Source: a virus (taxonomy: Duplodnaviria > Heunggongvirae > Uroviricota > Caudoviricetes). Taken from it: a stretch of DNA of 31,306 nucleotides. This document shows, piece by piece, positions 1 through 31,306 of this stretch. Positions within the stretch are counted from its first letter, which is position 1; every line of letters starts with the position of its first letter. The stretch lies in IMG/VR virus record IMGVR_UViG_2585427737_000015; one strand, given 5' to 3'. The notes under the pieces were generated by a model. That model was not told the origin of the DNA. It did no database searches and was given only the letters and a program-made list of their open reading frames with translations. Position numbers and translations under genes: made by a program.

Positions 1-1362
1 ATGTTTAAACCGGAACTCCTTTCCCCGGCGGGAACGCTGAAAAATATGCGTTACGCTTTCGCTTATGGCGCAGATGCTGTTTATGCGGGCCAGCCGCGTT
101 ATTCCCTGCGTGTGCGCAACAACGAATTCAACCACGAAAATCTTCAGCTCGGCATCAATGAAGCCCACGCGCTGGGGAAAAAGTTTTATGTCGTGGTCAA
201 CATTGCACCGCACAACGCCAAGCTGAAAACCTTTATCCGTGACCTGAAACCGGTGGTGGAAATGGGGCCGGATGCGCTGATTATGTCCGATCCAGGGCTG
301 ATTATGCTGGTGCGTGAGCACTTCCCTGAAATGCCGATCCACCTTTCGGTGCAGGCTAACGCCGTGAACTGGGCGACGGTGAAATTCTGGCAGCAAATGG
401 GCCTGACCCGCGTGATCCTCTCTCGCGAGCTGTCGCTGGAAGAGATTGAAGAGATCCGCAATCAGGTGCCGGATATGGAGATCGAGATCTTCGTTCACGG
501 CGCGCTGTGCATGGCCTACTCCGGTCGCTGCCTGCTCTCTGGCTATATCAACAAGCGCGACCCGAACCAGGGCACCTGCACCAACGCCTGCCGCTGGGAG
601 TACAACGTCCAGGAAGGGAAAGAAGATGATGTTGGCAACATCGTACACAAGTACGAGCCGATTCCGGTGCAAAATGTTGAGCCGACGCTGGGTATCGGCG
701 CACCAACCGACAAAGTGTTTATGATCGAAGAGGCCCAGCGTCCGGGCGAGTATATGACCGCGTTTGAAGATGAGCACGGCACTTACATCATGAACTCGAA
801 AGATCTGCGCGCCATCGCCCATGTAGAACGCCTGACCAAAATGGGCGTGCATTCGCTGAAAATCGAAGGTCGTACCAAATCTTTCTACTATTGTGCACGC
901 ACCGCACAGGTTTACCGCAAAGCTATCGATGACGCCGCTGCGGGAAAACCGTTCGATACCAGCCTGCTGGAAACTCTGGAAGGTCTGGCGCATCGTGGCT
1001 ATACCGAAGGTTTCCTGCGTCGTCATACTCACGACGATTATCAGAACTACGAATACGGTTATTCAGTTTCTGACCGCCAGCAGTTTGTTGGTGAGTTTAC
1101 CGGTGAGCGCAAGGGGGACCTCGCGGCGGTAGCGGTGAAAAATAAATTCTCCGTTGGCGACAGCCTTGAGCTGATGACGCCGCAAGGCAACATTAATTTT
1201 ACCCTTGAGCACATGGAAAACGCCAAAGGCGAAGCTATGCCGATAGCACCAGGCGATGGTTATACTGTGTGGCTCCCGGTCCCGCAGGATCTTGAGCTCA
1301 ATTACGCGCTGCTGATGCGTAATTTCTCCGGGGAAACCACGCGTAATCCCCACGGTAAGTGA
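1..1362 (+). CDS. yegQ: U32-family peptidase-like protein YegQ (tRNA hydroxylation protein TrhP), complete 453 aa
   Basis: ORF track 1..1362; sequence recognised as E. coli YegQ from memory, same length; ATG at 1, TGA at 1360-1362; chromosomal G+C. Synteny yegQ-cyaR-ogr matches the E. coli K-12 arrangement. Confidence 0.88.
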   Translation: MFKPELLSPAGTLKNMRYAFAYGADAVYAGQPRYSLRVRNNEFNHENLQLGINEAHALGKKFYVVVNIAPHNAKLKTFIRDLKPVVEMGPDALIMSDPGLIMLVREHFPEMPIHLSVQANAVNWATVKFWQQMGLTRVILSRELSLEEIEEIRNQVPDMEIEIFVHGALCMAYSGRCLLSGYINKRDPNQGTCTNACRWEYNVQEGKEDDVGNIVHKYEPIPVQNVEPTLGIGAPTDKVFMIEEAQRPGEYMTAFEDEHGTYIMNSKDLRAIAHVERLTKMGVHSLKIEGRTKSFYYCARTAQVYRKAIDDAAAGKPFDTSLLETLEGLAHRGYTEGFLRRHTHDDYQNYEYGYSVSDRQQFVGEFTGERKGDLAAVAVKNKFSVGDSLELMTPQGNINFTLEHMENAKGEAMPIAPGDGYTVWLPVPQDLELNYALLMRNFSGETTRNPHGK

Positions 1363-1393
1363 TTAATTTCGATTATTTTTCCCGGATGGAAAA

Positions 1394-1439
1394 TTCTTAG
1401 AAACCGATCACATACAGCTGTATTTATTAAGGTTATCAT
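1394..1439 (+). promoter_or_regulatory. Putative cyaR promoter: CRP-like half-site TCACA (1408-1412, within a 22-bp window centred about -42) and -10-like TATCAT (1434-1439)
   Basis: Position relative to the inferred cyaR 5' end at 1447; right CRP half-site is perfect, left half-site is poor (TTAGA). CyaR is known to be CRP-dependent. Read by eye only. Confidence 0.3.
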
Positions 1440-1446
1440 CCGTTTC

Positions 1447-1533
1447 GCTGAAAAACATAACCCATAAAATGCTAGCTGTACCAGGAACCACCTCCTTAGC
1501 CTGTGTAATCTCCCTTACACGGGCTTATTTTTT
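1447..1533 (+). ncRNA. cyaR: CyaR (RyeE) Hfq-dependent small RNA
   Basis: Sequence GCTGAAAAACATAACCCATAAAATGCTAGCTGTACCAGGAACCACCTCCTTAGCCTGTGTAATCTCCCTTACACGGGCTTATTTTTT matches remembered E. coli CyaR; ends in a stem-loop plus U-tract. Confidence 0.85.
1507..1533. other. Prophage attachment-site core (attL or attR): 27-bp P2 att core AATCTCCCTTACACGGGCTTATTTTTT
   Basis: Exact reverse complement of the P2 core AAAAAATAAGCCCGTGTAAGGGAGATT as I recall it; lies at the 3' end of cyaR immediately before phage gene ogr, as expected for ogr-att-int topology. Confidence 0.75.
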
Positions 1534-1596
1534 ACGTACAACAAATTGAAATAAAAGGATTTATTTCTGGTCACGTCCATATATTGACCACATCGA

Positions 1597-1622
1597 CAAA
1601 AAAGCCCCTCGACTGAGGGGCT
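1597..1622 (-). terminator. Rho-independent terminator downstream of ogr
   Basis: Minus-strand hairpin GCCCCTC-AGTC-GAGGGGC (1604-1621) followed by a U-run (plus-strand A-run 1597-1603), 13 nt after the ogr stop. Confidence 0.6.
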
Positions 1623-1634
1623 TCCTGTTTGTAA

Positions 1635-1853
1635 TTACATCCACATAATTTGCTGCCCTGACGGCAACGGGTGCGGCCTTACGGCGTGGACTTCTCCCGG
1701 CTTCACGATGTATCGCTGTACCGACTCATAAGTGATGAACGTGGCGCTGCAATTCACGTTCTGGCACTGGTGATAACGCTCTTTTGTCGTGTCAGTGATA
1801 TAGCGACTTGTACGCGCATGTGCGGCATGCTGGCATAAAGGACAATGAAACAT
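1635..1853 (-). CDS. ogr: Ogr, zinc-finger late-gene transcription activator (72 aa)
   Basis: Part of ORF 1635..1916; MFHCPLCQHAAHARTSRYITDTTKERYHQCQNVNCSATF matches P2 Ogr. Start set at the internal ATG (Met22 of the track ORF) to give the 72-aa P2 length. Confidence 0.88.
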   Translation of the reverse strand: MFHCPLCQHAAHARTSRYITDTTKERYHQCQNVNCSATFITYESVQRYIVKPGEVHAVRPHPLPSGQQIMWM

Positions 1854-1934
1854 CGCGAGCACCTCTTCCGGTTTTGTTGATGGTGCCATTTTAGTTAATT
1901 TAACCTTATAAAACAAACAGATAAAATAAAAACA

Positions 1935-3098
1935 TCACTCATCATCTTCTGTTTCGTACTCCACATCAGAAAGCCTGACCTCAAGCTCCAGGGACGTCGT
2001 GAAGCCGCTATTATTCAGAAAATGTGTCACCTTAGTGATTGTCCAGTCCTGCTCGTCTATGACGCGCTTAAAGCCTGATACTTTGACCGGCGTTTCCGTG
2101 TAAATATCTGCCCGACCAGTAGCCAGACTGATGGAGAACTCCGCAACGCCCCGTTGCAGCTTATCCCACTTCGCCTGAGCGGCGCGCATGGCCTGCGCTT
2201 TCGTGGCATATACCGTGGTCAGGGCAAAAACGTTGTCAGCCTCACCTGCCATGTATTCACCTTCGCGCGCTTCCGGTACTTTTGGCGCTTTCTTCTGCCT
2301 GACCGGTTTCGCTTTCGGGTGCTCCAGTGCGCGCAGGTGTTTCTCTTTCTTTTTGCGTTTCAGTTTTACCTTCTGCTTTTGTGGCTTCGGGTCTTTGGTG
2401 TGTAACCACTTTGCCGTTACGCCGGTATAGGCTCCACGGTCAGCAATCGCAAAATGATGGCGGTCGCCGTCGCTGCGGGTTATGGTGACCTGCGGGATTT
2501 TTTTACCACTGGCCGTCACCCCCTGCCCCGCTTTGAGAAACAACAATTTTCCCATTTTTACCGACACCTCACCGCCGTTGCGTTCAGCAAGACGGGTCAG
2601 GAATTTCGCATCGGACTCCTGCGACTGGTCGATGTGCGGGATTTTAATTCCGGCCAGTGACGGAGCGACACTGGCTTCCAGCTTGTTACGACAGGCTATC
2701 GCCTCAACAATCGCACCGAGTGTGGTGTCATGCCAGGAGCCTTCCCGGCGGGAATTGAGCGTGCCACGAAAATCTGCACTCCGGGCGCGGATGGTAACCA
2801 CATCCGGCGCGCCCCGGTGTTCAACCTCATCAACGGTAAATTTCCCTTTGCATACCAGGGCAAACCCTTTCCAGCCGATATACACCGTCAGGACAGCGCC
2901 ACGAATCGGCAGCCCGACCTGCCCGTCGGCATCGTTCAGTTCAATATCAAGCTGGTCAGCCTCAAAGCCCCGGTTATCCGTCAGGGTCATGCTCATCAGA
3001 CGGTCGCTGATATTGCCGGTAATATCCCTGCTGTCGAGCATCAGCATGTAATCCGGCGTCAGCGTACTGCCTGCATCAAATGTCAGTGCATCCAGCAT
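1935..3098 (-). CDS. D: Tail protein gpD (387 aa)
   Basis: ORF track; length and position after U match P2 gpD. Confidence 0.85.
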   Translation of the reverse strand: MLDALTFDAGSTLTPDYMLMLDSRDITGNISDRLMSMTLTDNRGFEADQLDIELNDADGQVGLPIRGAVLTVYIGWKGFALVCKGKFTVDEVEHRGAPDVVTIRARSADFRGTLNSRREGSWHDTTLGAIVEAIACRNKLEASVAPSLAGIKIPHIDQSQESDAKFLTRLAERNGGEVSVKMGKLLFLKAGQGVTASGKKIPQVTITRSDGDRHHFAIADRGAYTGVTAKWLHTKDPKPQKQKVKLKRKKKEKHLRALEHPKAKPVRQKKAPKVPEAREGEYMAGEADNVFALTTVYATKAQAMRAAQAKWDKLQRGVAEFSISLATGRADIYTETPVKVSGFKRVIDEQDWTITKVTHFLNNSGFTTSLELEVRLSDVEYETEDDE

Positions 3099-3577
3099 TA
3101 TCCCGCCCCCGTCATACCCGTGAATTTAGTCGCCATACTGCCAGCCTTACCGATGAGCGATTCCGCCTGTTTACCGATATCGCCATAAAGCGCGGCCAGT
3201 GATTCATCAACGCGGGTAAGCGACAGCGTAAAATCAATTTTTCGGGGTGTGCCGTCTGCAAAGAAAATACTCCCTGTTTCACTCACCTTGCTGATGACAT
3301 ACATGCCGTAAATCATGCCGGTGCCATCCAGCAACGGCCACGCCCGGCCTTCCTCTGCCATCAGCCTGAGCGTGGTCATCGTCAGCTTTCCGCCGGTCAG
3401 CTCGGGATAAAGCACACCGGCAAGCGTGATGTTTTCCTCGCCAACACCGAGAAACTGAAAGGCATCCCGTTTACCGATACGGGAATTTGACGGCCAGCGA
3501 TAATCTGATTCACGCTGCATGGTCTGGTGTGGCAGCGTCTGGCGCATAAAAACAAACATACCTAACGCGAGCATCAT
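3098..3577 (-). CDS. U: Tail protein gpU (159 aa)
   Basis: ORF track; P2 gpU length; single-nucleotide overlap with D at 3098. Confidence 0.85.
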   Translation of the reverse strand: MMLALGMFVFMRQTLPHQTMQRESDYRWPSNSRIGKRDAFQFLGVGEENITLAGVLYPELTGGKLTMTTLRLMAEEGRAWPLLDGTGMIYGMYVISKVSETGSIFFADGTPRKIDFTLSLTRVDESLAALYGDIGKQAESLIGKAGSMATKFTGMTGAG

Positions 3578-3591
3578 TTTTCGTCACCTCC

Positions 3592-6036
3592 TTAACCGTC
3601 ATGCATCATGCTGGCACGGGCGCGCGCACGTTTATCCCGCTCGTATTTTTCGAGCGCATCCTGTAACTGGCGGTCGAGCTGTATCCCCGGCGTAGTACCG
3701 CCCGTCAGGCTGATGTGATATTCGTTTTTACTCTGGTCCACATAAGAGCGGCCAGCCGGTGCCGTAACCGGCTGATAAGCCTGATAGCCTGCATAAGAGC
3801 TGGTCGCCGGAATATAACCACCGCTGCCATACGTGGCGGCTTGAGTTCTGGCGGCGGTCTGGTCAAGTGTGTCTGACTCTTTGTTGATAACACCGAGTTT
3901 TTCCAGTACCCAGTCAATTCCGCTGCGCAGTTTGTTGAACGCATTAAGCGGCAGCATCAGCGCGTCAGCCAGTGCCTGCCCGAACATGACGCCAGTATCA
4001 CGGCAACGGTTCAGGGTGTCCTGGGTGGCTTTGACCGGGGCAATCAGGTTTTTAAACCACTGCCACGCGGCCTGTAACTTTTCGCCCAGCCAGTCAAACA
4101 CCGGCTTAAGTGGCGTGAACAGTTCCCCCACCGGCGCAAATGCCGCTTTCAGCCCTTCCATCACACCGCCAAAGAATGCGCTGACAGGCTCCCAGTATTT
4201 ACGGATAAGCAACGCCCCGGCGACAATGGCGGCCACCACGGCCACAACCGGCCAGCTAATCGCCCCGATGGCGGTCATAACAGCACTGCCAACCGTCGTG
4301 AAGACTGCCCCCATTGCGCCTGCTGCCGCGATGATGGCATTGATGCCAGTGATAACCGGCCAGGCTACAAGACCAATGGCACCGATGATGCCAATAAGCG
4401 CCAGCGCGCCACCGACAATGAGGCCGATGGTTGACGCCAGTGATTTGTTTTTCTGGATCCAGCCGTCGAGTTTTAACACATACTTTGTGGCCGTCTGCGT
4501 GAGCTTACGCAGTGCGCCTTCCTGCTGGTCAAACAGGTCAGTCCCCACCGCTTCATAAGCGGACTGAAACTCCTTAAAGTCACCGCCGAGGTTGTCCTGC
4601 ATGATTTTAACCAGCTCTTCCGTTTTACCGTCTGAGGCTTTCAGTGTAGCGGTCAGTTTGTCCAGCTTTCCGGTTGAGGCGGCAGTCATCAGCACGGCGG
4701 CGGCTGAACTGGCCTCCTCCCCGAAAATGGTTTTCATATATTCAGCCTTCTGAGACGTTCCCAGCTTGTGTTTATCAAAGCTGGCCTGAATCTCTTTCAG
4801 AATGGTGAACAACGGACGCATATTTCCCTTTTTGTCCGAGGTTTTAACGCCAAGCTCTTTGAGTGCATCCCATGCTTTTCCAGTCGGTGCCTGTAATCGG
4901 GTGACAACGGCACTGCCTCCCGTACCCGCCATTGACCCCCTAATTTTTGTCATGCAGCGCACCTGTCATGGCCGCTGCCTGTTCAAGACTTACACCTGCC
5001 GTCCTCGCAACCGGACCGAGGTAAGTCAGTGCATCACTGAGTCCCTGAAAATCAGCCGCCGACTTATTCATCGTTGCCGACAACACGTCGCCCACATGGC
5101 TGACATCATCATTTGAAAGCTGAAAGGCGGATTTCATCCCCAGCAACAGGGCGCGTTTTCTTCCATCGTGCGATGATTCGCCAGTGCCATATTCAGCGTG
5201 ACCGGCGTTGCCGCCTGAATAGCCGCAGCATCTCCACCCGCTTTCGCAATGATAATCTGCGCACCGGCCGCATCATCCGCTGAGGCGGCGGTATTGTCGC
5301 CGAGCTGGCGCGCCTGTTTGCGGAGCGCGGCCATTTCGGCGGAATCTTTTGCCACACCGAGCACGGCCTGCAATTCTGAGTTTTTCTGCGCAAACTCATA
5401 ACCGGGCATCAGCAGCTTAACTCCGGCCATCGTTCCCGCCGCCGCAATCCCCACACCGGCAGCGCCCACTGAGGCCATATTTCCGGCAAGTTCTTTTCCT
5501 GCCTGATAACGCTGTTTGACTGCGTTAAGTTTTGCCTGTTGTGCACTGACACGCGCCAGCGCGTCACGCTGCCGGTTAAGCTGTGCGGTGGTTTCACTGA
5601 TACGGTTTTTCAGTCCCTGCTCATCATGTGCAAGATTGCGGGTATTAATTCCCACAACGGCCAGTTCCCGCTGCTGGCGTTTAACGGAATCCGTCAGGCG
5701 GTTATATTTCGCCTGTAAGTCCTCCGCCGCACGCTTCGCGGATTCCAGCACTTTCGCCTGAGCACGTGTCGGACGTTCGGTGTTTTTAAACTGTGTGGCA
5801 AGGGCTTCGGCCTCCTGCCGTGCCTTTTCAAGTGCATGACCAGTCACGGCGAGCTGTGCGCTGGTCTTGCGAAATCCCTCAATACGGGATGCGTGACCGT
5901 TCAGCTCGCGCAGTGATTTTTGTGTTTCCCGGATATCCCCCGACAGCGATTTGCTCGCTGTGCGGATGGATTTAAACGGGCGGGATGCCTGGTCAACAGC
6001 CCTGAGCAATACCTGTAATTTTACATTGTTACTCAT
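3592..6036 (-). pseudogene. T: Tail tape-measure gene T, 815-codon span, interrupted by two compensating frameshifts
   Basis: Three abutting minus-strand ORFs: 5134..6036 (300 aa), 4940..5146 (68 aa, other frame), 3592..4962 (456 aa, back in the first frame). All three read as tape-measure sequence (Ala/Gly-rich hydrophobic core). Frame changes sit at a C-run (plus-strand GGG 5149-5151) and an A5 run (plus-strand TTTTT 4944-4948). Confidence 0.8.
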
Positions 6037-6456
6037 TCGTGTTTCCGCTTCGCCGGAGCGCCTTTTCGCGCCATGTGATGAGTTCGGTCAGGCTCATGGG
6101 ATACAGTTCTGATGGCGGCCAGTGAAATATCACTGCCACATCCGCCATCAGGTCATCGACCGAGAGATTTTTCGGAAACGTCACTGCACCGAGTTCGGCG
6201 ACAAAAAACCGACCACCTTACCGGCCAGCGCCACAAGGTCAGGCAGTTCCAGCGCGGCGACCTCCTGCTCGGTCAGCATCGGTGCCGTCATGCGCGGCAG
6301 CACTTTAATCAGTGCATCGACTTCGGAGTTTGCGACCGCTGCCAGACTGACACCGCGCAGCGTCCCGGCACTGGGTTTCATCAGCGTGACCTGTTCGATA
6401 ACCTGCTCACCACGTTTGACCGGATTGTCCAGGGTAATCACATTTTCTTTGTTCAT
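6029..6456 (-). CDS. E': gpE+E' tail assembly chaperone, product of programmed -1 ribosomal frameshift (142 aa)
   Basis: Slippery heptamer T-TTT-TTG on the minus strand (6202-6208). The -1 frame stays open for 57 codons (VAELGAVTFPKNLSV...WREKALRRSGNTNE) to TAA at 6029-6031, overlapping the T start ATGAGTAA; total 142 aa as for P2 E+E'. Confidence 0.7.
6181..6456 (-). CDS. E: Tail assembly chaperone gpE (91 aa)
   Basis: ORF track 6181..6456; P2 gpE length; ends VVGFLSPNSVQ. Confidence 0.85.
   Translation of the reverse strand: MNKENVITLDNPVKRGEQVIEQVTLMKPSAGTLRGVSLAAVANSEVDALIKVLPRMTAPMLTEQEVAALELPDLVALAGKVVGFLSPNSVQ
6202..6208 (-). promoter_or_regulatory. -1 programmed frameshift slippery site TTTTTTG in gene E
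   Basis: Seen directly in sequence; conserved tail-chaperone frameshift position upstream of the tape-measure gene. Confidence 0.7.
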
Positions 6457-6512
6457 GGTTTTCTCACTTCTGAATCGGGGTTAACCGGTCAGCCAGGCTG
6501 ACCGGATGAAAA

Positions 6513-7031
6513 TCACAGGCCGATATTGCGGCGGTGTTGCTCCAGCCGGTCGACGCCGTTCACCTTCTCAATCATGTTGATGGTGTCGATTTCGACCAGC
6601 TCCTTACCGTCCATCGTCAGCCGGAAATAGGTGCAGACCACGGAGATTTTCGACTCGGTGTCTTCTCCCTGTTTACCCTCGCCGGTGTCGATTTCTTTCT
6701 GACGTCCACGCATGACCACCTCGACGGCCACCGTTTCGCCGGTATCGTCGCGCTGGTAAGAGCCTGCAAAACGAATCGGGACGGCATCCACGCCGGTTGC
6801 GGCGTAAAGCTCCCAGATAACCGAATCCGGGAAGCCACCGAGCGACCACTCCATTGACAGCGCATCGTCATCAAGGCCGAGGTCTACCGGTGCGCTGCCG
6901 TTCATTCCCGCACCGCGATAGTTTTCGAGCTTACGGGTCAGTTTTGGCAGCGTGACGGACTTTGCAACGCCCTGATAGCTGTAGCCGTTCAGAAAGACGT
7001 TCATTAACTTGAGTTTGCGCGGCATTGCCAT
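6513..7031 (-). CDS. FII: Tail tube protein gpFII (172 aa)
   Basis: ORF track; P2 length and position. Confidence 0.85.
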   Translation of the reverse strand: MAMPRKLKLMNVFLNGYSYQGVAKSVTLPKLTRKLENYRGAGMNGSAPVDLGLDDDALSMEWSLGGFPDSVIWELYAATGVDAVPIRFAGSYQRDDTGETVAVEVVMRGRQKEIDTGEGKQGEDTESKISVVCTYFRLTMDGKELVEIDTINMIEKVNGVDRLEQHRRNIGL

Positions 7032-7043
7032 CGGTCAGGCTCC

Positions 7044-8234
7044 TTAATTGCTGTTAACCGAAGTGACCAGATTTGCCAGGTATTTATCGGTAATACGCTG
7101 GCGCAGGGTCAGGTTTTCGAGAGGAGGCACCGGTGTATAGTCGTAGTCGATATACAGTTTTCCGGCCTTGAGGGTTTCCGCATCGTTGGATTCTTCGCTG
7201 AACCAGCAGGTCGCATCCACGATATAGCCGTTTGTTTTCAGCTCACGGAATTTGGCATTGATGCCGTCAACGATGTCGCGAATCAGCGTTGCGGTGATGG
7301 GCTTGTCCACCGCCCACATGTGCGCCTCAGCCATCGTGTCGGCCAGCACCTGCGCGGTGCGGGTGTAGTTTTCAAAGAGGAACAGCGGGTCATCAGAGCA
7401 GGTACGGTTACCCCAGAAGCGGAAACCGTCACGGCGAATCAGCGTTGTGACGCCTGACTCATTCAGCAGGTCAGCATCGGTGCCGGACTCCTGCAAATCC
7501 CAGAATACAGATGCGCTGATGCCGGTAACACCGTTCACCCCGACGTTGGACAGCGTTTTATGCCAGCCCTGCTCCTGGTCGATTCTGGCACGCAGACCCA
7601 GCGCACGGGCGGTGGCATACGCGGTGGCGGTGGTACTGGCAACCGTATCCCATGCGAGGAAATCCGGCCAGATGACCATCAGCTCACGCTGGCTGAAATT
7701 CTGACGGTAGGCTTTCACCTCGGAAATGGTCTTACAGCCCCATGCGCTGATATATCCGAAAGCGCGCAGCTTCTGACAGACTGATGCCAGTGCAACAGCC
7801 ACCTCTTTGGTATCCAGCCCCGGCACACCAAGAATACGCGGTTTAACACCGGTTACCGACTCCGCCGCCAGCAGGGCTTTCAGTCCGGTGTACTGACCGT
7901 TTTCGTCAGTGGTGCCGATGATATTGGAAACGGTCTGCGCGAGTTTCGTTTCTTCGTCGTCGCCGGTGCCGTCTTCCACACGCACGACAACGGTGACCGG
8001 TTTTGACTGGTCAGCGATGGCCTGCAACGACGCCGCCAGCGTGCCTTTTTTACCGGCCTTTGCAATTGCGCTCTGCACATTGGTAATCAGCACAGGTTTA
8101 TTGAGGGGAAAGGTTTCCGCATCCGCATCGCTGGCCGTGCAGACCATGCCGACAATGGCAGTGGATACGGTGGAAATGACGCGGGTGCCGTCGTTAATCT
8201 CCAGCACCTGCACGCCGTGATGATAGTCACTCAT
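7044..8234 (-). CDS. FI: Contractile tail sheath protein gpFI (396 aa)
   Basis: ORF track; P2 length and position. Confidence 0.88.
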   Translation of the reverse strand: MSDYHHGVQVLEINDGTRVISTVSTAIVGMVCTASDADAETFPLNKPVLITNVQSAIAKAGKKGTLAASLQAIADQSKPVTVVVRVEDGTGDDEETKLAQTVSNIIGTTDENGQYTGLKALLAAESVTGVKPRILGVPGLDTKEVAVALASVCQKLRAFGYISAWGCKTISEVKAYRQNFSQRELMVIWPDFLAWDTVASTTATAYATARALGLRARIDQEQGWHKTLSNVGVNGVTGISASVFWDLQESGTDADLLNESGVTTLIRRDGFRFWGNRTCSDDPLFLFENYTRTAQVLADTMAEAHMWAVDKPITATLIRDIVDGINAKFRELKTNGYIVDATCWFSEESNDAETLKAGKLYIDYDYTPVPPLENLTLRQRITDKYLANLVTSVNSN

Positions 8235-8339
8235 CCGTTTAACTCCGTGGTTAATGGGTGCAACTATTTTCTGTTGTGCAGAGCATGAGACGCTATTTGA
8301 CCTGGCTGGTCAGGGGATGAAACAACAGATAAAGAAAAT

Positions 8340-8356
8340 GCGGGCAATTCGCCCGC
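8340..8356 (-). terminator. Candidate rho-independent terminator between the cargo protease gene and FI
   Basis: Hairpin GCGGGC-GAATT-GCCCGC (8340-8356) followed on the minus strand by a U-rich tract (plus-strand AAAGAAAAT 8331-8339). Confidence 0.35.
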
Positions 8357-8831
8357 CTGTCCTGATTTGTACTCACTCATTTTCCGCCTGACAATTTACA
8401 TAGCCCAAATGCTATCAAATCTGACAGTCTGCTTTGAGCGAAGAGCGGACTTGAGACTATTGTAAATGAAAACCATATAATTTTAACCGGCAGAAACACA
8501 TGAGTAATTTTAAGGCTAATTAGTTATCTGGGAGATGAGGGGCAAAGCACGATATCGTACACCAATGGAATAAGCTTATGATTAATATAAATATAAAAGG
8601 CAGAAAGCCTTCCTCAAAATGGCTTGAATCGGGTGCATCTGTCTGCGAAACGATTTTTTAGACGTTTTTATCGCTTTCAGTTCAGTTTTCCCCTCGAATC
8701 CAAGTGACAAAGCCGATTTAGTTTTCACACATCCGTACAATGTGCATCCCTCGATGAGCCTTTTCAGGCAAAGTTACGGGGATGCTTGATTCATTTAAAC
8801 TGAGTTAGTACAACTTAATTAATAATATCAT

Positions 8832-9824
8832 TTATGCTAGAGTTGAATATTCTCCATTTCCTCGGTCGGTGAGTGTTAATTCGCGGCCATTTTCTGTAAA
8901 TGTAATGGCATCCAGCAGGCTTTTTCCTGTTACAGCTATACCATATCCAAGGTTATCAATCTTTGAACTGTCCTCAGATGATATTGGTATTTGTACAAGC
9001 ATACCAACAACAAAGCCGTATTTGTTAATTATAGGGCCACCGCTATTCCCCCCCTTAACCCTAGCATTGAATAATAAAAAGTCTTGTGAATCTAAGTAAG
9101 AGTGACCAGAACCAACAATTCGCCCCTTTGACAGTCGGACAAACGAATTTATATGCGAAACGTCATATAACTTTAATGCATCAAATCCTGGAATGGGTGG
9201 AAATCCTATTGATAAAATTTCATCCAGTACCGAGGCTTTGGTTGAGACCTTAAGTGGTTGAATATTATCTTCATTCGGAATGGTTGTGAAAACTAAAGCG
9301 ATATCAATACGTTCATCGTTAGATACAAAGATTTTATGTATTGGTAAAGCCTCACCACCAGCTCTAAGTATCCTGATACTCTTCATGTCTTCAATAACAT
9401 GTCTGGCTGTAAATATCGTGTGGTTATTCCCAACAATAAAACTAGTACCAAGATCATGTGAACCATCACTTTTTTCAACAACAACAGGTAAAACGGAAGG
9501 ACTAAGGCGGTCTATGATTGACTCAAATCCATCAGCTATAAAATCATACTTTCCATATTTCGCATCTGATTCATTGAAATTCGGTGCGAAATAGCAACGG
9601 TCCAAAAGAGTATGTCCTGAAGATAATTCCATTAAAATACCTTCAGTTGCTAGCTTTTCACAATTGCGTATTAACTTCATCATATCGAGAGTATTTTCCC
9701 ACTCAGGTTTGAGACGGGTCAGGCTCTCAATTGTTTTTCTCTCTTTTACGTTATCGTTTTCCGGTTTGTCATAAAAATATTTCACTATTTCTGTTGGTGT
9801 TACATATGTTTTTTTTATAGTCAT
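8832..9824 (-). CDS. Cargo gene at the P2 Z/fun locus: N-terminal domain of unknown function fused to a trypsin-like (chymotrypsin-fold, S1/Trypsin_2-type) serine protease domain; 330 aa from ATG, 348 aa if the upstream GTG is used
   Basis: ORF 8832..9878. Motifs GTSFIVGNNHTIFTARHV (His160), ERIDIALVF (Asp192), VKGGNSGGPI (Ser279), track numbering, with triad spacing typical of DegP-like proteases. No Shine-Dalgarno before the GTG at 9878; a weak one before the ATG at 9824. AT-rich relative to the flanking phage genes. Confidence 0.7.
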   Translation of the reverse strand: MTIKKTYVTPTEIVKYFYDKPENDNVKERKTIESLTRLKPEWENTLDMMKLIRNCEKLATEGILMELSSGHTLLDRCYFAPNFNESDAKYGKYDFIADGFESIIDRLSPSVLPVVVEKSDGSHDLGTSFIVGNNHTIFTARHVIEDMKSIRILRAGGEALPIHKIFVSNDERIDIALVFTTIPNEDNIQPLKVSTKASVLDEILSIGFPPIPGFDALKLYDVSHINSFVRLSKGRIVGSGHSYLDSQDFLLFNARVKGGNSGGPIINKYGFVVGMLVQIPISSEDSSKIDNLGYGIAVTGKSLLDAITFTENGRELTLTDRGNGEYSTLA

Positions 9825-10217
9825 TTTTGTACCCGCGATGACGTTATTCCATATATTTTTCTTTGTAGAAAATATCACTATTGCTGGTAAATGTTAAGTT
9901 CAGTGCTCGCACTAAAGCTGGATGATCAACGTCGCCCTCGTATGGAAATCAGGTAAGATTCATGTCTACTTGGGGTCTAGGGTAGACAGCATAAAAACGT
10001 ACGATAGCGTTCGATTGGCTCTCCCCCCCGCCTATAAACCATGAGGTTGATAGGGTAGTATCGTTAGGCAATAGTATACATGTAAGTATCCAACCTAATT
10101 GGTCTTGAGATTTCTAACTAACGTGTCGTTATGTCCGCTCCTGGCACAGAGCGGACTGTCAGATTAGGCTTTACTCTGTTCTATAGGTATGTAAGCTCAC
10201 ACAAGAGTTCATACAAC

Positions 10218-10745
10218 TTATTGCGGCATTTCCGGCCATTCAGGATTTGCAGGATCCACACGACTGATCAGAACGCTGTAGCGTTCCCATGATTCCAGTC
10301 GGCTACGCTCCTCATCTGTTGCCATGTTCAGTCTGACCGCGCGCTCCAGCGGCAAAATCACGGATTCAGCATCTGCAAGAAGTCTGGCTTTCCGAATTTC
10401 TGCCTGCTGCTGTAATTCCTCTGCCGTATAAATGCGTTTAATCACTTTGCCGTCCTTAAACATCCAGTTCCCTGAAATGTCCGCCCGTCGGTTAGCAGTA
10501 ATATCCGCCACTTCAACAACACTTAATCCATCCGGTCTGATAGCTGTCACATCCTTTTCCACATAGTGGATGATATTATCTTTGTCGTACGCTATTTTTA
10601 TCGTGTCATCAGCAAAATACTTTTGTTCTTCGTACCAGTTCTTACCATCTTCTGAAAAAAACCAGACAACATCAAAGTCCTTTGTCAATTGATATTGTTC
10701 AACCGTTTTTGGATTACCCGCCGTAATATTTTTTAAATGCTGCAT
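10218..10745 (-). CDS. G: Tail fibre assembly protein gpG (175 aa)
   Basis: ORF track; P2 length; directly downstream of H. Confidence 0.8.
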
Positions 10746-10748
10746 AAA

Positions 10749-12998
10749 TTATACCTGCGCCACGTTATACCATGTCCCGTTAATGTATTTCTGCACCGGT
10801 CTGTAATATACGCCACCAATGTTATCGGCAGAGTTTGAGCCGGTATCCTGAACAATAATGCCGGTATATACGCAACCTGACGGAGCCTGATGCGTCCATG
10901 TAGTACCATTATTTGCTGGTTTATATGTAGATGCACCGCCCAGCCGCATGTCTCTCACATAACGTGAATCTGACTCAGTTTTGGTGTATGCACCAACATC
11001 TCCCGCTGAGGGTTTATGAGCAGTTGTATATAGTTGCGCCCATCCAGACCAGTTAGCATCTGTGGTATCTCGTCGGGAACGAATATATGCCGGAGCATGA
11101 GCACCGCTGGTTCCACTCCAGCCAATAAGTAACTCACCCTCTCCTACTGCGGTTACGCCAGTGAGATGAAGCACATTACCATAGGCTGTTGGGTAGCCAT
11201 TGTTGTATGCCTCATACATCTGAATACCTGGTGTCCCCTTTACGCTCCCACCTAATGCATTAACACGGTTTCTGGATACCAGTGTATTAATATTTATATC
11301 GGCAGAGCCATCAAATCTGACACCATTAATATTTCTTGCGTTCGCTAACTTCGTTGCTGTTGCAGCATTTCCTGAAAGGCTGGAAATAAATGGATGTGAA
11401 CAGTAATAACCACGTCCATTTTTAAAATCCAGAATAGCCTGTGCGTTCGTGCTTTCTGTAGCGGGATTAGTTGCCCCCCACTTATATGTCGTTTGACCGA
11501 CGACATAATCCTCTGTCGGAACAATAACCGTTAGCCCTTCCTCTGCAAGAATTTGTACAGGGAAAGCTCTGGCTTCAACATAAAAAACACTACATACATC
11601 ATCATCTTTCAGGCTTGTAACAATGGAATGGATTGAACGCTCATTAGTCTGATACGTCCAGAAATAACCTGCCGCATATGAACCACGATCAGTCCAGCCT
11701 CCGGGCATAACCATGCCATTAAACTCGCAGTTATTCATTACATAATCGCCGTTATAACAACCAGTGGAAATAACAACGCGGGATGCCATTTCTCCTGAAA
11801 GGCTGGCAGCACGGCGAAAGATAACGGGGTACCACTTCCCGGCAACGACATTTGCAGGGGCTGCAAACGAATACTTTCGCATTCCCTTTTTCTTATCCAC
11901 TTCACCTTTGCTGTAAACATTAATGTTACTCAGGAAGCGTTCTTTATCAGGGATATCCGCACCGTTCTGATCTTTCTGAAGACGTTTTTCAGCATTGTCA
12001 TAGGCAGACTTCACCGCCTTTGGCGTTGCAGCCTGCGTTTCAGAATCACTGTTGGTGGCGCTACTGAGCTGGACAAGACCTTTTCGCGCCGTGGTGGCAT
12101 CCTGTGCAGTGTATTTCCCGTTAGCAAGGTCATATGCTGTCTTAACCGCCTTTGGCGTTGCCGCAAGCGTTTCAGAATCGCTGTTGGTGGCGCTACTGAG
12201 CTGAACAAGGCCTTTTCGCGCTGTTGTGGCATCCTGTGCAGTGTATTTCCCGTTAGCAAGGTCATATGCTGCCTTTACCGCTTTCGGCGTTGCGGCGAGC
12301 GTTTCAGACGTGCTGTTAGTCGCACTACTGAGCTGAACAAGGCCTTTTCGCGCGGTGGTAGCGTCCTGTGCGGTATATTTCCCGTTAGCAAGGTCATATG
12401 CGGCCTTAACCGCCTTTGGCGTTGCAGCCAGTGTTTCAGACGTGCTGTTGGTCGCACTGCTTAACTGAGTAAAACCTTTTGCGGTCAGCGAGGCGTCAGG
12501 GTGACGTCGTGACTGTTCATGTTCTGCAATTTTGTCATCAACGTAATCCTGCGTTGCCATCACCGTTGTGGTGTCAATGGTCAGCTCCACTGAGGCCACA
12601 CTGCTGACGATGATGACCATGCGGCAGGTCTGCGAACGCCCTGAGCCTTCGGCAAGGGCTGGCTTATAACTTTCGGCCATGTTCGCCACGGCAATTAACG
12701 TTCCAGCATCATCGTACAGGCCAAGCTCACGCATCCAGAAACCGCCCACCTCCGGCGGAATAACCAGCTCTGCGATAATATAATTACTGTTTCGTTTGTC
12801 CTGACTGATTTTGTTCAGCGCATGTCGCCAGACTTCGTGGATAAGCCCGGTCTGTCCGGCATCCGGGACAGGCAATTTACCACCGCCATCCCCGACGGCC
12901 ATCGTGGTAATGTTGACCTTCCGCCCTCCCGGCGCGGTTGCCGCTGCCAGCTTTGCTGCACCGGCAGTAGTGATAACGGTTTTGAATTTTGTGCTCAT
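10749..12998 (-). CDS. H: Tail fibre protein gpH (749 aa) with four tandem 44-aa repeats
   Basis: ORF track; N-terminus MSTKFKTVITTAGAAKLAAA is P2 H-like; longer than P2 H because of the repeat expansion and a different C-terminal receptor-binding region. Confidence 0.85.
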   Translation of the reverse strand: MSTKFKTVITTAGAAKLAAATAPGGRKVNITTMAVGDGGGKLPVPDAGQTGLIHEVWRHALNKISQDKRNSNYIIAELVIPPEVGGFWMRELGLYDDAGTLIAVANMAESYKPALAEGSGRSQTCRMVIIVSSVASVELTIDTTTVMATQDYVDDKIAEHEQSRRHPDASLTAKGFTQLSSATNSTSETLAATPKAVKAAYDLANGKYTAQDATTARKGLVQLSSATNSTSETLAATPKAVKAAYDLANGKYTAQDATTARKGLVQLSSATNSDSETLAATPKAVKTAYDLANGKYTAQDATTARKGLVQLSSATNSDSETQAATPKAVKSAYDNAEKRLQKDQNGADIPDKERFLSNINVYSKGEVDKKKGMRKYSFAAPANVVAGKWYPVIFRRAASLSGEMASRVVISTGCYNGDYVMNNCEFNGMVMPGGWTDRGSYAAGYFWTYQTNERSIHSIVTSLKDDDVCSVFYVEARAFPVQILAEEGLTVIVPTEDYVVGQTTYKWGATNPATESTNAQAILDFKNGRGYYCSHPFISSLSGNAATATKLANARNINGVRFDGSADININTLVSRNRVNALGGSVKGTPGIQMYEAYNNGYPTAYGNVLHLTGVTAVGEGELLIGWSGTSGAHAPAYIRSRRDTTDANWSGWAQLYTTAHKPSAGDVGAYTKTESDSRYVRDMRLGGASTYKPANNGTTWTHQAPSGCVYTGIIVQDTGSNSADNIGGVYYRPVQKYINGTWYNVAQV
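11964..12464 (-). repeat. Four near-identical tandem 132-bp (44-codon) repeats inside gene H
   Basis: Protein repeat LSSATNS[TD]SET[LQ]AATPKAVK[ATS]AYDLANGKYTAQDATTARKGLVQ x4 starting near residue 179. Nucleotide repeats visible (GTTAGCAAGGTCATATGC recurs about every 132 bp). Boundaries approximate. Confidence 0.8.
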
Positions 12999-13008
12999 TA
13001 TTCCTCAC

Positions 13009-13539
13009 TTATCCGGGGTAAACCGTAATTACATCGCCGTCGTAAGCCACACCACCGGCGAACAGATAGCCGGGAATGTCCCGGGTAATGTTCAGACCAA
13101 TAAGGTGACGGCTTGCAGGTTTGGCATCAGCAATCAGCCGTTCCATTTCCTGATACATTGCCTCTGTGATACCGCTTTCCAGTACACCAATATCGAGCCG
13201 GAAGGTGCCGGGCGGGTCACTGTTTTCCCACCACTCCGTCACGTTGATGAGATAGCCGAGCGGCTCCACCACACGTCGGATTGCACCTATCGTGCCCTTA
13301 TGACAGTGGATGAAATAGGCATCGCGGATAACGGCGCGTTTTGTCGCTTCCGGCCACTTTTCATCCCACCTGTCGACCGAAAACGCCCACGCCAGCCACG
13401 GCAGCAGATTTGGCGGGCAGGTGTCCGGGTTCCACAGCTCACGAATACTGACCGGCGTTTTTTCAATTTCCGCACAGGCTTTCGCGGCAGCGACTTCAAG
13501 CGGTGATGAGCCGGTCGGCAGCAGGCGCGAATCACTCAT
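13009..13539 (-). CDS. I: Baseplate protein gpI (176 aa)
   Basis: ORF track; P2 length and order. Confidence 0.85.
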   Translation of the reverse strand: MSDSRLLPTGSSPLEVAAAKACAEIEKTPVSIRELWNPDTCPPNLLPWLAWAFSVDRWDEKWPEATKRAVIRDAYFIHCHKGTIGAIRRVVEPLGYLINVTEWWENSDPPGTFRLDIGVLESGITEAMYQEMERLIADAKPASRHLIGLNITRDIPGYLFAGGVAYDGDVITVYPG

Positions 13540-14440
13540 CCGAGCCTCCGGTCACGACGCGGTATTCGGTGCAGAAAGACGCCTGCGTACTGTTGAGCAC
13601 GATGTCGGCCAGTGGTGCAGCCAGTTCGACACGCTGCACGCCTTCCACATGCAAGGCGGCATAAATGGCAGACAGACGGATGTCGCGCCCCAGCCGGTGC
13701 TGTGCCGTGATGTACGCTTCCAGTTTTTTCACGGCGGCAGCGCGAATGGGTTCGCTTTCGGGGCCAGGGTAAAGGTAAAGCGTGGCATTTATCTGGTATT
13801 CAACGATGGCGGCAGACTGCACGGTCACACGGTCGGCCACCGGTCTGACGTCCTCGCCATTCAGGGCGTTGCGCACCACAGCCAGCAGGTCTTCAGATGC
13901 CACACCGTTATTTTCACGTGACAGCACAGAGATGGTGACACAGGCCGGAGACGGACTGGTGACAGAGATATCCGCGACACGCCCGTCGGCACTGCGACCA
14001 TGATACTGATAGGCTCCCACCGACCCGGCGACGCTTAAGCCTTCAAACGCCTGCTGAATACGCAGACGATAATCGGTGTCAGACTCCATCACTGCCGGTG
14101 TCGGCGGGATAGTCGAATCATCTGCCGGGGTGATAGTCAGGCGCGTGGTGTTGTAATTGGCACCAATCACATCAAGGTCATTACCGGCTGCCCAGGCCAG
14201 CATCACCGCCCGTGCAGCCTCATTCACACGCTGACGCCAGATAAGCTCGCGATACGCATTTTCCTCCAGCAGTTTGACGAGAGGCTCGGATTCCAGCGTC
14301 AGGGTACGGGCGACCGCCTCCTGCTGATCTTCCGGGTAAAGGGAAATCAGTGTCGCCTTGCGTTCAGCGAGAATGCTTTCAAAGTCCAGCTCCTCGACCA
14401 CATCCGGTGCGGGTAGCTGGTTCAGGTCGATAATCGGCAT
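13532..14440 (-). CDS. J: Baseplate wedge protein gpJ (302 aa)
   Basis: ORF track; P2 length and order; overlaps I by 8 nt. Confidence 0.85.
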   Translation of the reverse strand: MPIIDLNQLPAPDVVEELDFESILAERKATLISLYPEDQQEAVARTLTLESEPLVKLLEENAYRELIWRQRVNEAARAVMLAWAAGNDLDVIGANYNTTRLTITPADDSTIPPTPAVMESDTDYRLRIQQAFEGLSVAGSVGAYQYHGRSADGRVADISVTSPSPACVTISVLSRENNGVASEDLLAVVRNALNGEDVRPVADRVTVQSAAIVEYQINATLYLYPGPESEPIRAAAVKKLEAYITAQHRLGRDIRLSAIYAALHVEGVQRVELAAPLADIVLNSTQASFCTEYRVVTGGSDE

Positions 14441-14444
14441 GGTT

Positions 14445-14792
14445 TCAACTCACAGGGATGGTTAACGAAAGTGGCTGGCCGGTGTCGTTGTGCTGGCCGG
14501 TTAACGTGACCGTCATTCGCCCGTCAAAACTGCGCTCAGTGGTGACGGATGACAGGGTGACGCGGGGTTCCCATTTCAGCACCGCCATGTAACAGGCGAC
14601 CTTAATCTGCAACTCAAGCGCCGGGGTCTGCGGCTGGTCAATCATTGACGCCAGCAAGGAGCCGTAATCACGACGCATCACCCGTGAGCCGACTGGTGTG
14701 CGCAGGATATCGCCGATACTCTGGCTGATATGCTCGAGGTCAGTGACCGTCAGGCCATCACTGCGATTCATTCCGAGATAACGCGCTGTCAT
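14445..14792 (-). CDS. W: Baseplate protein gpW (115 aa)
   Basis: ORF track; P2 length and order. Confidence 0.85.
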   Translation of the reverse strand: MTARYLGMNRSDGLTVTDLEHISQSIGDILRTPVGSRVMRRDYGSLLASMIDQPQTPALELQIKVACYMAVLKWEPRVTLSSVTTERSFDGRMTVTLTGQHNDTGQPLSLTIPVS

Positions 14793-15424
14793 AGAGGACT
14801 CCCGGTTGTGCCGCCGCTGTCGCCGGGGTGTTTATGGGTATGCAGTACCTTACCGTTTGATGAGAGTTCACCGCCGGTGTGTTCAATGTTGCCGCGCATC
14901 GTCCCGCCCTTCTGCACTTCCAGCGTGCCGGTAATCAGCCTGTTGGTGCAGACCACCTCCGGGGTGTCCAGGGTGACGCGGGTTGATGCTTTCACCATGA
15001 CCACCGGCACCGTGGCAGTAACAGAATCAGAAGCCGTCACGCTGGCCGTTTTAATTCCGCTTACCGTGAGTGCACTGGTTTCGGGTTCATATTCAATCAC
15101 CGCCCCGTCAGGGAAACGGATATGCAGGGCATCCGCCGACACAGACGGCGAGGGGTTATCGCCGGAATAAATCCCCGGCAGAACGAACGCCGTGTCGAGT
15201 TCACCACCCACGGCCAGAATCAGCACCTGTTCCCCCACGGAAGGTGCCCACCATGTGCGCGAACGTCCTGCGCGATGGGTCAGCCACTGAAGCCAGTCGG
15301 TGCACATGCCGCCGGTCTGCACGCGGCAGCGACCGGCGTTAAGGTCGGTTTCGACGATAATGCCGGTGCGAATCATGTTGCGCAGTGCGCGCGCGAGTTC
15401 CTGAATATTTGCGAGAGTGTTCAT
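14789..15424 (-). CDS. V: Baseplate spike protein gpV (211 aa)
   Basis: ORF 14789..15442; start moved to the internal ATG (MNTLANIQELARAL...) to match the 211-aa P2 gpV; overlaps W by 4 nt. Confidence 0.8.
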   Translation of the reverse strand: MNTLANIQELARALRNMIRTGIIVETDLNAGRCRVQTGGMCTDWLQWLTHRAGRSRTWWAPSVGEQVLILAVGGELDTAFVLPGIYSGDNPSPSVSADALHIRFPDGAVIEYEPETSALTVSGIKTASVTASDSVTATVPVVMVKASTRVTLDTPEVVCTNRLITGTLEVQKGGTMRGNIEHTGGELSSNGKVLHTHKHPGDSGGTTGSPL

Positions 15425-15507
15425 GCGTGTGAGATTGCACAATATATAAAAGTTATGCTATCTGGATTCATTTGTAGAACTACCAGACAACATTCAAGGA
15501 GAGCGTA

Positions 15508-16293
15508 ATGGTCAGCTATAATGTGACTAATGTGTGGGGGCTAATCGTTTTTTTCCTTTGTAGCTTTGCAGTATTAGCATTTTTTAGCTTTGGTAAAAGT
15601 AACCTTATGAGGCTTATTGCACATTATTTCAATTTTGGATATTCAGACAAAAAATTAAAAAGACTTGACCGCGAGTGGCGCGACATTCAACTATTTAAAA
15701 TAATTAACGGAATCAATGTATCAGGCATTGAAAATGTGAGAATGATACAGCAGGGACTGATTGATGGAAAACTAAAAACATCGTATTTTTTCCTTACTCG
15801 CATCTGGGGTGACATAACAAAACCACCACACATAATTAAAACAACAATTGTAATTCTGGCCAGTATTATTTATATTCTCTTCGCATGTTATATACACAAC
15901 AAACAATCCGCTATAGTAAGAGATGCCATAGGCATACCATATAAAAATATGATGTACTATGTTTATAGTGACAAAGTTCTTTTATCCTTCAAAAATAAAG
16001 CAGTTGAATTTAATAAAACTTATAGCCTTGCCGATTGCAAGAGACTGCAAAACGTATTTATAAAAGACACACTTCCTGAAATCGCCTGCAATAAGCTCTT
16101 ACAGCTAAACGAGGAGGACTCCGAATGGTTAAGCCAGGAGATTAAAGATAATAACAGTCACAAAAAAGCATTATTAATACTATCCCTCGTCTATTTCACT
16201 TCAGGTCTGGTTATATTCCTGTCATATACAAAATTCTTTTACGCCAATAAGAAGGTTTTAGAATACAAAGCATCAAATAAAAATCACTCATAA
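15508..16293 (+). CDS. Cargo gene at the P2 orf30 locus: AT-rich predicted integral membrane protein (261 aa, about 3 transmembrane segments), function unknown
   Basis: ORF track; Shine-Dalgarno AGGAG 8 nt before the ATG; hydrophobic stretches at about residues 9-29, 113-133 and 221-241; opposite strand to the flanking late genes; low G+C by eye. Confidence 0.65.
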   Translation: MVSYNVTNVWGLIVFFLCSFAVLAFFSFGKSNLMRLIAHYFNFGYSDKKLKRLDREWRDIQLFKIINGINVSGIENVRMIQQGLIDGKLKTSYFFLTRIWGDITKPPHIIKTTIVILASIIYILFACYIHNKQSAIVRDAIGIPYKNMMYYVYSDKVLLSFKNKAVEFNKTYSLADCKRLQNVFIKDTLPEIACNKLLQLNEEDSEWLSQEIKDNNSHKKALLILSLVYFTSGLVIFLSYTKFFYANKKVLEYKASNKNHS

Positions 16294-16301
16294 ACCTCTA
16301 A

Positions 16302-16332
16302 ACATTGAGCGCCCAGCATGGCCGCTCAATGT
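16302..16332. terminator. Hairpin between convergent genes (cargo membrane protein and S), probable bidirectional terminator
   Basis: Perfect 10-bp stem ACATTGAGCG / CGCTCAATGT (16302-16311 and 16323-16332) with an 11-nt loop; followed by a T-containing tract on the plus side. Confidence 0.45.
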
Positions 16333-16364
16333 TTAATTGCGCATCAGCCTCTGCCTGGATAAAA

Positions 16365-16817
16365 CTAACGCTCAAGGTGAGCCAGGATAATCTCTTCAAT
16401 CATCTGCACATCCTCACAGGTAAAGCCGAGCAGAGGACGCGCCGGATAATCAATTTTCTTACCGTCTTTCCGGGTTTCTTCCGACAGACCGAACTGATGC
16501 ACACTGGCTATTTTCGGTGACTTCCCGCCGTAAAACTCCATTGATGCCTGTTCAGGGCTGGCGCGGATATGCAAAAAACGACTGGTGATAAGTTTCGCAA
16601 ACATTTTTCGCTTAACGCGACCGGTCTTTTTTCTGGCGCTCTGCTGCTGGCGTGGTGCGTAGGGTGTGCCGTCCGGGGCTTTCTGTGCCATCACCCGGCG
16701 CTGCTGACTCTGCCGCAGACGTTTCGCCAGTTCGGCGCTCAGTCGCCGACGCCCTGACGGTGACAACGATTCAATCAGTCCGGTCAGCCGGTCTTCAAAA
16801 CGCTTAAACTCATTCAT
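16365..16817 (-). CDS. S: Tail completion protein gpS (150 aa)
   Basis: ORF track; P2 length and order. Confidence 0.85.
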   Translation of the reverse strand: MNEFKRFEDRLTGLIESLSPSGRRRLSAELAKRLRQSQQRRVMAQKAPDGTPYAPRQQQSARKKTGRVKRKMFAKLITSRFLHIRASPEQASMEFYGGKSPKIASVHQFGLSEETRKDGKKIDYPARPLLGFTCEDVQMIEEIILAHLER

Positions 16818-17277
16818 CCCACTTGCTCACCAGTTCGCCATTGATATAAAGCTCCACCGGGCGGGTGACCGGCTCCGGCGGCGTGGGTTCCGGGATATTC
16901 TTCACATGCAGTGCGCCGTCCACCTCACTGACCAGCGTGCGCTCGGTCAGCATCAGGCTGATGCTGATATCAAAGCTGCTGTCATTATTGATGTCTGCAT
17001 AAAACGTGAAGCCCTTTTTCTGACCTGCGTCGGTGGTCATGATGTCGGGCTGATTTACCCGCAGCCACGCCAGCACCGGCACGATGAGCAGGTCAAAATC
17101 ACCGGTAAAGTCGGTCACAATGACATTGAGCGTGTAACGCTTTTCGAATGACAACGACGCCGCCAGCGTGGAGGCAATACTCCCGTGATCCACGAATATC
17201 CGCAGCATATCGGGGTTAGTTTTCAGCACCGTGACGGCATCAGTCAGCGCCCTGCGCAGGCTGTCGGGTTTGAGCAT
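16810..17277 (-). CDS. R: Tail completion protein gpR (155 aa)
   Basis: ORF track; P2 length and order. Confidence 0.85.
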   Translation of the reverse strand: MLKPDSLRRALTDAVTVLKTNPDMLRIFVDHGSIASTLAASLSFEKRYTLNVIVTDFTGDFDLLIVPVLAWLRVNQPDIMTTDAGQKKGFTFYADINNDSSFDISISLMLTERTLVSEVDGALHVKNIPEPTPPEPVTRPVELYINGELVSKWDE

Positions 17278-17530
17278 CGTTTTCGTCCTGACAGTGTTTA
17301 ATCATTTTTACCTGGCTGGCACAGCGCGCCAGCGCGTTCTCAAGCTGCCGGATATCGGCACTTAAATCACCGTTCGTCTCCGGGTCGCTGCCCGGCATCG
17401 GGCAAAGACTCACTTTCGGGCAGGCGTTGTGGACAATCACTGGCGTCGGTGCAGGCGGGGCGCTGGTGCAACCGGCGCACAGCATCAGGCAGGTCAGCGC
17501 CGTACCAGCGGCGAAAATCTTCGTTTTCAT
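17240..17530 (-). CDS. lysC: LysC, Rz1-like outer-membrane lipoprotein spanin (96 aa), out of frame and partly embedded in lysB
   Basis: Internal Met of ORF 17240..17647 gives MKTKIFAAGTALTCLMLCAGC with a lipobox (LCAGC) and a Pro-rich mature part; 96 aa as in P2. Confidence 0.7.
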   Translation of the reverse strand: MKTKIFAAGTALTCLMLCAGCTSAPPAPTPVIVHNACPKVSLCPMPGSDPETNGDLSADIRQLENALARCASQVKMIKHCQDENDAQTRQPAQGAD

Positions 17531-17810
17531 TAAGTAACCTCGTGATGGTTTTCTCGCGCTGTGCTTCACGCTTCGCGGCGTTCTCCAGTTCCTGACGCAG
17601 TACCACCTGCGCCAGCTCGTTTTTGTCTGCTCTGGTGAGGGCAACATGAAGCTGATTTTTCAGCATGGTGATGGTCGTCTGCTGCCCGCTGGCGACGTTG
17701 TTCGCCCTGTCCAGCGAGGCGCGCAGGCTGGCATTTTTGTGTTTCACCAGAAACAGACCAGCCACCGCCAGTGATAACAACACAACCAGCACAATCATCA
17801 GCCTTGACAT
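17367..17810 (-). CDS. lysB: LysB, Rz-like inner-membrane spanin (147 aa)
   Basis: ORF track; N-terminal transmembrane helix then a charged coiled-coil-like region; position between lysA and R. Confidence 0.75.
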   Translation of the reverse strand: MSRLMIVLVVLLSLAVAGLFLVKHKNASLRASLDRANNVASGQQTTITMLKNQLHVALTRADKNELAQVVLRQELENAAKREAQREKTITRLLNENEDFRRWYGADLPDAVRRLHQRPACTDASDCPQRLPESESLPDAGQRPGDER

Positions 17811-18223
17811 GGTTCCCGCCCCTCAAAACACTGACGGCAGGCCGTACGTATCAGCCGGAAGAACACCGACGCCACGAGATAAATCAGCGCGGTAAAAATC
17901 CACCCGGCAGCGACCAGCGAGATAAATGTCGCCACCATCACCACCAGAGCCGCCGCCCGTCTGCGCCACGGCACCGGCTGCAAAAACAGCGACGTGACAA
18001 TCTTCACGGCCAGCGATTCCGGTGGCAGCTCCCGCCCGTAGCGTTCAAGTACATACTCCGTGGCATACACGCCGACACCACCGGCAACCACACAGATAAC
18101 CGTCACCAGAATCGCCCAGGTGGCGACAAAACTGACGGCCACGCTCTGCGGGTAAATCAGGGACAGTGCCAGCATCAGCGCCAGCGACACGTTCAGCATC
18201 AGTGAAAGGGATAATTTCTTCAT
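17798..18223 (-). CDS. lysA: LysA, membrane protein of the lysis cassette (141 aa)
   Basis: ORF track; multiple hydrophobic segments; P2 length and order. Confidence 0.75.
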   Translation of the reverse strand: MKKLSLSLMLNVSLALMLALSLIYPQSVAVSFVATWAILVTVICVVAGGVGVYATEYVLERYGRELPPESLAVKIVTSLFLQPVPWRRRAAALVVMVATFISLVAAGWIFTALIYLVASVFFRLIRTACRQCFEGREPCQG

Positions 18224-18237
18224 GGTGTTTACTCCGT

Positions 18238-18735
18238 TTAAGCCGGTACGCCGCCAGCGGTACGCCAGACGGTGACCAGTTTTTCCAGTGAATGCTCACG
18301 CTGACCGTAACCGGCACCCGGCAGGGACGCCCAGATATTGCGACAGCGTGAAATAGCGCGCTCAATGCGTCCCGCCCGGATGTCATCCAGTGCACCGCGT
18401 TCGCGGATCAACTGAATGGCGAGCCTGTCCTGTGACAACGGACTGAAATCCGGCAGGGCAAGCTGTTTGCGGTAGTGCGGCCAGAACAGGTAAAGCTGCT
18501 GATAGCGACCGGATGCCGTGGACTTTTCACCGCGACGGTTAAACACCTTCGCCGGTCGGCCATGCGCGAACGGGTGGTCACTGTAGTCGGTGAAAATTTC
18601 CGGCTTCCCGTCCAGTCCGGTGACTATCACGTCATAGCCCCGGTTTTTCGTCAGCGGATGATTCGCCGTCCCTTCGGACACGGCCAGCATGTCGAGAAAG
18701 GCGGCAATATTCTGATGCGTGTTAATTACCGGCAT
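18238..18735 (-). CDS. K: Endolysin gpK (165 aa)
   Basis: ORF track; P2 length and order after holin Y. Confidence 0.85.
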   Translation of the reverse strand: MPVINTHQNIAAFLDMLAVSEGTANHPLTKNRGYDVIVTGLDGKPEIFTDYSDHPFAHGRPAKVFNRRGEKSTASGRYQQLYLFWPHYRKQLALPDFSPLSQDRLAIQLIRERGALDDIRAGRIERAISRCRNIWASLPGAGYGQREHSLEKLVTVWRTAGGVPA

Positions 18736-19016
18736 TACGGTTTCCCCCTGCCCTTAAAGCGGCGCTGAATGGCAATCTCAATCACCTGATAACCGGCGAT
18801 ACCCAGCATGGAGCCAATGCCGCACACCGCAGGCAGTGACATGTCAGGAAACTGCACCAGAACAACACCGGCAACCATCGAGACAAAACCACCGAGCAAC
18901 ATGCGCCCGATAAACAGACGCGGGGTGATGGGTTCACCACCGGCAAGCACCTTGCCGACAACAATCAGCACCCCAATCATGAAAAGCGACAGGACGCTTT
19001 TTTCTTCTGCTGTCAT
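18735..19016 (-). CDS. Y: Holin gpY (93 aa)
   Basis: ORF track; small protein with transmembrane segments; P2 length. Confidence 0.85.
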   Translation of the reverse strand: MTAEEKSVLSLFMIGVLIVVGKVLAGGEPITPRLFIGRMLLGGFVSMVAGVVLVQFPDMSLPAVCGIGSMLGIAGYQVIEIAIQRRFKGRGKP

Positions 19017-19019
19017 GCG

Positions 19020-19223
19020 TTACTCCCACAGATTGACAGTTTCAGCCACGGGCGCGGTCTGAACGTCGGGCAGTTCGACGGCGGTGCCGTGTGGCAGCAC
19101 CGCACCCAGTTCAGACAGTCCCGGATTTGCGGCGAGCACGGTCTCAACCACGCCCTCAGTGCGCCCGTAATACCGGACACAAATGGCGTCGAGCGTGTCG
19201 CCCTGTAGCGCAAAGGTCTTCAT
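19020..19223 (-). CDS. X: Tail protein gpX (67 aa)
   Basis: Internal Met of ORF 19020..19292: MKTFALQGDTLDAICVRYYGRTEGVVETVLAANPGL... matches P2 gpX; ATGA overlap with the L stop. Confidence 0.8.
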   Translation of the reverse strand: MKTFALQGDTLDAICVRYYGRTEGVVETVLAANPGLSELGAVLPHGTAVELPDVQTAPVAETVNLWE

Positions 19224-19732
19224 CAGATTTGACTCACGATGCAGCGCGGCTTGTCCTGGATACGCGCCACCGCCCAGCGCATATCCCGCCACAGTTCATC
19301 AATGGTGCTGTCAATGCTGTCAGCCTTCTTGTCACCTTTCGCACTGGCATCCACGCCGCGGTAACGCTCATAAAGCGACGCGGTCGCCATCGCACACACG
19401 GCGCGCTCGTAGTAAAAAACTTTGATGCTTTCACCGTCGATGTCGTCCGCCGGGACGTCCGCCAGACGCGTAAAACCGGCGGCAATTTTCTGTTCGCGGT
19501 ACTCGTACAGCTCCGCATTTGTCTCCGCCATGCCTGACTTGATGGCCTCACGCAGACGGGCGGGGGCGACGGTCTGCTCAAGGCGCATACGTTCCCGGAC
19601 GCGCTTCGGGTCGATATCGGGAAAAAAGAACGTGTTTTTAATCACCGGCTCGTCGCCTGCCGGTTGCGGGATGACCACCGTACCCTCACCGGACACGGGA
19701 GCCTCCTTTCGCGGAATAATCAGCGTCATCAT
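19223..19732 (-). CDS. L: Head completion/stabilisation protein gpL (169 aa)
   Basis: ORF 19223..19792; start placed at the MMTLIIPRKEAPVSGEG Met pair to match the 169-aa P2 gpL. Confidence 0.8.
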   Translation of the reverse strand: MMTLIIPRKEAPVSGEGTVVIPQPAGDEPVIKNTFFFPDIDPKRVRERMRLEQTVAPARLREAIKSGMAETNAELYEYREQKIAAGFTRLADVPADDIDGESIKVFYYERAVCAMATASLYERYRGVDASAKGDKKADSIDSTIDELWRDMRWAVARIQDKPRCIVSQI

Positions 19733-19831
19733 GACTACCTCTGAAAAGTCGGGCGGTGGACGCCGGTGCAGTGTCAGGTGATTCACCCTCACTGACCGGC
19801 GTGCCGCCCTGGCGCGGGGCGCATTCGGTTG

Positions 19832-20575
19832 TTAACTGGCTTTCTTTTTCGGGCGTCCACGTTTTGCCGGTGTCGCACTCCGGCTCTTACGCGTGGCACG
19901 GGTGGCCGCTTTGGGTTGCGGCTCCGGCTTCGGTTTCAGTTCCCGCTCCAGTCGTTCAATCTCTTTTTTGACGCCTGCCTGACAGTCGAGCTGTGTCGCA
20001 CGTTGCAGGTGCGCCAGCGCACCTGCGGCATCACCAGTGTCACGCAGAAACAGACCGGTGATTTTGTGCAGCTTTGCGCGCACTTCATCAGGCATGTCAG
20101 CAGCAGCGGTCAGTTCAAGGGTGTCCGTCAGCAGTCGGATATCCACGGATTCACCGGCAGCGTGAGCGCGCATGGCCGCAAGCGCCACCTCCTCGGTGAA
20201 CATGTACGGCGGGGTGCGGCGGTGTTTACCCGGCATGGTCAGCCCGTACTTCAGGGCATAACGGGCAATCTCCAGCGCACCGGCAATATCGCCGGTATCC
20301 AGACGCCACAGCATGACCGTCATCAGAATGTCATCCTGTGCACCTTTGCCCTGCTCCAGCACGCCGTTCACCCACGGCAACCAGAACGGCAGCAGTTCGC
20401 GTTTTTTCGCGGCCTTCAGCTCTTTTGAATAAATCGCTTTCAGTGTGCGCTGGTCTGCGGCCAGCTTGACCAGCATCTGCTCATAGACAGTTGCATGTCG
20501 CAGCGGGGCGGCTTCCCGCTGCGCGGTCATCGCTGCCGAGACCCGCATCATGTGGCGCTGTGCGGGACTCGTCAT
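19832..20575 (-). CDS. M: Terminase endonuclease (small) subunit gpM (247 aa)
   Basis: ORF track; P2 length and order; basic C-terminal tail. Confidence 0.85.
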   Translation of the reverse strand: MTSPAQRHMMRVSAAMTAQREAAPLRHATVYEQMLVKLAADQRTLKAIYSKELKAAKKRELLPFWLPWVNGVLEQGKGAQDDILMTVMLWRLDTGDIAGALEIARYALKYGLTMPGKHRRTPPYMFTEEVALAAMRAHAAGESVDIRLLTDTLELTAAADMPDEVRAKLHKITGLFLRDTGDAAGALAHLQRATQLDCQAGVKKEIERLERELKPKPEPQPKAATRATRKSRSATPAKRGRPKKKAS

Positions 20576-20578
20576 CGG

Positions 20579-21652
20579 TTACGCTCCCGGCTCTGCGGTC
20601 GCTTTAGCCGGTGTGGAGAAATCACCGACCTTAATTTTTTCCACCAGACAACCGGCGGCGTAGTCCTCCACCACGTAATCAATGTTCATTGACTCGTAGT
20701 TCTCCACGCGGTCGAGTTTCGGGTTTTCCTCAATCACGCGGCGATGGCTGTCATCCATGTAGTAGATGGACAGGTTTTCCAGCTTCGTGATGAGCATCGC
20801 ATCTGCCGGGAAGTACGGGACGCGCACTGCCGGCAGGTTACCGATGCGTTTCTGGCTGATGATGACGTCAGCGGCCAGCATTTCGCTGTTGTCCTGCTCC
20901 TTGTTGACGATGGGGAAATACTTGTCCGCCAGTAGCTGACGCCCCACAATCACCACAAGGTCAGGATCTTCCTGATACCAAGGTTCAATCAGGTTGTTGG
21001 TCGCATCCATCACCAGTGCATCGAGGCTTACATAATCACCGCCCTTACCCACGCGGATGACCTCAGAGGTCGTGTGACCTTCCTCGTCAGTAACCTTGCT
21101 CATCACGCGCGCCGGGGCTTCATTGCGGTATTTCTGCAGCCAGCCGACCGCCACATCCTGCAGCATCTGGTTACTGCTGCGGTCAGAGGTTTCGGCACGC
21201 CTCACGCCGTTAAAACCGGCCATGATTAAATCAAGGGACTGGCGTTTGATAATGGCGTTACGGATACGGAGCTGGAAATCCTGATAACGCGCCCACAGGT
21301 CCAGCGTTTTGTAGCGGATATAAAAATCGAAGTTAATCTGGTCGCATTCGTACTTGTTTGACGCCAGCTTCGAGAAGTCCTTCGGCTGACGCTCGGTGCC
21401 ACCGGCGGTGTCGGTGGTGCTGGCGATGGAGCCGGTGACACCAATACCAATTTTTTCCCCTTTCATTTCGCTGACCGGCACAATGTTGATGCGGGTCAGA
21501 AAGTCAGAGGACTCCTGCATGGTGTTCATCAGGGTCTGGGTGACCGACGGTTCAACGGTGAATTTTTTCGACACATCACCGGCGTCGATGCCGTTCAGTT
21601 CGGCAACACGGGACAGGTAGGCATTAAATTTAAAGCGGGTTTCCTGGCGCAT
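20579..21652 (-). CDS. N: Major capsid protein gpN (357 aa)
   Basis: ORF track; P2 length and order. Confidence 0.88.
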   Translation of the reverse strand: MRQETRFKFNAYLSRVAELNGIDAGDVSKKFTVEPSVTQTLMNTMQESSDFLTRINIVPVSEMKGEKIGIGVTGSIASTTDTAGGTERQPKDFSKLASNKYECDQINFDFYIRYKTLDLWARYQDFQLRIRNAIIKRQSLDLIMAGFNGVRRAETSDRSSNQMLQDVAVGWLQKYRNEAPARVMSKVTDEEGHTTSEVIRVGKGGDYVSLDALVMDATNNLIEPWYQEDPDLVVIVGRQLLADKYFPIVNKEQDNSEMLAADVIISQKRIGNLPAVRVPYFPADAMLITKLENLSIYYMDDSHRRVIEENPKLDRVENYESMNIDYVVEDYAAGCLVEKIKVGDFSTPAKATAEPGA

Positions 21653-21710
21653 AGTTTTTCCTGAAATTAAGGGTTAATCGTGAAGGTTTTCCCGGACTGA
21701 CTGACGCCGG

Positions 21711-22565
21711 TCAGCAGTTCGTCATCAGGGCGTCACCGCCACCACCGGTGGCCTTGCTGCGGCGCTGCTGGGTCAGACTTTCGGTGTGGTCGAGACTGTT
21801 TTTCAGGCGGGTGAATGCCTGACTGGTTTCATCCGCCCTGTCAGTCACATCCTGCTTAAGTGCGGAAAAGGCGGTTTCCATCTCAGCGAGTCGCTGCTCA
21901 GTGGCGCTCAGCTTTTCCTGCACATGTTCAGCAACAGCGGTCACCGCTTCATGCACGTCATTCAGACGGGCGTCATCGCTGGCCTGTTTGCGGCCAAAAA
22001 TGGATTTCACCTTTTCGGTCAGGGCGGTGAACACGGTTTCAGGCAGGTCTTCAAATTCCAGCTCAACAGGCGTTGCCACTGAAATCAGGTTTTCAGGGCT
22101 TAATTTGAAGCGGTTCAGGGGGTTGTGTTTTGCCGTGCGGCAGAATTCCAGGTATTCCGTGCCGAGGCTTGCCGGGTCATCGGTGACGGCCAGCCCCACC
22201 AGATAACATTTGCCGGTGTTGGCAAAGTTCGGCTGAATTTCCATTGAGGTATAGACCTTCTGCGCGGCCTTGTTCATCGCGATAAGGTCATCGGTCGGGG
22301 TGATTTTCGCAAACAGCGCCCATTTGCCTTTCAGCGCCGAATCATCGTCAATCTTTTCGGCCTTCAGTTCGGCCACATCGCCATAACGTTTAAAAATGCC
22401 GTCAGGCAGGATGCCGCGCAGATGTTCCAGGTTAATACGGCAACCATAGACTCGCGGGTCAAAGGTTTCGGCCATTTCCTGAATATCCTGCGCACTGATG
22501 ACACGCCCGTCACAGGTGTCACCCTCAACGCCGATACGAAAGAATTTTGAGACTTTTTTTGCCAT
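21711..22565 (-). CDS. O: Capsid scaffolding protein gpO (284 aa)
   Basis: ORF 21711..22631; start placed at MAKKVSKFFRIGVEGD to give the 284-aa P2 length. Confidence 0.82.
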   Translation of the reverse strand: MAKKVSKFFRIGVEGDTCDGRVISAQDIQEMAETFDPRVYGCRINLEHLRGILPDGIFKRYGDVAELKAEKIDDDSALKGKWALFAKITPTDDLIAMNKAAQKVYTSMEIQPNFANTGKCYLVGLAVTDDPASLGTEYLEFCRTAKHNPLNRFKLSPENLISVATPVELEFEDLPETVFTALTEKVKSIFGRKQASDDARLNDVHEAVTAVAEHVQEKLSATEQRLAEMETAFSALKQDVTDRADETSQAFTRLKNSLDHTESLTQQRRSKATGGGGDALMTNC

Positions 22566-22738
22566 TGTCAGGAGTCCTGAATAGTGATTAGAGGAGTCAC
22601 ATGTCGGCATCAGTTTCCCGACGATGCGCATCCTCCGCCATCAGTCCCGGATGGCTTATCACTGACACAACAGCACCTTAGCGAATCGCGGGGCGCGACT
22701 CAGTAGCCTTGCCGTGTATTCATCACGGCGAGGTATTC
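22566..22738. promoter_or_regulatory. Divergent late-promoter region (P_O leftward, P_P rightward) by synteny
   Basis: Intergenic space between divergently oriented O and P, as in P2. I could not find exact Ogr-type TGT-N12-ACA dyads by eye, so this is positional inference only. Confidence 0.35.
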
Positions 22739-24511
22739 ATGACCATCACCACAGACACCACTCTTTTACACGACCCGCGTCGTCAGGCGGCGCTGCTGTA
22801 CTGGCAGGGATTTTCCGTGCCGCAGATTGCCGCCATGTTGCAGATGAAACGCCCGACGGTGCAGAGCTGGAAACAGCGCGACGGCTGGGACAGCGTTGCC
22901 CCCATCAGCCGTGTCGAAATGAGCCTGGAAGCGCGGCTGACCCAGCTCATCATCAAACCGCAGAAAACCGGCGGTGACTTCAAGGAAATTGACCTGCTGG
23001 GACGCCAGATTGAACGACTGGCACGGGTAAATCGCTACAGCCAGACCGGCAACGAGGCAGACCTTAATCCGAACGTCGCTAACCGCAACAAAGGCGGGCG
23101 TCGCAAACCGAAAAAGAATTTTTTCAGTGACGAAGCCATCGAAAAGCTGGAGCAGATTTTCTTTGAGCAGTCTTTCGACTATCAGTTGCACTGGTATCGC
23201 GCCGGGCTTGAGCACCGCATCCGCGATATCCTGAAATCCCGCCAGATTGGCGCGACGTTTTATTTTTCCCGCGAGGCGCTGCTGCGCGCCCTGAAAACCG
23301 GCCATAACCAGATTTTTCTGTCGGCCAGTAAAACGCAGGCGTATGTGTTCCGTGAATACATCATCGCCTTTGCCCGGCTGGTTGACGTTGACCTGACCGG
23401 TGACCCGATTGTCCTGGGCAATAACGGCGCAAAACTGATTTTTCTCGGCACCAACTCCAACACCGCGCAGAGCCATAACGGCGACCTGTACGTCGATGAG
23501 ATTTTCTGGATCCCGAATTTTCAGGTACTGCGTAAGGTGGCATCAGGTATGGCCTCACAGAGTCACCTGCGCTCGACCTATTTCTCCACCCCGTCCACGC
23601 TGGCGCACGACGCCTACCCGTTCTGGTCGGGTGAACTGTTCAACCGGGGACGCGCCAGCGCCGCCGAACGCGTGGAAATCGACGTCAGTCATAACGCCCT
23701 TGCCGGAGGTCTTCTCTGTGCGGACGGCCAGTGGCGGCAGATTGTCACCATTGAGGACGCCCTGAAAGGTGGCTGCACGCTGTTCGACATTGAGCAGCTC
23801 AAACGTGAAAACAGCGCCGACGATTTTAAAAACCTGTTCATGTGTGAATTTGTTGACGACAAGGCGTCAGTGTTCCCGTTCGAGGAGCTGCAACGCTGCA
23901 TGGTCGACACGCTGGAAGAATGGGAAGACTATGCGCCGTTTGCCGCCAATCCGTTCGGCTCCCGCCCGGTATGGATTGGTTACGACCCGTCACACCGTGG
24001 CGACAGCGCCGGATGCGTGGTGCTGGCACCGCCGGTGGTGGCCGGTGGCAAATTCAGAATACTTGAGCGTCACCAGTGGAAAGGCATGGATTTTGCCACT
24101 CAGGCGGAATCCATCCGCAAACTCACCGAAAAATACAACGTCGAATACATCGGTATTGATGCCACCGGCCTCGGTGTCGGCGTGTTCCAGCTCGTGCGCT
24201 CGTTCTATCCCGCCGCGCGCGATATCCGCTACACGCCGGAAATGAAAACCGCAATGGTGCTCAAGGCAAAAGACGTTATTCGCCGTGGCTGTCTGGAATA
24301 CGACGTCAGCGCCACCGACATCACCAGCTCGTTTATGGCTATCCGCAAGACCATGACCAGCAGCGGACGCAGCGCCACCTATGAGGCCAGCCGCAGCGAG
24401 GAAGCCAGCCACGCCGACCTCGCATGGGCGACCATGCACGCTCTGTTAAATGAGCCACTCACCGCCGGTATCAGCACCCCGCTGACATCCACCATTCTGG
24501 AGTTTTACTGA
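22739..24511 (+). CDS. P: Terminase ATPase (large) subunit gpP (590 aa)
   Basis: ORF 22709..24511; start placed at MTITTDTTLLHDPRRQAALLYWQG to give the 590-aa P2 length. Confidence 0.88.
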   Translation: MTITTDTTLLHDPRRQAALLYWQGFSVPQIAAMLQMKRPTVQSWKQRDGWDSVAPISRVEMSLEARLTQLIIKPQKTGGDFKEIDLLGRQIERLARVNRYSQTGNEADLNPNVANRNKGGRRKPKKNFFSDEAIEKLEQIFFEQSFDYQLHWYRAGLEHRIRDILKSRQIGATFYFSREALLRALKTGHNQIFLSASKTQAYVFREYIIAFARLVDVDLTGDPIVLGNNGAKLIFLGTNSNTAQSHNGDLYVDEIFWIPNFQVLRKVASGMASQSHLRSTYFSTPSTLAHDAYPFWSGELFNRGRASAAERVEIDVSHNALAGGLLCADGQWRQIVTIEDALKGGCTLFDIEQLKRENSADDFKNLFMCEFVDDKASVFPFEELQRCMVDTLEEWEDYAPFAANPFGSRPVWIGYDPSHRGDSAGCVVLAPPVVAGGKFRILERHQWKGMDFATQAESIRKLTEKYNVEYIGIDATGLGVGVFQLVRSFYPAARDIRYTPEMKTAMVLKAKDVIRRGCLEYDVSATDITSSFMAIRKTMTSSGRSATYEASRSEEASHADLAWATMHALLNEPLTAGISTPLTSTILEFY

Positions 24512-25545
24512 TGAGCAAGAAAAAAGGGAAAACACCGCAACCTGCGGCAAAAACAATGACCGCCAGCGCCCCGAAAATGGAAGCATTCACCTTTGGTGAG
24601 CCGGTGCCGGTACTCGACCGCCGTGACATTCTGGATTACGTCGAGTGCATCAGTAACGGCAGATGGTATGAGCCACCGATCAGCTTTACCGGTCTGGCAA
24701 AAAGCCTGCGTGCTGCCGTGCATCACAGCTCACCGATTTACGTTAAACGCAATATTCTGGCCTCGACATTTATCCCGCATCCGTGGCTTTCCCAGCAGGA
24801 TTTCAGCCGCTTTGTGCTGGATTTTCTGGTGTTCGGTAATGCGTTTCTGGAAAAGCGTTACAGTACCACCGGTAAGGTCATCAGACTGGAAACCTCACCG
24901 GCAAAATATCCCCGCCGTGGCGTGGAGGAGGATGTTTACTGGTGGGTGCCGTCCTTCAACGAGCCGACACCTTTCACGCCCGGCTCCGTGTTTCATCTGC
25001 TGGAGCCGGATATTAATCAGGAGCTGTACGGCCTGCCGGAATATCTCAGCGCCCTTAACTCTGCCTGGCTGAATGAGTCAGCCACGCTGTTCCGCCGCAA
25101 GTATTACGAAAACGGCGCACATGCCGGATACATCATGTACGTCACTGATGCCGTGCAGGATCGCAACGATATCGAAATGCTCCGCGAAAACATGGTGAAG
25201 TCGAAAGGCCGCAACAACTTTAAAAATCTGTTTCTCTATGCCCCGCAAGGGAAAGCCGACGGCATTAAAATTATCCCGCTCAGTGAAGTGGCAACGAAGG
25301 ACGATTTTTTTAATATCAAAAAAGCCAGCGCCGCAGACCTGCTGGACGCGCACCGCATCCCTTTTCAGTTGATGGGCGGCAAGCCGGAGAACGTCGGGTC
25401 GCTGGGTGATATTGAGAAAGTGGCAAAGGTCTTTGTCCGCAATGAGCTTATCCCGTTACAGGACAGGATCCGCGAGATAAACGGCTGGCTCGGTCAGGAG
25501 GTCATCCGCTTTAAAAACTACTCACTGGACACTGACAACGGCTGA
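24511..25545 (+). CDS. Q: Portal protein gpQ (344 aa)
   Basis: ORF track; P2 length; TGATG overlap with the P stop. Confidence 0.88.
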   Translation: MSKKKGKTPQPAAKTMTASAPKMEAFTFGEPVPVLDRRDILDYVECISNGRWYEPPISFTGLAKSLRAAVHHSSPIYVKRNILASTFIPHPWLSQQDFSRFVLDFLVFGNAFLEKRYSTTGKVIRLETSPAKYPRRGVEEDVYWWVPSFNEPTPFTPGSVFHLLEPDINQELYGLPEYLSALNSAWLNESATLFRRKYYENGAHAGYIMYVTDAVQDRNDIEMLRENMVKSKGRNNFKNLFLYAPQGKADGIKIIPLSEVATKDDFFNIKKASAADLLDAHRIPFQLMGGKPENVGSLGDIEKVAKVFVRNELIPLQDRIREINGWLGQEVIRFKNYSLDTDNG

Positions 25546-25550
25546 ACATC

Positions 25551-25572
25551 GCCGCCTGCGGGCGGCTTTTTT
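25551..25572 (+). terminator. Rho-independent terminator of the P-Q operon
   Basis: GCCGCC-TGCG-GGCGGC hairpin (25551-25566) followed by TTTTTT (25567-25572), 5 nt after the Q stop. Confidence 0.75.
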
Positions 25573-25714
25573 ACCCCCCGTCATCACGCCCTCACACGCT
25601 CACCACCGCACAAAACAGCCCGCAGACACACCAACGCCCCGGCGCACAATCTAAACGCCATCACGACGCGCTCAGACGCTGAAAAAATAAAATCAGCACC
25701 CCCGCCAGCGCGCA

Positions 25715-25733
25715 GTGCTTTCCCCGCCTCGCC
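25715..25733. other. cos site (19-nt cohesive-end sequence), internal to the prophage
   Basis: GTGCTTTCCCCGCCTCGCC is the reverse complement of the P2 cohesive end GGCGAGGCGGGGAAAGCAC as I recall it; correctly placed just beyond Q. Confidence 0.75.
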
Positions 25734-26048
25734 CGCCCGCTTCATGGGGCGGTTTTAATGCAGTTGCATGATGAAACTGAAATCACATCAGCACTGACCG
25801 AAACTGACAAAAAGAATAGTATCTGACACATGCAAAAACACGCACTTAATATACGCCTATCTATAGCTCCTACAGGATTGTCAAAAAACGACCAACTCGT
25901 CATAGCGTAAACACATTTGGCTCAACGAACACTTACGTTATATGCCTCTTGCACATATCAAAGTCTTAAGGTAGATCTTTACCACTAAGTGGCTATATTA
26001 AGCTGCTTTTTTACATACAATAAAAGCTTTATCGTATGAGGCATAAAA

Positions 26049-28265
26049 ATGGAACTTAGATTAAAAAATGTTACCAGTTATAAGAAAGACGCCTTCACAA
26101 TACTGAATCTTGAAAAAAGAGTAAACATACTATACGGCCAAAATGGTTGTGGCAAATCTACCATTTCAAATTATTTCTACGACTCTACACACACAGATTA
26201 TAACGAGTGTGAATGTACCCTTCTTGACAATTACAAACCTCTTGTTTACAACACTAAATTTATTGAAGATAATTTCTACAATGCACAGGAACAAAAAGGT
26301 GTTTTTACATTAAGTAAAGAAAATGCAGATATTGAAAAACAATTAATTAAAAAAGAAGCAATTAAACAGCAACTTACAGAGCAATATAGACAAAAAAAAG
26401 GAGTGTTATTGAAATTAGAAGCAGAAATGGAAAAAAAAGAAAATGAATACATCGAATCGATCTGGAAAAAAACAGAACCAATCAGAAACTCTGTACTAAA
26501 AATCTTAATGAAAGGTAAAGTTGGCTATAAAAGACCTTTTTTTGAGATGATAAAATCATCCTCACCAATCACCTTTATTAATTTAAATGATATAGCAAAA
26601 GAATACTCTATACTATTAGAAAATAGAAACAATGAAACCGCATTAATAACTCCTTTACACCCATATACCCCATCAATTGATGATGTAAATACATTAGCAA
26701 CACCTATAATAGATACAAGCAATAGCTATTTATCAGAAACCATTAATAAACTTCATAATCTTGACTGGGTAAAAAAAGGTAAAGAACATTATTTAGACGG
26801 TTCTACATGTCCGTTTTGTCAGGAAAAAACTATTAGTCGCGAATTTTTAAATGCCCTTAAATCAATATTTGACGAAAGTTATTCAAAGAAAGTAAAACAG
26901 CTCTCAGATATAAAGTCAGTTTATGAGAAAAATACCATATATCATTTTAACGAAATACAAAACAATATATCATCATGTGCACTAATCAATGAGAAAGATA
27001 AAGAGATCATTATTTCCAATATTAAAATATTGCAAAACATTGCAGAAAAAAATTTAATAAACATTATTGATAAGATCAACAATCCATCAACATGCGTTAC
27101 ATTAGAAATTGATAAAGAACTAGAAAATCATGTTCAGGAAAGCATAGACGCTGTTAACAAAAAAATAAGAGACATAAATGATAAGGTTAAAAAACTCAAA
27201 GAGTATGAGAATAAAATCGGAAAACAAGTTTGGGGGGCTCTCCATGCTTTTTGCAGCGATGATTTAGAGAATTTATCCAAACACAAAGAAAAATTCTTTG
27301 ATATCAAAAAGAAAGTTCATGATGAATTAAATAATATTGAGCAACAAGGAAAAGAAAATAATCTCACAATAAAAGCATTGCGAGATAAAATATCTAACAT
27401 TGATTCTACGATAGACTCAATAAACACCCATTTAAAAAATCTAGGGATCTCTGGTTTTTGTATTGAAAAACATGCAGAAAGAAAAGATATGTACATTATA
27501 TCTCGACCAGGGCATACAAAAAACCAAAATGTTTATAGATCTCTTAGCGAAGGTGAAAAAACACTAATAACGTTTCTTTATTTTTTAGAGTGCTGTAAAG
27601 GTAAAACCGATAAAAATGATACCGATAGCAGGGATATTTTTATTGTTATTGACGATCCAATATCTAGTCTATCGCAAAACTATGTCTACGACATCGCATC
27701 AATTATTCATCACCACATTATAAAAAATGAATTAACAAAGAAGGTATTAATCCTTACTCACAATCTTTATTTCTTTCATGAACTTATTAAGCTATCTCCT
27801 AAAAGCAGAGAAGACAAACTATTTAAGAAAAACTATTATCTAGGTAGAGTAACGAAAAATGATTTTAGTATAATTACTGAAATACAAAAAAACAGCATAC
27901 AGAATGAATATCAATCTTTGTGGCAAATATTAAAAGATGCAAAAGATGGCAAAGCAAACAAAATCATAATACCTAATATTATGAGAAACATACTAGAATA
28001 TTATTTTGCATTTGTTCATAGAACAGATGCTCTACAAGATGAATTAACAAAGTTGGCACGCGACGATAGCAACAGTGATTTCAAAGCATTCTACAGATAC
28101 ATTAACAGAGGTTCTCACTCTGATGCGGTAAATATTACTGATATGGGCGACATAGACCCAGATAAATACCTAAAACAATTGAGAACAATATTTTCAGCTA
28201 CTGGTGACGAAATGCATTATTTAAAAATGATGGACGAACTAGAAGAGGAGAACGTTACCGCTTAG
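26049..28265 (+). CDS. Cargo gene at the P2 tin/old locus: 738-aa ABC/SMC-type ATPase with coiled-coil insert and CxxC zinc-hook-like motif plus a C-terminal putative nuclease domain; RloC/PrrC-like (AAA_13-type) candidate anticodon nuclease
   Basis: ORF track; Shine-Dalgarno GAGG before the ATG. Walker A ILYGQNGCGKST (aa 27-38), CPFCQ (aa 254-258) within Lys/Glu-rich coiled-coil sequence, signature-like LSEGEK (499-504), Walker B IFIVIDDP (530-537), LTHN (569-572), and C-terminal R646-x3-E650 ... H690 resembling the PrrC Arg-Glu-His triad. Strongly AT-rich by eye. Confidence 0.6.
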   Translation: MELRLKNVTSYKKDAFTILNLEKRVNILYGQNGCGKSTISNYFYDSTHTDYNECECTLLDNYKPLVYNTKFIEDNFYNAQEQKGVFTLSKENADIEKQLIKKEAIKQQLTEQYRQKKGVLLKLEAEMEKKENEYIESIWKKTEPIRNSVLKILMKGKVGYKRPFFEMIKSSSPITFINLNDIAKEYSILLENRNNETALITPLHPYTPSIDDVNTLATPIIDTSNSYLSETINKLHNLDWVKKGKEHYLDGSTCPFCQEKTISREFLNALKSIFDESYSKKVKQLSDIKSVYEKNTIYHFNEIQNNISSCALINEKDKEIIISNIKILQNIAEKNLINIIDKINNPSTCVTLEIDKELENHVQESIDAVNKKIRDINDKVKKLKEYENKIGKQVWGALHAFCSDDLENLSKHKEKFFDIKKKVHDELNNIEQQGKENNLTIKALRDKISNIDSTIDSINTHLKNLGISGFCIEKHAERKDMYIISRPGHTKNQNVYRSLSEGEKTLITFLYFLECCKGKTDKNDTDSRDIFIVIDDPISSLSQNYVYDIASIIHHHIIKNELTKKVLILTHNLYFFHELIKLSPKSREDKLFKKNYYLGRVTKNDFSIITEIQKNSIQNEYQSLWQILKDAKDGKANKIIIPNIMRNILEYYFAFVHRTDALQDELTKLARDDSNSDFKAFYRYINRGSHSDAVNITDMGDIDPDKYLKQLRTIFSATGDEMHYLKMMDELEEENVTA

Positions 28266-28514
28266 GCCGCATATTATCGTTTTGGGTAAGAACGACGGTG
28301 CTTACGCACCGTCTCCCAACGCCCAAAGCGGTAGCGGTTGTACTGGCGTACATTCACTAGCTTTAACATGAGGCAATCTCCATGCCAGCACTATTGTTGC
28401 CAATAGCAGCCTTTATACCCTTTGTACAAAGCTAATACCAAGAGTAATGCAAAGTAGATGTCCCAAGCGGTAACGGGGCTATTCTATGTCAAACACAGAA
28501 ATAATCAAAGCGCC

Positions 28515-29345
28515 CTATGAATCCCCCCAACCATCAGCGACCGGATACGTGAATTTTTTCCCGTCATAATTTACGGTCGCTCTACGCGCCAGCGCCTCAA
28601 GCTCCCATCGCTGCGGCCTGATACCGTTCTGAGCAAGGTCAACGCGGATACGGGTGATTTGCAATCGTTCAGACCTGGTCAGTCTGGCAGATGGTGCAAT
28701 TTCATGCGGTTTTAACGGGCTTCCGTTTCTTTGCTGACGGTTTGGCGTTCTCAGGTCGTATTTTAATGCGCCCCTGAGCGCCCTCACGACCTCCGGTTCA
28801 TTCCATTCAATAACACCGTCATCAACCAGATTAAGCACTGCTGCGGCGTGCTCAGAAGGTGTGGGAGCCGGTAACGAAGTATCACCACCGGTGAGCTTTC
28901 CACAGTTATTGACAGGACTCCGAGGCGCGGCGATGCCGCTTTTTAAAGTCAAGGGCTCAACGACCGGAACTTTCGGCACAATGCGCCAGTCCGTCGTTCT
29001 GGTGATATGAATATGACGCGCGCCGAGATGCGGCGCGTAAATGCCGACCACTCTCTCGACTTCTTCCTCATACTCGTTAACGTCATCCGACGGGCTACGG
29101 GCGACCCTGACAGTCTGACAATCGCGCGGGACATTTGCCCCACCCTGCGCGCTGATATACAACGCAAAATCACCACTGTCTGCGGCGGCGCGTGCAGCCT
29201 CGACGCGCTCGTCAAACTCATCAGCAATGCTGACGCCGCGAGGCAATTTGCGTAGTTCACGGTAAGCCCCCATTGTCGGCAGACCAACCGTTTTAAATTG
29301 CGGGATGCGCCACGTTGACGCCCATGCGGTAACAGCCGCGGCAGT
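28515..29345 (-). pseudogene. A: C-terminal fragment (about 277 codons) of replication initiation gene A, truncated at its 5' side by the IS element
   Basis: ORF 28515..29360 (...TAAAVTAWASTWRIPQFKTVGLPTMGAYRELRKL...) reads as the C-terminal part of P2 gpA (about 761 aa in P2). No Shine-Dalgarno at the track start; in-frame stop at 29370-29372; the upstream sequence is IS-derived. Junction placed at about 29345, plus or minus 10. Confidence 0.6.
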
Positions 29346-29421
29346 GTTGCGTATTTTCATGAAAGGAGATCACTCAATAACTTCCATCGAGATCGGGTAA
29401 TAACATTTGAACAGATCGCTG

Positions 29422-29485
29422 AATAACATCGATGGAGATCACTTTTGACTCATTTTGTTATTCAGTGATCTCCATCAATGTTATT
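29422..29485. repeat. 22-bp inverted repeats (AATAACATCGATGGAGATCACT at 29422-29443 and its inverse at 29464-29485, one mismatch) with a 20-nt spacer, in the IS left-end region
   Basis: Seen directly; a third degenerate copy at about 29374-29395. Consistent with multiple terminal transposase-binding repeats of IS21-family elements. Confidence 0.5.
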
Positions 29486-29540
29486 GGAACTTCACAGGTG
29501 TGTTGATCTGTATCTTTTGCCATTCCGGTAAAGGATACCT

Positions 29541-31082
29541 ATGCCAACAGTTCCAATTTCTATGAGAAAACTTAAAGAAATTCTTAGGCTTAAATACGGT
29601 GTTGGACTCAGCCATCGACAAATTGGTCGTAGTCTTGCAATCTCCCCTTCCGTTGTATCCAGATATGCTAATCGGGCGGCTCAACTTGGCATAAAGCAGT
29701 GGCCCTTACCTACAGGATGGGATGATACAAAACTAAAACATGCGTTCCTTCAGACCCAGGTTAAGATGAAGAAGCACTCTCTGCCTGACTGGGCTACAGT
29801 ACACCGGGAACTGCGTAATAAATGCGTGACGCTGCAGCTACTCTGGGAAGAATACTGTGAGCGTAATCCAGGCGGTTTTTACAGCTATAACCATTACTGC
29901 CGGATGTACCGTGAATGGCTCAAAACCACTTCACCATCAATGCGTCAGGTACATAAAGCTGGCGAAAAACTTTTCGTTGATTACTGTGGACCTACCGTTG
30001 GCGTTACCGACCCTGAGACCGGAGAAATAAGAACTGCTCAGGTCATCGTAGCTGTTCTCGGGGCATCAAGTTACACATGGGCAGAGGCCACCTGGTCTCA
30101 GCAGCTTGAAGACTGGGTGATGAGTCATGTTCGCTGCTTCCAGTGGTTGGGTGGCGTTCCTGAACTTGTTGTTCCGGACAATCTGAAAAGCGCCACATCC
30201 AGGGCATGTAAGTATGATCCTGACGTTAACCCTACCTACCAGCAGATGCTTGAGCATTATAATGTCGCAGTTTTGCCTGCGCGGCCACGTAAACCGAAAG
30301 ATAAAGCCAAAGCTGAAGTTGGCGTTCAGGTTGTTGAACGCTGGATCATGGCCCGAATCAGGCATGAGATCTTCTACAGCCTTGCATCGCTTAATCAGCG
30401 CATTCGGGAGTTGCTGGAAAGACTGAATAACAAAATAATGCAGAAGTTGGGTTATTCACGTGCAGAACTCTTCATCCAGCTTGATAAACCCGCACTGAAG
30501 CCTCTTCCTGAAGCCAGTTACAGTTACACCCTGGTGAAGAAAGTCAGAGTTCATGCCGATTACCACGTGGAAATCGACAAACATTACTACTCGGTTCCAT
30601 GTTCGCTGTTAGGCCAGCAACTGGAAGCATGGATCTCCGGAGAACTGGTAAGACTCTTCAATCAGGGGCAGGAGGTTGCTGTGCACCCGCGCAAGCGTAC
30701 TTATGGCTACAGTACCCGCAACGAGCACATGCCTGAAGCTCATCGACAGCATGCCACCTGGACGCCAGAGCGTCTTCTGGAATGGGCGGGGCACATAGGC
30801 AGTGAAACTCATAGTTATGTGCTTCATATACTGAACTCTCGTCCACATCCGGAACAAAGCTATCGCTTCTGCCTTGGACTCCTGAACCTTCATAAAAAAT
30901 ACAGTAAAGCCAGACTTAATGCAGCATGTGCAAGAGCTCTGAAAACAAAGGTATGGCGTCTGTCAGGTATTAAATCGATCCTGGAAAAAGGTCTGGATAA
31001 ACAACCTGTTCAGGATCCAAAACCAGATCTGTTATCCACGATGGAACACGAAAACGTACGCGGCAGTGAGTATTACCACTGA
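29541..31082 (+). CDS. istA: IS21-family transposase IstA (513 aa)
   Basis: ORF track; N-terminal helix-turn-helix region, DDE-type core; Shine-Dalgarno AAGGA 7 nt upstream; followed 11 nt later by istB. Confidence 0.8.
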   Translation: MPTVPISMRKLKEILRLKYGVGLSHRQIGRSLAISPSVVSRYANRAAQLGIKQWPLPTGWDDTKLKHAFLQTQVKMKKHSLPDWATVHRELRNKCVTLQLLWEEYCERNPGGFYSYNHYCRMYREWLKTTSPSMRQVHKAGEKLFVDYCGPTVGVTDPETGEIRTAQVIVAVLGASSYTWAEATWSQQLEDWVMSHVRCFQWLGGVPELVVPDNLKSATSRACKYDPDVNPTYQQMLEHYNVAVLPARPRKPKDKAKAEVGVQVVERWIMARIRHEIFYSLASLNQRIRELLERLNNKIMQKLGYSRAELFIQLDKPALKPLPEASYSYTLVKKVRVHADYHVEIDKHYYSVPCSLLGQQLEAWISGELVRLFNQGQEVAVHPRKRTYGYSTRNEHMPEAHRQHATWTPERLLEWAGHIGSETHSYVLHILNSRPHPEQSYRFCLGLLNLHKKYSKARLNAACARALKTKVWRLSGIKSILEKGLDKQPVQDPKPDLLSTMEHENVRGSEYYH

Positions 31083-31093
31083 TACGGGATCCA

Positions 31094-31306
31094 ATGATGA
31101 ATCATCTTTACGAACAACTGACCGCACTTAAACTCACCGGCTTCCGTGATGCGCTTAAAAAGCAACTTGCTCAACCGGGCACATACCAGGAGCTGGGCTT
31201 CGAAGAACGCCTGTCATTACTGACAGCAGAAGAACTAACCTGCCGTGAAAACAGGAAGGCAGAGCGTCTGATCAAACATGCACGGTTCAGACTTAATGCT
31301 GAGTTA
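31094..31306 (+). CDS. istB: IS21-family helper ATPase IstB, 5' partial (first 71 codons, runs off the window)
   Basis: Hand translation MMNHLYEQLTALKLTGFRDALKKQLAQPGTYQELGFEERLSLLTAEELTCRENRKAERL..., a typical IstB N-terminus; no stop before the window end. Confidence 0.65.
   Translation, partial: MMNHLYEQLTALKLTGFRDALKKQLAQPGTYQELGFEERLSLLTAEELTCRENRKAERLIKHARFRLNAEL

Follow-up and report, generated by a model that had tools for sequence, protein, structure and literature searches.

The frameshifted tape-measure gene in a draft record of a P2-like prophage is very likely a chimeric consensus of two sibling prophages

The tape-measure protein gpT of phage P2 (NP_046782.1, 815 aa) and its Peduovirus homologues are encoded by genes that are intact at 2448 nt in all relatives examined. 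The same operon holds a programmed -1 frameshift in E/E', the tail assembly chaperone, and its slippery T-run is conserved in all relatives. Recombination between co-resident prophages is known in E. coli, as in the lambdoid prophages of O157 and in mosaic P2-like phages, and real events leave a few long tracts that are joined in register. A known class of short-read assembly error is the collapsed or chimeric consensus of near-identical repeats.

The T gene described here has the same place as P2 T and is homologous to gpT over residues 1-815 (88% to P2 gpT, and 97% nucleotide identity to P2DC1), but it lacks 3 nt and is broken up into three ORFs. It resembles E/E' in its operon and in being a frame change in a tail gene. 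Unlike the conserved T-run of E/E', the T lesions are found in this record alone and lack any conserved signal. As in prophage recombination, there are two related prophages per chromosome in the lineage and a hybrid product; however, the parent also switches about 80 times, in patches as short as 1-10 nt, and the junctions are out of register. The likeness to repeat-collapse errors extends to two copies of 97-99% identity in the lineage, the specific parts of both copies within one contig, little private variation, indels at places where the copies align with gaps, and products unique to one assembly. The difference from such errors is that this contig spans the whole ~24 kb repeat, at which nine other assemblies break.

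The window, which is the whole 31,306-nt stretch of DNA analysed here, corresponds to the last 31.3 kb of draft contig JORD01000151.1 (assembly GCA_000713025.1, E. coli 6-319-05_S1_C2), to which it is 100% identical across the 12,036 nt compared. By coordinate arithmetic, the window ends 1 nt short of the end of this 123,467-nt contig, within the multi-copy element ISEc12, and the 513-aa ORF at its right end is the ISEc12 (IS21 family) transposase. At the other end are yegQ (1-1362) and CyaR (1445-1530). Three minus-strand ORFs make up gene T (6036-3592) of a P2-like prophage, as seen from the ORF list and the sequence:

3592-6036, minus strand: T as recorded, 2445 nt, which is 3 nt short of every intact relative (2448 nt)
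5134-6036, minus strand: T piece 1, a 300-aa ORF with a premature stop at 5134, deposited as KEM14873.1
4940-5137, minus strand: T piece 2, the middle of the gene in another frame, deposited as the 65-aa protein KEM14872.1 (ORF 5146-4940)
3592-4932, minus strand: T piece 3, the C-terminal 446 aa with the first frame restored, deposited as KEM14871.1 (ORF 4962-3592)

An earlier note on this DNA had reported that T is interrupted twice and that translation stops at 5134 after 300 aa, and both the ORF list and the sequence agree. Its span of exactly 815 codons holds only with the stop codon counted (2445 nt, 814 sense codons), which leaves the gene one codon short, as intact T in every relative examined is 2448 nt in length and encodes 815 aa plus a stop. 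The switch of frame that it described in the middle of the gene is also present, with the out-of-frame stretch being about 68 codons in length rather than about 65. The two frameshifts are not a compensating pair, as had been proposed, in the sense of +1/-1. Alignment places a loss of 1 nt near 5150 and of 2 nt near 4947, for a net -3 in T, and one codon is lost. Correspondingly, relatives have 2604 nt against a 2601-nt query (window 3500-6100), and 404 nt around the lesions as compared to 401 nt in the window.

All three segments are genuine tape-measure sequence, as had been claimed, and all align to P2-family gpT. In tblastn, P2 gpT residues 1-815 align to 6036-3595 through the three pieces, and each piece matches PF10145. 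The T region is matched by 92 P2-like phage records, with query coverage of at least 80% in 91 of these. T is located between E/E' and U, as in P2, in the order FI, FII, E, E', T, U, D, ogr. The gene is a full-length P2-family tape-measure homologue in its F-operon position that lacks a single uninterrupted 815-codon ORF, and we judge this lack to be an artefact of the database record.

The rest of the late region is in good order. A tblastn search with all P2 proteins found the P2 late genes from Q to ogr other than T to be intact at 94-100% protein identity, the exceptions to this range being the tail-fibre assembly protein G (75%) and the tail fibre H, which matches partly. The early genes int, C, cox, and B are missing, and A is reduced to residues 476-751. 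We considered an assembly with errors throughout, or a prophage in decay, as a source of the lesions and rejected both as a general explanation, as every late gene besides T is intact in this search.

Eight complete ETEC genomes (120899, 602354, 103605, 204446, 504237, ETEC-2265, TW10722, and record LR883006) are 100% identical to the yegQ flank of the window. All eight hold two separate P2-like prophages, ~2.1 Mb apart, and T is intact in each. In strain 120899 the first of these, p1, is located at yegQ, the same site as in the window, and the second, p2, between fieF and cpxP; T is intact at 2448 nt in both. The two prophages have 97-99% identity over most late genes. They differ in cargo, with an AAA-ATPase gene beyond Q in p1, and an S1-peptidase gene and orf30 in p2. 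Z/fun-locus genes belong to p1, and DUF2975 and Panacea cargo to p2. The p1 and p2 stretches that we compared have identical scores across all eight complete genomes in the tail genes and nearly identical ones in the head region.

The window contains segments that are specific to each of the two prophages:

1-2808, unstranded: p1-specific yegQ, cyaR, att, ogr, and most of D; 2808/2808 identical to p1 of ETEC 120899
8442-11949, unstranded: p2-specific S1-peptidase cargo and C-terminal part of H; p2-only over 8442-10132 (1690/1691) and 10971-11949 (979/979)
15425-16362, unstranded: p2-specific orf30 segment; 938/938 identical to p2 and absent from p1
25772-29345, unstranded: p1-specific left end with the AAA_13 cargo gene and the A-gene fragment; identity to p1

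The p2-only stretches within 8442-11949 are absent from p1, and the intervening 10133-10970 aligns to p1 at 94%. At the left end, the AAA_13 cargo gene (25772-28515) is identical to p1 at 2744/2744 positions and absent from p2, and the A-gene fragment is identical to p1 at 829/830. Each copy-specific segment has 0-1 differences from strain 120899, which add up to about 2 over roughly 10 kb. As p1-only and p2-only segments are both present at ~100% identity, we infer from sequence that the source strain, 6-319-05_S1_C2, carries both prophages.

Between the copy-specific segments lies ~18.7 kb of shared sequence, in which 222 sites of the window agree with p1 and 446 with p2. Where all three sequences align, the parent state of the window flips between p1-type and p2-type ~80 times, in patches down to 1-10 nt. 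A match to p1 or p2 at every variable site was dropped as lone evidence for this mosaic, as such a match is trivial at two-state sites. For that reason we used the count of private sites instead, calibrated on P2 and P2DC1. Private variation of the window amounts to 4 SNPs and 3 deleted bases over the ~18.7 kb, whereas the same test yielded 380 private sites in P2 and 193 in P2DC1. By this measure, the window holds almost no information beyond the p1 and p2 of this lineage. The mosaic of its tail or head genes is not reproduced in any complete E. coli genome. The best complete-genome matches are the same eight ETEC genomes, at 97.1% for p1 and 99.1% for p2 (98.8% in ETEC-2265).

T itself is mosaic. 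Its centre (about 5584-4749) is p2-type, with small p1-type patches on either side of a divergent core, and the lesions and their surroundings are as follows:

5149-5152, minus strand: lesion 1, -1 nt; window AACGCGC/CCTG, p1 AACGCCGCCCTG, p2 AACGCGCAACTG
4944-4950, minus strand: lesion 2, -2 nt; window GACA/AAAATTA/GGGGG, p1 GATGCAAAAATTACCGG, p2 GACAATAACATCAGGGGG
4961-5111, minus strand: divergent core of T, at which p1 and p2 differ at ~35% of sites; the window is purely p2-type here (57/57 informative sites)
5117-5173, minus strand: mixed zone upstream of the core; p1-type at 5169-5173, 5150, and 5117-5136, p2-type at 5151-5152 and 5143-5146
4918-4959, minus strand: mixed zone downstream of the core; p1-type at 4959, 4942-4945, and 4918 amid p2-type sites

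In the upstream mixed zone, the parent alternates every few bases. The core is in a shifted frame only because of the lesions that flank it.

With ordinary gap costs, no more than four compensating gap pairs arise when p1 and p2 T are aligned, and these fall at T positions 884/887 (1 nt), 936/939, 950/962-963, and 1089-1090/1093-1095 (2 nt). The lesions lie at T positions ~887 (-1) and ~1090 (-2), so that two of the four gap pairs match them in both position and size. At lesion 1, the switch from p2 to p1 falls between the halves of the 1-nt pair (884/887). At lesion 2, it falls inside the 2-nt pair (1089-1090/1093-1095), after which the sequence is p2-type again. The window takes the p2 gap state at the first half of each pair and the p1 gap state at the second, by which exactly 1 and 2 bases are lost. 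The junction strings in the window are GAAAACGCGCCCTGTTGCTGGGGATGAAATCC and CTGCATGACAAAAATTAGGGGGTCAATGG, and the corresponding parental strings are GAAAACGCCGCCCTGCTGATGGGG and GATGCAAAAATTACCGG in p1 and GAAAACGCGCAACTGTTGCTGGGG and GACAATAACATCAGGGGG in p2.

The whole 2445-nt T can be derived column by column from the gapped alignment of p1 and p2 without a single novel base. The derivation has 224 informative columns, 67 taken from p1 and 157 from p2. It depends on gap placement: of five scoring schemes, two give it exactly, and these are the ones in which the small gap pairs are placed. From the ungapped alignment of p1 and p2, T is not derivable, and the failure occurs at column 888, which is lesion 1. 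The natural T alleles of P2DC1, Wphi, and P2 are not derivable either, with failure within the first 6-164 columns. This analysis demonstrates the mosaic, its parents, and the exact derivation of both lesions.

These results bear on the mechanism that had first been suggested, slips in the homopolymer runs C3 (5149-5151) and A5 (4944-4948) of a natural T allele, whether by mutation or by sequencing error. Short runs are indeed present at both sites, the C3 run at 5151-5149 and the A5 run at 4948-4944, precisely as had been noted, and T is the sole late gene affected. A count of run lengths, however, found the C3 run (GCCCTG; GCCGCCCTG in p1) and the A5 run (GCAAAAATTA) each to be equal in length in the window and in the intact p1 allele, the source of these few bases, and no allele has a longer run at either site. 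The bases missing at both lesions fall beside the runs and not inside them, and lesion 2 loses 2 nt. The substitutions that flank both sites all match the other prophage copy. Gapped patterns for an intact local version had zero matches in any collection. We consider homopolymer slips to be very unlikely.

A natural third T allele that differs from the recorded one only in run length (GAAAACGCGCCCCTGTTGCTGGGGATGAAATCC and its equivalent at lesion 2) was sought in the same way and not found in any of the collections searched. The junction sequences and the intact version of the mosaic were absent from ~1,900 T homologues in 5,426 complete E. coli genomes. Short queries around the lesions had best identities of 91% and 93%, and every match was 1 or 2 nt longer than the window. 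No match was found in IMG/VR to patterns fitting either the lesions or this mosaic in an intact form, in the GTDB species-representative genomes to the lesion-1 pattern, or in metagenome contigs to an exact string across a neighbouring p1/p2 junction.

The protein products are likewise confined to this record. Among ~15 billion proteins, the three T fragments are found on just one public contig, and the N, M, and Q proteins of the window (capsid, small terminase, and portal) occur on JORD01000151.1 only. In comparison, the products of pure parental tracts (D, J, and S) occur on 53-158 contigs. A search for the same lesion in independent isolates or assemblies found none, the exact products being on one contig.

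This distribution also bears on programmed recoding, by which two ribosomal frame shifts would give full-length gpT. There is a precedent in the operon, as a programmed frameshift annotated in P2 lies ~170 nt upstream of the T start codon (T6G, 6203-6208). Against such recoding, T is uninterrupted in every relative, including the ~1,900 homologues, and the interrupted configuration is found on one draft contig only. Two shifts would be needed, first -1 and then -2 (or +1), and no conservation supports them. The absence of the configuration from ~1,900 homologues effectively refutes programmed recoding, to which we give almost no credence.

The T frameshifts are very likely the chimeric consensus of two co-resident sibling prophages and not the result of mutation. 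Short-read assembly would have threaded one contig through the two-copy repeat, with a consensus that flips between p1 and p2. Owing to the ~35% divergence at the centre of T, the copies would be alignable there only with small compensating gaps. A consensus that took the p2 gap state and then the p1 gap state across a gap pair would lose 1 nt at lesion 1 or 2 nt at lesion 2. The ~80 switches, some 1-10 nt apart, together with the 0-1 differences in each copy-specific segment, leave no time for many independent events. Some switches are closer together than any k-mer size, which speaks for a consensus called from an alignment rather than for graph traversal. Accordingly, a mosaic at the level of de Bruijn bubbles was rejected, as a k-mer graph cannot give switches 1-10 nt apart, and either alignment consensus or real repair is needed.

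The repair in question would be ectopic gene conversion, in which the lesions are real and the prophage at yegQ was rewritten from the co-resident prophage at fieF. Patchy repair of a misaligned heteroduplex at the centre of T would have deleted 1 and 2 nt, and the outcome would be a hybrid prophage whose tape-measure gene is dead. Both parents are present in the lineage, and the lesions fall at parent switches in the gapped register that a heteroduplex would also prefer, such that repair could give the same sequence. The contig is also uninterrupted through the prophage, as if the strain had one hybrid copy, and a possible ISEc12 insertion in gene A of the same prophage would fit a decaying element. 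Gene conversion, however, needs ~80 parent switches, including patches of 1-10 nt, in very little elapsed time, the shortness of the time following from copy-specific segments that differ from 120899 at 0-1 positions. No such exchange is visible in the stretches compared across the eight complete genomes of the lineage, and the chimeric N, M, Q, and T products are on no other public contig. Conversion would in addition have to cross ~35% divergence and three non-homologous cargo islands. Homologous strand exchange is not expected across either. We regard gene conversion as unlikely, though less so than homopolymer slips, and infer that the mixing took place in the assembler rather than in the cell.

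The behaviour of other assemblies at this repeat provides a comparison. Nine other short-read assemblies leave the p2 cargo island on an orphan contig, 2.1-3.7 kb in length, with shared P2 genes at its ends. Only JORD01000151.1 threads through the p2 cargo island, an orphan contig being the usual outcome for such a repeat. A search for sibling colonies by the exact S1-peptidase product returned only unrelated short contigs.

Celera Assembler and MaSuRCA both call consensus from overlapping reads. The style of the strain and protein names suggests, as a guess, that the assembly of 6-319-05_S1_C2 came from the same sequencing centre as two E. coli studies from the Institute for Genome Sciences (University of Maryland), published in 2015 and 2018 (PMC4462620, PMC6060285). 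Both used 100-bp Illumina reads, assembled with Celera Assembler in the one (PMC4462620) and MaSuRCA in the other (PMC6060285), and they illustrate the period and not the method of this assembly. The strain name and accession were not found in the searchable literature, and a multi-colony ETEC paper has different isolate names.

The recorded frameshifts are true of the database entry and most probably not of the bacterium. In the strain itself there are most probably two ordinary P2-like prophages, with T intact in both, and neither a tailless phage nor recoding. The earlier note had read the lesions as recent ones that abolish a functional tail. This is unlikely, as the lesions lie at p1/p2 switches and T mixes two intact copies base for base. 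It was right to weigh an artefact as the alternative, although the kind of artefact is a chimeric consensus over a two-copy repeat and not a homopolymer miscall. Should gene conversion prove true after all, it would offer co-resident sibling prophages a natural way to inactivate one another's tail genes, which would be of modest interest.

For genomes that contain sibling prophages, a chimeric consensus suggests a simple diagnostic: whether a gene that seems frameshifted can be derived column by column from the gapped alignment of the intact copies. In the present record, the contig misplaces p2 cargo genes at the yegQ locus. KEM14871-KEM14873 are probably chimeric proteins that no cell contains. 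The contig's capsid (KEM14897.1), portal (KEM14900.1), and small-terminase (WP_032222171.1) proteins are apparently also among these probable chimeras.

The small terminase, major capsid and portal genes of the window (M, N and Q) are all in frame and lie in the zone of finest alternation between p1 and p2, the P2-like prophages found at yegQ and fieF, respectively, in complete ETEC genomes. The exact N, Q and M proteins (KEM14897.1, KEM14900.1, and WP_032222171.1, respectively) are each confined, among ~15 billion proteins, to a single contig, which is the window's own. Like the product of tape-measure gene T, these three proteins are probably chimeric.

Features of the window
1445–1530, plus strand: CyaR/RyeE sRNA gene (Rfam, 100.7 bits)
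6203–6208, minus strand: slippery T6G run of E/E' (E/E' overlap, 6181–6184)
8832–9878, minus strand: trypsin-like S1 peptidase gene, at the Z/fun cargo position
19832–25545: genes M, N, and Q, all in frame
26049–28265, plus strand: AAA_13 ATPase gene (738 amino acids), at the P2 old/tin cargo position
29354–28527: fragment of replication gene A, from residue 476 onward only, within the region 28516–31306

Across the blocks that could be aligned three ways (about 1547–8441, 11950–15424, and 16363–25771), the window is unlike both p1 and p2 of the complete ETEC strain 120899 at only five positions (2865, 14658, 23671, 24910, and 25701). These five may be true single-nucleotide polymorphisms of the strain or else consensus errors.

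A programmed –1 frameshift producing E+E' is annotated in P2 and Wphi. The T6G run of this frameshift is intact in the window, and the start codon of T is located ~170 nucleotides downstream. The slippery run has no relation to the –1 and –2 nucleotide deletions that split T.

Another truncated tape-measure product, 336 amino acids in length (e.g., ELF45482.1 of E. coli KTE6), was noted as protein P0003 in the cluster of the window's 5134–6036 product. It is present on 247 contigs, one of which is a 5.2-Mb chromosome. Unlike the T lesion of the window, this product recurs across assemblies, and it may represent a real, inherited truncation of T in another lineage.

At one end of the prophage, the CyaR/RyeE gene separates it from yegQ. 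The window becomes homologous to p2 from position 1547, and therefore the 3' end of cyaR adjoins the prophage. At the other end, the gene A fragment is adjoined in the deposited sequence by ISEc12 (IS21 family), which extends up to the end of the contig; the boundary between A and ISEc12 may reflect either a genuine insertion or a further mis-join. In contrast, p1 of strain 120899 has a whole A gene and carries IS100 in its integrase gene instead.

The AAA_13 ATPase matches the PADLOC candidate defence family PDC-S06 over its full length (E = 5e-254), and its C-terminus gives a weak PrrC-like match; this cargo does not differ from that of p1 in complete ETEC genomes. The S1 peptidase weakly matches protease domains in the defence proteins RT-Protease_XI, LmuA, and HamA, and its gene occurs in nine other assemblies on an orphan contig of 2.1–3.7 kb. 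Lastly, part of tail-fibre gene H (11991–12483) aligns with itself at an offset of ~132 nucleotides (secondary BLAST hits, 84–89% identity), which indicates that the shaft of the fibre contains a tandem repeat.

Follow-up and report, generated by a model that had tools for sequence, protein, structure and literature searches.

A lone HtrA-like serine protease gene in the Z/fun slot of an E. coli P2-like prophage, a credible candidate for single-gene phage defence

The window analysed here, a stretch of 31,306 nt, carries a P2-like prophage of E. coli in which the FI-G (Z/fun) slot is filled by one gene on the minus strand (8832-9824), encoding a protein of 330 aa. This gene is the single long ORF between FI and G, and no other credible ORF was found within 8235-10217. 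Across 8500-10000, the region of the protease gene, the GC content is 0.37-0.38 as compared to 0.55-0.58 on both sides (~56% for the flanks), and the first-pass annotation, which described a lone AT-rich gene for a protein of roughly 330 aa in this slot, is borne out on these points. A 52-aa ORF (8582-8740) was considered as a partner and rejected, since it has no family match and contains a terminator-like hairpin. The features of the locus are as follows.

7044-8234, minus strand: FI, tail sheath gene (Pfam Phage_sheath)
8340-8356, minus strand: strong terminator-like hairpin, GCGGGCGAATTGCCCGC plus T-run, between slot and FI (consensus scan)
8418-8450, no strand: inverted repeat, FI-side arm, 33 nt, 85% complementary to the G-side arm
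8451-10132, no strand: variable cargo segment; in other P2-like prophages backbone homology ends at ~8449-8464 and restarts at ~10128-10143
8595-8613, minus strand: weak terminator-like hairpin, ~220 nt past the protease stop (consensus scan only)
8832-9824, minus strand: protease gene, winged-helix-like domain plus S1 (HtrA-like) serine protease; stop codon 8832-8834
9869-9897, minus strand: candidate sigma-70-like promoter, TTAACA, 17 nt, TATTTT, with upstream TG, ~45 nt before the ATG (consensus scan)
10133-10165, no strand: inverted repeat, G-side arm, GTCCGCTC-CTGGCACA-GAGCGGAC, then TGTCAGATT
10218-10745, minus strand: G, tail-fibre assembly gene (Caudo_TAP)

The slot can be identified as Z/fun because a P2 genome holds a single gene there between the same inverted repeats. 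Like the cargo described here, that of P2 consists of one gene in the same orientation, whereas its sequence is unrelated to the protease (the best local alignment covers 16 residues at E = 0.009). The inverted repeat occurs twice in the window, where 0.02 matches would be expected, and the FI-side arm is itself a hairpin (GTCTGCT...AGCGGAC) adjoining AATCTGACA. The repeats are kept in other P2-like prophages and, with different cargo, in a P2 genome; they bound the Z/fun slot. They cannot be called novel, as they belong to the conserved backbone and GenBank AJ512682 already carries annotations of a left and a right inverted repeat there. The slot had been taken from the start for a known defence hotspot, which agrees with Vassallo et al. 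2022, where the fun locus is a second defence-enriched locus of P2-like phages and the slot housed three validated systems plus fun (PMC9519451).

The ORF extends over 8832-9878 when read from a GTG and over 8832-9824 from an ATG. The ATG start (330 aa) is favoured because RefSeq annotates an identical copy in this way (WP_000152899.1, S1 family peptidase), because the N-termini of homologues agree with it, and because a 1-nt indel upstream of the gene in a Klebsiella plasmid copy disrupts the GTG frame. Residue numbers given earlier for the catalytic triad (H160, D192 and S279) follow the upstream GTG and exceed by 18 those of the 330-aa protein, in which the triad is H142, D174 and S261. A comparison with the Klebsiella copy gave a dN/dS of 0.16, which makes the ORF real far beyond chance, and the gene is under purifying selection. 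A match to phrog_18002, a group of unknown function, spans the full length of the protein.

The consensus match at 9869-9897 may provide the protease gene with its own promoter. The Klebsiella plasmid copy has the identical -35 block, CTTAACATTTACCAGCA, in surroundings that have diverged, and the only cargo common to that copy is 8782-9932 (homology 9932-8782), i.e. promoter and gene. The strong terminator-like hairpin at 8340-8356 sits in backbone common to P2-like prophages, and an Rfam scan of 8200-10300 returned nothing. The gene runs in the direction of the flanking late operons and the hairpin that follows G lacks a T-run, so late co-transcription may occur, which would equally suit a function of benefit to the phage. 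Such a function could be that of a counter-defence protease, expressed together with the late genes in P2-like lytic growth, or else from other mobile elements, and degrading immunity proteins of the host or of rivals; transcripts of the V-G operon could plausibly read through into the gene, and it is carried by mobile elements, which accumulate anti-defence genes as well. We regard this explanation as quite unlikely, since the gene has its own conserved promoter-like block, since many homologues are chromosomal, adjoin defence genes and lack phage genes in their vicinity, and since the family is nearly absent from the viral sequences described below.

The encoded protein can be divided into two parts, which together with the catalytic codons are located as follows.

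9483-9824, minus strand: N-terminal domain, residues 1-114
8835-9482, minus strand: protease domain, residues 115-330, chymotrypsin fold
9399-9401, minus strand: codon of H142 (TARHV), triad His
9303-9305, minus strand: codon of D174 (DIALVF), triad Asp
9042-9044, minus strand: codon of S261 (GGNSGGP), triad Ser

The complete chymotrypsin-fold triad read from the sequence at first sight stands, as H142, D174 and S261 are invariant in an alignment of 47 homologues. The other invariant columns are K257, G258, G259, G262 and P264, with N260 nearly so, and the K-G-G-N-S-G-G-P motif round the serine is thus invariant or nearly so; the catalytic serine motif was found in 90 of the 96 full-length family members. 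The protein has the His-Asp-Ser order and the G-x-S-G-G motif that define family S1, and the HMM search proposed for it matched Pfam Trypsin_2 over residues 126-275 (E = 1.7e-17; 65 bits, cut-off 27.6). An AlphaFold2 model of the 330-aa protein (pLDDT 86.7, pTM 0.86) was compared with the PDB by Foldseek and matched the protease domains of DegS, DegP, DegQ and HtrA (E ~3e-14, probability 1.00), and the family profile run against PDB sequences matched HtrA, DegP, DegS and MarP (E ~3e-14). A search of a viral structure library gave generic trypsin domains only, with TM-scores of at most 0.5. By sequence and model, the protein is assigned to peptidase family S1 of the PA clan, with a predicted double beta-barrel chymotrypsin fold; the protease domain is HtrA/DegS-like and is predicted to carry out proteolysis. 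In the model the loop 212-227 is of low confidence, and its sequence is conserved; the protein ends ~70 residues past the catalytic serine, as a C-terminal helix plus hairpin (residues 300-327).

The N-terminal domain had been described as about 140 aa long and unrecognised. Its presence stands; its length is closer to 114 aa and it has a winged-helix-like fold, with a core of helices 10-18, 32-45 and 48-60 and a beta hairpin (65-68/77-79), followed by a helical linker (85-110) that bears a conserved Y90-G91-x-Y93 ... G99-F100 motif. No Pfam family matched this domain, and a DEP match occurred in only 1 of 35 members. The domain is acidic (median net charge -2, median pI 5.7), which disfavours binding of DNA by the winged helix, and although it shares the fold of the PadR, MarR and ArsR regulators it has neither their sequence membership nor their basic DNA-binding surface. 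Among 1.84 billion proteins searched with a profile of the domain, the winged-helix-like plus protease architecture was the only one recovered; no other effector there carries the domain, which leaves the idea of a shuffled sensor module without support. The N-terminus of the protein, MTIKKTYVTPTEIVKYFYDKPEND, is hydrophilic, and a hydropathy scan found no signal peptide or membrane segment (Kyte-Doolittle 19-residue mean peaking at 1.2), in agreement with the earlier view that a signal peptide is lacking. By these features the protein is cytoplasmic.

The best structure and sequence matches for residues ~115-310 come from the HtrA proteases (S1C: DegS, DegP/DegQ, MarP), which have the His-Asp-Ser order and the GNSGG-type motif in common with the protein. 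HtrA-type proteases are classically quality-control enzymes, and activation of DegS is allosteric and ligand-gated. HtrA sensu stricto has one or two PDZ domains at the C-terminus, whereas here there is no Pfam PDZ match and a winged-helix-like domain at the N-terminus instead; it also has an export signal or anchor and works in the periplasm, in contrast to the cytoplasmic protein described here, which has neither. The HtrA models of NCBIfam gave partial matches far under their cut-offs (45 bits vs 416), and while HtrA proteases are conserved housekeeping genes the gene studied here is mobile cargo.

The protease family is rare and patchy, occurring in Enterobacteria, Pseudomonas, Nitrospina, Bacteroidota and Cyanobacteria; a search of 5.8 billion proteins gave 74 clusters, and one of 185,579 species genomes gave 44 loci. 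The gene is present in 41 of 5,426 complete E. coli genomes. In 13 of these it lies in the P2 slot (<1% of such slots, as ~1,800 E. coli genomes possess a P2-like FI region), and in the other 28 the same cassette, 99.2% identical, lies in a tRNA-Thr/proA island, where it adjoins an RT gene and PDC-S31- and PDC-S64-like genes. An 86%-identical copy is borne by Klebsiella IncF plasmids. These locations demonstrate that the gene is mobile between prophage, island and plasmid. In phage isolates, no full-length homologue was found among 50,697 genomes, and the family gene occurs in just 13 of 2.9 million viral contigs, 10 of them representing either this E. coli element or the island cassette of E. 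coli; both results speak against the counter-defence protease discussed above. They bear as well on a structural or assembly protease for maturation of capsid or tail, which the gene's position between tail genes could suggest, and which had been named beforehand as the result that would overturn a defence function. The prophage encodes a canonical gpO scaffold/protease of its own (PF05929, E = 1e-109), P2 has an unrelated gene in a slot that the protease occupies in only 13 of ~1,800 cases, and the same gene resides on plasmids and on islands that are not phage; together with its absence from the 50,697 isolates this leaves such a role effectively refuted.

Clustering of the genes round 47 family loci revealed no conserved neighbour, and no neighbour family occurred at more than 4 of the 47. 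A partner gene or RNA was also looked for and rejected, as the Rfam scan was empty and the flanks beyond 8782-9932 are not common to the Klebsiella copy. The annotation of a gene without partner is thereby upheld. Defence genes do recur in the neighbourhood: one homologue adjoins Drt2 (E = 1e-143), SoFic lies near another (E = 2e-46), and HEPN_AbiU2 and DUF4238 flank one family copy; a single-protein DUF4238 system was validated by Rousset 2022. Further homologues have as neighbours PDC-S15, an LmuB-like ATPase with a TPR-CHAT protein, HsdR, or integrase/PIN/WYL/DUF4325 genes, and the 132 flanking genes also include pAgo with Aga-TIR, AbiEii, Mrr, nSTAND3 and HipA. Defence and mobile-element neighbours thus recur in unrelated phyla, as raw occurrences and not relative to a formal background, and the support that they give to a defence function is circumstantial. 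Some homologues lie amid housekeeping genes, e.g. in Nitrospina watsonii.

The Klebsiella IncF copy adjoins a GNAT/DUF1778 toxin-antitoxin pair, and IetAS, with IetS as its protease, was originally reported as a toxin-antitoxin pair of protease and ATPase that stabilises plasmids (PMC13069673). By this precedent the gene could be a selfish addiction module, a toxic protease that stabilises its mobile element with no action on phages. We consider this highly improbable, since the 47 loci have no conserved antitoxin-like partner gene, conservation of the non-coding flanks ends with the promoter and 50 nt on the 3' side, Rfam was likewise empty, and a lone constitutive toxin would not be maintainable under the purifying selection observed.

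In PADLOC-DB v2.0.0 the protein had partial matches to the protease domain only, none of full length, the best being RT-Protease_XI (6.7e-13), LmuA (4.1e-10) and HamA1 (1.6e-07); HtrA models score similarly. The nearest defence-database matches are the trypsin-like modules of Lamassu, Hachiman (HamMAB), Avs and DRT systems, which serve anti-phage immunity on mobile elements, a setting like that of this gene, and in which the module switches on an MBL pro-nuclease encoded by a partner gene (Tuck et al. 2026, PMC12799240). In Lamassu/Hachiman/DRT-type systems the protease module contributes to immunity as a functional component, being fused to HamA, LmuA, STAND or RT, with an upstream MBL nuclease as substrate (PMC12799240). 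In contrast to these core-protein fusions, the protease described here is fused only to a family-specific N-domain, and where they have the MBL pro-nuclease adjacent it adjoins FI and G. No metallo-beta-lactamase family was present in the Pfam-annotated contexts inspected or among the 25 commonest neighbour families. PDC-S45 (a single gene) and PDC-M35A matched weakly over residues ~101-152 (E = 6.5e-4 and 3.5e-7, respectively), and since only a stretch of 40-50 residues matches they are not the same family; by their library labels both are unvalidated candidates.

The closest functional analogy is the Lit protease of the e14 prophage, which causes abortive infection by cleaving EF-Tu when the Gol peptide of T4 appears. 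Lit is likewise the product of a single prophage-borne gene, a cytoplasmic protease that is silent until the phage product appears; it is a zinc metalloprotease, with trigger and substrate known, and has no homology to the serine protease described here. The "Peptidase + TM" system of P2 (Rousset, pFR104) was judged unrelated, as its sequence in the supplement has HExxH and is not trypsin-like. The family is unnamed in Rousset 2022, Vassallo 2022, the 2026 NAR P2/P4 study, DefensePredictor 2026 and a 2025 preprint on metagenomic selections, and the literature and supplements searched contain no report of an anti-phage phenotype for the protein or any family member. Consistent with the initial statement that it could not be assigned to a named system, the family matches none among the literature and defence databases searched.

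A gene for lysogenic conversion or host physiology, unrelated to phages and sitting in the slot only because any cargo would be accepted there, is an alternative, i.e. a cytoplasmic quality-control or regulatory protease that alters stress tolerance, fitness or virulence. Rousset 2022 lists likely non-defence genes in P2-like hotspots, e.g. partitioning systems and cytolethal distending toxin, and GenBank labels a Z-region ORF of P2-EC53 'putative lysogenic conversion protein'. The exact E. coli copies come mostly from ETEC and APEC strains, and the homologues amid housekeeping genes and the classical role of HtrA-type proteases would fit as well. A secreted or periplasmic virulence factor is, however, at odds with the lack of a signal peptide, the family is much too thinly and unevenly distributed for housekeeping, and the defence and mobile-element neighbours recur across unrelated phyla. 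We therefore hold this alternative to be unlikely.

Taken together, our results make the gene a credible single-gene phage-defence candidate. We propose, with confidence a little above even, that it is prophage cargo whose soluble product shields the lysogen from other phages as a ligand-gated abortive-infection protease, through regulated intracellular proteolysis. Several lines of evidence argue for a defence function: the location in Z/fun, a documented defence slot; the behaviour of cargo, with low GC, few genomes and copies in slot, island and plasmid; the sparse, cross-phylum family under purifying selection; single-gene status and an N-domain that goes with no other effectors; the defence genes that recur as neighbours; the nearest PADLOC protease modules, which are functional parts of immunity; and the promoter-like block conserved with the Klebsiella copy. 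In P4 hotspots, 6 of 8 loci of unknown function were protective when tested (PMC13586616). Against a defence function stand the lack of a full-length PADLOC v2 match and the homologues amid housekeeping genes.

We infer an anti-phage phenotype, a sensor role for the N-domain, a trigger and a substrate, and abortive infection over direct interference. The N-domain would hold the enzyme at rest and serve as the sensor, and during infection a phage product would bind, whereby the catalytic loops become ordered. The trigger is more likely to be protein than DNA, because the surface of the N-domain is acidic. Once activated, the protease would cut an essential protein of the host or the phage and the infection would be stopped, with a logic as in Lit of e14 and an allosteric mechanism as in DegS. 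More tentatively, the gene may be the founding member of a new single-gene family of abortive infection, in which one cytoplasmic serine protease both senses and responds, with no partner, in at least five phyla.

If the protein is not protective, it is one more uncharacterised cargo gene. If it is, a single protein of 330 residues would be among the simplest protease-based immune systems, and what a defence protease senses and cuts would become easy to address. The trypsin-like module would be shown able to act as a stand-alone effector, whereas in Lamassu, Hachiman, Avs and DRT its one role known so far is to activate a partner nuclease, and the less-studied Z/fun slot of P2-like prophages would gain a defined occupant. 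If the proposed mechanism is true, bacteria would have a ligand-gated "executioner" protease that works with no nuclease, NTPase or other partner.

The stretch is an E. coli P2-like prophage whose late genes run on the minus strand, and the slot between the tail genes FI and G is arranged as follows:

7044-8234, minus strand, tail sheath gene FI (Pfam)
8418-8450, inverted repeat arm bounding the cargo on the FI side, 33 nt
8832-9824, minus strand, protease gene
10133-10165, inverted repeat arm bounding the cargo on the G side, 33 nt
10218-10745, minus strand, tail-fibre assembly gene G (Pfam)

The single long ORF between FI and G spans 8832-9878 if read from a GTG and 8832-9824 if read from an ATG. 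Sequence comparisons support the ATG start, which gives 330 aa, because RefSeq annotates an identical copy in this way (S1 family peptidase WP_000152899.1), because the N-termini of homologues fit and because an indel in the homologous copy on Klebsiella plasmids disrupts the GTG frame. The first-pass annotation described an AT-rich lone gene, and this was borne out: GC is 0.37-0.38 across the gene vs 0.55-0.58 in its surroundings, and an ORF scan and the RefSeq annotation of the identical copy showed no second gene in the slot. Comparison with an 84%-identical Klebsiella plasmid copy gave a dN/dS of 0.16 overall, with 0.22 for the N-domain (residues 1-114) and 0.12 for the protease domain (residues 115-330). 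The catalytic triad proposed earlier is present and invariant in an alignment of 47 homologues, although its numbers were 18 too high since they were counted from the GTG; the correct residues of the 330-aa protein are H142, D174 and S261. Residues 126-275 match Trypsin_2, the family that had been suggested for a search (Pfam, E = 1.7e-17), and the protein is cytoplasmic, with no hydrophobic N-terminus or membrane segment by hydropathy, in agreement with the reported lack of a signal peptide. As the ORF, the GC drop, the invariant triad, the Trypsin_2 match, the single-gene status and the dN/dS agree, the observation is confirmed, and the gene is real and correctly located.

An AlphaFold2 model built from the 47-sequence alignment was confident (pLDDT 86.7, pTM 0.86) and showed a chymotrypsin-fold domain in the C-terminal two-thirds of the protein, with the protease domains of DegS, DegP, DegQ and other HtrA proteins as best matches among solved structures (Foldseek E ~3e-14). 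This HtrA-type likeness was also seen with a sequence profile against solved structures. In contrast to HtrA proteases sensu stricto, the protein lacks both a PDZ domain and an export signal, and it scores far under the family cut-offs of the HtrA NCBIfam models, and a strict HtrA protease was therefore rejected. Residues 212-227 are conserved in sequence and modelled with very low confidence; this loop comes after a nearly invariant PPIPGF motif, between Asp174 and Ser261, at what we take to be roughly the position of the HtrA regulatory loops, a tentative correspondence that is a lead only. The N-terminal domain had been called unrecognised, which holds in so far as no Pfam family matches it, but it can now be described as winged-helix-like. 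The domain is acidic to neutral (median net charge -2), and this speaks against DNA binding of the classical kind. Its profile gave 161 hits among 1.84 billion representative proteins, essentially all of the same size and with the domain N-terminal, and the G-x-S-G-x-P motif was found in 90 of the 96 full-length hits. Because the matches share one architecture, the domain belongs to this protease family alone and is not a module shuffled among effectors. Six full-length members (P0153, P0169, P0170, P0203, P0205 and P0212) lack the motif round the catalytic serine; they may be motif variants, or pseudo-proteases without activity.

The slot itself is well delimited. The repeat arms are 85% complementary, each is itself a hairpin, and the inverted repeat has two matches in the window vs 0.02 expected. 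Flank homology extends to ~1,800-2,000 E. coli genomes with P2-like prophages, where it enters from both sides, covers the repeats and ends there. In a P2 genome these repeats enclose a gene of 299 aa that is unrelated. The repeats, which lie at 2819-2851 and 3985-4017 of compared locus L071 and at 83-115 of L049, are kept in P2-like prophages regardless of cargo. The repeats are not new, since GenBank entry AJ512682 (P2-EC53 Z-region), most likely that of Nilsson et al. 2004, already annotates them as left and right inverted repeats. Isolated G-side hairpin copies of 35-41 nt, 95-100% identical and without annotated feature, occur elsewhere in E. coli chromosomes (genomes H76-H81; for example NZ_CP027310.1, 3157971-3158011). 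That Z/fun is a defence hotspot, as the first reading had it, agrees with Vassallo et al. 2022 (PMC9519451), where fun is a second defence-enriched locus of P2-like phages, with three of the validated systems of that study.

The full region was found in 41 of 5,426 complete E. coli genomes, in the P2 slot in 13 and in a tRNA-Thr/proA island in 28, where the cassette (window 8421-10152) is 99.2% identical. This island is non-prophage (for example E. coli CP66-6, locus L002, 5965-6030 and 7713-7736); the cassette there has degenerate copies of both hairpins and a tandem extra hairpin copy next to it, and it lies beside genes for a reverse transcriptase, a DUF2971 protein (PADLOC defence candidate PDC-S31) and a PDC-S64-like protein and a partial tail-fibre assembly gene, with DUF4236 among the other cargo. 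The whole resembles an array of hotspot cassettes, the remains of a P2-like element that has decayed. On Klebsiella IncF plasmids a copy 86% identical adjoins an IS3 element and a GNAT/DUF1778 toxin-antitoxin pair; it shares with the window only 9932-8782, the promoter region and gene, with an identical -35 block. That the mobile gene is simply a selfish toxin module is, in our view, very doubtful. Outside Enterobacteria the family is rare and has a patchy distribution, with 74 clusters among 5.8 billion proteins and 44 loci in 185,579 species genomes (Opitutia, Nitrospinota, Bacteroidota, Alphaproteobacteria, Cyanobacteria). Only 13 of 2.9 million viral contigs carry it, ten of these being this E. 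coli element or the island cassette, and no full-length homologue was found in 50,697 deposited phage genomes. The concern that the gene encodes a structural or assembly protease thus did not materialise: the prophage has gpO (PF05929, E = 1e-109), and nearly all P2-like phages lack the gene, which also occurs outside phages, so a morphogenetic role was rejected and a structural protease is given next to no probability.

Across 47 loci no neighbouring gene is conserved, and defence genes can often be recognised among the neighbours. Drt2 is directly adjacent to one homologue, HEPN_AbiU2 and DUF4238 flank a Pseudomonas copy, and the neighbourhoods further contain SoFic, PDC-S15, HsdR, an integrase with PIN, WYL and DUF4325 genes, and a degraded P2-like element with GAPS4; a set of 132 flanking genes also held pAgo with Aga-TIR, AbiEii, Mrr, nSTAND3, HipA and several PDC candidates. 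At the locus of one distant homologue, near a TPR-CHAT protein, the protease gene (L068, 7001-7999, plus strand) converges on the gene of an LmuB-like SMC ATPase (8065-10581, minus strand; PADLOC LmuB E = 6e-29), which recalls Lamassu with a protease effector, although here the two lie on opposite strands, in a pairing observed only once. Some homologues sit among housekeeping genes, and a lysogenic-conversion function other than defence seems unlikely to us.

No named system could be assigned, as in the first reading: the nearest PADLOC matches are only the protease domains of Hachiman, Lamassu, Avs and DRT nuclease-protease pairs. Membership of such pairs (Tuck et al., PMC12799240) was rejected, as there is no fusion to HamA, LmuA, a STAND NTPase or RT, and no MBL nuclease gene was found beside the protease in the 47 clustered loci or the inspected homologue contexts. 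The "Peptidase + TM" cloned by Rousset et al. from the other P2 hotspot (PMC9122126) was rejected since it has HExxH and is not trypsin-like; Table S5 of that study has an entry for WP_001350593, a Trypsin_2/Trypsin protein different from ours, in a further arrangement at a P2 hotspot (hypothetical, Trypsin_2, two hypotheticals and DinI). Our protein goes unmentioned in the texts and supplements searched, which came from Rousset 2022, Vassallo 2022, the 2026 P2/P4 study, DefensePredictor 2026, a 2026 domain-centric screen and a 2025 metagenomic selection study.

Other features of the prophage and its border are:

1445-1530, plus strand, CyaR/RyeE sRNA gene (Rfam, 100.7 bits)
10749-12998, minus strand, tail-fibre gene H, repeats around 12011-12457
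15508-16293, plus (opposite) strand, 261-aa ORF, 33-40% GC, RefSeq hypothetical WP_000255498.1
26049-28265, plus strand, 738-aa AAA_13 ATPase, very AT-rich (28% GC)

The ATPase matches PDC-S06 over its full length (PADLOC, E = 5e-254), is PrrC-like in its C-terminal part and occupies the other P2 hotspot beside ORF 24511-25545, which we place at the portal position from P2 gene order; it is a second defence candidate in this prophage. The 261-aa ORF, with no Pfam or PADLOC match, lies between ORF 14789-15442, by P2 gene order presumably baseplate gene V, and the ORFs from 16365 on, and is probably another cargo gene. At 28515-31082, where P2 early or replication genes are expected, we found an ORF of 280 aa that matches no family and a protein of 513 aa that carries rve integrase and Mu-transposase C-terminal domains; a transposon may have interrupted or replaced the early region. 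Gene H has four tandem copies of a ~44-aa unit (LSSATNS[TD]SETLAATPKAVK...); its ORF is intact in the window, yet PGAP annotates two incomplete pseudogene pieces in a sequence-identical strain. The CyaR/RyeE gene adjoins a host gene at 1-1362 and, judged from gene order, appears to lie just outside the ogr/D end.

We lean, at slightly better than an even chance, towards a single-gene, abortive-type phage defence; the earlier defence interpretation is a reasonable one, though unproven, and we hold the mechanism as a whole less firmly. The enzyme would be made in the lysogen from its own putative promoter and stay inactive, with the winged-helix-like domain in the regulatory position of the DegS PDZ domain. 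On infection, a phage product would bind and order the active-site loops, and the protease would then cleave an essential host or phage protein. By analogy, the e14 Lit protease supplies the logic of this model and ligand-gated HtrA proteases its enzymology. The analysis establishes the architecture, an intact triad, cytoplasmic location, single-gene status, placement in a hotspot, mobility and the defence neighbourhoods; phenotype, trigger, substrate and mode of activation are inferred. A protease made together with the late genes, to the benefit of the phage or in counter-defence, is in our judgement quite improbable, yet it stays a candidate reading given the late-operon orientation of the gene and a hairpin after G that lacks a T-run. 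If the defence reading holds, protease-based immunity as cargo in a known prophage hotspot is of an already known kind and no surprise for specialists, who already expect unknown cargo in such slots to be defensive. The novelty lies in an HtrA-like protease that stands alone and has a winged-helix-like domain private to its family, described by no named system.

Follow-up and report, generated by a model that had tools for sequence, protein, structure and literature searches.

The gap between the FI gene and a protease gene

The window, by which we mean the whole 31,306-nt stretch of DNA that was analysed, derives from a P2-like prophage, and positions 8235-8831 separate two of its minus-strand genes: the FI sheath gene (7044-8234), which forms the downstream flank of the gap, and a cargo gene (8832-9824) encoding a 330-aa S1/Trypsin_2 serine peptidase (Pfam PF13365, E 1.8e-17). 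The gap is 100% identical to several ETEC chromosomes. The original prediction described it as AT-rich DNA lacking any ORF of 60 or more codons on either strand, and both parts of this description hold, the AT-richness beyond about position 8400. The largest ORF touching 8235-8831 encodes 52 aa (8582-8740, minus strand, TTG start) and the rest encode at most 45 aa. Across 8300-8800, GC content is 0.355-0.435 in 200-nt steps, versus 0.53-0.625 in the tail genes at 6500-8299; it is 0.48 in the FI-proximal 8200-8399 and 0.325-0.40 in the protease gene. Because this low GC equals the level of the protease gene, the AT-rich part is compositionally cargo. PGAP annotates no feature within 8235-8831 in the 13 E. 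coli genomes that contain the complete stretch, and none within the 319 nt of 8513-8831 in the 40 of 41 carrier genomes that were listed.

The PGAP product of the peptidase gene is WP_000152899.1, and our gene start follows PGAP; the longest ORF extends to 9878. His142, Asp174 and Ser261 are invariant in an alignment of 31 sequences. The family is rare but widespread, with proteins of about 330 aa in Pseudomonas, Nitrospina, Bacteroidota and cyanobacteria; it usually stands alone, and its N-terminal domain of some 130 aa is uncharacterised. In PADLOC, the best matches are confined to the protease domains of retron type XI, LmuA and HamA; a role in defence is a possibility. A retron type XI was considered and rejected because no reverse transcriptase (RT) is present: the RT-Protease_XI match covers the protease domain alone (residues 133-297, E 7e-13), Pfam finds no RT domain in the 330-aa protein, and no RT lies within the cassette limits described below (8421-10152). 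Upstream of the gene lie some 250 nt of non-coding DNA (9879-10132) with a promoter-like site at 9897-9869 (TTAACA-17-TATTTT, extended TG).

On the FI side, the alignment of positions 8235-8450 with P2, P2-EC53 and two P2-like prophages of other cargo (loci L072 and L073) runs column for column. The FI ribosome-binding site, read from the sequence as GGAG at 8243-8246 (minus strand), is identical in all four and precedes the FI ATG at 8234-8232. Homology to the annotated P2 genome (AF063097) places the late promoter P_F at 8258-8329 on the minus strand. The P2 annotation puts the start of the F operon 24-26 nt before the FI ATG and the activator site 69-97 nt before it; transferred by alignment, transcription would start here at about 8258-8260 (CAC), and the Ogr/Delta activator site would span about 8301-8329, with TGT-N12-CCA as in P2. 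The spacing to the FI ATG is near-identical to that of P2, the start triplet is likewise CAC and the activator site is homologous, although the latter has a 3-nt deletion and several substitutions here. The alignment agrees with the expectation that P_F lies within the roughly 100 bp closest to FI.

Directly upstream of the activator site, a consensus scan and folding identified an intrinsic terminator on the minus strand (8331-8356), consisting of a stem at 8340-8356 and a U-run at 8331-8339. Read from 8356 to 8331 it is GCGGGCGAATTGCCCGC followed by ATTTTCTTT, forming a hairpin of 6-7 pairs, six of them G-C, and then AUUUUCUUU, as is characteristic of intrinsic (rho-independent) terminators. 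With a fold of -14.7 kcal/mol (z -2.6) and its retention in P2, P2-EC53 and the two other P2-like prophages, the terminator that had been listed as a candidate at 8340-8356 proves to be real. The consensus scan found no other minus-strand terminator-like site between the G stop codon and the protease gene, so that late transcription of the V operon probably continues through the cargo gene, and the hairpin at 8331-8356 probably halts read-through from both cargo and V operon ahead of P_F and the F operon.

Inverted repeats and the limits of the protease cassette

By mapping of GenBank features, positions ~8360-8451 are the repeat known at the P2 Z/fun cargo site as "right inverted repeat". In a search of a phage collection, 8380-8464 fell under features of this name in AJ512682 (titled "Bacteriophage P2-EC53 proviral Z-region"), AJ512680, AJ512683 and AJ512677, records that we take to stem from Nilsson, Karlsson and Haggard-Ljungquist (Mol Biol Evol 2004). 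To judge by the title of that work, site-specific recombination at the repeats has reportedly been proposed already. The core of the right repeat comprises AATCTGACA (8418-8426) and a 24-nt palindrome (8427-8450), which on the minus strand reads as 8-nt arms, GTCCGCTC and AAGCAGAC, around an 8-nt spacer, TTCGCTCA. Its counterpart, the core of the "left inverted repeat" (10133-10165), is homologous to the left inverted repeat of AJ512682, starts 53 nt downstream of the G stop codon and comprises the palindrome GTCCGCTC-CTGGCACA-GAGCGGAC followed by TGTCAGATT, with a fold z of -2.8. The two 33-nt arms, 8418-8450 and 10133-10165, are inverted relative to each other and 85% complementary.

Comparison with syntenic P2-like prophages, which had been suggested together with the original prediction, gave a clear boundary: the backbone is conserved up to 8450/8464, and the cargo side differs. 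L072 and L073, with their other cargo, share the backbone with the window only up to 8464 and 8450, respectively, and again from 10130 and 10133, so that the cargo site is delimited by the repeats. Being homologous to annotated repeats and enclosing the switch of cargo, the pair belongs to the P2 Z/fun inverted repeats. About 500 bp beyond P_F had been thought to lack an explanation; because ~90 nt of these, at ~8360-8451, are the known right repeat, the stretch to be explained shrinks to 381 nt.

The site between G and FI has been termed "moron position 2" (PMC3573123) and is one of two variable loci of P2-like phages (PMC9122126). The locus in the window resembles P2 Z/fun in its position between G and FI and in its backbone, including P_F, the terminator and both repeats, and it resembles neaT of CFT073 in that a single AT-rich foreign gene comes with its own signals (PMC3573123). 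It differs from Z/fun in that the cargo is an S1 peptidase and in that the untranslated tail between gene and right repeat, at 381 nt, is unusually long. Whereas fun(Z) and neaT lie on the strand opposite to the tail genes, the protease gene is co-directional with them.

The protease gene travels as a single-gene cassette of 1.73 kb (8421-10152). In E. coli CP66-6 (L002, 6001-7732) this cassette recurs at 99.2% identity, not between G and FI but in an island with DUF4236 and DUF2971 genes, and in strain A22 (L106, ~7001-8700) the downstream stretch and the same peptidase gene lie beside vat. Counting the P2 G-FI site, the DUF4236/DUF2971 island and the vat island, E. coli has the cassette in no fewer than three contexts, at 99% identity. 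The match to L002 and L106 runs through the 8-nt spacer of each core (right, TTCGCTCA; left, TGGCACA) and then breaks off; in these non-P2 contexts, the outer arm and all sequence past it are different. Relatives of the protease at 81-87% identity (L076, L077 and L101) are found between, or next to, one core of each spacer type. Site-specific exchange at the cores would produce such a breakpoint pattern, in keeping with the old proposal. The breakpoints inside the cores are a clean case of natural cargo exchange at Z/fun and could help to find the recombinase, and the exact cassette limits are useful for cloning the protease gene with its native signals in studies of anti-phage or virulence activity.

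The untranslated tail of the cassette

Between the protease gene and the right core, two segments can be distinguished on the minus strand: an inner cassette end beside the right repeat (8451-8512), recognised by blastn to L069-L071 and L102, and an AT-rich untranslated tail proper of 319 nt (8513-8831), recognised by genome and locus comparison. In L069-L071 and L102, where the protease is 80% identical, the homologue of 8451-8512 directly follows the stop codon; in blastn, 8414-8512 aligns with L069-L071 at 77%, starting 9 nt past their stop codon. The remainder is shared piecemeal, 8745-8831 with both L067 and L075 and 8639-8744 with L075 only, and no relatives of 8513-8638 were found. The interval from stop codon to right core is 381 nt here versus 172 nt in L076, ~75 nt in L069 and L102 and ~57 nt in L101, with a range of 57-190 nt among the relatives. 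The spacing between the protease stop codon and the next ORF of at least 80 aa is highly variable in 50 distant loci: 28 of the 48 with such an ORF fall below 150 nt. Judged from these comparisons, a long tail does not characterise the protease family.

Within E. coli, 8513-8831 was present in 41 of 5426 genomes, at 42 places and never below 99% identity, and it adjoins the protease gene in each of the loci examined (L001, L002 and L106). Since all 41 copies are at least 99% identical, conservation does not separate selection from recent spread. A MITE or other dispersed repeat was rejected, because the stretch occurs essentially once per genome and adjoins the protease gene in all examined loci. 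In blastn searches of phage and plasmid collections with 8380-8900 as query, matches were confined to the repeat core and the protease gene and never covered 8465-8782; in the phage collection no match extended past 8464, the 69 nt of protease gene in the query included. Scans of viral and metagenome contigs for diverged tails returned mostly identical copies, together with two 81% relatives that lack the tail.

The sole supported element in the tail is a stem-loop of 13 pairs in the 3′ UTR (8744-8785, minus strand), which begins 46 nt past the protease stop codon and contains an inner GCCU-GAAA-AGGC hairpin. It folds at -20.5 kcal/mol (z -3.8), and three of its pairs are kept through two-sided changes among the window, L075 and L067, a comparison of three sequences only. 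A covariance model of the stem-loop, run against 80 sources (the window and 79 loci), recovered only the three founding lineages and the near-identical L002 copy, marking it as a lineage-restricted 3′-UTR element. As it has no U-run, it is most simply read as a stabiliser of the mRNA 3′ end or a processing barrier; its probable role is to protect the 3′ end of the protease mRNA or to define it. The consensus scan also found a weak terminator-like hairpin at 8595-8613 (minus strand), followed by a U/A-rich run and made of three G-C pairs plus G-U pairs; at -8.4 kcal/mol and z -1.0 it is not significant, but could be the 3′ end of that mRNA. The minus strand also has promoter-like hexamers, at 8617-8590 and 8486-8459, from which a short transcript ending at the backbone terminator could start, although 11 such matches were found versus 6.2 +/- 2.8 expected by chance in AT-rich DNA.

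These elements bear on an alternative, a regulatory or antitoxin-like RNA encoded in the tail as a partner of the protease. It would be either a cis-acting 3′-UTR element or a separate small RNA ending at 8356-8331, and would control protease expression or activity in the lysogen. Such an RNA would fit the joint movement of tail and protease gene (three genomic settings, identity of at least 99%), the stability and covariation of the stem-loop, and the position of the two promoter-like sites upstream of a strong terminator. Joint movement, however, is expected of any DNA inside the cassette limits; protease relatives at 80-87% identity do without most or all of the tail; and the stem-loop model is empty in 76 other loci, its hits being confined to three lineages. 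An Rfam scan of 7800-10400 (E<=10) gave nothing in 8235-8831 and only two weak matches elsewhere (E 1.7 and 8.9), and the fold of the whole tail is unremarkable (minus strand, z -1.7; plus strand, z -0.6). A ToxIN-like type III antitoxin RNA in particular was rejected, as Tandem Repeats Finder (8200-10250, minimum score 30) detected no tandem repeats of the ToxI or any other type. A structured RNA partnering the protease, one of the three explanations originally offered, thereby loses its footing as a trait of the family, and we consider a regulatory RNA of any of these kinds unlikely.

A second explanation offered at the outset, that the tail is a decayed second cargo gene or the remnant of an earlier cassette, draws on the different sets of relatives of the tail segments, on a loose repeat of the cassette-end motif 8475-8496 at 8585-8606 (82% over 22 nt), which could be a relic of an older end, and on the paired cores of L077, according to which cassette arrays do occur. 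No trace of a gene was found, however. Ten of the 11 open frames of at least 24 aa had no Pfam or PHROGs match better than E 0.16, and joined into a 391-aa query they had no match at E<=10 among 5.8 billion protein clusters; PGAP marks no pseudogene in the gap; and in no relative does a second gene lie between protease gene and right core. Nor does the family have a conserved partner: none emerged among the neighbours of the protease gene in 72 loci, where the largest cluster comprised five loci from one Bacteroidales subclade. We regard a decayed gene as very unlikely.

Least probable, and in our view barely credible, is a protein of fewer than 60 aa, such as the 52-aa ORF at 8582-8740 (minus strand) or a 27-aa ORF at 8578-8661 (plus strand): both exist and annotation often misses small proteins, but the former starts with TTG and in L075, the nearest diverged relative, carries a stop at codon 4 and a 1-nt frameshifting indel, the ribosome site of the latter is weak, and no identical or similar protein occurs in the 5.8 billion clusters. 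Even taken jointly, a lineage-specific small RNA and a micro-protein in the tail have a low probability.

The reading we prefer is that the gap has no single function and is the backbone/cargo junction at the second cargo ("moron") site of P2, between G and FI. The protease mRNA would end in a 381-nt AT-rich untranslated tail (8831-8451) bearing the stable stem-loop (8785-8744); the cassette would end at the right inverted repeat (~8451-8360), with the 24-nt palindromic core as the point of cassette exchange; the backbone terminator (8356-8331) would stop cargo and V-operon read-through; and Ogr-activated P_F (8329-8258) would then start the tail operon. We hold with good confidence, on the strength of the alignments, that the gap joins P2 backbone (8235-8450) to the tail of a protease cassette (8451-8831). 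This account is built on observed segment homologies, cassette limits and breakpoints, and on the observed absence of coding and RNA-family signals; that promoter and terminator are active, that the stem-loop has the role given above and that the rest of the tail is neutral are what we infer from it. The architecture is one already known, the control and recombination sequences of the P2 cargo site, plus an untranslated tail whose unusual length is most likely a neutral patchwork from past recombination rather than a gene or partner RNA. Of the original explanations, a regulatory spacer is borne out only weakly, insofar as backbone signals and a 3′ UTR lie there. With this a false lead is removed, the largest non-coding gap of the prophage being without sign of a hidden gene or partner RNA.

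Core sites in other contexts and further features of the prophage

The repeat core also occurs on plasmids of Yersinia, Salmonella, Klebsiella and Serratia, adjoining accessory genes. Right-type cores (spacer TCGCTCA) were seen in L104 (4017-4040) and L105 (2289-2312), on Yersinia ruckeri and Salmonella plasmids, and the accessory genes that plasmid cores of this type adjoin include one for a HEPN-associated protein; because of this placement, the same sites may serve the exchange of plasmid cargo. In L077, two palindromic cores stand side by side (9-68), and L073 has cores at 4014-4037, 5624-5655 and 6115-6138, a third core-like copy lying inside its cargo region. Such doubled and third cores in relatives suggest arrays of cassettes separated by cores.

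Integron attC sites and the pdif modules of Acinetobacter plasmids are cassette systems bounded by short palindromic recombination sites. The locus shares with them a single-gene cassette between inverted palindromic cores (8-nt arms around an 8-nt spacer) and the recurrence of one cassette in several settings, the breakpoints lying where the spacer ends. It differs from integrons in that no integron integrase was found beside the core sites, and the core sequence is, we presume, unrelated to dif or cer. We tentatively propose, as a possibility to which we give somewhat less than even weight, that the 24-nt cores at 8427-8450 and 10133-10156 are the sites of an uncharacterised integron-like system that shuttles single accessory or defence genes among P2-like phages, islands and enterobacterial plasmids. 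If so, the long tail would be a stack of scars from successive exchanges, and the novelty would lie in the recombinase, in the mechanism and in how broad the cassette pool is.

Two further features lie elsewhere in the prophage. In the other cargo site of P2, which follows portal gene Q, a 738-aa protein (26049-28265, plus strand) matches PDC-S06, a PADLOC candidate defence family, over its full length (E 5e-254); the next two ORFs (28515-29360, minus strand, and 29541-31082, plus strand) have no PADLOC match. In the tape-measure gene T (3592-6036, minus strand), about 200 nt are out of frame, with indels near 5151 and at 4944-4947: relative to the intact gene of strain 120899, a 1-nt deletion is followed by two further 1-nt deletions, and five in-frame stops fall between codons 300 and 356. 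The prophage may accordingly be tail-defective, or gene T may contain sequence errors.

Follow-up and report, generated by a model that had tools for sequence, protein, structure and literature searches.

One AT-rich gene in each of the three variable loci of a decaying P2-type prophage

According to the passage of PMC3091744 that cites Nilsson and Haggard-Ljungquist, P2-like phages have three loci acquired horizontally, TO, Z and orf30. Two of these, TO and Z, have been published as defence hotspots (PMC9122126, PMC9519451, bioRxiv 10.1101/2024.10.15.618418), and the Z locus holds fun together with three validated defence systems (PMC9519451); modular exchange at the variable loci of P2 is already known. 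One of the cargo families discussed below, RloC, has been studied biochemically: it excises the tRNA wobble nucleotide, with its nuclease under the control of a DNA-dependent ATPase and a zinc hook, while phage protection by RloC is still a proposal (PMC2610378, PMC3458546). The family is described by the signature Arg-X3-Glu-X36-52-His, often with Ser ahead of the His, in proteins of 658-897 aa (PMC2610378), and its internal switch was published as the reason why the gene moves laterally without a silencer (PMC3458546).

Here we analyzed a 31,306-nt stretch of DNA (the window; virus record IMGVR_UViG_2585427737_000015), which is a decaying P2-type (Peduovirus) prophage at cyaR/yegQ and an ordinary instance of the documented phenomenon. 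Its variable loci share positions, flanks (Q/cos to A, FI to G, V to S), low G+C and variable contents with the published ones (PMC9122126, PMC9519451), and differ from them in nothing of kind.

Backbone and composition of the prophage

By blastn, the window is colinear with P2 over 1507-8449 (94.9% identity) and 12273-25733 (97.3%). The first block (minus strand, P2 24382-17433) contains ogr, D, U, T, E/E', FII, FI and the pF promoter region, and it begins at P2 24382 within attP. Since this start overlaps the 3' end of the CyaR sRNA gene (1445-1530, plus strand; Rfam RF00112, 100.7 bits), we identify it as the right junction of the prophage at yegQ/cyaR, with trhP/yegQ (1-1362) adjoining the prophage. 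Thus, the sequence-only reading, which had proposed a backbone close to P2 at the cyaR locus, was right on both counts. Gene T (3592-6036) is frameshifted. At the other end, the cos region (25715-25762, matching P2 33593-33546) bounds the TO slot on its left, and the C-terminal 276 codons of gene A with the ori nick site (28515-29344, minus strand; 98.0% identical to P2 30295-29466) are severed from the remainder of the gene. An ISEc12 element of the IS21 family lies in gene A (29345-31306, plus strand) and extends past the window end; its istA (29541-31082) matches the IS21 transposase (NCBIfam E = 1.3e-92), and the element is 99.9% identical to the ISEc12 of E. coli ATCC 11775.

The three slots are sharp troughs in G+C: 0.377 for the Z/fun slot (8450-10132, 1,683 bp, minus strand), 0.350 for the orf30 slot between V and S (15425-16362, plus strand) and 0.318 for the TO slot (25763-28518, 2,756 bp, plus strand), against a backbone mean of 0.563 (sd 0.028, minimum 0.477, n = 94 windows of 400 bp). 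The corresponding z-scores of -6.7, -7.7 and -8.9 confirm the drop that had previously been estimated by eye. Codon composition follows the same pattern, GC3 being 0.25-0.34 in the cargo genes (0.281 in the Z gene; 0.249 in the TO gene, whose G+C is 0.295; the orf30 CDS has a G+C of 0.333) vs 0.58-0.72 in backbone genes. The interval 8235-28514 originally singled out consists mostly of backbone, the cargo summing to ~5.4 kb. A fourth lower-G+C stretch (0.44-0.47), absent from the sequence-only reading, is a swapped tail-fibre module (10133-12272, minus strand), in which gene G is 77% identical to P2 G, the C-terminal part of H has no P2 similarity, and a 132-bp tandem repeat of 3.5 copies lies at 11997-12452.

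Low G+C cannot by itself tell non-P2 genes from P2 genes, because fun(Z), tin, old and orf30 of P2 are equally AT-rich (G+C 0.33-0.35). This likeness, together with the restriction of orf30 to P2-like phages, would fit ancestral P2 genes under compositional bias instead of foreign origin. We regard that explanation as highly improbable: a slot may be empty, the protease and RloC-like families are found across many phyla, and a GC3 so far from that of the backbone is the usual sign of recently acquired DNA. Furthermore, all three cargo genes are confined to a minority of P2-like prophages. Among 5,426 complete E. coli genomes there are 1,938 copies of the portal gene Q and 482 of orf30, while 41 genomes have the full Z slot with the protease and 44 have the RloC-like gene; none of these cargo genes is core.

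Slot boundaries, exchange and independence of the cargo

Only one ORF of substantial size is present per slot, and RefSeq entries with identical DNA likewise have these single genes annotated, in agreement with the single-gene cargo proposed before. The slot positions fit those of P2 in a P2-colinear genome (blastn; identical DNA occurs in the compared loci L002 and L004), and their edges recur across prophages. The Z slot has its edges at 8441/8449 and 10133 whether compared with P2, to which blastn found no similarity between 8449 and 10133, or with the ETEC-2265 prophage; the edges of the orf30 slot are 15424-16363, and those of the TO slot are 25762/25771 to 28516/28519 in comparisons with other prophages. 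Between these fixed edges the contents differ across P2, L002, L004 and L013. L002 has the same protease and orf30, with DUF2975 and Panacea cargo in its TO slot instead; in L004, which has the same RloC-like gene as the window, the orf30 slot is empty and the Z cargo differs; and L013 has the same RloC-like gene, orf30 and a third Z cargo. In the ETEC-2265 prophage the orf30 slot is reduced to 64 bp and is empty. The coincidence of edges around different contents supports the proposed modular exchange at fixed sites. Such cargo would be reshuffled among P2-like phages through homologous recombination in the near-identical flanking backbone, and it is presumably because recombination occurs there that the edges stay fixed while the contents vary.

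The window itself appears to be a product of such events. Positions 6957-17870 are identical, bar 2 nt, to a prophage at the fieF site of an ETEC lineage, whereas at 1-2864 and 25702-29347 the identical match is to the prophage at the yegQ site of this lineage; the parental sequence switches at 25701/25702, by cos. The Z cargo and orf30 lie on one and the same 10.9-kb tract, which another prophage carries in identical form, and therefore are not separately arrived cassettes in this window. Unless the assembly is chimeric, the window would be a mosaic of two prophages that are co-resident in sequenced ETEC strains and would show homologous recombination in the backbone. The long perfect matches to two different prophages of the same strains, with the switch at 25701/25702, and the lack of the three-way combination in all complete E. 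coli genomes would also be produced by misassembly of two co-resident P2-like prophages that are 96-99% identical, with no real recombinant behind them. We consider a chimera unlikely, as 17871-24910 perfectly matches neither ETEC prophage, the insertion of ISEc12 in gene A and the frameshifted T are private to the window, and mosaicism by homologous recombination is normal in P2-like phages.

No prophage among the 5,426 complete E. coli genomes carries all three cargo genes (best coverage 86%), and ~0.2 such co-occurrences are expected under independent assortment of the slots. The sequence-only reading had allowed for joint or separate action of the products; the data favour separate action, with the three genes as independent modules found separately in other E. 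coli P2-like prophages. One cooperating system spread over the three loci, e.g. a membrane sensor plus a protease and a nuclease, would be suggested by the co-occurrence of three AT-rich genes unrelated to virion functions in one window. This arrangement is extremely improbable: besides the count above, among closely related prophages each of the genes also occurs unaccompanied by the other two, the protease and the RloC-like protein have homologues that stand alone in distant taxa, and RloC is documented as self-regulated (PMC3458546). As a whole, we are fairly confident in reading the window as a decaying P2-type prophage whose three variable regions each hold one horizontally acquired, AT-rich, self-contained gene that works independently.

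The RloC-type protein of the TO slot

In place of P2 orf91, tin and old, the TO slot encodes a 738-aa protein (26049-28265, plus strand) with a Rad50-like ABC ATPase head, a helical insert bearing a CPFC motif, and a C-terminal triad. A profile search identified AAA_13 (E = 6.7e-111), and PADLOC identified the candidate system PDC-S06 (PDLC04886; E = 4.8e-254) over essentially the full length, residues 2-730 of 738. In 22 homologues of 23-66% identity the ATPase motifs are invariant (Walker A G30-K36, the signature LSEGE 499-503, the Walker B/D-loop pair DD 535-536 and the switch His H571), as are C254-P-x-C257 of the zinc-hook motif CPFC (254-257) and R646, while conservation is 90% or more at E650 and S689-H690. 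The resulting spacing, R646-x3-E650-x39-S689-H690, and the protein length fit the published definition of RloC. In the AlphaFold2 model, long paired helices (90-141 and 403-464) flank the helical insert (~370 aa), CPFC lies in a loop at 250-263, and the top Foldseek matches to the model are Rad50, SMC, LmuB and AriA.

Judged by the published family description, the TO protein has every sequence-level feature of RloC: the ABC ATPase motifs, the helical insert with the invariant CxxC, the Arg-x3-Glu-x39-Ser-His triad, the size, and the absence of a linked R-M system. It differs in that the gene is located in a prophage hotspot and has only remote similarity (~30% identity) to homologues labelled 'wobble nucleotide-excising tRNase'. 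The PADLOC PrrC model also matches residues 490-730 (E = 9.7e-13), and E. coli PrrC shares with the TO protein an ABC ATPase, a C-terminal R-E-H tRNase domain and an abortive-infection logic. PrrC, however, is 341-416 aa long, has an uninterrupted ATPase and always lies in a type I R-M locus (PMC2610378), whereas the TO protein is 738 aa long with the ~370-aa insert, and its gene is flanked by Q/cos and gene A and not by hsd; we therefore rejected a PrrC identity.

By homology to Geobacillus RloC, the Rad50-like ATPase and the zinc-hook region would keep the C-terminal tRNase silent until DNA ends or breaks, e.g. from phage infection, switch it on; the active enzyme would then excise the tRNA wobble nucleotide and stop translation, giving an abortive-infection defence that would need no partner. 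Table S5A of PMC9122126 already records this protein (WP_000423309) among the arrangements of the P2 Q-A hotspot, as 'AAA_13' with a single gene; no anti-phage experiment on this gene or on PDC-S06, a PADLOC candidate only, was found in the literature. Of the defence roles suggested earlier for the cargo, the one of the TO gene, on its RloC features, is the only one that appears well founded; a role for the protease is plausible, and Orf30 is not assigned one.

The orf30 gene and the Z-slot protease

Although a non-P2 gene had been proposed for every slot, this holds for Z/fun and TO, where P2 genes are replaced, and not for the orf30 slot, which carries P2's own gene. The 261-aa reading frame (15508-16293, plus strand) has the length, position and orientation of P2 orf30, lies within one unbroken 13.5-kb P2 alignment, and is identical to P2 at 774/786 nt (98.5%) and 255/261 aa, i.e. 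with six amino-acid changes. A hydropathy scan predicted three transmembrane segments (4-31, 106-132 and 219-241); there was no match in Pfam, NCBIfam or PADLOC, and for the family, phrog_2407 (unknown function), only five clusters of relatives were found, none of them informative. A membrane-level exclusion role for Orf30 would be a guess.

The Z slot, in place of P2 fun(Z), encodes a predicted stand-alone cytoplasmic S1 serine protease of 330 aa (8832-9824, minus strand), which likely starts at the ATG at 9824, the ORF reaching upstream to a GTG at 9878. The protein has a chymotrypsin fold with a His-Asp-Ser triad (H142/D174/S261, invariant among homologues), and a confident structure model exhibits the HtrA fold. 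Its N-terminal domain (residues ~1-110) is family-specific, being confined to the ~330-aa family phrog_18002, and yielded no recognizable fold match. A consensus scan found a putative sigma-70-like promoter ahead of the ATG (9869-9897, minus strand; TTAACA-17-TATTTT with an upstream TG), within the 83 nt of upstream sequence that also accompany the gene where its context is not P2 (L011).

The fold and the triad are shared with HtrA, DegS and DegP (S1C). The Z-slot protein differs from them in its private N-terminal domain; in addition, there is no PDZ match, NCBIfam scores fall well short of the family cut-offs, and a hydropathy scan revealed no signal peptide, transmembrane segment or hydrophobic N-terminus, so that an exported protease of this type was rejected. 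The protease domain, and this domain only, resembles effector domains of RT-protease, LmuA and HamA variants in PADLOC; RT-protease XI and the Lamassu and Hachiman protease variants were rejected as identities, no RT, LmuB or HamB being fused or adjacent, and no family-level match to any validated defence system was found in PADLOC. The gene stands alone here and in six other contexts; some homologues adjoin HEPN_AbiU2 and DUF4238, RVT_1 and a SNF2 helicase, or HsdR, a pairing that is anecdotal.

We infer that the enzyme is most likely a trigger-activated abortive-infection or exclusion protease. More tentatively, its N-terminal domain would hold it inactive until a phage product frees it for cleavage of an essential protein of the host or the phage; Lit, a metalloprotease unrelated in sequence, would be a functional analogue. 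It is less likely that the protease and/or Orf30 serve lysogenic conversion, i.e. host physiology, ETEC virulence or prophage maintenance, rather than anti-phage functions. Such roles are suggested by the partition systems and cytolethal distending toxin found in the P2 TO hotspot (PMC9122126), by the frequency of the protease-bearing prophage in ETEC and APEC isolates, by several homologues lying among housekeeping genes, and by the PADLOC result above. Nevertheless, with neither signal peptide nor transmembrane segment a secreted virulence factor is unlikely, the Z locus is a known site of fun and validated defence systems, and some homologues have defence-gene neighbourhoods.

In the P2-hotspot papers, no mention of the protease cargo turned up in the text and supplements searched. 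Tentatively, phrog_18002, with its private N-terminal domain and HtrA-fold catalytic domain, could be a new single-gene abortive-infection defence.

A P2 backbone with three AT-rich slots

The window opens with trhP/yegQ (1-1362; NCBIfam, 875 bits) and the CyaR sRNA gene (1445-1530; Rfam, 100.7 bits), and a P2-type prophage runs in reverse orientation from 1507 onward. Positions 1507-8449 align with P2 24382-17433 at 94.9% identity, 12273-25733 with P2 13459-1 at 97.3%, and 28519-29347 with the 3' end of P2 gene A at 98%; the cos region lies at 25715-25762. This alignment and the adjoining CyaR and trhP/yegQ genes show that the sequence-only reading was correct in placing a P2 backbone at the cyaR locus. 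The late region is covered to at least 80% at ~96% identity by more than 50 deposited P2-like phages.

The same reading had proposed, by eye, a drop in G+C at the Z/fun (Z), orf30 and tin/old (TO) slots, and the computed values bear it out. With slot limits taken from the breakpoints of the alignments to P2 and to other prophages, the 400-bp G+C profile of the window exhibits three deep troughs, corresponding to the Z slot (8450-10132; G+C 0.377, CDS GC3 0.281), the orf30 slot (15425-16362; 0.350, CDS 0.333) and the TO slot (25763-28518; 0.318, CDS 0.295 with a GC3 of 0.249). The backbone has a mean of 0.563, a standard deviation of 0.028 and a minimum of 0.477 (n = 94 windows), which places the slots 6.7 to 8.9 standard deviations under the backbone mean; GC3 of the backbone genes is 0.58-0.72. 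Each slot contains one substantial ORF, as had also been proposed, and the RefSeq annotation of identical DNA in other strains lists only these genes. The further claim, that every slot carries a non-P2 gene, fails for the orf30 slot, where window 15508-16293 is P2 orf30 itself (774/786 nt and 255/261 aa identical, orientation as in P2). In P2, the genes fun(Z), tin, old and orf30 likewise have a G+C of 0.33-0.35, so that low G+C characterizes the slots and is not a sign of non-P2 origin. Orf30 has three hydrophobic segments, gave no family match, and has relatives in only five clusters, all of them enterobacterial.

G+C is also lower (0.44-0.47) in a fourth region, a swapped tail-fibre module that consists of the H C-terminus and assembly gene G (10133-12272) and directly adjoins the Z slot. 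G shares 77% identity with P2, and H has no similarity to P2 in its C-terminal half, in agreement with the receptor-binding-protein swapping reported for the Z hotspot. H also contains a 132-bp (44-codon) tandem repeat in 3.5 copies (11997-12452), of which P2 has a single unit, and is 749 aa long in the window versus 669 aa in P2.

The RloC-like gene of the TO slot

The TO-slot gene (26049-28265; 738 aa) encodes a protein with a full-length match to Pfam AAA_13 (E = 6.7e-111), and PADLOC assigns it to the candidate defence system PDC-S06 (E = 4.8e-254) with an additional match to PrrC over residues 490-730 (E = 9.7e-13). Its full-length relatives at ~30% identity bear the label 'wobble nucleotide-excising tRNase', and Streptococcus prophage relatives are annotated 'translation-disabling ACNase'. 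The RloC family is defined by ABC ATPase motifs, a coiled-coil insert bearing a CX2C zinc hook, and a C-terminal Arg-X3-Glu-X36-52-His motif, often with Ser preceding the His, in proteins of 658-897 aa (PMC2610378). In an alignment of 22 homologues with 23-66% identity, Walker A, LSEGE, the Walker B DD, H571, C254-P-x-C257 and R646 are invariant, with conservation of at least 90% at E650 and S689-H690; the C-terminal motif is spaced R646-x3-E650-x39-S689-H690. In the AlphaFold2 model (pLDDT 82), two long helices (90-141 and 403-464) flank a helical insert, and the CPFC motif sits in a loop of this insert. The best PDB matches of the model are Rad50, SMC heads, Lamassu LmuB and AriA, while a PDB search with the sequence found nothing. 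Judged by sequence, the protein would belong to RloC, all of whose sequence features it carries; it departs from PrrC, because R-M linkage is absent and the ATPase is interrupted.

RloC was shown by Klaiman et al. to have its own switch, a zinc hook with a DNA-dependent ATPase, and they argued that this built-in switch explains RloC lateral transfer without a silencer (PMC3458546). Such a self-switched nuclease would fit single-gene cargo. The very same protein, WP_000423309, was listed by Rousset et al. as a single-gene 'AAA_13' arrangement of the P2 Q-A hotspot (PMC9122126), and the TO gene of the window is therefore already catalogued at the TO hotspot; we found no experimental test of WP_000423309 or of PDC-S06 in the literature. 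Of modest value, the gene makes a clean case, at the level of sequence, for the common 'AAA_13 / PDC-S06' P2-hotspot cargo being a RloC-type anticodon nuclease.

The stand-alone protease of the Z slot

The Z-slot gene (8832-9824) encodes an HtrA-fold serine protease of 330 aa. Its start is likely the ATG at 9824, because the homologues begin there and RefSeq uses it; a promoter-like site (9897-9869) lies between this ATG and an upstream GTG. Unlike HtrA proteins, the protease has no PDZ domain, signal peptide or hydrophobic segment, and it is therefore expected to be cytoplasmic. Its N-domain of ~110 residues consists of helices and a small sheet, for which no Pfam family was found among the 34 family members scanned. 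Isolated weak Pfam matches in the family to the CTD1 and CTD12 domains of ABC-3C systems were treated as noise. We also considered the N-domain as a sensor module shared with other effectors, and rejected this, since a search of 1.84 billion representatives returned only 19 matches, all of them members or fragments of the ~330-aa protease family.

The family is scattered over Enterobacteria, Pseudomonas, Nitrospina and Bacteroidota, always as a stand-alone gene. Relatives lie between HEPN_AbiU2 and DUF4238 adjoining a DUF927/Toprim element (locus L006), beside a reverse transcriptase and an SNF2 helicase (L009), and near HsdR and a transposase (L010); others sit among housekeeping genes. RT-protease XI, LmuA and HamA variants matched the protease in PADLOC at the domain level only, through their protease modules, and in PHROGs it is phrog_18002, 'unknown function'. 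Besides fun, three validated systems are known from the Z locus (PMC9519451), and the location of the gene makes a defence role reasonable to propose.

As no terminator was found by scan between gene G and the protease gene, late transcription of the V operon may enter the cargo. A strong terminator-like hairpin (8340-8356, minus strand; GCGGGCGAATTGCCCGC followed by a T-run) lies within P2-homologous DNA just upstream of the pF promoter region. We also asked whether the 3' non-coding part of the Z cassette encodes a conserved RNA or small gene, and rejected this, since Rfam gave no match and conservation does not extend beyond P2 contexts. The stand-alone family is the only lead left, an uncharacterised and testable defence candidate of modest value.

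Exchange, recombination and decay

The proposed modular exchange at fixed sites is supported by different slot combinations in four prophages, whose breakpoints agree within 0-9 bp. P2 has fun in Z, orf30, and tin with old in TO. In the ETEC-2265 prophage at the yegQ site, the RloC-like gene of the window is combined with two other hypothetical genes in Z, and the orf30 slot is empty (64 bp); the strain 120899 prophage at the fieF site has the protease and orf30 of the window with DUF2975 and Panacea proteins in TO; and the SW070912 prophage has the RloC-like gene together with a third Z cargo, its orf30 being interrupted by ISEc12. The DUF2975 and Panacea-domain genes of strain 120899 (L002 37687-38770) likely form a toxin-antitoxin-type pair.

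Among 5,426 complete E. coli genomes, portal gene Q was counted 1,938 times versus 482 for orf30; 44 genomes contain the RloC-like gene, a further 17 contain a 60-80% variant of it, and 41 contain the protease slot. No prophage in this set carries all three genes, and the best coverage of window 8235-28518 by any one prophage is 86%. Independence predicts ~0.2 such prophages. Nothing points to cooperation of the products, an option the sequence-only reading had allowed; the slots are modular and independent. [quoted passage not shown]

Window 6957-17870 is identical to the fieF-site prophage except for 2 nt, so a single 10.9-kb tract carries the Z cargo together with the tail-fibre module and orf30. 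Positions 1-2864 and 25702-29347 match the yegQ-site prophage perfectly, and the last parental switch falls 14 nt before cos. Such identities indicate that the combination would have arisen in the shared backbone, through homologous recombination or through gene conversion. An assembly chimera could join the same two parents, which co-reside in sequenced ETEC strains, but we consider it improbable and favor the recombinant.

ISEc12 (IS21 family; 29345-31306) interrupts replication gene A at 29344/29345, corresponding to P2 29466, and leaves a remnant at 28515-29344; this exact junction is absent from all 5,426 genomes. Tape-measure gene T (3592-6036, minus strand) is disrupted by in-frame stop codons: compared with P2 and the strain 120899 prophage, 1 nt is deleted near 5150-5154 and 2 nt near 4945-4950, so that the frame stops after ~300 codons and is restored ~65 codons later. 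The T lesion is either a real pseudogene or a sequencing error. Both lesions make it probable that the prophage is defective; all three cargo ORFs remain intact. ISEc12 also cuts a RloC-like gene of the window's type in the E. coli type strain ATCC 11775 (L012 3725-6260) and orf30 in SW070912 (L013 8138-10889), giving three independent insertions in P2-like prophages, two in AT-rich cargo and one in gene A.

In P2-like phages, TO, Z and orf30 are the textbook loci of horizontal acquisition (PMC3091744), and TO and Z are published defence hotspots (PMC9122126, PMC9519451, bioRxiv 10.1101/2024.10.15.618418). What the sequence-only reading described is a known phenomenon, and it did so correctly apart from one factual error at orf30; the analysis adds little beyond confirming P2-like prophages as established carriers of interchangeable accessory and defence genes at precisely the three sites. 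Of modest value, the window suggests that this cargo is reshuffled by backbone recombination between prophages co-resident in one ETEC lineage, and is kept intact even as the essential phage genes A and T decay.

Follow-up and report, generated by a model that had tools for sequence, protein, structure and literature searches.

The phage tail fibre repeat is represented in Pfam by a curated 42-position model (PF03406, Phage_fiber_2), found in the well-studied fibre protein H of phage P2, in side tail fibres of the lambda Stf type and in the collagen-like proteins of EHEC prophages. For one of these, EPclB of an EHEC prophage, rotary shadowing tentatively showed the Pf2 repeats as a globular node between stalks (PMC3368898). 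P2 gpH (AF063097, AAD03286) is a protein of 669 aa with one full unit (aa 178) and one partial unit (aa 222); the partial one extends to AATPKAVK and is followed by a different distal part (TVMDETNKKAPLNSPALTG...). Tail fibre S (gp49) of phage Mu, known for its constant/variable (Sc/Sv) organisation, has one unit. The number of units differs between P2-like phages: Wphi and 186, like P2, have two each, fiAA91-ss has three, and 9W, P2DC1, vB_EcoM-12474II and the Yersinia phages vB_YpM_46 and vB_YpM_115 have four. We searched the literature on PF03406, on the P2 gpH repeats and on copy number or shaft length, and found no paper that describes variation of unit number in P2-type H.

Here we analyse the repeat array in gene H of a P2-like prophage, carried on a 31,306-nucleotide stretch of viral DNA (IMGVR_UViG_2585427737_000015), which we call the window. 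With a probability of about 0.88, we read the array as three full PF03406 units and one partial unit that together form the old, constant proximal shaft of a trimeric P2-type fibre. The four-unit array is in itself a known and ordinary feature, built from a repeat with a curated Pfam model in a fibre protein that has been studied in depth. Its discovery value is small, as deposited phage genomes and hundreds of E. coli chromosomes already contain it.

The identification of the gene as a P2-type (Peduoviridae) H, proposed in the original prediction, is borne out by its N-terminal PF12571 domain, by the gene order I-H-G and by its C-terminal tip (YINGTWYNVAQV). Gene I upstream and gene G downstream place H within a P2-like late operon of the order V-W-J-I-H-G. 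The closest described proteins are those of Escherichia phage 9W (OM475431; 748 aa, compared with 749 aa in the window) and Peduovirus P22H4 (LR595869 / NC_049385), each with 88 % amino acid identity at 100 % coverage. Read directly, the 9W protein has units at aa 178, 222, 266 and 310, four in all, and shares its linker and distal module with the window; its array (L002 in our set) is diverged by about 7 % at the DNA level and carries single residue changes, such as ASTGRKG in unit 1. P2 gpH shares with the window the N-terminal domain, the first unit (93 % DNA identity), the order J-I-H-G and the C-terminal tip, but is shorter (669 versus 749 aa). The prediction was right that the window has more units than P2, four against two, but it had given P2 H a single segment.

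The more distant systems resemble the window in part. In the EHEC proteins the repeats lie between collagen or coiled-coil segments, whereas in the window they run uninterrupted and head-to-tail beside a P2-type N-terminal domain. The last unit together with the linker can be aligned with residues 117-172 of Mu S, with the pattern KGLVQL[TS]SAT[DN]S…NGADIP.K..F..N[LI], and the C-terminal tips are related as well: aa 638-747 of the window protein resemble the Mu S/S' C-terminus (PDB 8ju3, 5yvq) and a short tail fibre (9cuy).

The same gene recurs elsewhere unaltered. It is 100 % identical at the DNA level in 8 complete E. coli genomes, among them strain 120899 (CP025916), where a full P2-like prophage annotation surrounds it; the identical 2,250-bp gene also occurs in three viral contigs (L007, L008, L010), and the best 30 E. 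coli genome matches to H all span exactly 2,250 bp. Among four-unit loci the DNA of the N-terminal domain is 97-99 % identical. In strain 120899, RefSeq splits this H into two pseudogene fragments ('incomplete; missing C-terminus'); positions 20001-20969 and 21780-21992 of NZ_CP025916 (L090) correspond to window 12998-12030 and 11219-11007. The open reading frame is nevertheless uninterrupted across 749 codons, and the same DNA is annotated as an intact tail fibre protein in other genomes. The pseudogene calls seem to be an artefact of how a mosaic gene was annotated.

The repeat signal in H is far beyond chance by three measures. Tandem Repeats Finder reports a single tandem array at 11997-12452 (period 132, 3.5 copies, 88 % matches, score 674), a separate repeat search finds 226-nt copies at 132-nt spacing with 88 % and 81 % identity, and Pfam finds four PF03406 stretches that score 266.5 bits, the cut-off being 22. 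Every unit spans the 42-position model from end to end, the best stretch covering positions 1-41. The span originally given for the array, 11964-12464, is correct: codon L179 of the minus-strand H frame begins with base 12464, and codon 345 ends with base 11964. The description of its content as four near-perfect copies holds for the protein but not for the DNA, where identity is 85-88 %, and it holds for three full 44-aa units but not for the fourth, which is partial. The full register slot of unit 4 would be aa 302-345 (window 12095-11964), but the motif is kept only up to ...AATPKAVKSAYD (aa 334), where it turns into the linker (EKRLQKDQNGADIP; NAEKRLQKDQNGADIP). The features are collected in the table. 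Two by-products of the periodic DNA were rejected as features, namely an internally repetitive 84-aa ORF in another frame of the array and a weak Pfam TPR_20 match below its cut-off.

Table. Features of the tail fibre locus and other genes of the window discussed in the text
Feature	Coordinates	Strand	Evidence or remark
Trypsin-like (S1) peptidase, 348 aa	8832..9878	-	
Tail fibre assembly protein G	10218..10745	-	PF02413 Caudo_TAP, E 1.8e-33
Tail fibre gene H	10749..12998	-	uninterrupted 749-codon ORF (ORF list); PF12571 and four PF03406 matches (Pfam)
Variable distal (receptor-binding) part of H, aa 350-749	10752..11951	-	distal-module clustering; tip similarity
Linker NAEKRLQKDQNGADI, aa 335-349	11952..11996	-	aligns to Mu tail fibre S residues ~146-160; ends at the constant/variable junction
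Repeat unit 4, partial, aa 302-334, through AATPKAVKSAYD	11997..12095	-	PF03406; Tandem Repeats Finder array ends at 11997
Out-of-frame ORF, 84 aa (rejected as a gene)	12011..12265	-	
Repeat unit 3, aa 258-301, NSDSE variant	12096..12227	-	PF03406; doubled in five-unit arrays, absent in L046
Repeat unit 2, aa 214-257	12228..12359	-	protein core identical to unit 1; 87 % DNA identity, 16 synonymous differences
Repeat unit 1, aa 170-213 (Pfam register)	12360..12491	-	PF03406; nearest foreign unit is position 1 in 34/34 arrays
N-terminal tail-collar / baseplate-attachment domain of H, aa 1-151	12546..12998	-	PF12571, E 1.3e-58
Baseplate protein I, directly upstream of H	13009..13539	-	PF09684 Tail_P2_I, E 1.7e-55
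ORF, 261 aa	15508..16293	+	
AAA_13 ATPase, 738 aa	26049..28265	+	

In the proposed reading, the array directly follows the baseplate-binding N-terminal domain of H, and each unit would add one structural module to the trimeric shaft, so that the number of units would determine how far the fibre reaches. A longer fibre shaft as a result of the array, as originally suggested, is plausible. PDB sequence and profile searches found no solved structure that covers a unit, the only entries containing one being Mu S and an S/S' chimera (5yvq, 9ki1, 8ju3); in the cryo-EM work on Mu, only the N-terminus was modelled and the C-terminal crystal structure was fitted (PMC11915804). An AlphaFold2 monomer model of aa 140-380, made with no alignment, was all-helical with a mean pLDDT of 42.7 and was set aside as unreliable. 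The equivalence of one unit with one shaft module is accordingly inferred.

The distal boundary of the constant part is sharp. Distal parts of H among the relatives fall into eleven clusters, eight of which carry the SAYDNAEKRLQKDQNGADIP linker or a close variant, and the class of the window has 14 members. One relative with another distal module (L005) shows zero mismatches to the window over gene nt 586-1046 (461 nt) and is wholly unrelated from nt 1047, the same nucleotide at which all other distal classes diverge from the window. The junction is codon 349 (...NGADI|P..., window ~11952), 15 codons past the last unit; array and linker form the constant part of the fibre and everything distal is exchangeable. 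From these comparisons, host range changes by replacement of all sequence distal to a fixed junction, and not inside the array. For fibre engineering, ...NGADI|P... is a natural swap point, and keeping the array while exchanging the distal part mimics what these phages do.

We considered whether the junction belongs to an invertible fibre segment of the Mu G / P1 C type; phage 186 has a 'Mu-like inversion crossover site' annotated in the corresponding region. This candidate was rejected. The DNA of the 186 site is not conserved in the window: with this 26-bp site as the only probe, no counterpart was found at the corresponding position of H, and the closest match anywhere in the gene has 8/26 mismatches and is located elsewhere. 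Neither the ORF list nor the RefSeq annotation of CP025916 contains an invertase or a second, inverted set of fibre and assembly genes. Downstream of H-G lie the trypsin-like peptidase gene and then the sheath gene.

The proximity of this junction to the array raises the possibility that the units are kept mainly as a DNA substrate for recombination during distal-module swaps, with a secondary role as a protein spacer. The junction lies just distal to the array, the PF03406 repeat also occurs in fibre genes of unrelated prophages, and matches to the array and its flanks are present in 2,116/5,426 complete E. coli genomes, lambdoid stf-type genes included. But the sharp break falls in the linker past the array and not inside a unit, P2-type distal modules join elsewhere, after AATPKAVK of unit 2, and selection acts on the protein and not on the DNA, with amino acids fixed while synonymous sites diverge. 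We therefore regard a mainly recombinational role as improbable, and a proximal protein shaft remains the preferred reading.

The divergence between units bears directly on the age of the array. Compared in the register Q..V, units 1 and 2 are 100 % identical in amino acids and 87 % in DNA (pS 0.48, dS 0.75, dN/dS about 0.01), units 1 and 3 are 95.5 % and 85 % identical (pS 0.47, dS 0.73, dN/dS about 0.06), and units 2 and 3 are 95.5 % and 88 % identical (pS 0.38, dS 0.52, dN/dS about 0.07). They differ at 16-20 of 132 DNA positions, almost all synonymous, and the longest exact stretch common to two units is 46 bp. The amino acid identity of the units thus reflects strong purifying selection on the protein, while the units have drifted apart at synonymous sites, with occasional exchange between them suggested by the analysis below. 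More generally, identity of tandem units at the protein level should be taken as a sign of recent duplication only once synonymous sites have been checked.

Comparison between genomes points in the same direction. Across 34 distinct four-unit arrays, units at the same array position have a mean identity of 93-95 %, compared with 78-89 % for other positions, and the closest unit from another contig lies at the matching position in 98/102 cases. The arrays are joined to several unrelated distal modules, in proteins of 642, 696, 736, 740, 749, 764 and 772 aa. Together, the positional matches and the variety of distal modules indicate that the four-unit array predates both the lineages and the module swaps. 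The four-unit arrangement is accordingly old, and common by vertical descent to many E. coli P2-like prophages and the Yersinia phages.

Four units is also the usual state. Viral contigs searched with the N-terminal domain of H alone gave 426 relatives, of which the best 80 by domain similarity were kept; among their 78 complete H genes, four units are the mode (41 genes), followed by two (23), five (8), and one and three (3 each), proportions that are approximate because the sample was chosen by domain similarity and many of the viral contigs probably derive from draft genomes. Three, four, five or six units are seen in database proteins matching H, and the number of units in the family ranges from 1 to 6. 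Among other Enterobacteriaceae, the H homologues of species representatives (Citrobacter, Salmonella, Buttiauxella, Scandinavium and others) have one to four units, in arrays that always start at aa 173/174. In 307/5,426 complete E. coli genomes, one collinear match covers at least 80 % of the array plus flanks. P2, with its two units, is unrepresentative of its E. coli relatives, among which, as sampled here, four units are commonest. The comparison of H across P2-like phages that the original prediction had called for shows that four units are not peculiar to the window.

These results leave little room for the original explanation, in which a single P2-type unit was recently expanded into four by slipped-strand or recombinational events. 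In its favour, units 1-3 are near-identical as protein (95-100 %), the window has two units more than P2, and rare gain and loss of units does happen in the family. Near-identity at the protein level does not, however, imply a recent expansion: 38-48 % of synonymous sites differ (dS 0.5-0.75, for DNA differences of 12-15 %), P2 already has two units and not one, the units are positionally orthologous in 34 distinct arrays on different distal modules, and four units are the modal state. A recent expansion is refuted on these grounds and we give it very little credence.

Whole internal units are gained or lost on rare occasions, 132 bp each time. Five-unit arrays have the order 1-2-3-3-4, with unit 3 doubled, and the three-unit array of L068 has the order 1-2-4. 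In one contig of the window's own lineage (L046; IMGVR_UViG_2531839178_000021, positions 3480-4200), units 2 and 4 are identical to those of the window and unit 3 is exactly missing. The H gene of this contig is also cut after ...FLSNI by foreign DNA resembling the end of a mobile element; here a unit was lost in a prophage that is decaying. Such events would proceed by unequal homologous recombination between neighbouring units.

Polymorphism between genomes is about three times higher in the array than in the N-terminal domain (93.8 % versus 98.1 % pairwise identity), with third-codon-position identities of 84 % and 95 %, respectively. Synonymous minor alleles match a paralogous unit in 50 cases, with 35-38 expected (z about 4) under a null restricted to synonymous alternatives, in a test that counts alleles and not events. 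This synonymous-only null replaced an unrestricted count (55 observed, 28.7 expected), which was set aside. The excess is suggestive of some sequence exchange between units.

Unit number is nearly fixed within a distal-module class. All 14 members of the window's class have four units, and one derivative, the interrupted H of L046, has lost unit 3; arrays of three to five units occur with the Mu-like linker, and one or two units with the P2-type junction. We also tried and rejected the array as a contingency locus, in which copy number would switch fast by slippage: its units are 85-88 % identical in DNA with no exact run above 46 bp, and copy number does not vary among near-identical relatives (14/14 with four units, the best 30 genomes all at 2,250 bp). 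A more speculative idea, which we think has a modest chance at best of being correct and is on balance unlikely, is that synonymous divergence is kept by selection as a form of recombination-proofing against unit deletion, with unit number tuned to the distal-module class. If so, fibre reach would be a selected trait matched to the depth of the receptor in the cell envelope.

An assembly artefact, in which collapse or spurious duplication would have altered the true copy number, is the least probable reading of all: tandem repeats can mislead assemblers and many of the homologues in databases are 'partial', truncated where a contig ends, but the identical 2,250-bp gene recurs in 8 'complete genome' assemblies and three viral contigs, the units differ at 16-20/132 positions with at most 46 identical bases running, and the partial proteins examined end at or beyond the distal junction of the array, not within it. 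Because the units are distinguishable, ordinary reads place them unambiguously; the collapse hazard raised in the original prediction is thus low, and mis-assembly of the array unlikely. The partial homologues cut at contig ends include P0004, P0086 and P0101; P0004 (404 aa, 358 member sequences) stops just past the linker, at ...RLFLRNIG. Judging from such protein ends, short-read assemblies may break at the constant/variable junction or downstream of it, rather than within the array.

Some other genes of the window deserve mention. Between the portal gene and the replication region lies an AAA_13 ATPase gene whose product matches PDC-S06, a candidate anti-phage defence family, over nearly its full length (E 4.8e-254). 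The cargo at this site is not the same in otherwise related prophages: strain 120899, whose H is identical, has a Panacea-domain gene and a DUF2975 gene there, and collinearity of the window with CP025916 throughout is ruled out. A 261-aa ORF just upstream of the baseplate gene V, on the opposite strand, has no match in Pfam or PADLOC and is a 'hypothetical protein' in RefSeq. The S1 peptidase gene lies between G and the tail sheath gene, where P2 has fun(Z). Its protease domain matches the protease modules of the defence-system models RT-Protease_XI, LmuA and HamA, and its N-terminus shows a weak match to an ABC-3C C-terminal domain.

Follow-up and report, generated by a model that had tools for sequence, protein, structure and literature searches.

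Several phages and prophages carry single accessory genes for small multi-helix inner-membrane exclusion proteins, among them T4 Imm, P22 SieA and HK97 gp15, and a membrane-damaging abortive mode has been proposed for transmembrane effectors of the RexB type and others. In phage P2, decades of exclusion screening of lysogens have, to our knowledge, yielded only phenotypes that map to old, tin or fun, and we know of no multi-pass membrane protein among Old, Tin and Fun. YmfE (Kunado) of e14 blocks T5-like phages after adsorption, and does so only once H-NS has been removed (10.64898/2026.09.05.749240).

Foreign genes are held by three regions of P2-like phages, TO, Z and orf30 (PMC3091744). The third of these is named for a gene that is already known: the P2 genome record AF063097 annotates orf30 as 'nonessential' and gives no phenotype. 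In the literature searched, P2 orf30 is found only in tables that list it as 'unknown' and in the statement on the three variable regions, and few other genes of this classic model phage lack an assigned function. Phage R18C has a different ORF of 741 bp at the orf30 position (PMC6823313). Two papers on defence hotspots in P2 (Rousset 2022, PMC9122126; NAR 2026, PMC13586616) make no mention of orf30; the hotspot described in the 2026 paper lies 'downstream of GpL' within the tail genes (PMC13586616).

Here, we describe the orf30 locus in a 31,306-nucleotide stretch of phage DNA (the window; IMG/VR record IMGVR_UViG_2585427737_000015, Caudoviricetes). New in this analysis are an Orf30 family that appears to grade into DUF6216, the intact state of the copies in IMG/VR, a survey of the cargo found between V and S, and the link to a gene in the same slot of Escherichia coli BL21.

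Identity of the gene and its distribution

The interval 15425-16364 of the window is 98.6% identical in DNA sequence to bacteriophage P2 over 937 of its 940 bases (megablast against GenBank phages, 21 records matched), and the P2 feature beneath the matched interval is 'orf30: Orf30'. The window protein and P2 Orf30 (AAD03281.1) share 255 of 261 residues in a gap-free alignment, and they agree in length, in their location in the S-V slot and in antisense orientation. PHROG phrog_2407 (unknown function) matches residues 1-261 of 261 of the window protein with an E value of 3e-148, and no other PHROG is matched. The 261-residue ORF is P2 orf30 itself, not a replacement gene at the orf30 position. 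A preliminary description of the window had reported an oppositely oriented gene where P2 has orf30, with the caveat that it might be the orf30 equivalent; the caveat proved right, and the idea of a different gene has to be given up. With it goes the novelty of the gene, because the identity to P2 orf30 is high and that gene is annotated as 'nonessential' without a phenotype.

Five of the six substitutions relative to P2 lie in or just after the second predicted transmembrane helix, TM2 (T113I, I121F, F125L, K132E, A135V), and the sixth (I141T) is in the following loop, loop 2. The control region upstream of orf30 differs from that of P2 by one base across an aligned stretch of 126 bases (15405-15530), and the hairpin downstream of the gene has the position and length of the P2 terminator hairpin. 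The window prophage differs from P2 in the other two classical variable regions, where PDC-S06 replaces old/tin and a serine-protease gene replaces fun(Z); these regions of the window also carry defence-type genes.

At an identity cut-off of at least 90%, orf30 is found at 482 places, spread over 464 of the 5426 complete E. coli genomes (~9%), and every one of these copies is annotated as a hypothetical protein. Carriers include ETEC and APEC strains as well as clinical and animal isolates, and several ETEC strains have a copy 100% identical to that of the window. P2-type V genes occupy 1812 places in 1583 E. coli genomes; orf30 is present in roughly a quarter of the E. coli P2-type prophages (482 against 1812 places).

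Gene layout, control region and hairpin

The matched interval corresponds exactly to the spacing between V and S, both of which are encoded on the minus strand. The left border of the slot is the gene for the baseplate spike protein gpV (14789-15424, 211 residues), with which the V late operon begins. Its frame was listed as 14789-15442 from an upstream TTG; the start at 15424 is the ATG of P2 gpV, transferred from the P2 annotation, whose features (L001 2497 and 2539-2566) map onto the window with an offset of +12927. The right border is the gene for the tail completion protein gpS (16365-16817), the last gene of the O late operon according to the ORF list and P2 annotation. Between them, orf30 runs on the plus strand from an ATG at 15508 to 16293 and encodes 261 residues (30.4 kDa, pI 9.5) with three predicted transmembrane helices. 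A Shine-Dalgarno sequence, AAGGAG, is located at 15496-15501 on the same strand, 6 nt before the ATG.

GC content is 0.32-0.35 over orf30 and 0.57-0.61 in the flanks. On the basis of this difference (0.33 for the gene against 0.58 for its flanks), orf30 is of foreign origin: an AT-rich accessory gene that was acquired by horizontal transfer and lies antisense to the two late operons.

The 83-bp divergent region between V and orf30 (15425-15507) contains, from the sequence and the P2 record, the V late promoter and its binding site for the Ogr activator (15466-15493, transferred from L001 2539-2566). A mere 14 nt separate the annotated Ogr site from the orf30 ATG, so the orf30 transcript must start within the 83-bp region or inside V. 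No sigma-70 promoter matching the consensus at 9 or more of 12 positions was found on the plus strand of the 83-bp region upstream of orf30; inspection by eye reveals only a TATAAA (15445-15450) that lacks a -35 element. Blocks of the upstream sequence are conserved in two loci with divergent orf30 relatives (L160, L162) and in the near-identical P2 copy, and these could equally belong to the V promoter. Expression from the prophage independent of late transcription, as proposed from the orientation of the gene, is unsupported: upstream there is no consensus sigma-70 promoter, the Ogr site is close to the ATG, and a related gene in this slot of BL21 (see below) is reported to be bound by H-NS and to gain transcription only upon deletion of hns and stpA.

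Five bases separate the orf30 stop codon from a hairpin (16299-16335; P2 terminator annotation, L001 3372-3408) that lies between the convergent orf30 and S genes. Its 17-nt arms (16299-16315 and 16319-16335) are paired at 16 of 17 positions, 13 of them consecutive and perfect, around a 3-nt loop. The calculated folding energies are -22.4 kcal/mol on the plus strand and -25.9 kcal/mol on the minus strand (z ~ -5), and none of 200 shuffled sequences equaled them. In the P2 record this hairpin is the O late operon's putative rho-independent terminator, and it is placed to stop transcription coming from either direction. A sub-threshold Rfam hit that scored the hairpin as a microRNA, the sole feature scored in the V-S interval, was dismissed as a chance match. 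The preliminary description was accurate as to the layout: the 261-residue plus-strand ORF with its Shine-Dalgarno sequence, its AT-richness (GC ~33% against ~58% in the flanks) and its approximately three transmembrane helices were all recovered, and the perfect 10-bp hairpin before S is present and stronger than claimed.

Maintenance of the gene

Among 78 orf30 loci in IMG/VR, all 71 complete copies are uninterrupted; these represent 54 nucleotide alleles and 46 protein alleles. V and S flank the gene in each of the 70 loci in which both flanks are present. The pooled dN/dS ratio (Nei-Gojobori) is 0.46 for the whole gene, 0.35 for the cytoplasmic loop and 0.24 for the periplasmic loop 2 domain as assigned below, and about 1.2-1.5 for the outer helices TM1 and TM3. 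V and S, taken from the same 54 prophages, have ratios of 0.15 and 0.08. These values indicate that orf30 is under purifying selection and evolves several-fold faster than its structural neighbors, the usual signature of accessory cargo. The intact copies, the dN/dS of 0.46 and the existence of homologs of like length and layout at 17-38% identity argue that orf30 is a real gene and not a chance frame.

Predicted topology and fold

Three hydrophobic segments (residues ~9-28, 109-130 and 220-240) exceed a 19-residue Kyte-Doolittle mean of 2.0, and no cleavable signal-like features are seen. Orf30 is accordingly predicted to be a basic three-helix membrane protein, with a predicted location in the inner membrane. 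Lys and Arg residues number none at the N-terminus, 14 in loop 1 (residues 29-108) and 5 in the C-terminal tail, and loop 2 (residues 131-219) has 12 Lys/Arg and 12 acidic residues. Hydropathy, these charge counts and a conserved pair of cysteines in loop 2 suggest a topology in which the N-terminus is outside, the 80-residue loop 1 is cytoplasmic and the basic tail is inside. The 90-residue loop 2 would then be periplasmic, with Cys177 and Cys194 probably joined in a disulfide bond.

An AF2 model of Orf30 (13-sequence alignment; mean pLDDT 81.6, pTM 0.64) displays three long helices. In the model, loop 1 comprises three short helices, and loop 2 a four-stranded sheet followed by helices that run into TM3. 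Foldseek searches of the model against the PDB and BFVD gave nothing below an E value of 0.05, with TM scores of 0.23 or less. Likeness to claudin/TARP-like proteins, in which a membrane helix bundle carries an outward sheet, was recurrent, faint and not significant. Sequence searches with Orf30 returned no Pfam match even at E values up to 10 and no PADLOC-DB 2.0 family at E values up to 10. The sole NCBIfam match (E 0.018; 15 bits, where the cut-off is 120) falls on the last helix and is noise, and a search of PDB sequences with the family profile retrieved only helices of NDH subunits at E values above 0.1.

A small family related to DUF6216

Relatives of Orf30 are scarce. A word-indexed search of 5.8 billion proteins returned only five clusters, and an exhaustive phmmer search over 1.84 billion representatives returned only 35 matches, of which approximately 20 are full length (239-271 residues) at 17-38% identity and retain the three-helix layout. 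The family is small, and is confined to Enterobacterales and P2-like prophages wherever the organism or context could be identified.

In an alignment of 21 members, loop 1 is the best conserved part, with a mean pairwise identity of 34% compared with 13-23% elsewhere. It contains the family motif DxQLF(K/R)xxNGINV, which in Orf30 reads DxQLFKxxNGINV. Residues G68, G87, C194 and I212 are invariant, and Q61, N70, N247 and K254 nearly so. All 21 aligned members have exactly two cysteines in loop 2, at aligned positions 174/177 and 194. Two distant homologs lie outside the S-V slot, one in Serratia sp. D1N4 and the other on a metagenome contig whose chromosomal neighborhood is similar; one occupies the edge of a prophage, past the integrase, and the other a prophage remnant. 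Genes of the orf30 type thus move between cargo sites.

Nine of the 21 members touch the Pfam family DUF6216 (PF19723) at E values up to 1, and one (P0026) matches it over its full length with 28.9 bits, above the gathering threshold of 27.3. Orf30 may therefore be regarded as a divergent branch of the DUF6216 superfamily by a transitive link, the window protein itself giving no Pfam match.

E. coli B/BL21 and E. coli C encode a DUF6216 protein (WP_000115390.1, 268 residues) in a P2-like prophage remnant. It is similar in size to Orf30, and its gene shares with orf30 a GC content of 33%, the V-S slot, the antisense orientation and the position adjoining V. The protein likewise has three helices (24-42, 90-108 and 207-225), and the two proteins can be aligned, weakly, at a DC...C-x-LL cysteine motif that lies between TM2 and TM3. 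Direct comparison of the two sequences is weak as well (hhalign E 0.005, probability 7%, 46 columns; BLASTP E 0.12). In contrast to Orf30, the BL21 protein has a shorter first loop and no DxQLFKxxNGINV motif; it covers only the C-terminal two thirds of the DUF6216 model, whereas Orf30 gives no match to that model. Another 111 E. coli genomes have the BL21-type gene, among them that of E. coli C, which is the classical host of P2. In BL21-AI it reportedly coincides with an H-NS ChIP-seq peak and its transcription rises in an hns stpA double mutant; no phenotype is assigned to it in that preprint (10.64898/2026.09.05.749240).

The S-V slot as a variability hotspot

To survey the slot, 80 gpV loci were taken from bacterial contigs at one genome per species, and both S and V were located in 60. 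The slot is empty in 22 of these, with a spacing of 59-76 bp and a GC content of ~0.6. In the remaining 38 it is filled with 0.8-3.1 kb of AT-rich DNA (GC 0.32-0.48, compared with ~0.57 in the flanks) that has ORFs on either strand. A family HMM detected Orf30-family genes in five of the 38 filled slots, in an Enterobacter MAG, Pseudescherichia, an unclassified enterobacterium, Rosenbergiella and Buttiauxella. All five are antisense and abut V, and the Orf30 family is the most frequent cargo family among the filled slots.

Other cargo includes Ppl (PHP plus ATPase), PDC-S06 (E 9e-117), an NsnA/GmrSD_N protein (E 3e-42), a RelA_SpoT/PDC-S33 protein, HEPN_Apea, a KAP/STAND NTPase, DUF4062 (twice), Mrr_cat/PDC-M36A and, in one locus (L042), a caspase-domain protein adjoining an Orf30-like gene. 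An ion-channel-domain protein, an 8xMP membrane protein, a fimbrial-domain protein and many unannotated ORFs complete the set. PADLOC models match 6 of 20 cargo proteins scanned. The S-V slot is a true variability hotspot, rich in defence-type genes.

The slot is the sole operon boundary in the late block, with the O-operon terminator on one side and the V promoter on the other. Its variability may be attributed to this position, because insertions at an operon boundary break no late transcript. The whole S-V spacer, the V promoter region included, differs between filled and empty slots, which suggests exchange by recombination in the flanking genes and not insertion at a fixed site.

Possible functions of Orf30

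The explanation we favor, tentatively and at somewhat less than even odds, is that Orf30 on its own excludes phages at the membrane level by blocking entry, to the advantage of the lysogen, and is normally silenced. Orf30 would most likely act at the inner membrane or in the periplasm, where it would hinder the genome of an infecting phage from entering, akin to the action proposed for T4 Imm, P22 SieA and e14 YmfE/Kunado. H-NS would keep the gene largely silent, a proposal that draws on its GC content of 33%; we infer such silencing for orf30 itself partly by analogy with the BL21 relative. If so, silencing would explain why no orf30 phenotype has come out of decades of work on P2. A role in lysogenic conversion or superinfection exclusion, as put forward in the preliminary description, is not contradicted by our results and gains indirect backing from the many defence-type genes that other prophages carry in this slot. 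Guilt by location is a weak argument here, given that the slot also holds a fimbrial-domain protein and many unannotated ORFs.

That same fimbrial-domain protein is in keeping with lysogenic conversion outside defence, in which Orf30 would alter host envelope physiology, stress tolerance, colonization or competition. The frequency of the gene in clinical and animal E. coli (464 of 5426 genomes, ETEC and APEC included) would fit, as would the finding that a gene lying antisense to the lytic genes of a prophage is typically an accessory locus, of one kind or another (PMC7067206), and distant Serratia homologs at a prophage edge adjoin the envelope-related genes for ecotin and PAP2. However, no domain or fold hints at an enzyme, transporter or adhesin, the recognizable cargo of the slot has mostly defence-type domains, and the family follows P2-like prophages and not pathotypes. 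We consider this reading unlikely, at about one chance in five.

An abortive-infection effector appears improbable. Here, Orf30 would stay inactive in the inner membrane until loop 1 sensed infection, upon which it would oligomerize and depolarize or permeabilize the membrane, so that the cell dies before phage is released. The cytoplasmic loop, with G68, G87, Q61 and N70, is the most conserved part of the protein (34% against 13-23%) and could form a sensor or partner surface; the defence-rich context of the slot applies equally to this mode of action, and a potentially toxic product would be in keeping with the silencing of a relative by H-NS. Yet orf30 is usually alone in its slot with no partner sensor gene, three helices per monomer are uninformative on pore formation, and PADLOC and Foldseek found no homology to known membrane effectors. 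The periplasmic cysteine pair and the periplasmic dN/dS of 0.24 point instead to a role outside the cytoplasm.

The location of orf30 directly downstream of the lysis cassette and tail-completion genes invites the thought of a lytic-cycle accessory of P2, expressed together with the late genes or at about their time, dispensable in the laboratory and acting in lysis timing, in tail or baseplate assembly or in release. The 83-bp control region is common to orf30 and the Ogr-activated V promoter, and a holin-like match of the BL21 relative is faint and falls short of significance (E 0.037). Nevertheless, the geometry is wrong: the center of the Ogr dyad is ~55 bp from the V start and only ~28 bp upstream of the orf30 ATG. 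The base composition of the gene is foreign, homologs also exist outside the late region, and orf30 stands beside only about a quarter of E. coli P2-type V genes (482 against 1812). The slot is, moreover, empty in 22 of 60 related prophages, which places orf30 outside the conserved lytic program, and we hold a lytic role to be quite doubtful.

That orf30 is a functionless AT-rich remnant tolerated at an operon boundary would accord with its nonessential annotation without a phenotype and with constraint weaker than in its neighbors (dN/dS 0.46 against 0.15 for V and 0.08 for S), but is disfavored as highly improbable by the lack of any disrupted copy among the 71 complete ones, which comprise 54 nucleotide alleles, by ratios well below 1 in both soluble domains, and by an architecture, cysteine pair and motif kept across genera down to 17% identity.

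If Orf30 does act as an exclusion protein, a membrane-acting family would join the defence catalog and DUF6216 would gain a function. It is possible, if speculative, that Orf30 and the DUF6216 superfamily together represent an unrecognized family of single-gene membrane anti-phage proteins, hidden from view in the best-studied P2 lysogens through silencing by H-NS, and the commonest cargo of an overlooked third defence hotspot of P2-like prophages at the S-V operon boundary.

Comparison with known exclusion systems

Searches with PADLOC and PHROG, and with hhalign against YmfE, revealed no sequence or profile homolog of Orf30 among characterized exclusion proteins. Homology to YmfE/Kunado in particular was rejected (hhalign probability 0.1%); unlike Orf30, YmfE has four helices and lacks the conserved periplasmic cysteine pair. 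Like orf30, the gene for YmfE is AT-rich (~31% GC), and it is reported to be silenced by H-NS. Within P2, orf30 resembles old, tin and fun(Z) as AT-rich cargo of a classical P2-like variable region, and P2 would have a fourth exclusion gene if Orf30 and DUF6216 proteins are indeed anti-phage. Beyond P2, Orf30 shares with T4 Imm, P22 SieA, HK97 gp15 and e14 YmfE the character of a small multi-helix protein, predicted to reside in the inner membrane and encoded by a single accessory gene.

Results and Discussion

In the window, the two classical variable regions of P2-like phages other than orf30 likewise carry defence-type genes. A 738-aa ORF (26049-28265, plus strand) in an island of 29-32% GC takes up the TO (old/tin) region, which is bounded by portal gene Q and replication gene A. 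This ORF matches PDC-S06, a candidate single-gene defence ATPase, from end to end (E 4.8e-254), and its C-terminal part is PrrC-like. A PDC-S06 relative is also held in the V-S slot, the variable interval between late genes V and S, of a Citrobacter youngae prophage (locus L081, 2098-4701), and the same cargo type thus moves between P2 hotspots. A 348-aa ORF (8832-9878, minus strand) in a 38% GC island separates the tail fibre assembly and sheath genes, where P2 has fun(Z). Its counterpart in an identical ETEC prophage bears the annotation S1 family peptidase, and the PADLOC RT-Protease and LmuA models match residues 133-297 of the ORF through their protease modules (E 7e-13 to 5e-10). The prophage is flanked by fieF and cpxP in the ETEC genome matching the window. 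Since the match to P2-like phage genomes starts only at about 1507-1547, the left end of the window (1-1550) appears to be host chromosome.

The prophage of Escherichia coli 120899 (NZ_CP025916, locus L006) has an orf30 interval 100% identical to that of the window. Its TO cargo (30497-31580) differs, comprising genes for a DUF2975 protein and a Panacea-domain protein that look like a toxin-antitoxin pair; identical orf30 cassettes therefore travel with different cargo elsewhere. The tail fibre gene of this prophage is annotated as pseudogene fragments.

Orf30-family genes are not the only occupants of the V-S slot. In Pseudescherichia vulneris (L042), an Orf30-family gene (4104-4868, minus strand) directly adjoins a gene for a 490-aa caspase-domain (Peptidase_C14) protein (2556-4028, plus strand), and in three other loci (L014, L160, and L161) further cargo separates the Orf30-like gene from S. 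A different membrane protein, likewise antisense, occupies the same slot in a contig from Yersinia alsatica (L017, 4218-4883, minus strand) and in a contig labelled Vagococcus (L010, 4234-4899, minus strand), the latter probably enterobacterial contamination. This protein, of 221 residues and four helices, is a member of Pfam 8xMP, the octameric membrane protein family (E 1e-40). The V-S slot has been repeatedly occupied by small membrane proteins.

In empty slots, the S-V spacers measure 59-76 bp (for example, at about 4925-5000 in loci L007, L026, L034, and L038). Over its whole length, including the V promoter region, the empty spacer has no sequence relationship to the spacer that carries orf30. 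In three of the four empty spacers examined, a GC-rich hairpin (GCCGCCGG...CCGGCGGC) lies just upstream of V, a few bases before its start. According to the P2 record, transcription of the V operon begins at the first base of the V coding sequence (window 15424), and no Shine-Dalgarno sequence precedes the V ATG of the window (CTCACACGCATG, coding strand). The mRNA from which V is translated may therefore be leaderless or nearly so.

Two distant Orf30-family genes, one in Serratia sp. D1N4 (L002, 8001-8768) and one on a metagenome contig whose neighbourhood is similar (L004, 8001-8750), are not located in the late region. Of the two, one lies past the integrase gene of a 186-like prophage, and the other is in a prophage remnant, adjacent to a fragment of gpR; in both loci the Orf30-family gene is next to chromosomal ecotin/PAP2 genes.

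The family grades into DUF6216, a member of which occupies the V-S slot of E. coli BL21-AI (L165). There, the annotated DUF6216 gene (18404-19210, minus strand) and the convergent S gene (18016-18462, plus strand) share 59 bp at the 3' end of S, leaving no room for a terminator between the two genes. The orf30-S arrangement differs from that of BL21-AI in having this terminator space.

What the first reader, a model, noticed from the sequence alone, without database searches (positions are those of the whole stretch)
25734..28514. tin/old hotspot carries a 738-aa RloC/PrrC-like ATPase with zinc-hook motif and putative anticodon-nuclease triad
The AT-rich single gene combines an ABC/SMC-type ATPase head (Walker A aa 30-38, signature LSEGEK, Walker B DDP, H-loop LTHN) split by coiled-coil sequence with a CPFC motif at aa 254-257, and a roughly 150-aa C-terminal domain with R646-x3-E650 and H690, reminiscent of the PrrC/RloC Arg-Glu-His triad. 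No type I R-M partner is adjacent, so it looks like a stand-alone RloC-type tRNase. The family assignment relies on remembered motifs, not on an alignment.
Basis: partly seen in the sequence, partly recalled or inferred. Interest (0 to 1): 0.75.

Follow-up and report, generated by a model that had tools for sequence, protein, structure and literature searches.

The report
RloC-like tRNA nuclease in P2 prophage hotspot

Summary
One 738-aa ORF (26049..28265, +; 29.5% GC against 51% for the window) fills the variable slot between the P2 cos site (25715..25733) and the 3' end of gpA. Every motif sits at the stated residue.

It is not new. Rousset et al. 2022 list "AAA_13, RloC-like" as the fifth commonest P2-hotspot system (420 occurrences) and list the protein annotated at the matching locus of another E. 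coli genome (99.4% DNA identity). E. coli APEC O1 has a 99%-identical copy at the same spot, probably the APECO1_4465 prototype of 2013.

I found no test of tRNA cleavage or phage defence for this clade. Interest is low to moderate.

The parts
25715..25733 (-). P2 cos site (19-nt cohesive end). It marks the left edge of the hotspot.
   Evidence: Exact match to GGCGAGGCGGGGAAAGCAC. It aligns with cosR of phage P2 AF063097.
25763..28518 (+). Variable cargo module of the P2 tin/old hotspot. It replaces P2 orf91-tin-old.
   Evidence: Homology to P2 stops at 25762 and resumes at 28519. It forms a low-GC island. The same module lies between portal Q and gpA in intact prophages (L001; APEC O1).
25823..25852 (+). 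Candidate sigma-70-like promoter (CTGACA-18-TAATAT). This is a weak consensus match only.
   Evidence: 9 of 12 positions; the count of such sites is not above the shuffled expectation. The position is analogous to the cos-proximal old-tin promoter of P2. Inferred.
25987..26008 (+). Terminator-like hairpin followed by a T-run, 40 nt upstream of the start codon. Its role is unknown.
26038..26041 (+). Shine-Dalgarno-like GAGG, 7 nt before the ATG.
   Evidence: Read from the sequence.
26049..28265 (+). CDS of the 738-aa RloC-like protein (AAA_13 / PDC-S06 / phrog_2801).
   Evidence: It is 99% identical to cluster P0001 (449 members) and to APEC O1 WP_000423308.
26049..26315 (+). ATPase head, N-lobe (aa 1-89), with Walker A G30-T38.
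   Evidence: G30, G35 and K36 are invariant. The model shows beta strands and a helix with pLDDT around 90.
26316..27440 (+). Helical (coiled-coil-type) insert, aa 90-464. The long outgoing helix is aa 90-141 and the returning helix is aa 403-464.
   Evidence: AlphaFold secondary structure. The best Foldseek matches are Rad50 and SMC heads with coiled coil.
26808..26819 (+). CPFC (aa 254-257), the putative zinc hook, in a loop between helices 238-248 and 264-273.
   Evidence: It is the only CxxC in the protein. C254 and C257 are invariant, and P255/F256/Q258 are at least 90% conserved. Secondary structure.
27441..27833 (+). ATPase head, C-lobe (aa 465-595): signature LSEGEK 499-504, Walker B/D-loop DDP 535-537, H-loop H571.
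27834..28262 (+). C-terminal all-helical nuclease-type domain (aa 596-738). Candidate active-site residues are R646, N647, E650, R683, N686, S689 and H690. Y621, N643 and H723 are also invariant.
28515..29360 (-). 3' remnant of the replication endonuclease gene gpA (281 codons). It is the right border of the hotspot and is truncated by an IS.
   Evidence: 98% identical to P2 gpA up to 29347. The intact gene is seen in L001.
29345..31306 (+). IS21-family element ISEc12 (istA 29541..31082) inserted in gpA. It runs off the end of the window. It is context, not part of the system.
   Evidence: 99.85% identical to ISEc12 of APEC O1. Pfam rve + Mu-transpos_C_2.

Best explanation
The gene encodes a stand-alone member of the RloC branch of the PrrC/RloC ABC-ATPase-HEPN anticodon nucleases. 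It is carried as the only cargo of the cos-proximal defence hotspot of a P2-like prophage.

The proposed working is as follows.
1. The lysogen makes a low level of the protein from a cargo-borne promoter next to cos, as P2 does for old-tin (inferred).
2. Two protomers join through the CPFC zinc hook at the tip of the helical insert. The Rad50-like heads keep the C-terminal nuclease latent (inferred from G. kaustophilus RloC, where hook mutations activate the nuclease).
3. DNA ends or other aberrant DNA produced during infection, together with ATP binding and hydrolysis by the head, switch the protein on (inferred from the DNA-dependent ATPase and double-strand-break activation of RloC).
4. The C-domain active site (R646, N647, E650, R683, N686, H690) cuts tRNA anticodon loops, perhaps excising the wobble nucleotide. 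Translation stops and the infection is aborted, which protects the lysogenic population and the prophage (inferred).

Shown here: the architecture, the motif conservation, the family assignment and the genomic position. Not shown: any biochemical activity or any phage phenotype.
For: Family: Pfam AAA_13 matches full length with E 6.7e-111. PADLOC PDC-S06 gives E 4.8e-254, and the PrrC model hits aa 490-730 with E 1e-12. Some homologues are named 'wobble nucleotide-excising tRNase' or 'translation-disabling ACNase' by their sources.

Motifs: all ATPase motifs, C254/C257, R646 and H723 are invariant, and E650/S689/H690 are at least 90% conserved, in 44 sequences down to 19% identity. R646-x3-E650-x39-S-H690 fits the published RloC rule R-x3-E-x36-52-(S)H (PMC2610378). 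R646-N647-x2-E650 and R683-x2-N686-x3-H690 reproduce the spacing of the essential EcoPrrC residues R320-N321-x2-E324 and R349-x2-N352-x3-H356 (PMC3025547).

Context: the gene takes the place and orientation of P2 old. About 5-6 of 35 relatives' loci in other phyla are embedded in type I R-M loci, the hallmark of 'restriction-linked orf' genes.

Mechanism by homology: PMC2610378, PMC3458546 and PMC3874168.
Against: No activity data exist for this clade in the literature I searched.

I could not align it directly with the experimentally studied RloC or PrrC proteins, because their sequences could not be retrieved.

H690 lies in a low-confidence loop of the model.

The position expected for PrrC His295 is an invariant Tyr (Y621). 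R683 is replaced in a distant subgroup.

Anantharaman et al. 2013 treat the prophage-borne APECO1_4465 group as distinct from RloC proper.

The trigger is unknown.
Confidence: 0.7

Rival explanations
1. The family is the same, but the target or the chemistry differs. The C-domain is an active RNase that cuts something other than the anticodon wobble position (other tRNA sites, mRNA or rRNA), or it only nicks, as PrrC does.
For: HEPN RNases have varied substrates (PMC3710099). This clade has its own invariant residues (Y621, N643, H723) and no equivalent of PrrC His295. The PrrC anticodon-recognition (LARP) motif is reported absent from RloC proteins.
Against: Six of the seven PrrC residues shown to be essential are present with identical spacing. 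Every characterised member of the PrrC/RloC group cuts anticodon loops.
Confidence: 0.15
2. The nuclease is PrrC-like in regulation. It is not autonomous but is held silent in trans by a host type I R-M enzyme, and it is released when a phage anti-restriction protein disables that enzyme.
For: Relatives are often embedded in hsdM-hsdS-hsdR loci. Davidov and Kaufmann proposed trans interaction with R-M enzymes.
Against: There is no R-M gene in the window or in the P2 hotspot. The module moves as a single gene among prophages. RloC has an internal switch and was activated in an R-M-deficient host.
Confidence: 0.1
3. It is a Rad50/SMC/LmuB-like DNA-sensing ATPase whose C-terminal domain is structural or regulatory rather than an RNase. 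It would act on DNA or through an unlinked effector.
For: The best fold matches are Rad50, SMC, Lamassu LmuB and AriA heads. There is a weak PADLOC LmuB hit (E 7e-10). Structural evidence for a HEPN fold is weak.
Against: No partner gene (Mre11/SbcD-, LmuA- or AriB-like) lies in the module. The C-domain carries the most strictly conserved polar residues outside the ATPase motifs, with PrrC spacing. A PrrC model covers this domain.
Confidence: 0.05
4. It is an inert passenger. The gene is silent or decaying in a replication-defective prophage and contributes nothing.
For: gpA is interrupted by ISEc12. The gene is very AT-rich, and silencing of AT-rich DNA would follow from general knowledge of E. 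coli (not tested here). A related E. coli allele is often found truncated.
Against: The ORF is intact, with every catalytic motif. It is 99% identical to copies in intact prophages. Its cluster has 449 member sequences.
Confidence: 0.05

Closest known systems
RloC (Geobacillus kaustophilus and Acinetobacter baylyi; Davidov & Kaufmann 2008, Klaiman et al. 2012 and 2014)
   Same: The order of parts is the same: ABC head, coiled-coil insert with a central CxxC, ABC signature / Walker B / H-loop, then a C-terminal domain with R-x3-E-x36-52-(S)H. Like most RloC genes it usually stands alone, and some family members lie inside type I R-M loci.
   Different: It is 738 aa against 804 aa. It is carried in a P2 prophage hotspot. 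It has an invariant Y621 and H723, and no His where PrrC/RloC His295 is expected. I obtained no direct alignment to the studied proteins. Its activity is untested.
Catalogue entries for this same protein: P2-hotspot system #5 'AAA_13, RloC-like' (Rousset et al. 2022, Table S5), PADLOC PDC-S06, phrog_2801, and the prophage-borne APECO1_4465 ABC-HEPN group (Anantharaman et al. 2013)
   Same: WP_001583661, the protein annotated at the matching locus of E. coli 09-00049 (L001, 99.4% DNA identity to the window module), is listed in Table S5A. The system #5 representative is collinear and 46% identical over its stored 399 aa. The PDC-S06 model matches with E 5e-254, and phrog_2801 matches full length. 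APEC O1 has a 99%-identical protein between gpA and Q.
   Different: Nothing differs structurally. All these entries are predictions. The system was not among those cloned by Rousset et al.: no AAA_13 entry occurs in Table S2, and the three validated P2 systems are different ones. The equation with the locus tag APECO1_4465 rests on my recollection of GI numbering and is unverified.
PrrC (E. coli anticodon nuclease)
   Same: It has the ABC motifs and the nuclease residues R-N-x2-E and R-x2-N-x3-H with identical spacing. The PADLOC PrrC model hits aa 490-730.
   Different: PrrC is about 400 aa, has no coiled-coil or zinc hook, and is always embedded in a type Ic R-M locus that silences it. None of this applies here.
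P2 Old (ABC ATPase + TOPRIM)
   Same: It occupies the same genomic slot and orientation next to cos. The logic is the same: an ABC-ATPase sensor fused to a nuclease. A 2026 preprint reports Old as an abortive tRNase triggered by DNA defects (10.64898/2026.07.10.737580).
   Different: The nuclease domain is unrelated: no TOPRIM match was found here, and the domain is of PrrC/HEPN type. The long helical insert with a zinc hook is absent from Old.
Rad50 / SbcC / SMC heads
   Same: These are the best structural matches for the head plus coiled coil. A CxxC hook sits in the insert.
   Different: There is no Mre11/SbcD partner, the insert is much shorter, and there is an extra C-terminal nuclease-type domain.

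Membership tests
RloC (definition of Davidov & Kaufmann 2008) | ABC-ATPase motifs: Walker A, signature, Walker B/D-loop and the linchpin His | tested here: met
   G30-T38, LSEGEK 499-504, DDP 535-537 and H571. All are invariant or nearly so in 44 homologues.
RloC (definition of Davidov & Kaufmann 2008) | Coiled-coil insert with a central CxxC zinc hook between Walker A and the signature motif | tested here: met
   The insert spans aa 90-464, with long helices 90-141 and 403-464 and CPFC 254-257 in a helix-loop-helix. C254 and C257 are invariant. Rad50 and SMC are the top fold hits. Zinc binding itself cannot be tested here.
RloC (definition of Davidov & Kaufmann 2008) | C-proximal Arg-x3-Glu-x36-52-His, often with Ser before His | tested here: met
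   R646-x3-E650-x39-S689-H690. R646 is conserved in 44/44, E650 in 41/44 (the other 3 are Asp), S689 in 42/44 and H690 in 41/44. The definition is quoted.
RloC (definition of Davidov & Kaufmann 2008) | Other nuclease residues shared by PrrC and RloC (equivalents of EcoPrrC His295, Arg349, Asn352) | tested here: inconclusive
   R683 and N686 are present with PrrC spacing (36/44 and 37/44). The position expected for His295 is an invariant Tyr (Y621), and aa 600-645 contain no His. The mapping is by spacing, not by alignment to PrrC.
RloC (definition of Davidov & Kaufmann 2008) | Significant sequence similarity to an experimentally characterised RloC (G. kaustophilus YP_146738 or A. baylyi) | not tested
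   These sequences did not appear or 84 and could not be fetched by name.
RloC (definition of Davidov & Kaufmann 2008) | Wobble-nucleotide-excising anticodon nuclease activity, DNA-dependent ATPase, Zn responsiveness | not testable with these tools
These are biochemical properties.
RloC (definition of Davidov & Kaufmann 2008) | Family members occasionally embedded in type I/III R-M loci ('restriction-linked orf') | tested here: met
   Among 118 neighbour ORFs from 35 loci, the commonest Pfam families are N6_Mtase (6), HSDR_N (5), Methylase_S (4) and HsdM_N (4). This is not the case at this locus.
PrrC | A compact ABC head of about 400 aa without a coiled-coil insert | tested here: not met
   The protein is 738 aa with a 375-aa helical insert. 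The PrrC model covers only aa 490-730.
PrrC | The gene is embedded in a type Ic R-M (hsd) locus that silences it | tested here: not met
   No R-M gene is in the window. The neighbours are cos/portal Q and gpA.
HEPN superfamily | Rx4-6H motif in an all-alpha domain | tested here: met
   R683-x6-H690 lies in a helical domain (helices 620-632, 638-655, 659-671, 676-686, 704-717, 721-727). R683 is not conserved in the most distant subgroup.
HEPN superfamily | Structural similarity of the domain to solved HEPN domains | tested here: inconclusive
Pfam AAA_13 / PADLOC PDC-S06 / phrog_2801 | Full-length profile match above the family threshold | tested here: met
   AAA_13 scores 372.6 bits against a cutoff of 36, over residues 17-716. 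PDC-S06 scores 843.5 bits over residues 2-730. phrog_2801 scores 1290 bits over residues 1-737.
OLD family (P2 Old) | ABC ATPase fused to a TOPRIM nuclease | tested here: not met
   No TOPRIM or OLD model appears among the Pfam or PADLOC hits. Only the genomic position is shared.
Rad50/SbcC | An adjacent Mre11/SbcD-type nuclease partner, and no fused nuclease domain | tested here: not met
   The cargo is a single gene, and it has an extra conserved C-terminal domain.

The most novel reading that the evidence does not exclude
The P2-hotspot clade (APECO1_4465 / PDC-S06 type) may be a separate lineage of ABC-HEPN nucleases rather than RloC proper. It would have a modified active site (invariant Y621, N643 and H723; no PrrC-His295 equivalent) and its own RNA target. 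It might also sense the same signal as the gene it replaces, P2 Old (DNA ends or hairpins when RecBCD is compromised). In that case this one prophage slot would swap convergent 'ABC sensor + tRNase' modules that carry unrelated nuclease folds.
Probability: 0.2. Interest if true: 0.55.

Novelty: already known. Interest (0 to 1): 0.25.

Why it matters
The papers I found list RloC as a defence system, but those that surveyed it marked it untested. None reported a direct anti-phage assay for it or for this clade. Its trigger, thought to be DNA breaks, is only partly understood.

A single-gene RloC-type module in the well-studied P2 lysogen system, present in about 0.8% of complete E. coli genomes (44 of 5426), is a convenient natural test case. 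Lysogen and deletion strains, hook mutants and triad mutants can all be compared directly. The result could also be set against P2 Old, which a 2026 preprint reports as a tRNase in the same slot.

The value lies in experimental tractability, not discovery. The gene and its likely role have been in published catalogues since 2013-2022.

Tried and rejected
1. NCBIfam gave no meaningful hit. A sequence search of the PDB found no solved relative.
2. I tried to reach the experimentally studied RloC and PrrC sequences through two homologue searches and a genome scan. None of the named proteins appeared, so no direct alignment was possible.
3. The afdb50 fold library, which might have held AlphaFold models of PrrC, was unavailable.
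4. Foldseek of the C-domain against the PDB gave only noise. I therefore do not claim structural proof of a HEPN fold.
5. tblastn with P2 portal, terminase, capsid and gpA against 80 relatives' loci from other species found a P2-type neighbour only in L038. Outside Enterobacterales the family is not generally carried by P2.
6. Synonymous and non-synonymous counts against two E. coli copies involve too few changes (12 nt each) to say anything about selection.
7. Promoter-like sites in the module are no more frequent than in shuffled sequence. The promoter assignment is only positional.
8. The supplement of the HEPN paper held as text has no alignments, so the link to APECO1_4465 could not be checked by sequence. 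I located the APEC O1 gene from my recollection of GI order instead.
9. I considered and rejected OLD-family, Rad50/SbcC, Lamassu LmuB and PARIS AriA membership. These share only ATPase-head similarity.
Full report
**What is at the coordinates.**
The interval holds one long ORF, 26049..28265 on the + strand, encoding 738 aa. Its GC content is 29.5%, against 50.9% for the window as a whole.

The window is the late-gene arm of a P2-like prophage. In order it contains:
- a host peptidase-U32 gene;
- ogr, gpD, and the tail, baseplate, lysis and capsid genes;
- terminase P (22709..24511) and portal Q (24511..25545).

An exact copy of the 19-nt P2 cohesive end lies at 25715..25733. Against phage P2 itself, homology covers only 25715..25762 (cosR) and then resumes at 28519 inside gpA. 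It replaces P2 orf91-tin-old. The ORF has the position and orientation of old, pointing away from cos towards gpA.

In an intact relative (E. coli 09-00049, L001) the same single gene lies between portal Q and the replication endonuclease gene. In the window, gpA is cut down to its last 281 codons by an IS21-family element. That element is 99.85% identical to ISEc12.

**The motifs.**
- Walker A at G30-T38;
- CPFC at 254-257, the only CxxC in the protein;
- LSEGEK at 499-504;
- DDP at 535-537;
- LTHN at 569-572;
- R646-x3-E650, and H690 preceded by S689.

**Family assignment.**
- Pfam AAA_13 matches residues 17-716 against model positions 11-713 of 713, with E 6.7e-111.
- PADLOC places the protein in the candidate single-gene system PDC-S06 (E 4.8e-254, full length). 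Its PrrC model matches aa 490-730 with E 1e-12.
- PHROGs has a full-length family, phrog_2801, of unknown function.
- NCBIfam and the PDB sequence set hold nothing related.
- Homologues occur across Enterobacterales and many other phyla. Some sources name them "wobble nucleotide-excising tRNase" or "translation-disabling ACNase".

I aligned 44 homologues spanning 66% to 19% identity.
- Invariant: G30, G35, K36, C254, C257, E501-G502-E503, D535-D536-P537, H571, Y621, N643, R646 and H723.
- At least 90% conserved: P255, F256, Q258, E650 (otherwise Asp), S689 and H690.

A profile of the C-terminal 143 residues alone finds 2056 clusters (50% identity level) among 1.84 billion representatives. Nearly all of the best 150 are proteins of 715-760 aa with the domain at the very C-terminus. 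The architecture is therefore stable.

**Comparison with the published definitions.**
Davidov and Kaufmann defined RloC by three features: ABC motifs, a coiled-coil/zinc-hook insert with CxxC, and a C-proximal Arg-x3-Glu-x36-52-His in which Ser often precedes His (PMC2610378). Here the motif is R646-x3-E650-x39-S689-H690.

Meineke and Shuman showed that His295, Arg320, Asn321, Glu324, Arg349, Asn352 and His356 are essential in E. coli PrrC (PMC3025547). The window protein has R646-N647-x2-E650 and R683-x2-N686-x3-H690. This gives six of the seven residues with identical internal spacing. R683-x6-H690 is also the Rx4-6H signature of HEPN RNases, the superfamily to which PrrC and RloC were assigned (PMC3710099).

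Two differences are visible. The position expected for His295 is an invariant Tyr (Y621). The clade also has an additional invariant His (H723).

**Structure.**
The AlphaFold model of the whole protein has mean pLDDT 82. It shows:
- a beta/alpha head built from aa 1-89 and 465-595;
- a long outgoing helix (aa 90-141) and a long returning helix (aa 403-464), with shorter helices between them;
- CPFC in the loop between helices 238-248 and 264-273.

Foldseek against the PDB returns Rad50 and SMC/cohesin/condensin heads with coiled coil, and more weakly retron Ec83, AriA, Septu PtuA and Lamassu LmuB.

**Context in other genomes.**
The full module is present in 44 of 5426 complete E. coli genomes, where it is annotated only as "AAA family ATPase".

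I took the two nearest ORFs on each side in 35 loci from other bacterial groups and scanned them against Pfam. The commonest neighbour families were type I R-M components: N6_Mtase 6, HSDR_N 5, Methylase_S 4, HsdM_N 4 and EcoEI_R_C 3. The proportion resembles the 8 of 72 reported for RloC and fits the "restriction-linked orf" history of the name. P2-type neighbours were found in only one of 80 loci. In the window no R-M gene is present.

**How it most likely works.**
By homology with G. kaustophilus and A. baylyi RloC, the protein would be a latent anticodon nuclease. In those proteins:
- hook mutations activate the nuclease;
- Zn inhibits the nuclease in the wild type but not in a hook mutant;
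- the ATPase is DNA-dependent;
- double-strand-break inducers switch the nuclease on, even without R-M (PMC2610378, PMC3458546, PMC3874168).

The model is that DNA ends or damage arising during infection, together with the ATPase cycle of the Rad50-like head, release the C-terminal nuclease. tRNA anticodon loops are then cut and translation stops, aborting the infection.

All of these steps are inferred for this protein. What I have shown is the architecture, the conservation of the relevant residues and the genomic setting.

A 2026 preprint reports that P2 Old, the gene this module replaces, is itself an ABC-ATPase-linked tRNase triggered by DNA defects. The slot may therefore exchange functionally analogous modules.

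**Prior knowledge.**
- Rousset et al. 2022 analysed exactly this hotspot.
- Their representative is collinear with the window protein and 46% identical over the 399 residues stored.
- Their Table S5A lists WP_001583661, the accession annotated at the matching locus in L001. That locus is 99.4% identical in DNA to the window module.
- The system was not among those they cloned.
- Anantharaman et al. 2013 described ABC-HEPN fusions "prototyped by APECO1_4465", frequent in integrated prophages.
- I located a P2-like prophage in E. coli APEC O1. It has a 738-aa AAA ATPase between gpA and Q that is 733/738 identical to the window protein.
- Its position fits the GI number given for APECO1_4465. That arithmetic relies on my memory of the record's GI and is unverified.
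- PADLOC's PDC-S06 and a 2025 language-model preprint also flag the family as a candidate defence.

I found no experimental test of defence or RNA cleavage for this clade. Two Streptococcus thermophilus surveys list RloC or PDC-S06 as detected but untested.

**Verdict.**
The finding is a correct annotation of a catalogued but uncharacterised defence candidate, not a discovery. The remaining interest lies in its small departures from PrrC/RloC at the active site, in the unknown trigger, and in its use as a tractable system for testing whether RloC-type nucleases really defend against phage.

Noticed in passing
window 29345..31306 (and gpA remnant 28515..29360, -): An IS21-family element, 99.85% identical to ISEc12 of E. 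coli APEC O1, interrupts the replication endonuclease gene gpA and leaves only its last 281 codons. The prophage is probably replication-defective.
   Followed up: yes
window 8450..10132 (ORF 8832..9878, -): This is a second low-GC island, at the position between the tail-fibre assembly gene and the tail sheath gene. It encodes a 348-aa trypsin-like peptidase (Trypsin_2, E 2e-17; phrog_18002). It gives weak PADLOC hits to the protease modules of RT-Protease_XI, LmuA and HamA. The otherwise 96-98% identical APEC O1 prophage carries an Sll1717-family P-loop ATPase there instead, so this may be another defence cargo.
   Followed up: partly
window 15425..16362 (ORF 15508..16293, +): This is a third low-GC insertion, absent from the APEC O1 prophage. 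It encodes a 261-aa protein with no Pfam or PADLOC hit and a full-length match to phrog_2407 (unknown function).
   Followed up: partly
protein cluster P0047 (E. coli, 546 aa, 1244 member sequences): The commonest E. coli relative of the target (53% identical) begins at the equivalent of residue 190, so it lacks Walker A. Rousset's Table S1 (P4-encoded loci) also lists a split 'AAA_13 + AAA_13' arrangement. The second allele of this system therefore seems to be disrupted often.
   Followed up: partly
L038 9989..12183 and 13062..13774 (Celerinatantimonas diazotrophica): The homologue here is split into two ORFs (327 + 338 aa) and lies next to a gpA-like gene. It is the only one of 80 non-enterobacterial loci with a P2-type neighbour.
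   Followed up: no
window 25987..26008: A terminator-like hairpin (8 pairs) followed by a T-run lies 40 nt upstream of the target's start codon, inside the presumed leader. It could be a regulatory element or a coincidence.
   Followed up: no
alignment A4, columns for residues 647, 683, 687: In the most distant subgroup of the family, N647 becomes Arg while R683 becomes Ser and R687 becomes Asp. This may be a compensatory shift of an active-site arginine.
   Followed up: no

Follow-up and report, generated by a model that had tools for sequence, protein, structure and literature searches.

The stretch of DNA analyzed here (31,306 nucleotides, hereafter the window) ends with a piece of a P2-type replication gene A that runs into an insertion sequence, and the question raised by this locus is whether the prophage has lost the function of gene A and, if so, whether the gene was simply interrupted or was lost together with the neighboring early region. 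The preliminary description, made from the sequence alone, had proposed that an IS21-family element truncates gene A and that the prophage, which also shows a frameshifted T gene, is likely cryptic.

Identity and function of the gene A remnant

The piece of gene A is contained in an open reading frame of 281 amino acids (28515-29360, minus strand; Table 1), residues 6 to 281 of which are identical to residues 479 to 754 (276/276) of the intact 754-amino-acid gpA encoded by the yegQ-site prophage of E. coli ETEC-2265 (NZ_CP023346.1). At the DNA level, the remnant showed 0 differences from the ETEC-2265 gpA gene over 833 nt and 98.0% identity to P2 gene A (P2 positions 29466-30295), and its last residues follow the 754-amino-acid ETEC-2265 allele rather than the 761-amino-acid P2 allele. 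The length of 761 amino acids given for P2 gpA in the preliminary description agrees with the P2 annotation (AF063097.1; gene A at 28034-30319, 761 codons). The same description had read the frame as about the last 277 codons of gpA; the comparison gives 276 codons and, in addition, 2 nt of codon 478. At its 5' end, the frame begins with 13 nt of IS sequence (ATG, three further codons and 1 nt), and residue 5 is specified by a hybrid codon that changes D478 to N.

As the 281-amino-acid frame matches no Pfam, NCBIfam or PADLOC family and takes its start codon from the IS, it represents a gpA fragment and not an independent gene, as had been suspected. Judged from its sequence, it is a chance product in which 13 nt of the IS, with a fortuitous start codon, precede the A remnant. 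The chance that the frame is instead a complete functional gene (e.g., one for an origin-binding or interference protein that consists of the C-terminal domain of gpA and is expressed from the end of the IS) is very small. In favor of such a gene, the frame is open, starts with ATG and spans the origin region, but its ATG and the 10 nt that follow belong to the terminal repeat and are present in every ISEc12 copy, the other 276 residues match the interior of an intact 754-amino-acid protein exactly, and the fusion frame occurs in three sister assemblies only. Moreover, no Shine-Dalgarno-like sequence was found upstream of the ATG (TGATCTCCTTTC-ATG) and a scan of the IS end found no promoter-like site facing outward; expression of the fusion frame, lacking both, was rejected.

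In the intact gpA, the Phage_GPA domain (PF05840) covers residues 133-462, and the metal-binding motif PHWHMM and the tyrosine motif GYIAKY start at residues 398 and 449, respectively; all of these are located upstream of the break at 478. The two tyrosines of the latter motif, Y450 and Y454, are those of the active site. Searches of the 281-amino-acid frame with Pfam and NCBIfam profiles gave no hit, and the frame lacks the Phage_GPA catalytic domain with its metal-binding His motif and pair of tyrosines. Compared to P2 gpA, only codons 478-754 are thus present beside the IS, and the Phage_GPA domain and GYIAKY are missing. Conversely, the P2 feature "nick site at ori" (P2 position 29892) falls under the match to the A remnant, and the 50 nt surrounding it are identical to P2. 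Among the relatives of gpA, none has a solved structure.

Because the whole catalytic domain is absent from the remnant and the P2 annotation marks gene A as essential, this copy of gene A is inactivated, which bears out the functional loss proposed earlier. On sequence comparison, the piece next to the IS is a gene fragment and not a functional member of the gpA family, and the prophage, with an essential gene interrupted, should be unable to replicate. The insertion would split gpA into the N-terminal two thirds, with the nuclease domain, PHWHMM and the GYIAKY tyrosines 450/454, and the C-terminal 276 residues, the latter encoded by the stretch of DNA that holds the origin. As gpA is essential for the rolling-circle replication of P2, the prophage would no longer replicate, and the late genes and the cargo genes (i.e., the defense candidates) remain.

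Table 1. Positions of the gene A remnant, the insertion sequence and associated features in the window
Feature	Position	Strand	Remarks
3' remnant of P2-type replication gene A	28515..29347	-	Last 2 nt of codon 478, codons 479-754 and stop
P2 origin of replication	28896..28946	-	Nick at ~28921; inside the A remnant
Predicted 5-bp target site AGTGT	29343..29347	.	Inferred from the 5-bp duplications of other copies
IS-derived 5' end of the 281-amino-acid frame	29348..29360	-	ATG AAA ATA CGC A, in the left inverted repeat
ISEc12 (IS21 family)	29348..31306	+	First 1959 bp of the 2581-bp element; cut by the window/contig end
IS left terminal region	29348..29540	+	Inverted repeat starting TGCGTATT, with repeated GGAGATC(A/G)-type motifs
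istA	29541..31082	+	Intact; 513-amino-acid DDE transposase
istB, 5' part	31097..31306	+	70 of ~248 codons; AAA+ helper ATPase; cut by the contig end

The insertion sequence and its junction with gene A

The part of the IS present in the window differs by 0 to 2 nt over 1959 bp from the ISEc12 copies that we found in P2-like prophages of complete E. coli genomes, i.e., PCP07014 (L001), 51243816-SK1A/NRZ104446 (L002/L019) and GZEC065 (L018); the name ISEc12 rests on the RefSeq label of those copies ("IS21-like element ISEc12 family"). At this level of nucleotide identity, the resemblance cannot be due to chance. Compared to ISEc12 in RefSeq (IstA WP_001298859.1, IstB WP_001016257.1), the left terminus TGCGTATTTTCATGAAAGGAGATCAC and the internal repeats are identical, and nothing in the visible part sets the window copy apart; the last 622 bp, with the bulk of istB and the right terminus, fall outside the window and were found in a sister contig (L013).

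The IstA protein is identical to the "ISEc12 family transposase" as encoded in L001. It matched the IS21 family transposase profile NF033546 with 310 bits (cut-off 160) and contains the Pfam domains rve, at residues 139-252, and Mu-transpos_C_2. The istB gene begins 14 nt after the istA stop; its start matched Pfam IstB_IS21 (PF01695), and the full-length istB of the sister contig matched NF038214 with 268 bits (cut-off 200). The IS21-family gene arrangement, istA followed by istB on one strand, is thus present, and the earlier statement that both genes follow the remnant held, with istA intact and istB cut by the window end. In ISEc12, the IstA DDE transposase acts together with the IstB helper ATPase.

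ISEc12 starts with TG and ends with CA (left TGCGTATT..., right ...AATACGCA, the right end taken from the sister contig and the other copies). Repeats of the GGAGATC(A/G) type are located at 29358-29374 and 29427-29443 and, inverted, at 29464-29485; counted along the element, the left end has GGAGATC motifs at IS positions 18, 87 and 120(-), and the right end has them at 2485, 2536(-) and 2559(-).

When compared to three complete ISEc12 copies with target duplications, the left end of the IS was placed at 29348 (TGCGTATTTTCATG...), where it abuts the A remnant exactly; the preliminary description had correctly seen the IS abutting gene A, at a slightly different position (about 29345). The insertion point is in codon 478 (between nt 1432 and 1433 of gene A), and istAB run antiparallel to the gene. 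The proposed interruption of gene A by an IS21-family element is thus confirmed, the element being ISEc12.

If the genome carried two similar P2-like prophages, the junction could in principle be an assembly artefact, i.e., a chimeric read path joining ISEc12 to one of them, and two features of the contig would fit such an origin: it is a fine-scale patchwork with respect to the two ETEC-2265 prophages, with indels in gene T where the alleles switch, and the broken T reading frame is unique to this assembly. The A-IS fusion frame, on the other hand, is found in three genomes that were assembled separately (JORD, JORE and JORT; GCA_000713025.1, GCA_000713015.1 and GCA_000713335.1), the junction coincides with the outermost nucleotide of the IS (TG...), which is what a real transposition gives, and the flanking 3.8 kb (cargo and A remnant) are 99.8% identical to and colinear with one prophage type only, all of which makes an artefact at this junction very improbable.

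The contig end and the missing 5' part of gene A

The right end of the window is the end of draft contig JORD01000151.1 (123467 bp; L010 range 108209-123467) and lies inside the IS. The truncated appearance of gene A is mainly due to this end of the draft contig, and hence of the window; the "truncation" of the preliminary description is thus a contig end and not an observed deletion, and a right end of this kind is compatible with both the presence and the deletion of the early region.

We consider a simple insertion of ISEc12, i.e., an ordinary disruption in which the beginning of A and the early region are located on another contig, to be the most probable structure (probability of about 0.68). 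In the sister contig, the right end of the IS is followed by the single base "A", with which the expected duplication of AGTGT would begin (chance expectation 1 in 4), and the three ISEc12 insertions in P2-like prophages of complete genomes are simple, with both flanks, an intact early region and 5-bp duplications (CCTGC, CAAAG and CACAT); both observations make a simple insertion more likely. Under this reading, a P2-like prophage located next to yegQ would have received a copy of ISEc12 in its gene A by transposition. The sequence stops in istB only because the short-read contig breaks in this multicopy IS. AGTGT would recur just behind the IS, followed by the 5' part of A, giving the right junction ...CACGGTAATACGCA-AGTGT-CTTTCAGCGGTCTGCC..., with the right end joined to ...AGTGTCTTTCAGCGG (A nt 1437 downwards). 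The other contig would carry 5' A, orf80-83, B, cox, C, int and attL next to yegR; an intact relative has this right-hand structure as far as yegR.

An IS-mediated deletion, a possibility already raised in the preliminary description, or a rearrangement would have removed or moved the 5' part of A together with some or all of the early genes and site (orf80-83, B, cox, C, int and attL), either after the insertion or by recombination between ISEc12 copies, and would make the prophage a true remnant locked in the chromosome. The right flank is out of view, as window and contig end in the IS, and recombination partners are available since ISEc12 is multicopy in E. coli (median 2 and up to 17 places per genome, with a query that included part of A). 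In addition, predicted N-terminal gpA products (A1-479 followed by CVLP, and variants for duplications of 4-8 bp), as well as products truncated by a contig end, with an alternative start or from the second allele, had no exact match in a 15-billion-protein collection that includes the JORD, JORE and JORT assemblies, in which the C-terminal part of A is 100% identical to the allele used for prediction. Such exact-match look-ups, however, fail on a single amino acid difference or an unpredicted contig break, and the prophage is a patchwork of alleles. Breaks in a multicopy IS are moreover normal for short-read assemblies, and in all three sister draft assemblies with the fusion frame the contigs break in or just after the IS. 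With the single base beyond the IS and 3/3 comparable insertions in complete genomes also agreeing with a simple insertion, a deletion seems rather unlikely.

The left junction and the predicted right junction had 0 matches at the DNA level in metagenome and species-representative genome contigs, and the junction was also absent from the complete E. coli RefSeq genomes searched by megablast. For four other gpA alleles, C-terminal fragments fused to the IS or beginning at a contig start likewise had no exact match in the protein collection.

Apart from T, the late genes are intact reading frames that are colinear with those of intact relatives. The T gene is indeed frameshifted in this sequence, as the preliminary description had stated; its use there as a sign of a cryptic prophage carries little weight, as the gene sits at allele-switch points, in a micro-mosaic of two P2-like prophage alleles, and is broken in one assembly only. 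The frameshifts are -2 near position 4950 and -1 near 5152, and they may have arisen during assembly. Both the apparent truncation of A and the T lesion are thus located where short-read drafts are least reliable (i.e., at a multicopy IS and in a genome with two co-resident P2-like prophages), and labeling such a prophage a degraded remnant requires the neighboring contigs or long reads.

Overall, these data point to a P2-like prophage next to yegQ, carrying a PDC-S06/PrrC-like defense candidate, in which a common IS has knocked out the replication initiator and which is probably immobile, yet still supplies its cargo genes. The finding is an ordinary gene disruption by a common E. coli IS and has little significance beyond annotation. 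ISEc12 already has a place in the E. coli literature: a paper on the loss of type VI secretion systems in multidrug-resistant E. coli lineages (PMC10711316) mentions it 15 times. To judge by the title of that paper, the same IS may disrupt chromosomal genes (e.g., for type VI secretion), whereas gene A, the target here, belongs to a prophage and serves its replication.

ISEc12 in other P2-like prophages

The prophages of PCP07014, 51243816-SK1A/NRZ104446 and GZEC065 resemble the one in the window in having ISEc12 in A or the neighboring region; they are otherwise intact, and the hotspot is again occupied by cargo, though by another gene. They differ in showing both flanks and the 5-bp duplications of the IS. 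Their insertion points also differ, being located between the orf83 and orf82 homologues, at approx. codon 176 of A and downstream of A.

A preference of ISEc12 for P2 gene A was not supported, as the IS was within joining distance of A in only 5 of 5426 genomes. The uniform orientation of the copies relative to A did not indicate an orientation preference either, since the search tool joins pieces on the same strand only and the uniformity is an artefact of this. Similarly, a left-flank motif (CGCGGCA..TG) that makes some of the top IS hits similar to the flank in the window was attributed to ascertainment bias, as hits were ranked by alignment length; the L001, L002 and L018 copies, chosen regardless of their flanks, do not carry it.

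In four unrelated draft assemblies (among them GCA_028166525.1 and GCA_047886555.1), with a different gpA allele and the prophage at a different attachment site, the contig ends at A nt 1436, and these ends fall within 1-4 nt of the junction found here. It is conceivable, if doubtful, that gpA codons 478-479 are a recurrent target of ISEc12, or that one insertion has spread by recombination among P2-like prophages. If those contig ends were IS boundaries, the same site would have been hit independently, which would indicate a sequence preference of ISEc12. Such a preference might relate to the near-palindrome ACTGCCGCGGCTGT at the insertion site, and would suggest a repeated "grounding" of P2 prophages that carry defense genes through the loss of A.

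Gene A remnant and its junction with the insertion sequence

The preliminary description had proposed that about the last 277 codons of the replication gene A remain in the window; our comparisons bear this out, with 276 full codons and two bases of codon 478 present. Residues 6 to 281 of the 281-aa ORF were identical (276/276) to residues 479 to 754 of an intact "replication endonuclease" (754 aa), encoded by the yegQ-site prophage in E. coli ETEC-2265 (NZ_CP023346.1), a strain with two P2-like prophages, and residue 5 is a hybrid codon across the junction (D478 to N). At the DNA level, 28515-29347 (833 nt) showed 0 differences from this yegQ-site gpA allele, as compared to 41 differences from gpA of the second, cpxP-site prophage. 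Relative to phage P2, the remnant was 98.0% identical in DNA to P2 29466-30295, within P2 gene A (28034-30319, 761 codons; annotated as essential and as making a site-specific nick at the origin). The ORF is part of gpA rather than an independent gene, as its match lies in the interior of an intact gpA and its start codon comes from the IS.

P2 homology extends to 29347, and the IS left end, as defined against three complete copies of ISEc12 from other genomes, lies at 29348 (beginning TGCGTATTTTCATGAAAGGAGATCAC), so that the join is exact to the base. As the 5' end of the ORF is IS sequence, its "start codon" is an accident of the IS terminus; no ribosome-binding site was found upstream of this ATG (TGATCTCCTTTC), and a promoter scan of the IS end found none facing outward. 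A terminator-like hairpin spans the junction (29337-29351, plus strand; CGCGGCAGTGTTGCG followed by TATTTTCATG) and is probably fortuitous.

Features of the window and ISEc12 copies at other P2-like prophage loci
Feature	Position	Strand	Remarks
Gene T (tape measure)	3592-6036	-	frame lesion from ~5152 to ~4950
Trypsin-like (S1) peptidase, 348 aa	8832-9878	-	hotspot between FI and G
261-aa ORF	15508-16293	+	between V and S, opposite strand, P2 orf30 position
Cargo gene, 738-aa AAA_13 ATPase	26049-28265	+	tin/old hotspot, between Q and A
281-aa ORF	28515-29360	-	A remnant with IS-derived 5' end
ATG AAA ATA CGC A	29348-29360	-	IS-derived 5' end of the ORF
istA, 513 aa	29541-31082	+	NF033546 "IS21 family transposase", 310 bits; Pfam rve and Mu-transpos_C_2
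istB, 5' part (70 codons)	from 31097, ended by window end	+	PF01695
ISEc12 in or next to A, locus L001	8564-11144		5-bp duplication, simple insertion
ISEc12 in or next to A, locus L002 (same as L019)	7673-10253		5-bp duplication, simple insertion
ISEc12 in or next to A, locus L018	4002-6582		5-bp duplication, simple insertion

In intact gpA, the Phage_GPA domain (Pfam; residues 133-462) and the motifs PHWHMM (at 398) and GYIAKYISK (at 449, with tyrosines at 450 and 454; we take Y450 and Y454 to be the catalytic residues) are all located upstream of the break at 478, and a Pfam and NCBIfam profile search with the remnant gave no family match at all. The annotated origin nick of P2 (P2 29892) corresponds to about position 28921, within the remnant, and the 50 nt around it are identical to P2. 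The insertion thus parts the nuclease portion of gpA from both the C-terminal third and the DNA of the origin, and the present copy of gene A is inactive; gpA of P2 acts preferentially in cis. The 281-aa ORF, a gpA fragment that lacks the defining catalytic domain, should thus be annotated as a pseudogene piece, not as a gene.

The element abutting the remnant, described earlier as an IS21-family element with istA and istB, could be named. Its istA product is identical to the RefSeq "IS21-like element ISEc12 family transposase" IstA (NCBIfam cut-off for NF033546, 160 bits), and full-length istB, found in a sister contig, matched NF038214 with 268 bits (cut-off, 200 bits). The left end carries repeated GGAGATC-type motifs, as is typical for IS21-family termini, and every IS21-family character that the window can show is present. 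Because the 1959-bp IS portion of the window showed 0-2 nt differences from other ISEc12 copies, the element is assigned by sequence to ISEc12, a known common E. coli insertion sequence. Each of the three complete copies measures 2581 bp and ends in ...CACGGTAATACGCA; their 5-bp direct target duplications are CCTGC, CAAAG and CACAT.

The contig end and the remainder of the prophage

Gene A had also been described as truncated by the IS. Interruption at codon 478 holds, but the apparent truncation is the end of a draft contig inside the IS. The right end of the window is base 123467, the last base of the 123467-bp contig JORD01000151.1 (draft assembly GCA_000713025.1), on which both the exact 738-aa cargo protein and the exact 281-aa ORF are present. 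The ORF fusing the A remnant to IS bases occurs in three assemblies, i.e., this one and two sister assemblies, in which JORE01000151.1 ends 10 nt past istB and JORT01000136.1 extends to the IS right end plus one base. Each of the three contigs is interrupted within the multicopy IS or at its edge, as is normal for short-read assemblies; that the window lacks the early genes and the 5' part of A therefore says nothing on deletion.

We favor a simple ISEc12 insertion, in which the remaining part of the prophage lies on a separate contig, at a probability of about 0.68. In favor of this reading, the single base that follows the IS in JORT01000136.1, an "A", agrees with the start of the expected AGTGT duplication (chance expectation, 1 in 4), and the other ISEc12 insertions that we found in complete genomes within P2-like prophages were all simple (3/3), with early region and integrase present. 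Three null searches count against simple insertion, or at least not in its favor: exact look-up in a collection of ~15 billion proteins found none of the predicted N-terminal gpA products, the junction DNA had 0 matches in metagenome and species-representative genome collections, and none of the complete RefSeq E. coli genomes carries this A/IS junction. The exact look-ups were weighted lightly because they would miss a product with even one substitution, or one cut by a contig break at an unforeseen place, and the remainder of the prophage is an allele patchwork. Deletion or rearrangement of the locus is regarded as less likely than simple insertion, and artefacts as very improbable.

Allele patchwork, gene T and cargo genes

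When the late region was compared with both ETEC-2265 alleles in 100-200-nt bins, window 1547-25771 resolved into blocks of 0.4-9 kb that are identical by turns to the yegQ-site and to the cpxP-site phage. The yegQ type accounts for the flank at yegQ, for the cargo gene and for A, and the cpxP type for the S1-peptidase, orf30-like and tail-fibre genes; 17.3-20.4 kb differs from both prophages. Two sister contigs break near window-equivalent 15,500, at the orf30-like gene that distinguishes one prophage type from the other.

Gene T is out of frame over ~68 codons, from -1 and -2 indels relative to intact relatives; translated in the alternative frame, this patch gives good tape-measure sequence. 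The indels flank the patch, a hybrid of both ETEC-2265 T alleles with switches on a 10-20-nt scale. Among ~15 billion proteins, the 300-aa N-terminal T ORF made by the lesion was found in a single contig only, as compared to three assemblies for the A/IS fusion ORF. Both real recombination between co-resident prophages and a chimeric short-read consensus (assembly path switching) fit the patchwork and the T pattern, and the T lesion could be such a consensus rather than a real mutation. Although the frameshift noted previously is present in the sequence, under either reading it is weak evidence for prophage decay, its indels lying at allele switches in one assembly. All other late genes are intact ORFs, colinear with intact relatives.

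The cargo ATPase matched the PADLOC candidate system PDC-S06 (E 5e-254), with a PrrC-like C-terminal region (E 1e-12) and a CPFC motif mid-protein; it may be akin to the anticodon nucleases of the RloC/PrrC type. An identical protein appears in 183 blocks of the protein collection, and at least 80% of the 25500-29347 stretch is found in 42 complete E. coli genomes. The S1 peptidase is matched weakly in PADLOC through the protease domain (RT-Protease_XI, LmuA, HamA), and its N-terminus faintly by Pfam CTD12 (ABC-3C); its gene could be an additional cargo gene of the defence type. The 261-aa ORF at the orf30 position, for which no Pfam or PADLOC family was found, is present in the cpxP prophage of ETEC-2265 and absent from its yegQ prophage.

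ISEc12 in other P2-like prophages

Overall, the observation is correct, its interpretation is partly supported and the finding is ordinary; the knock-out of a prophage gene by an IS is well known, and ISEc12 already features in the E. coli literature. Of the three other ISEc12 copies (L001, L002 and L018), one is located between the homologues of orf83 and orf82, one near codon 176 of A and one downstream of this gene; so few cases, from so biased a search, do not justify calling the A region an ISEc12 hotspot.

The only loose end worth noting is that contigs of four unrelated draft assemblies stop at gpA nt 1436 (...CTGAAAGACAC; L021 11436, L022 1596; cluster member P0152), 1-4 nt from the IS junction of the window. 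These contigs carry a different gpA allele, in a prophage at a different attachment site with its early region intact, and include no IS sequence at these ends. The ends may mark a recurrent, same-site ISEc12 insertion; they may also represent a break in coverage or in assembly at the near-palindrome GCCGCGGC, or a coincidence (chance probability of roughly 10%, with ~30 fragments inspected).

In E. coli strain 120899 (CP025916.1), a sister prophage with the same cargo gene has its integrase gene split by a different IS21-family element (locus L003, 17290-20263), which encodes a 340-aa IstA and a 259-aa IstB.
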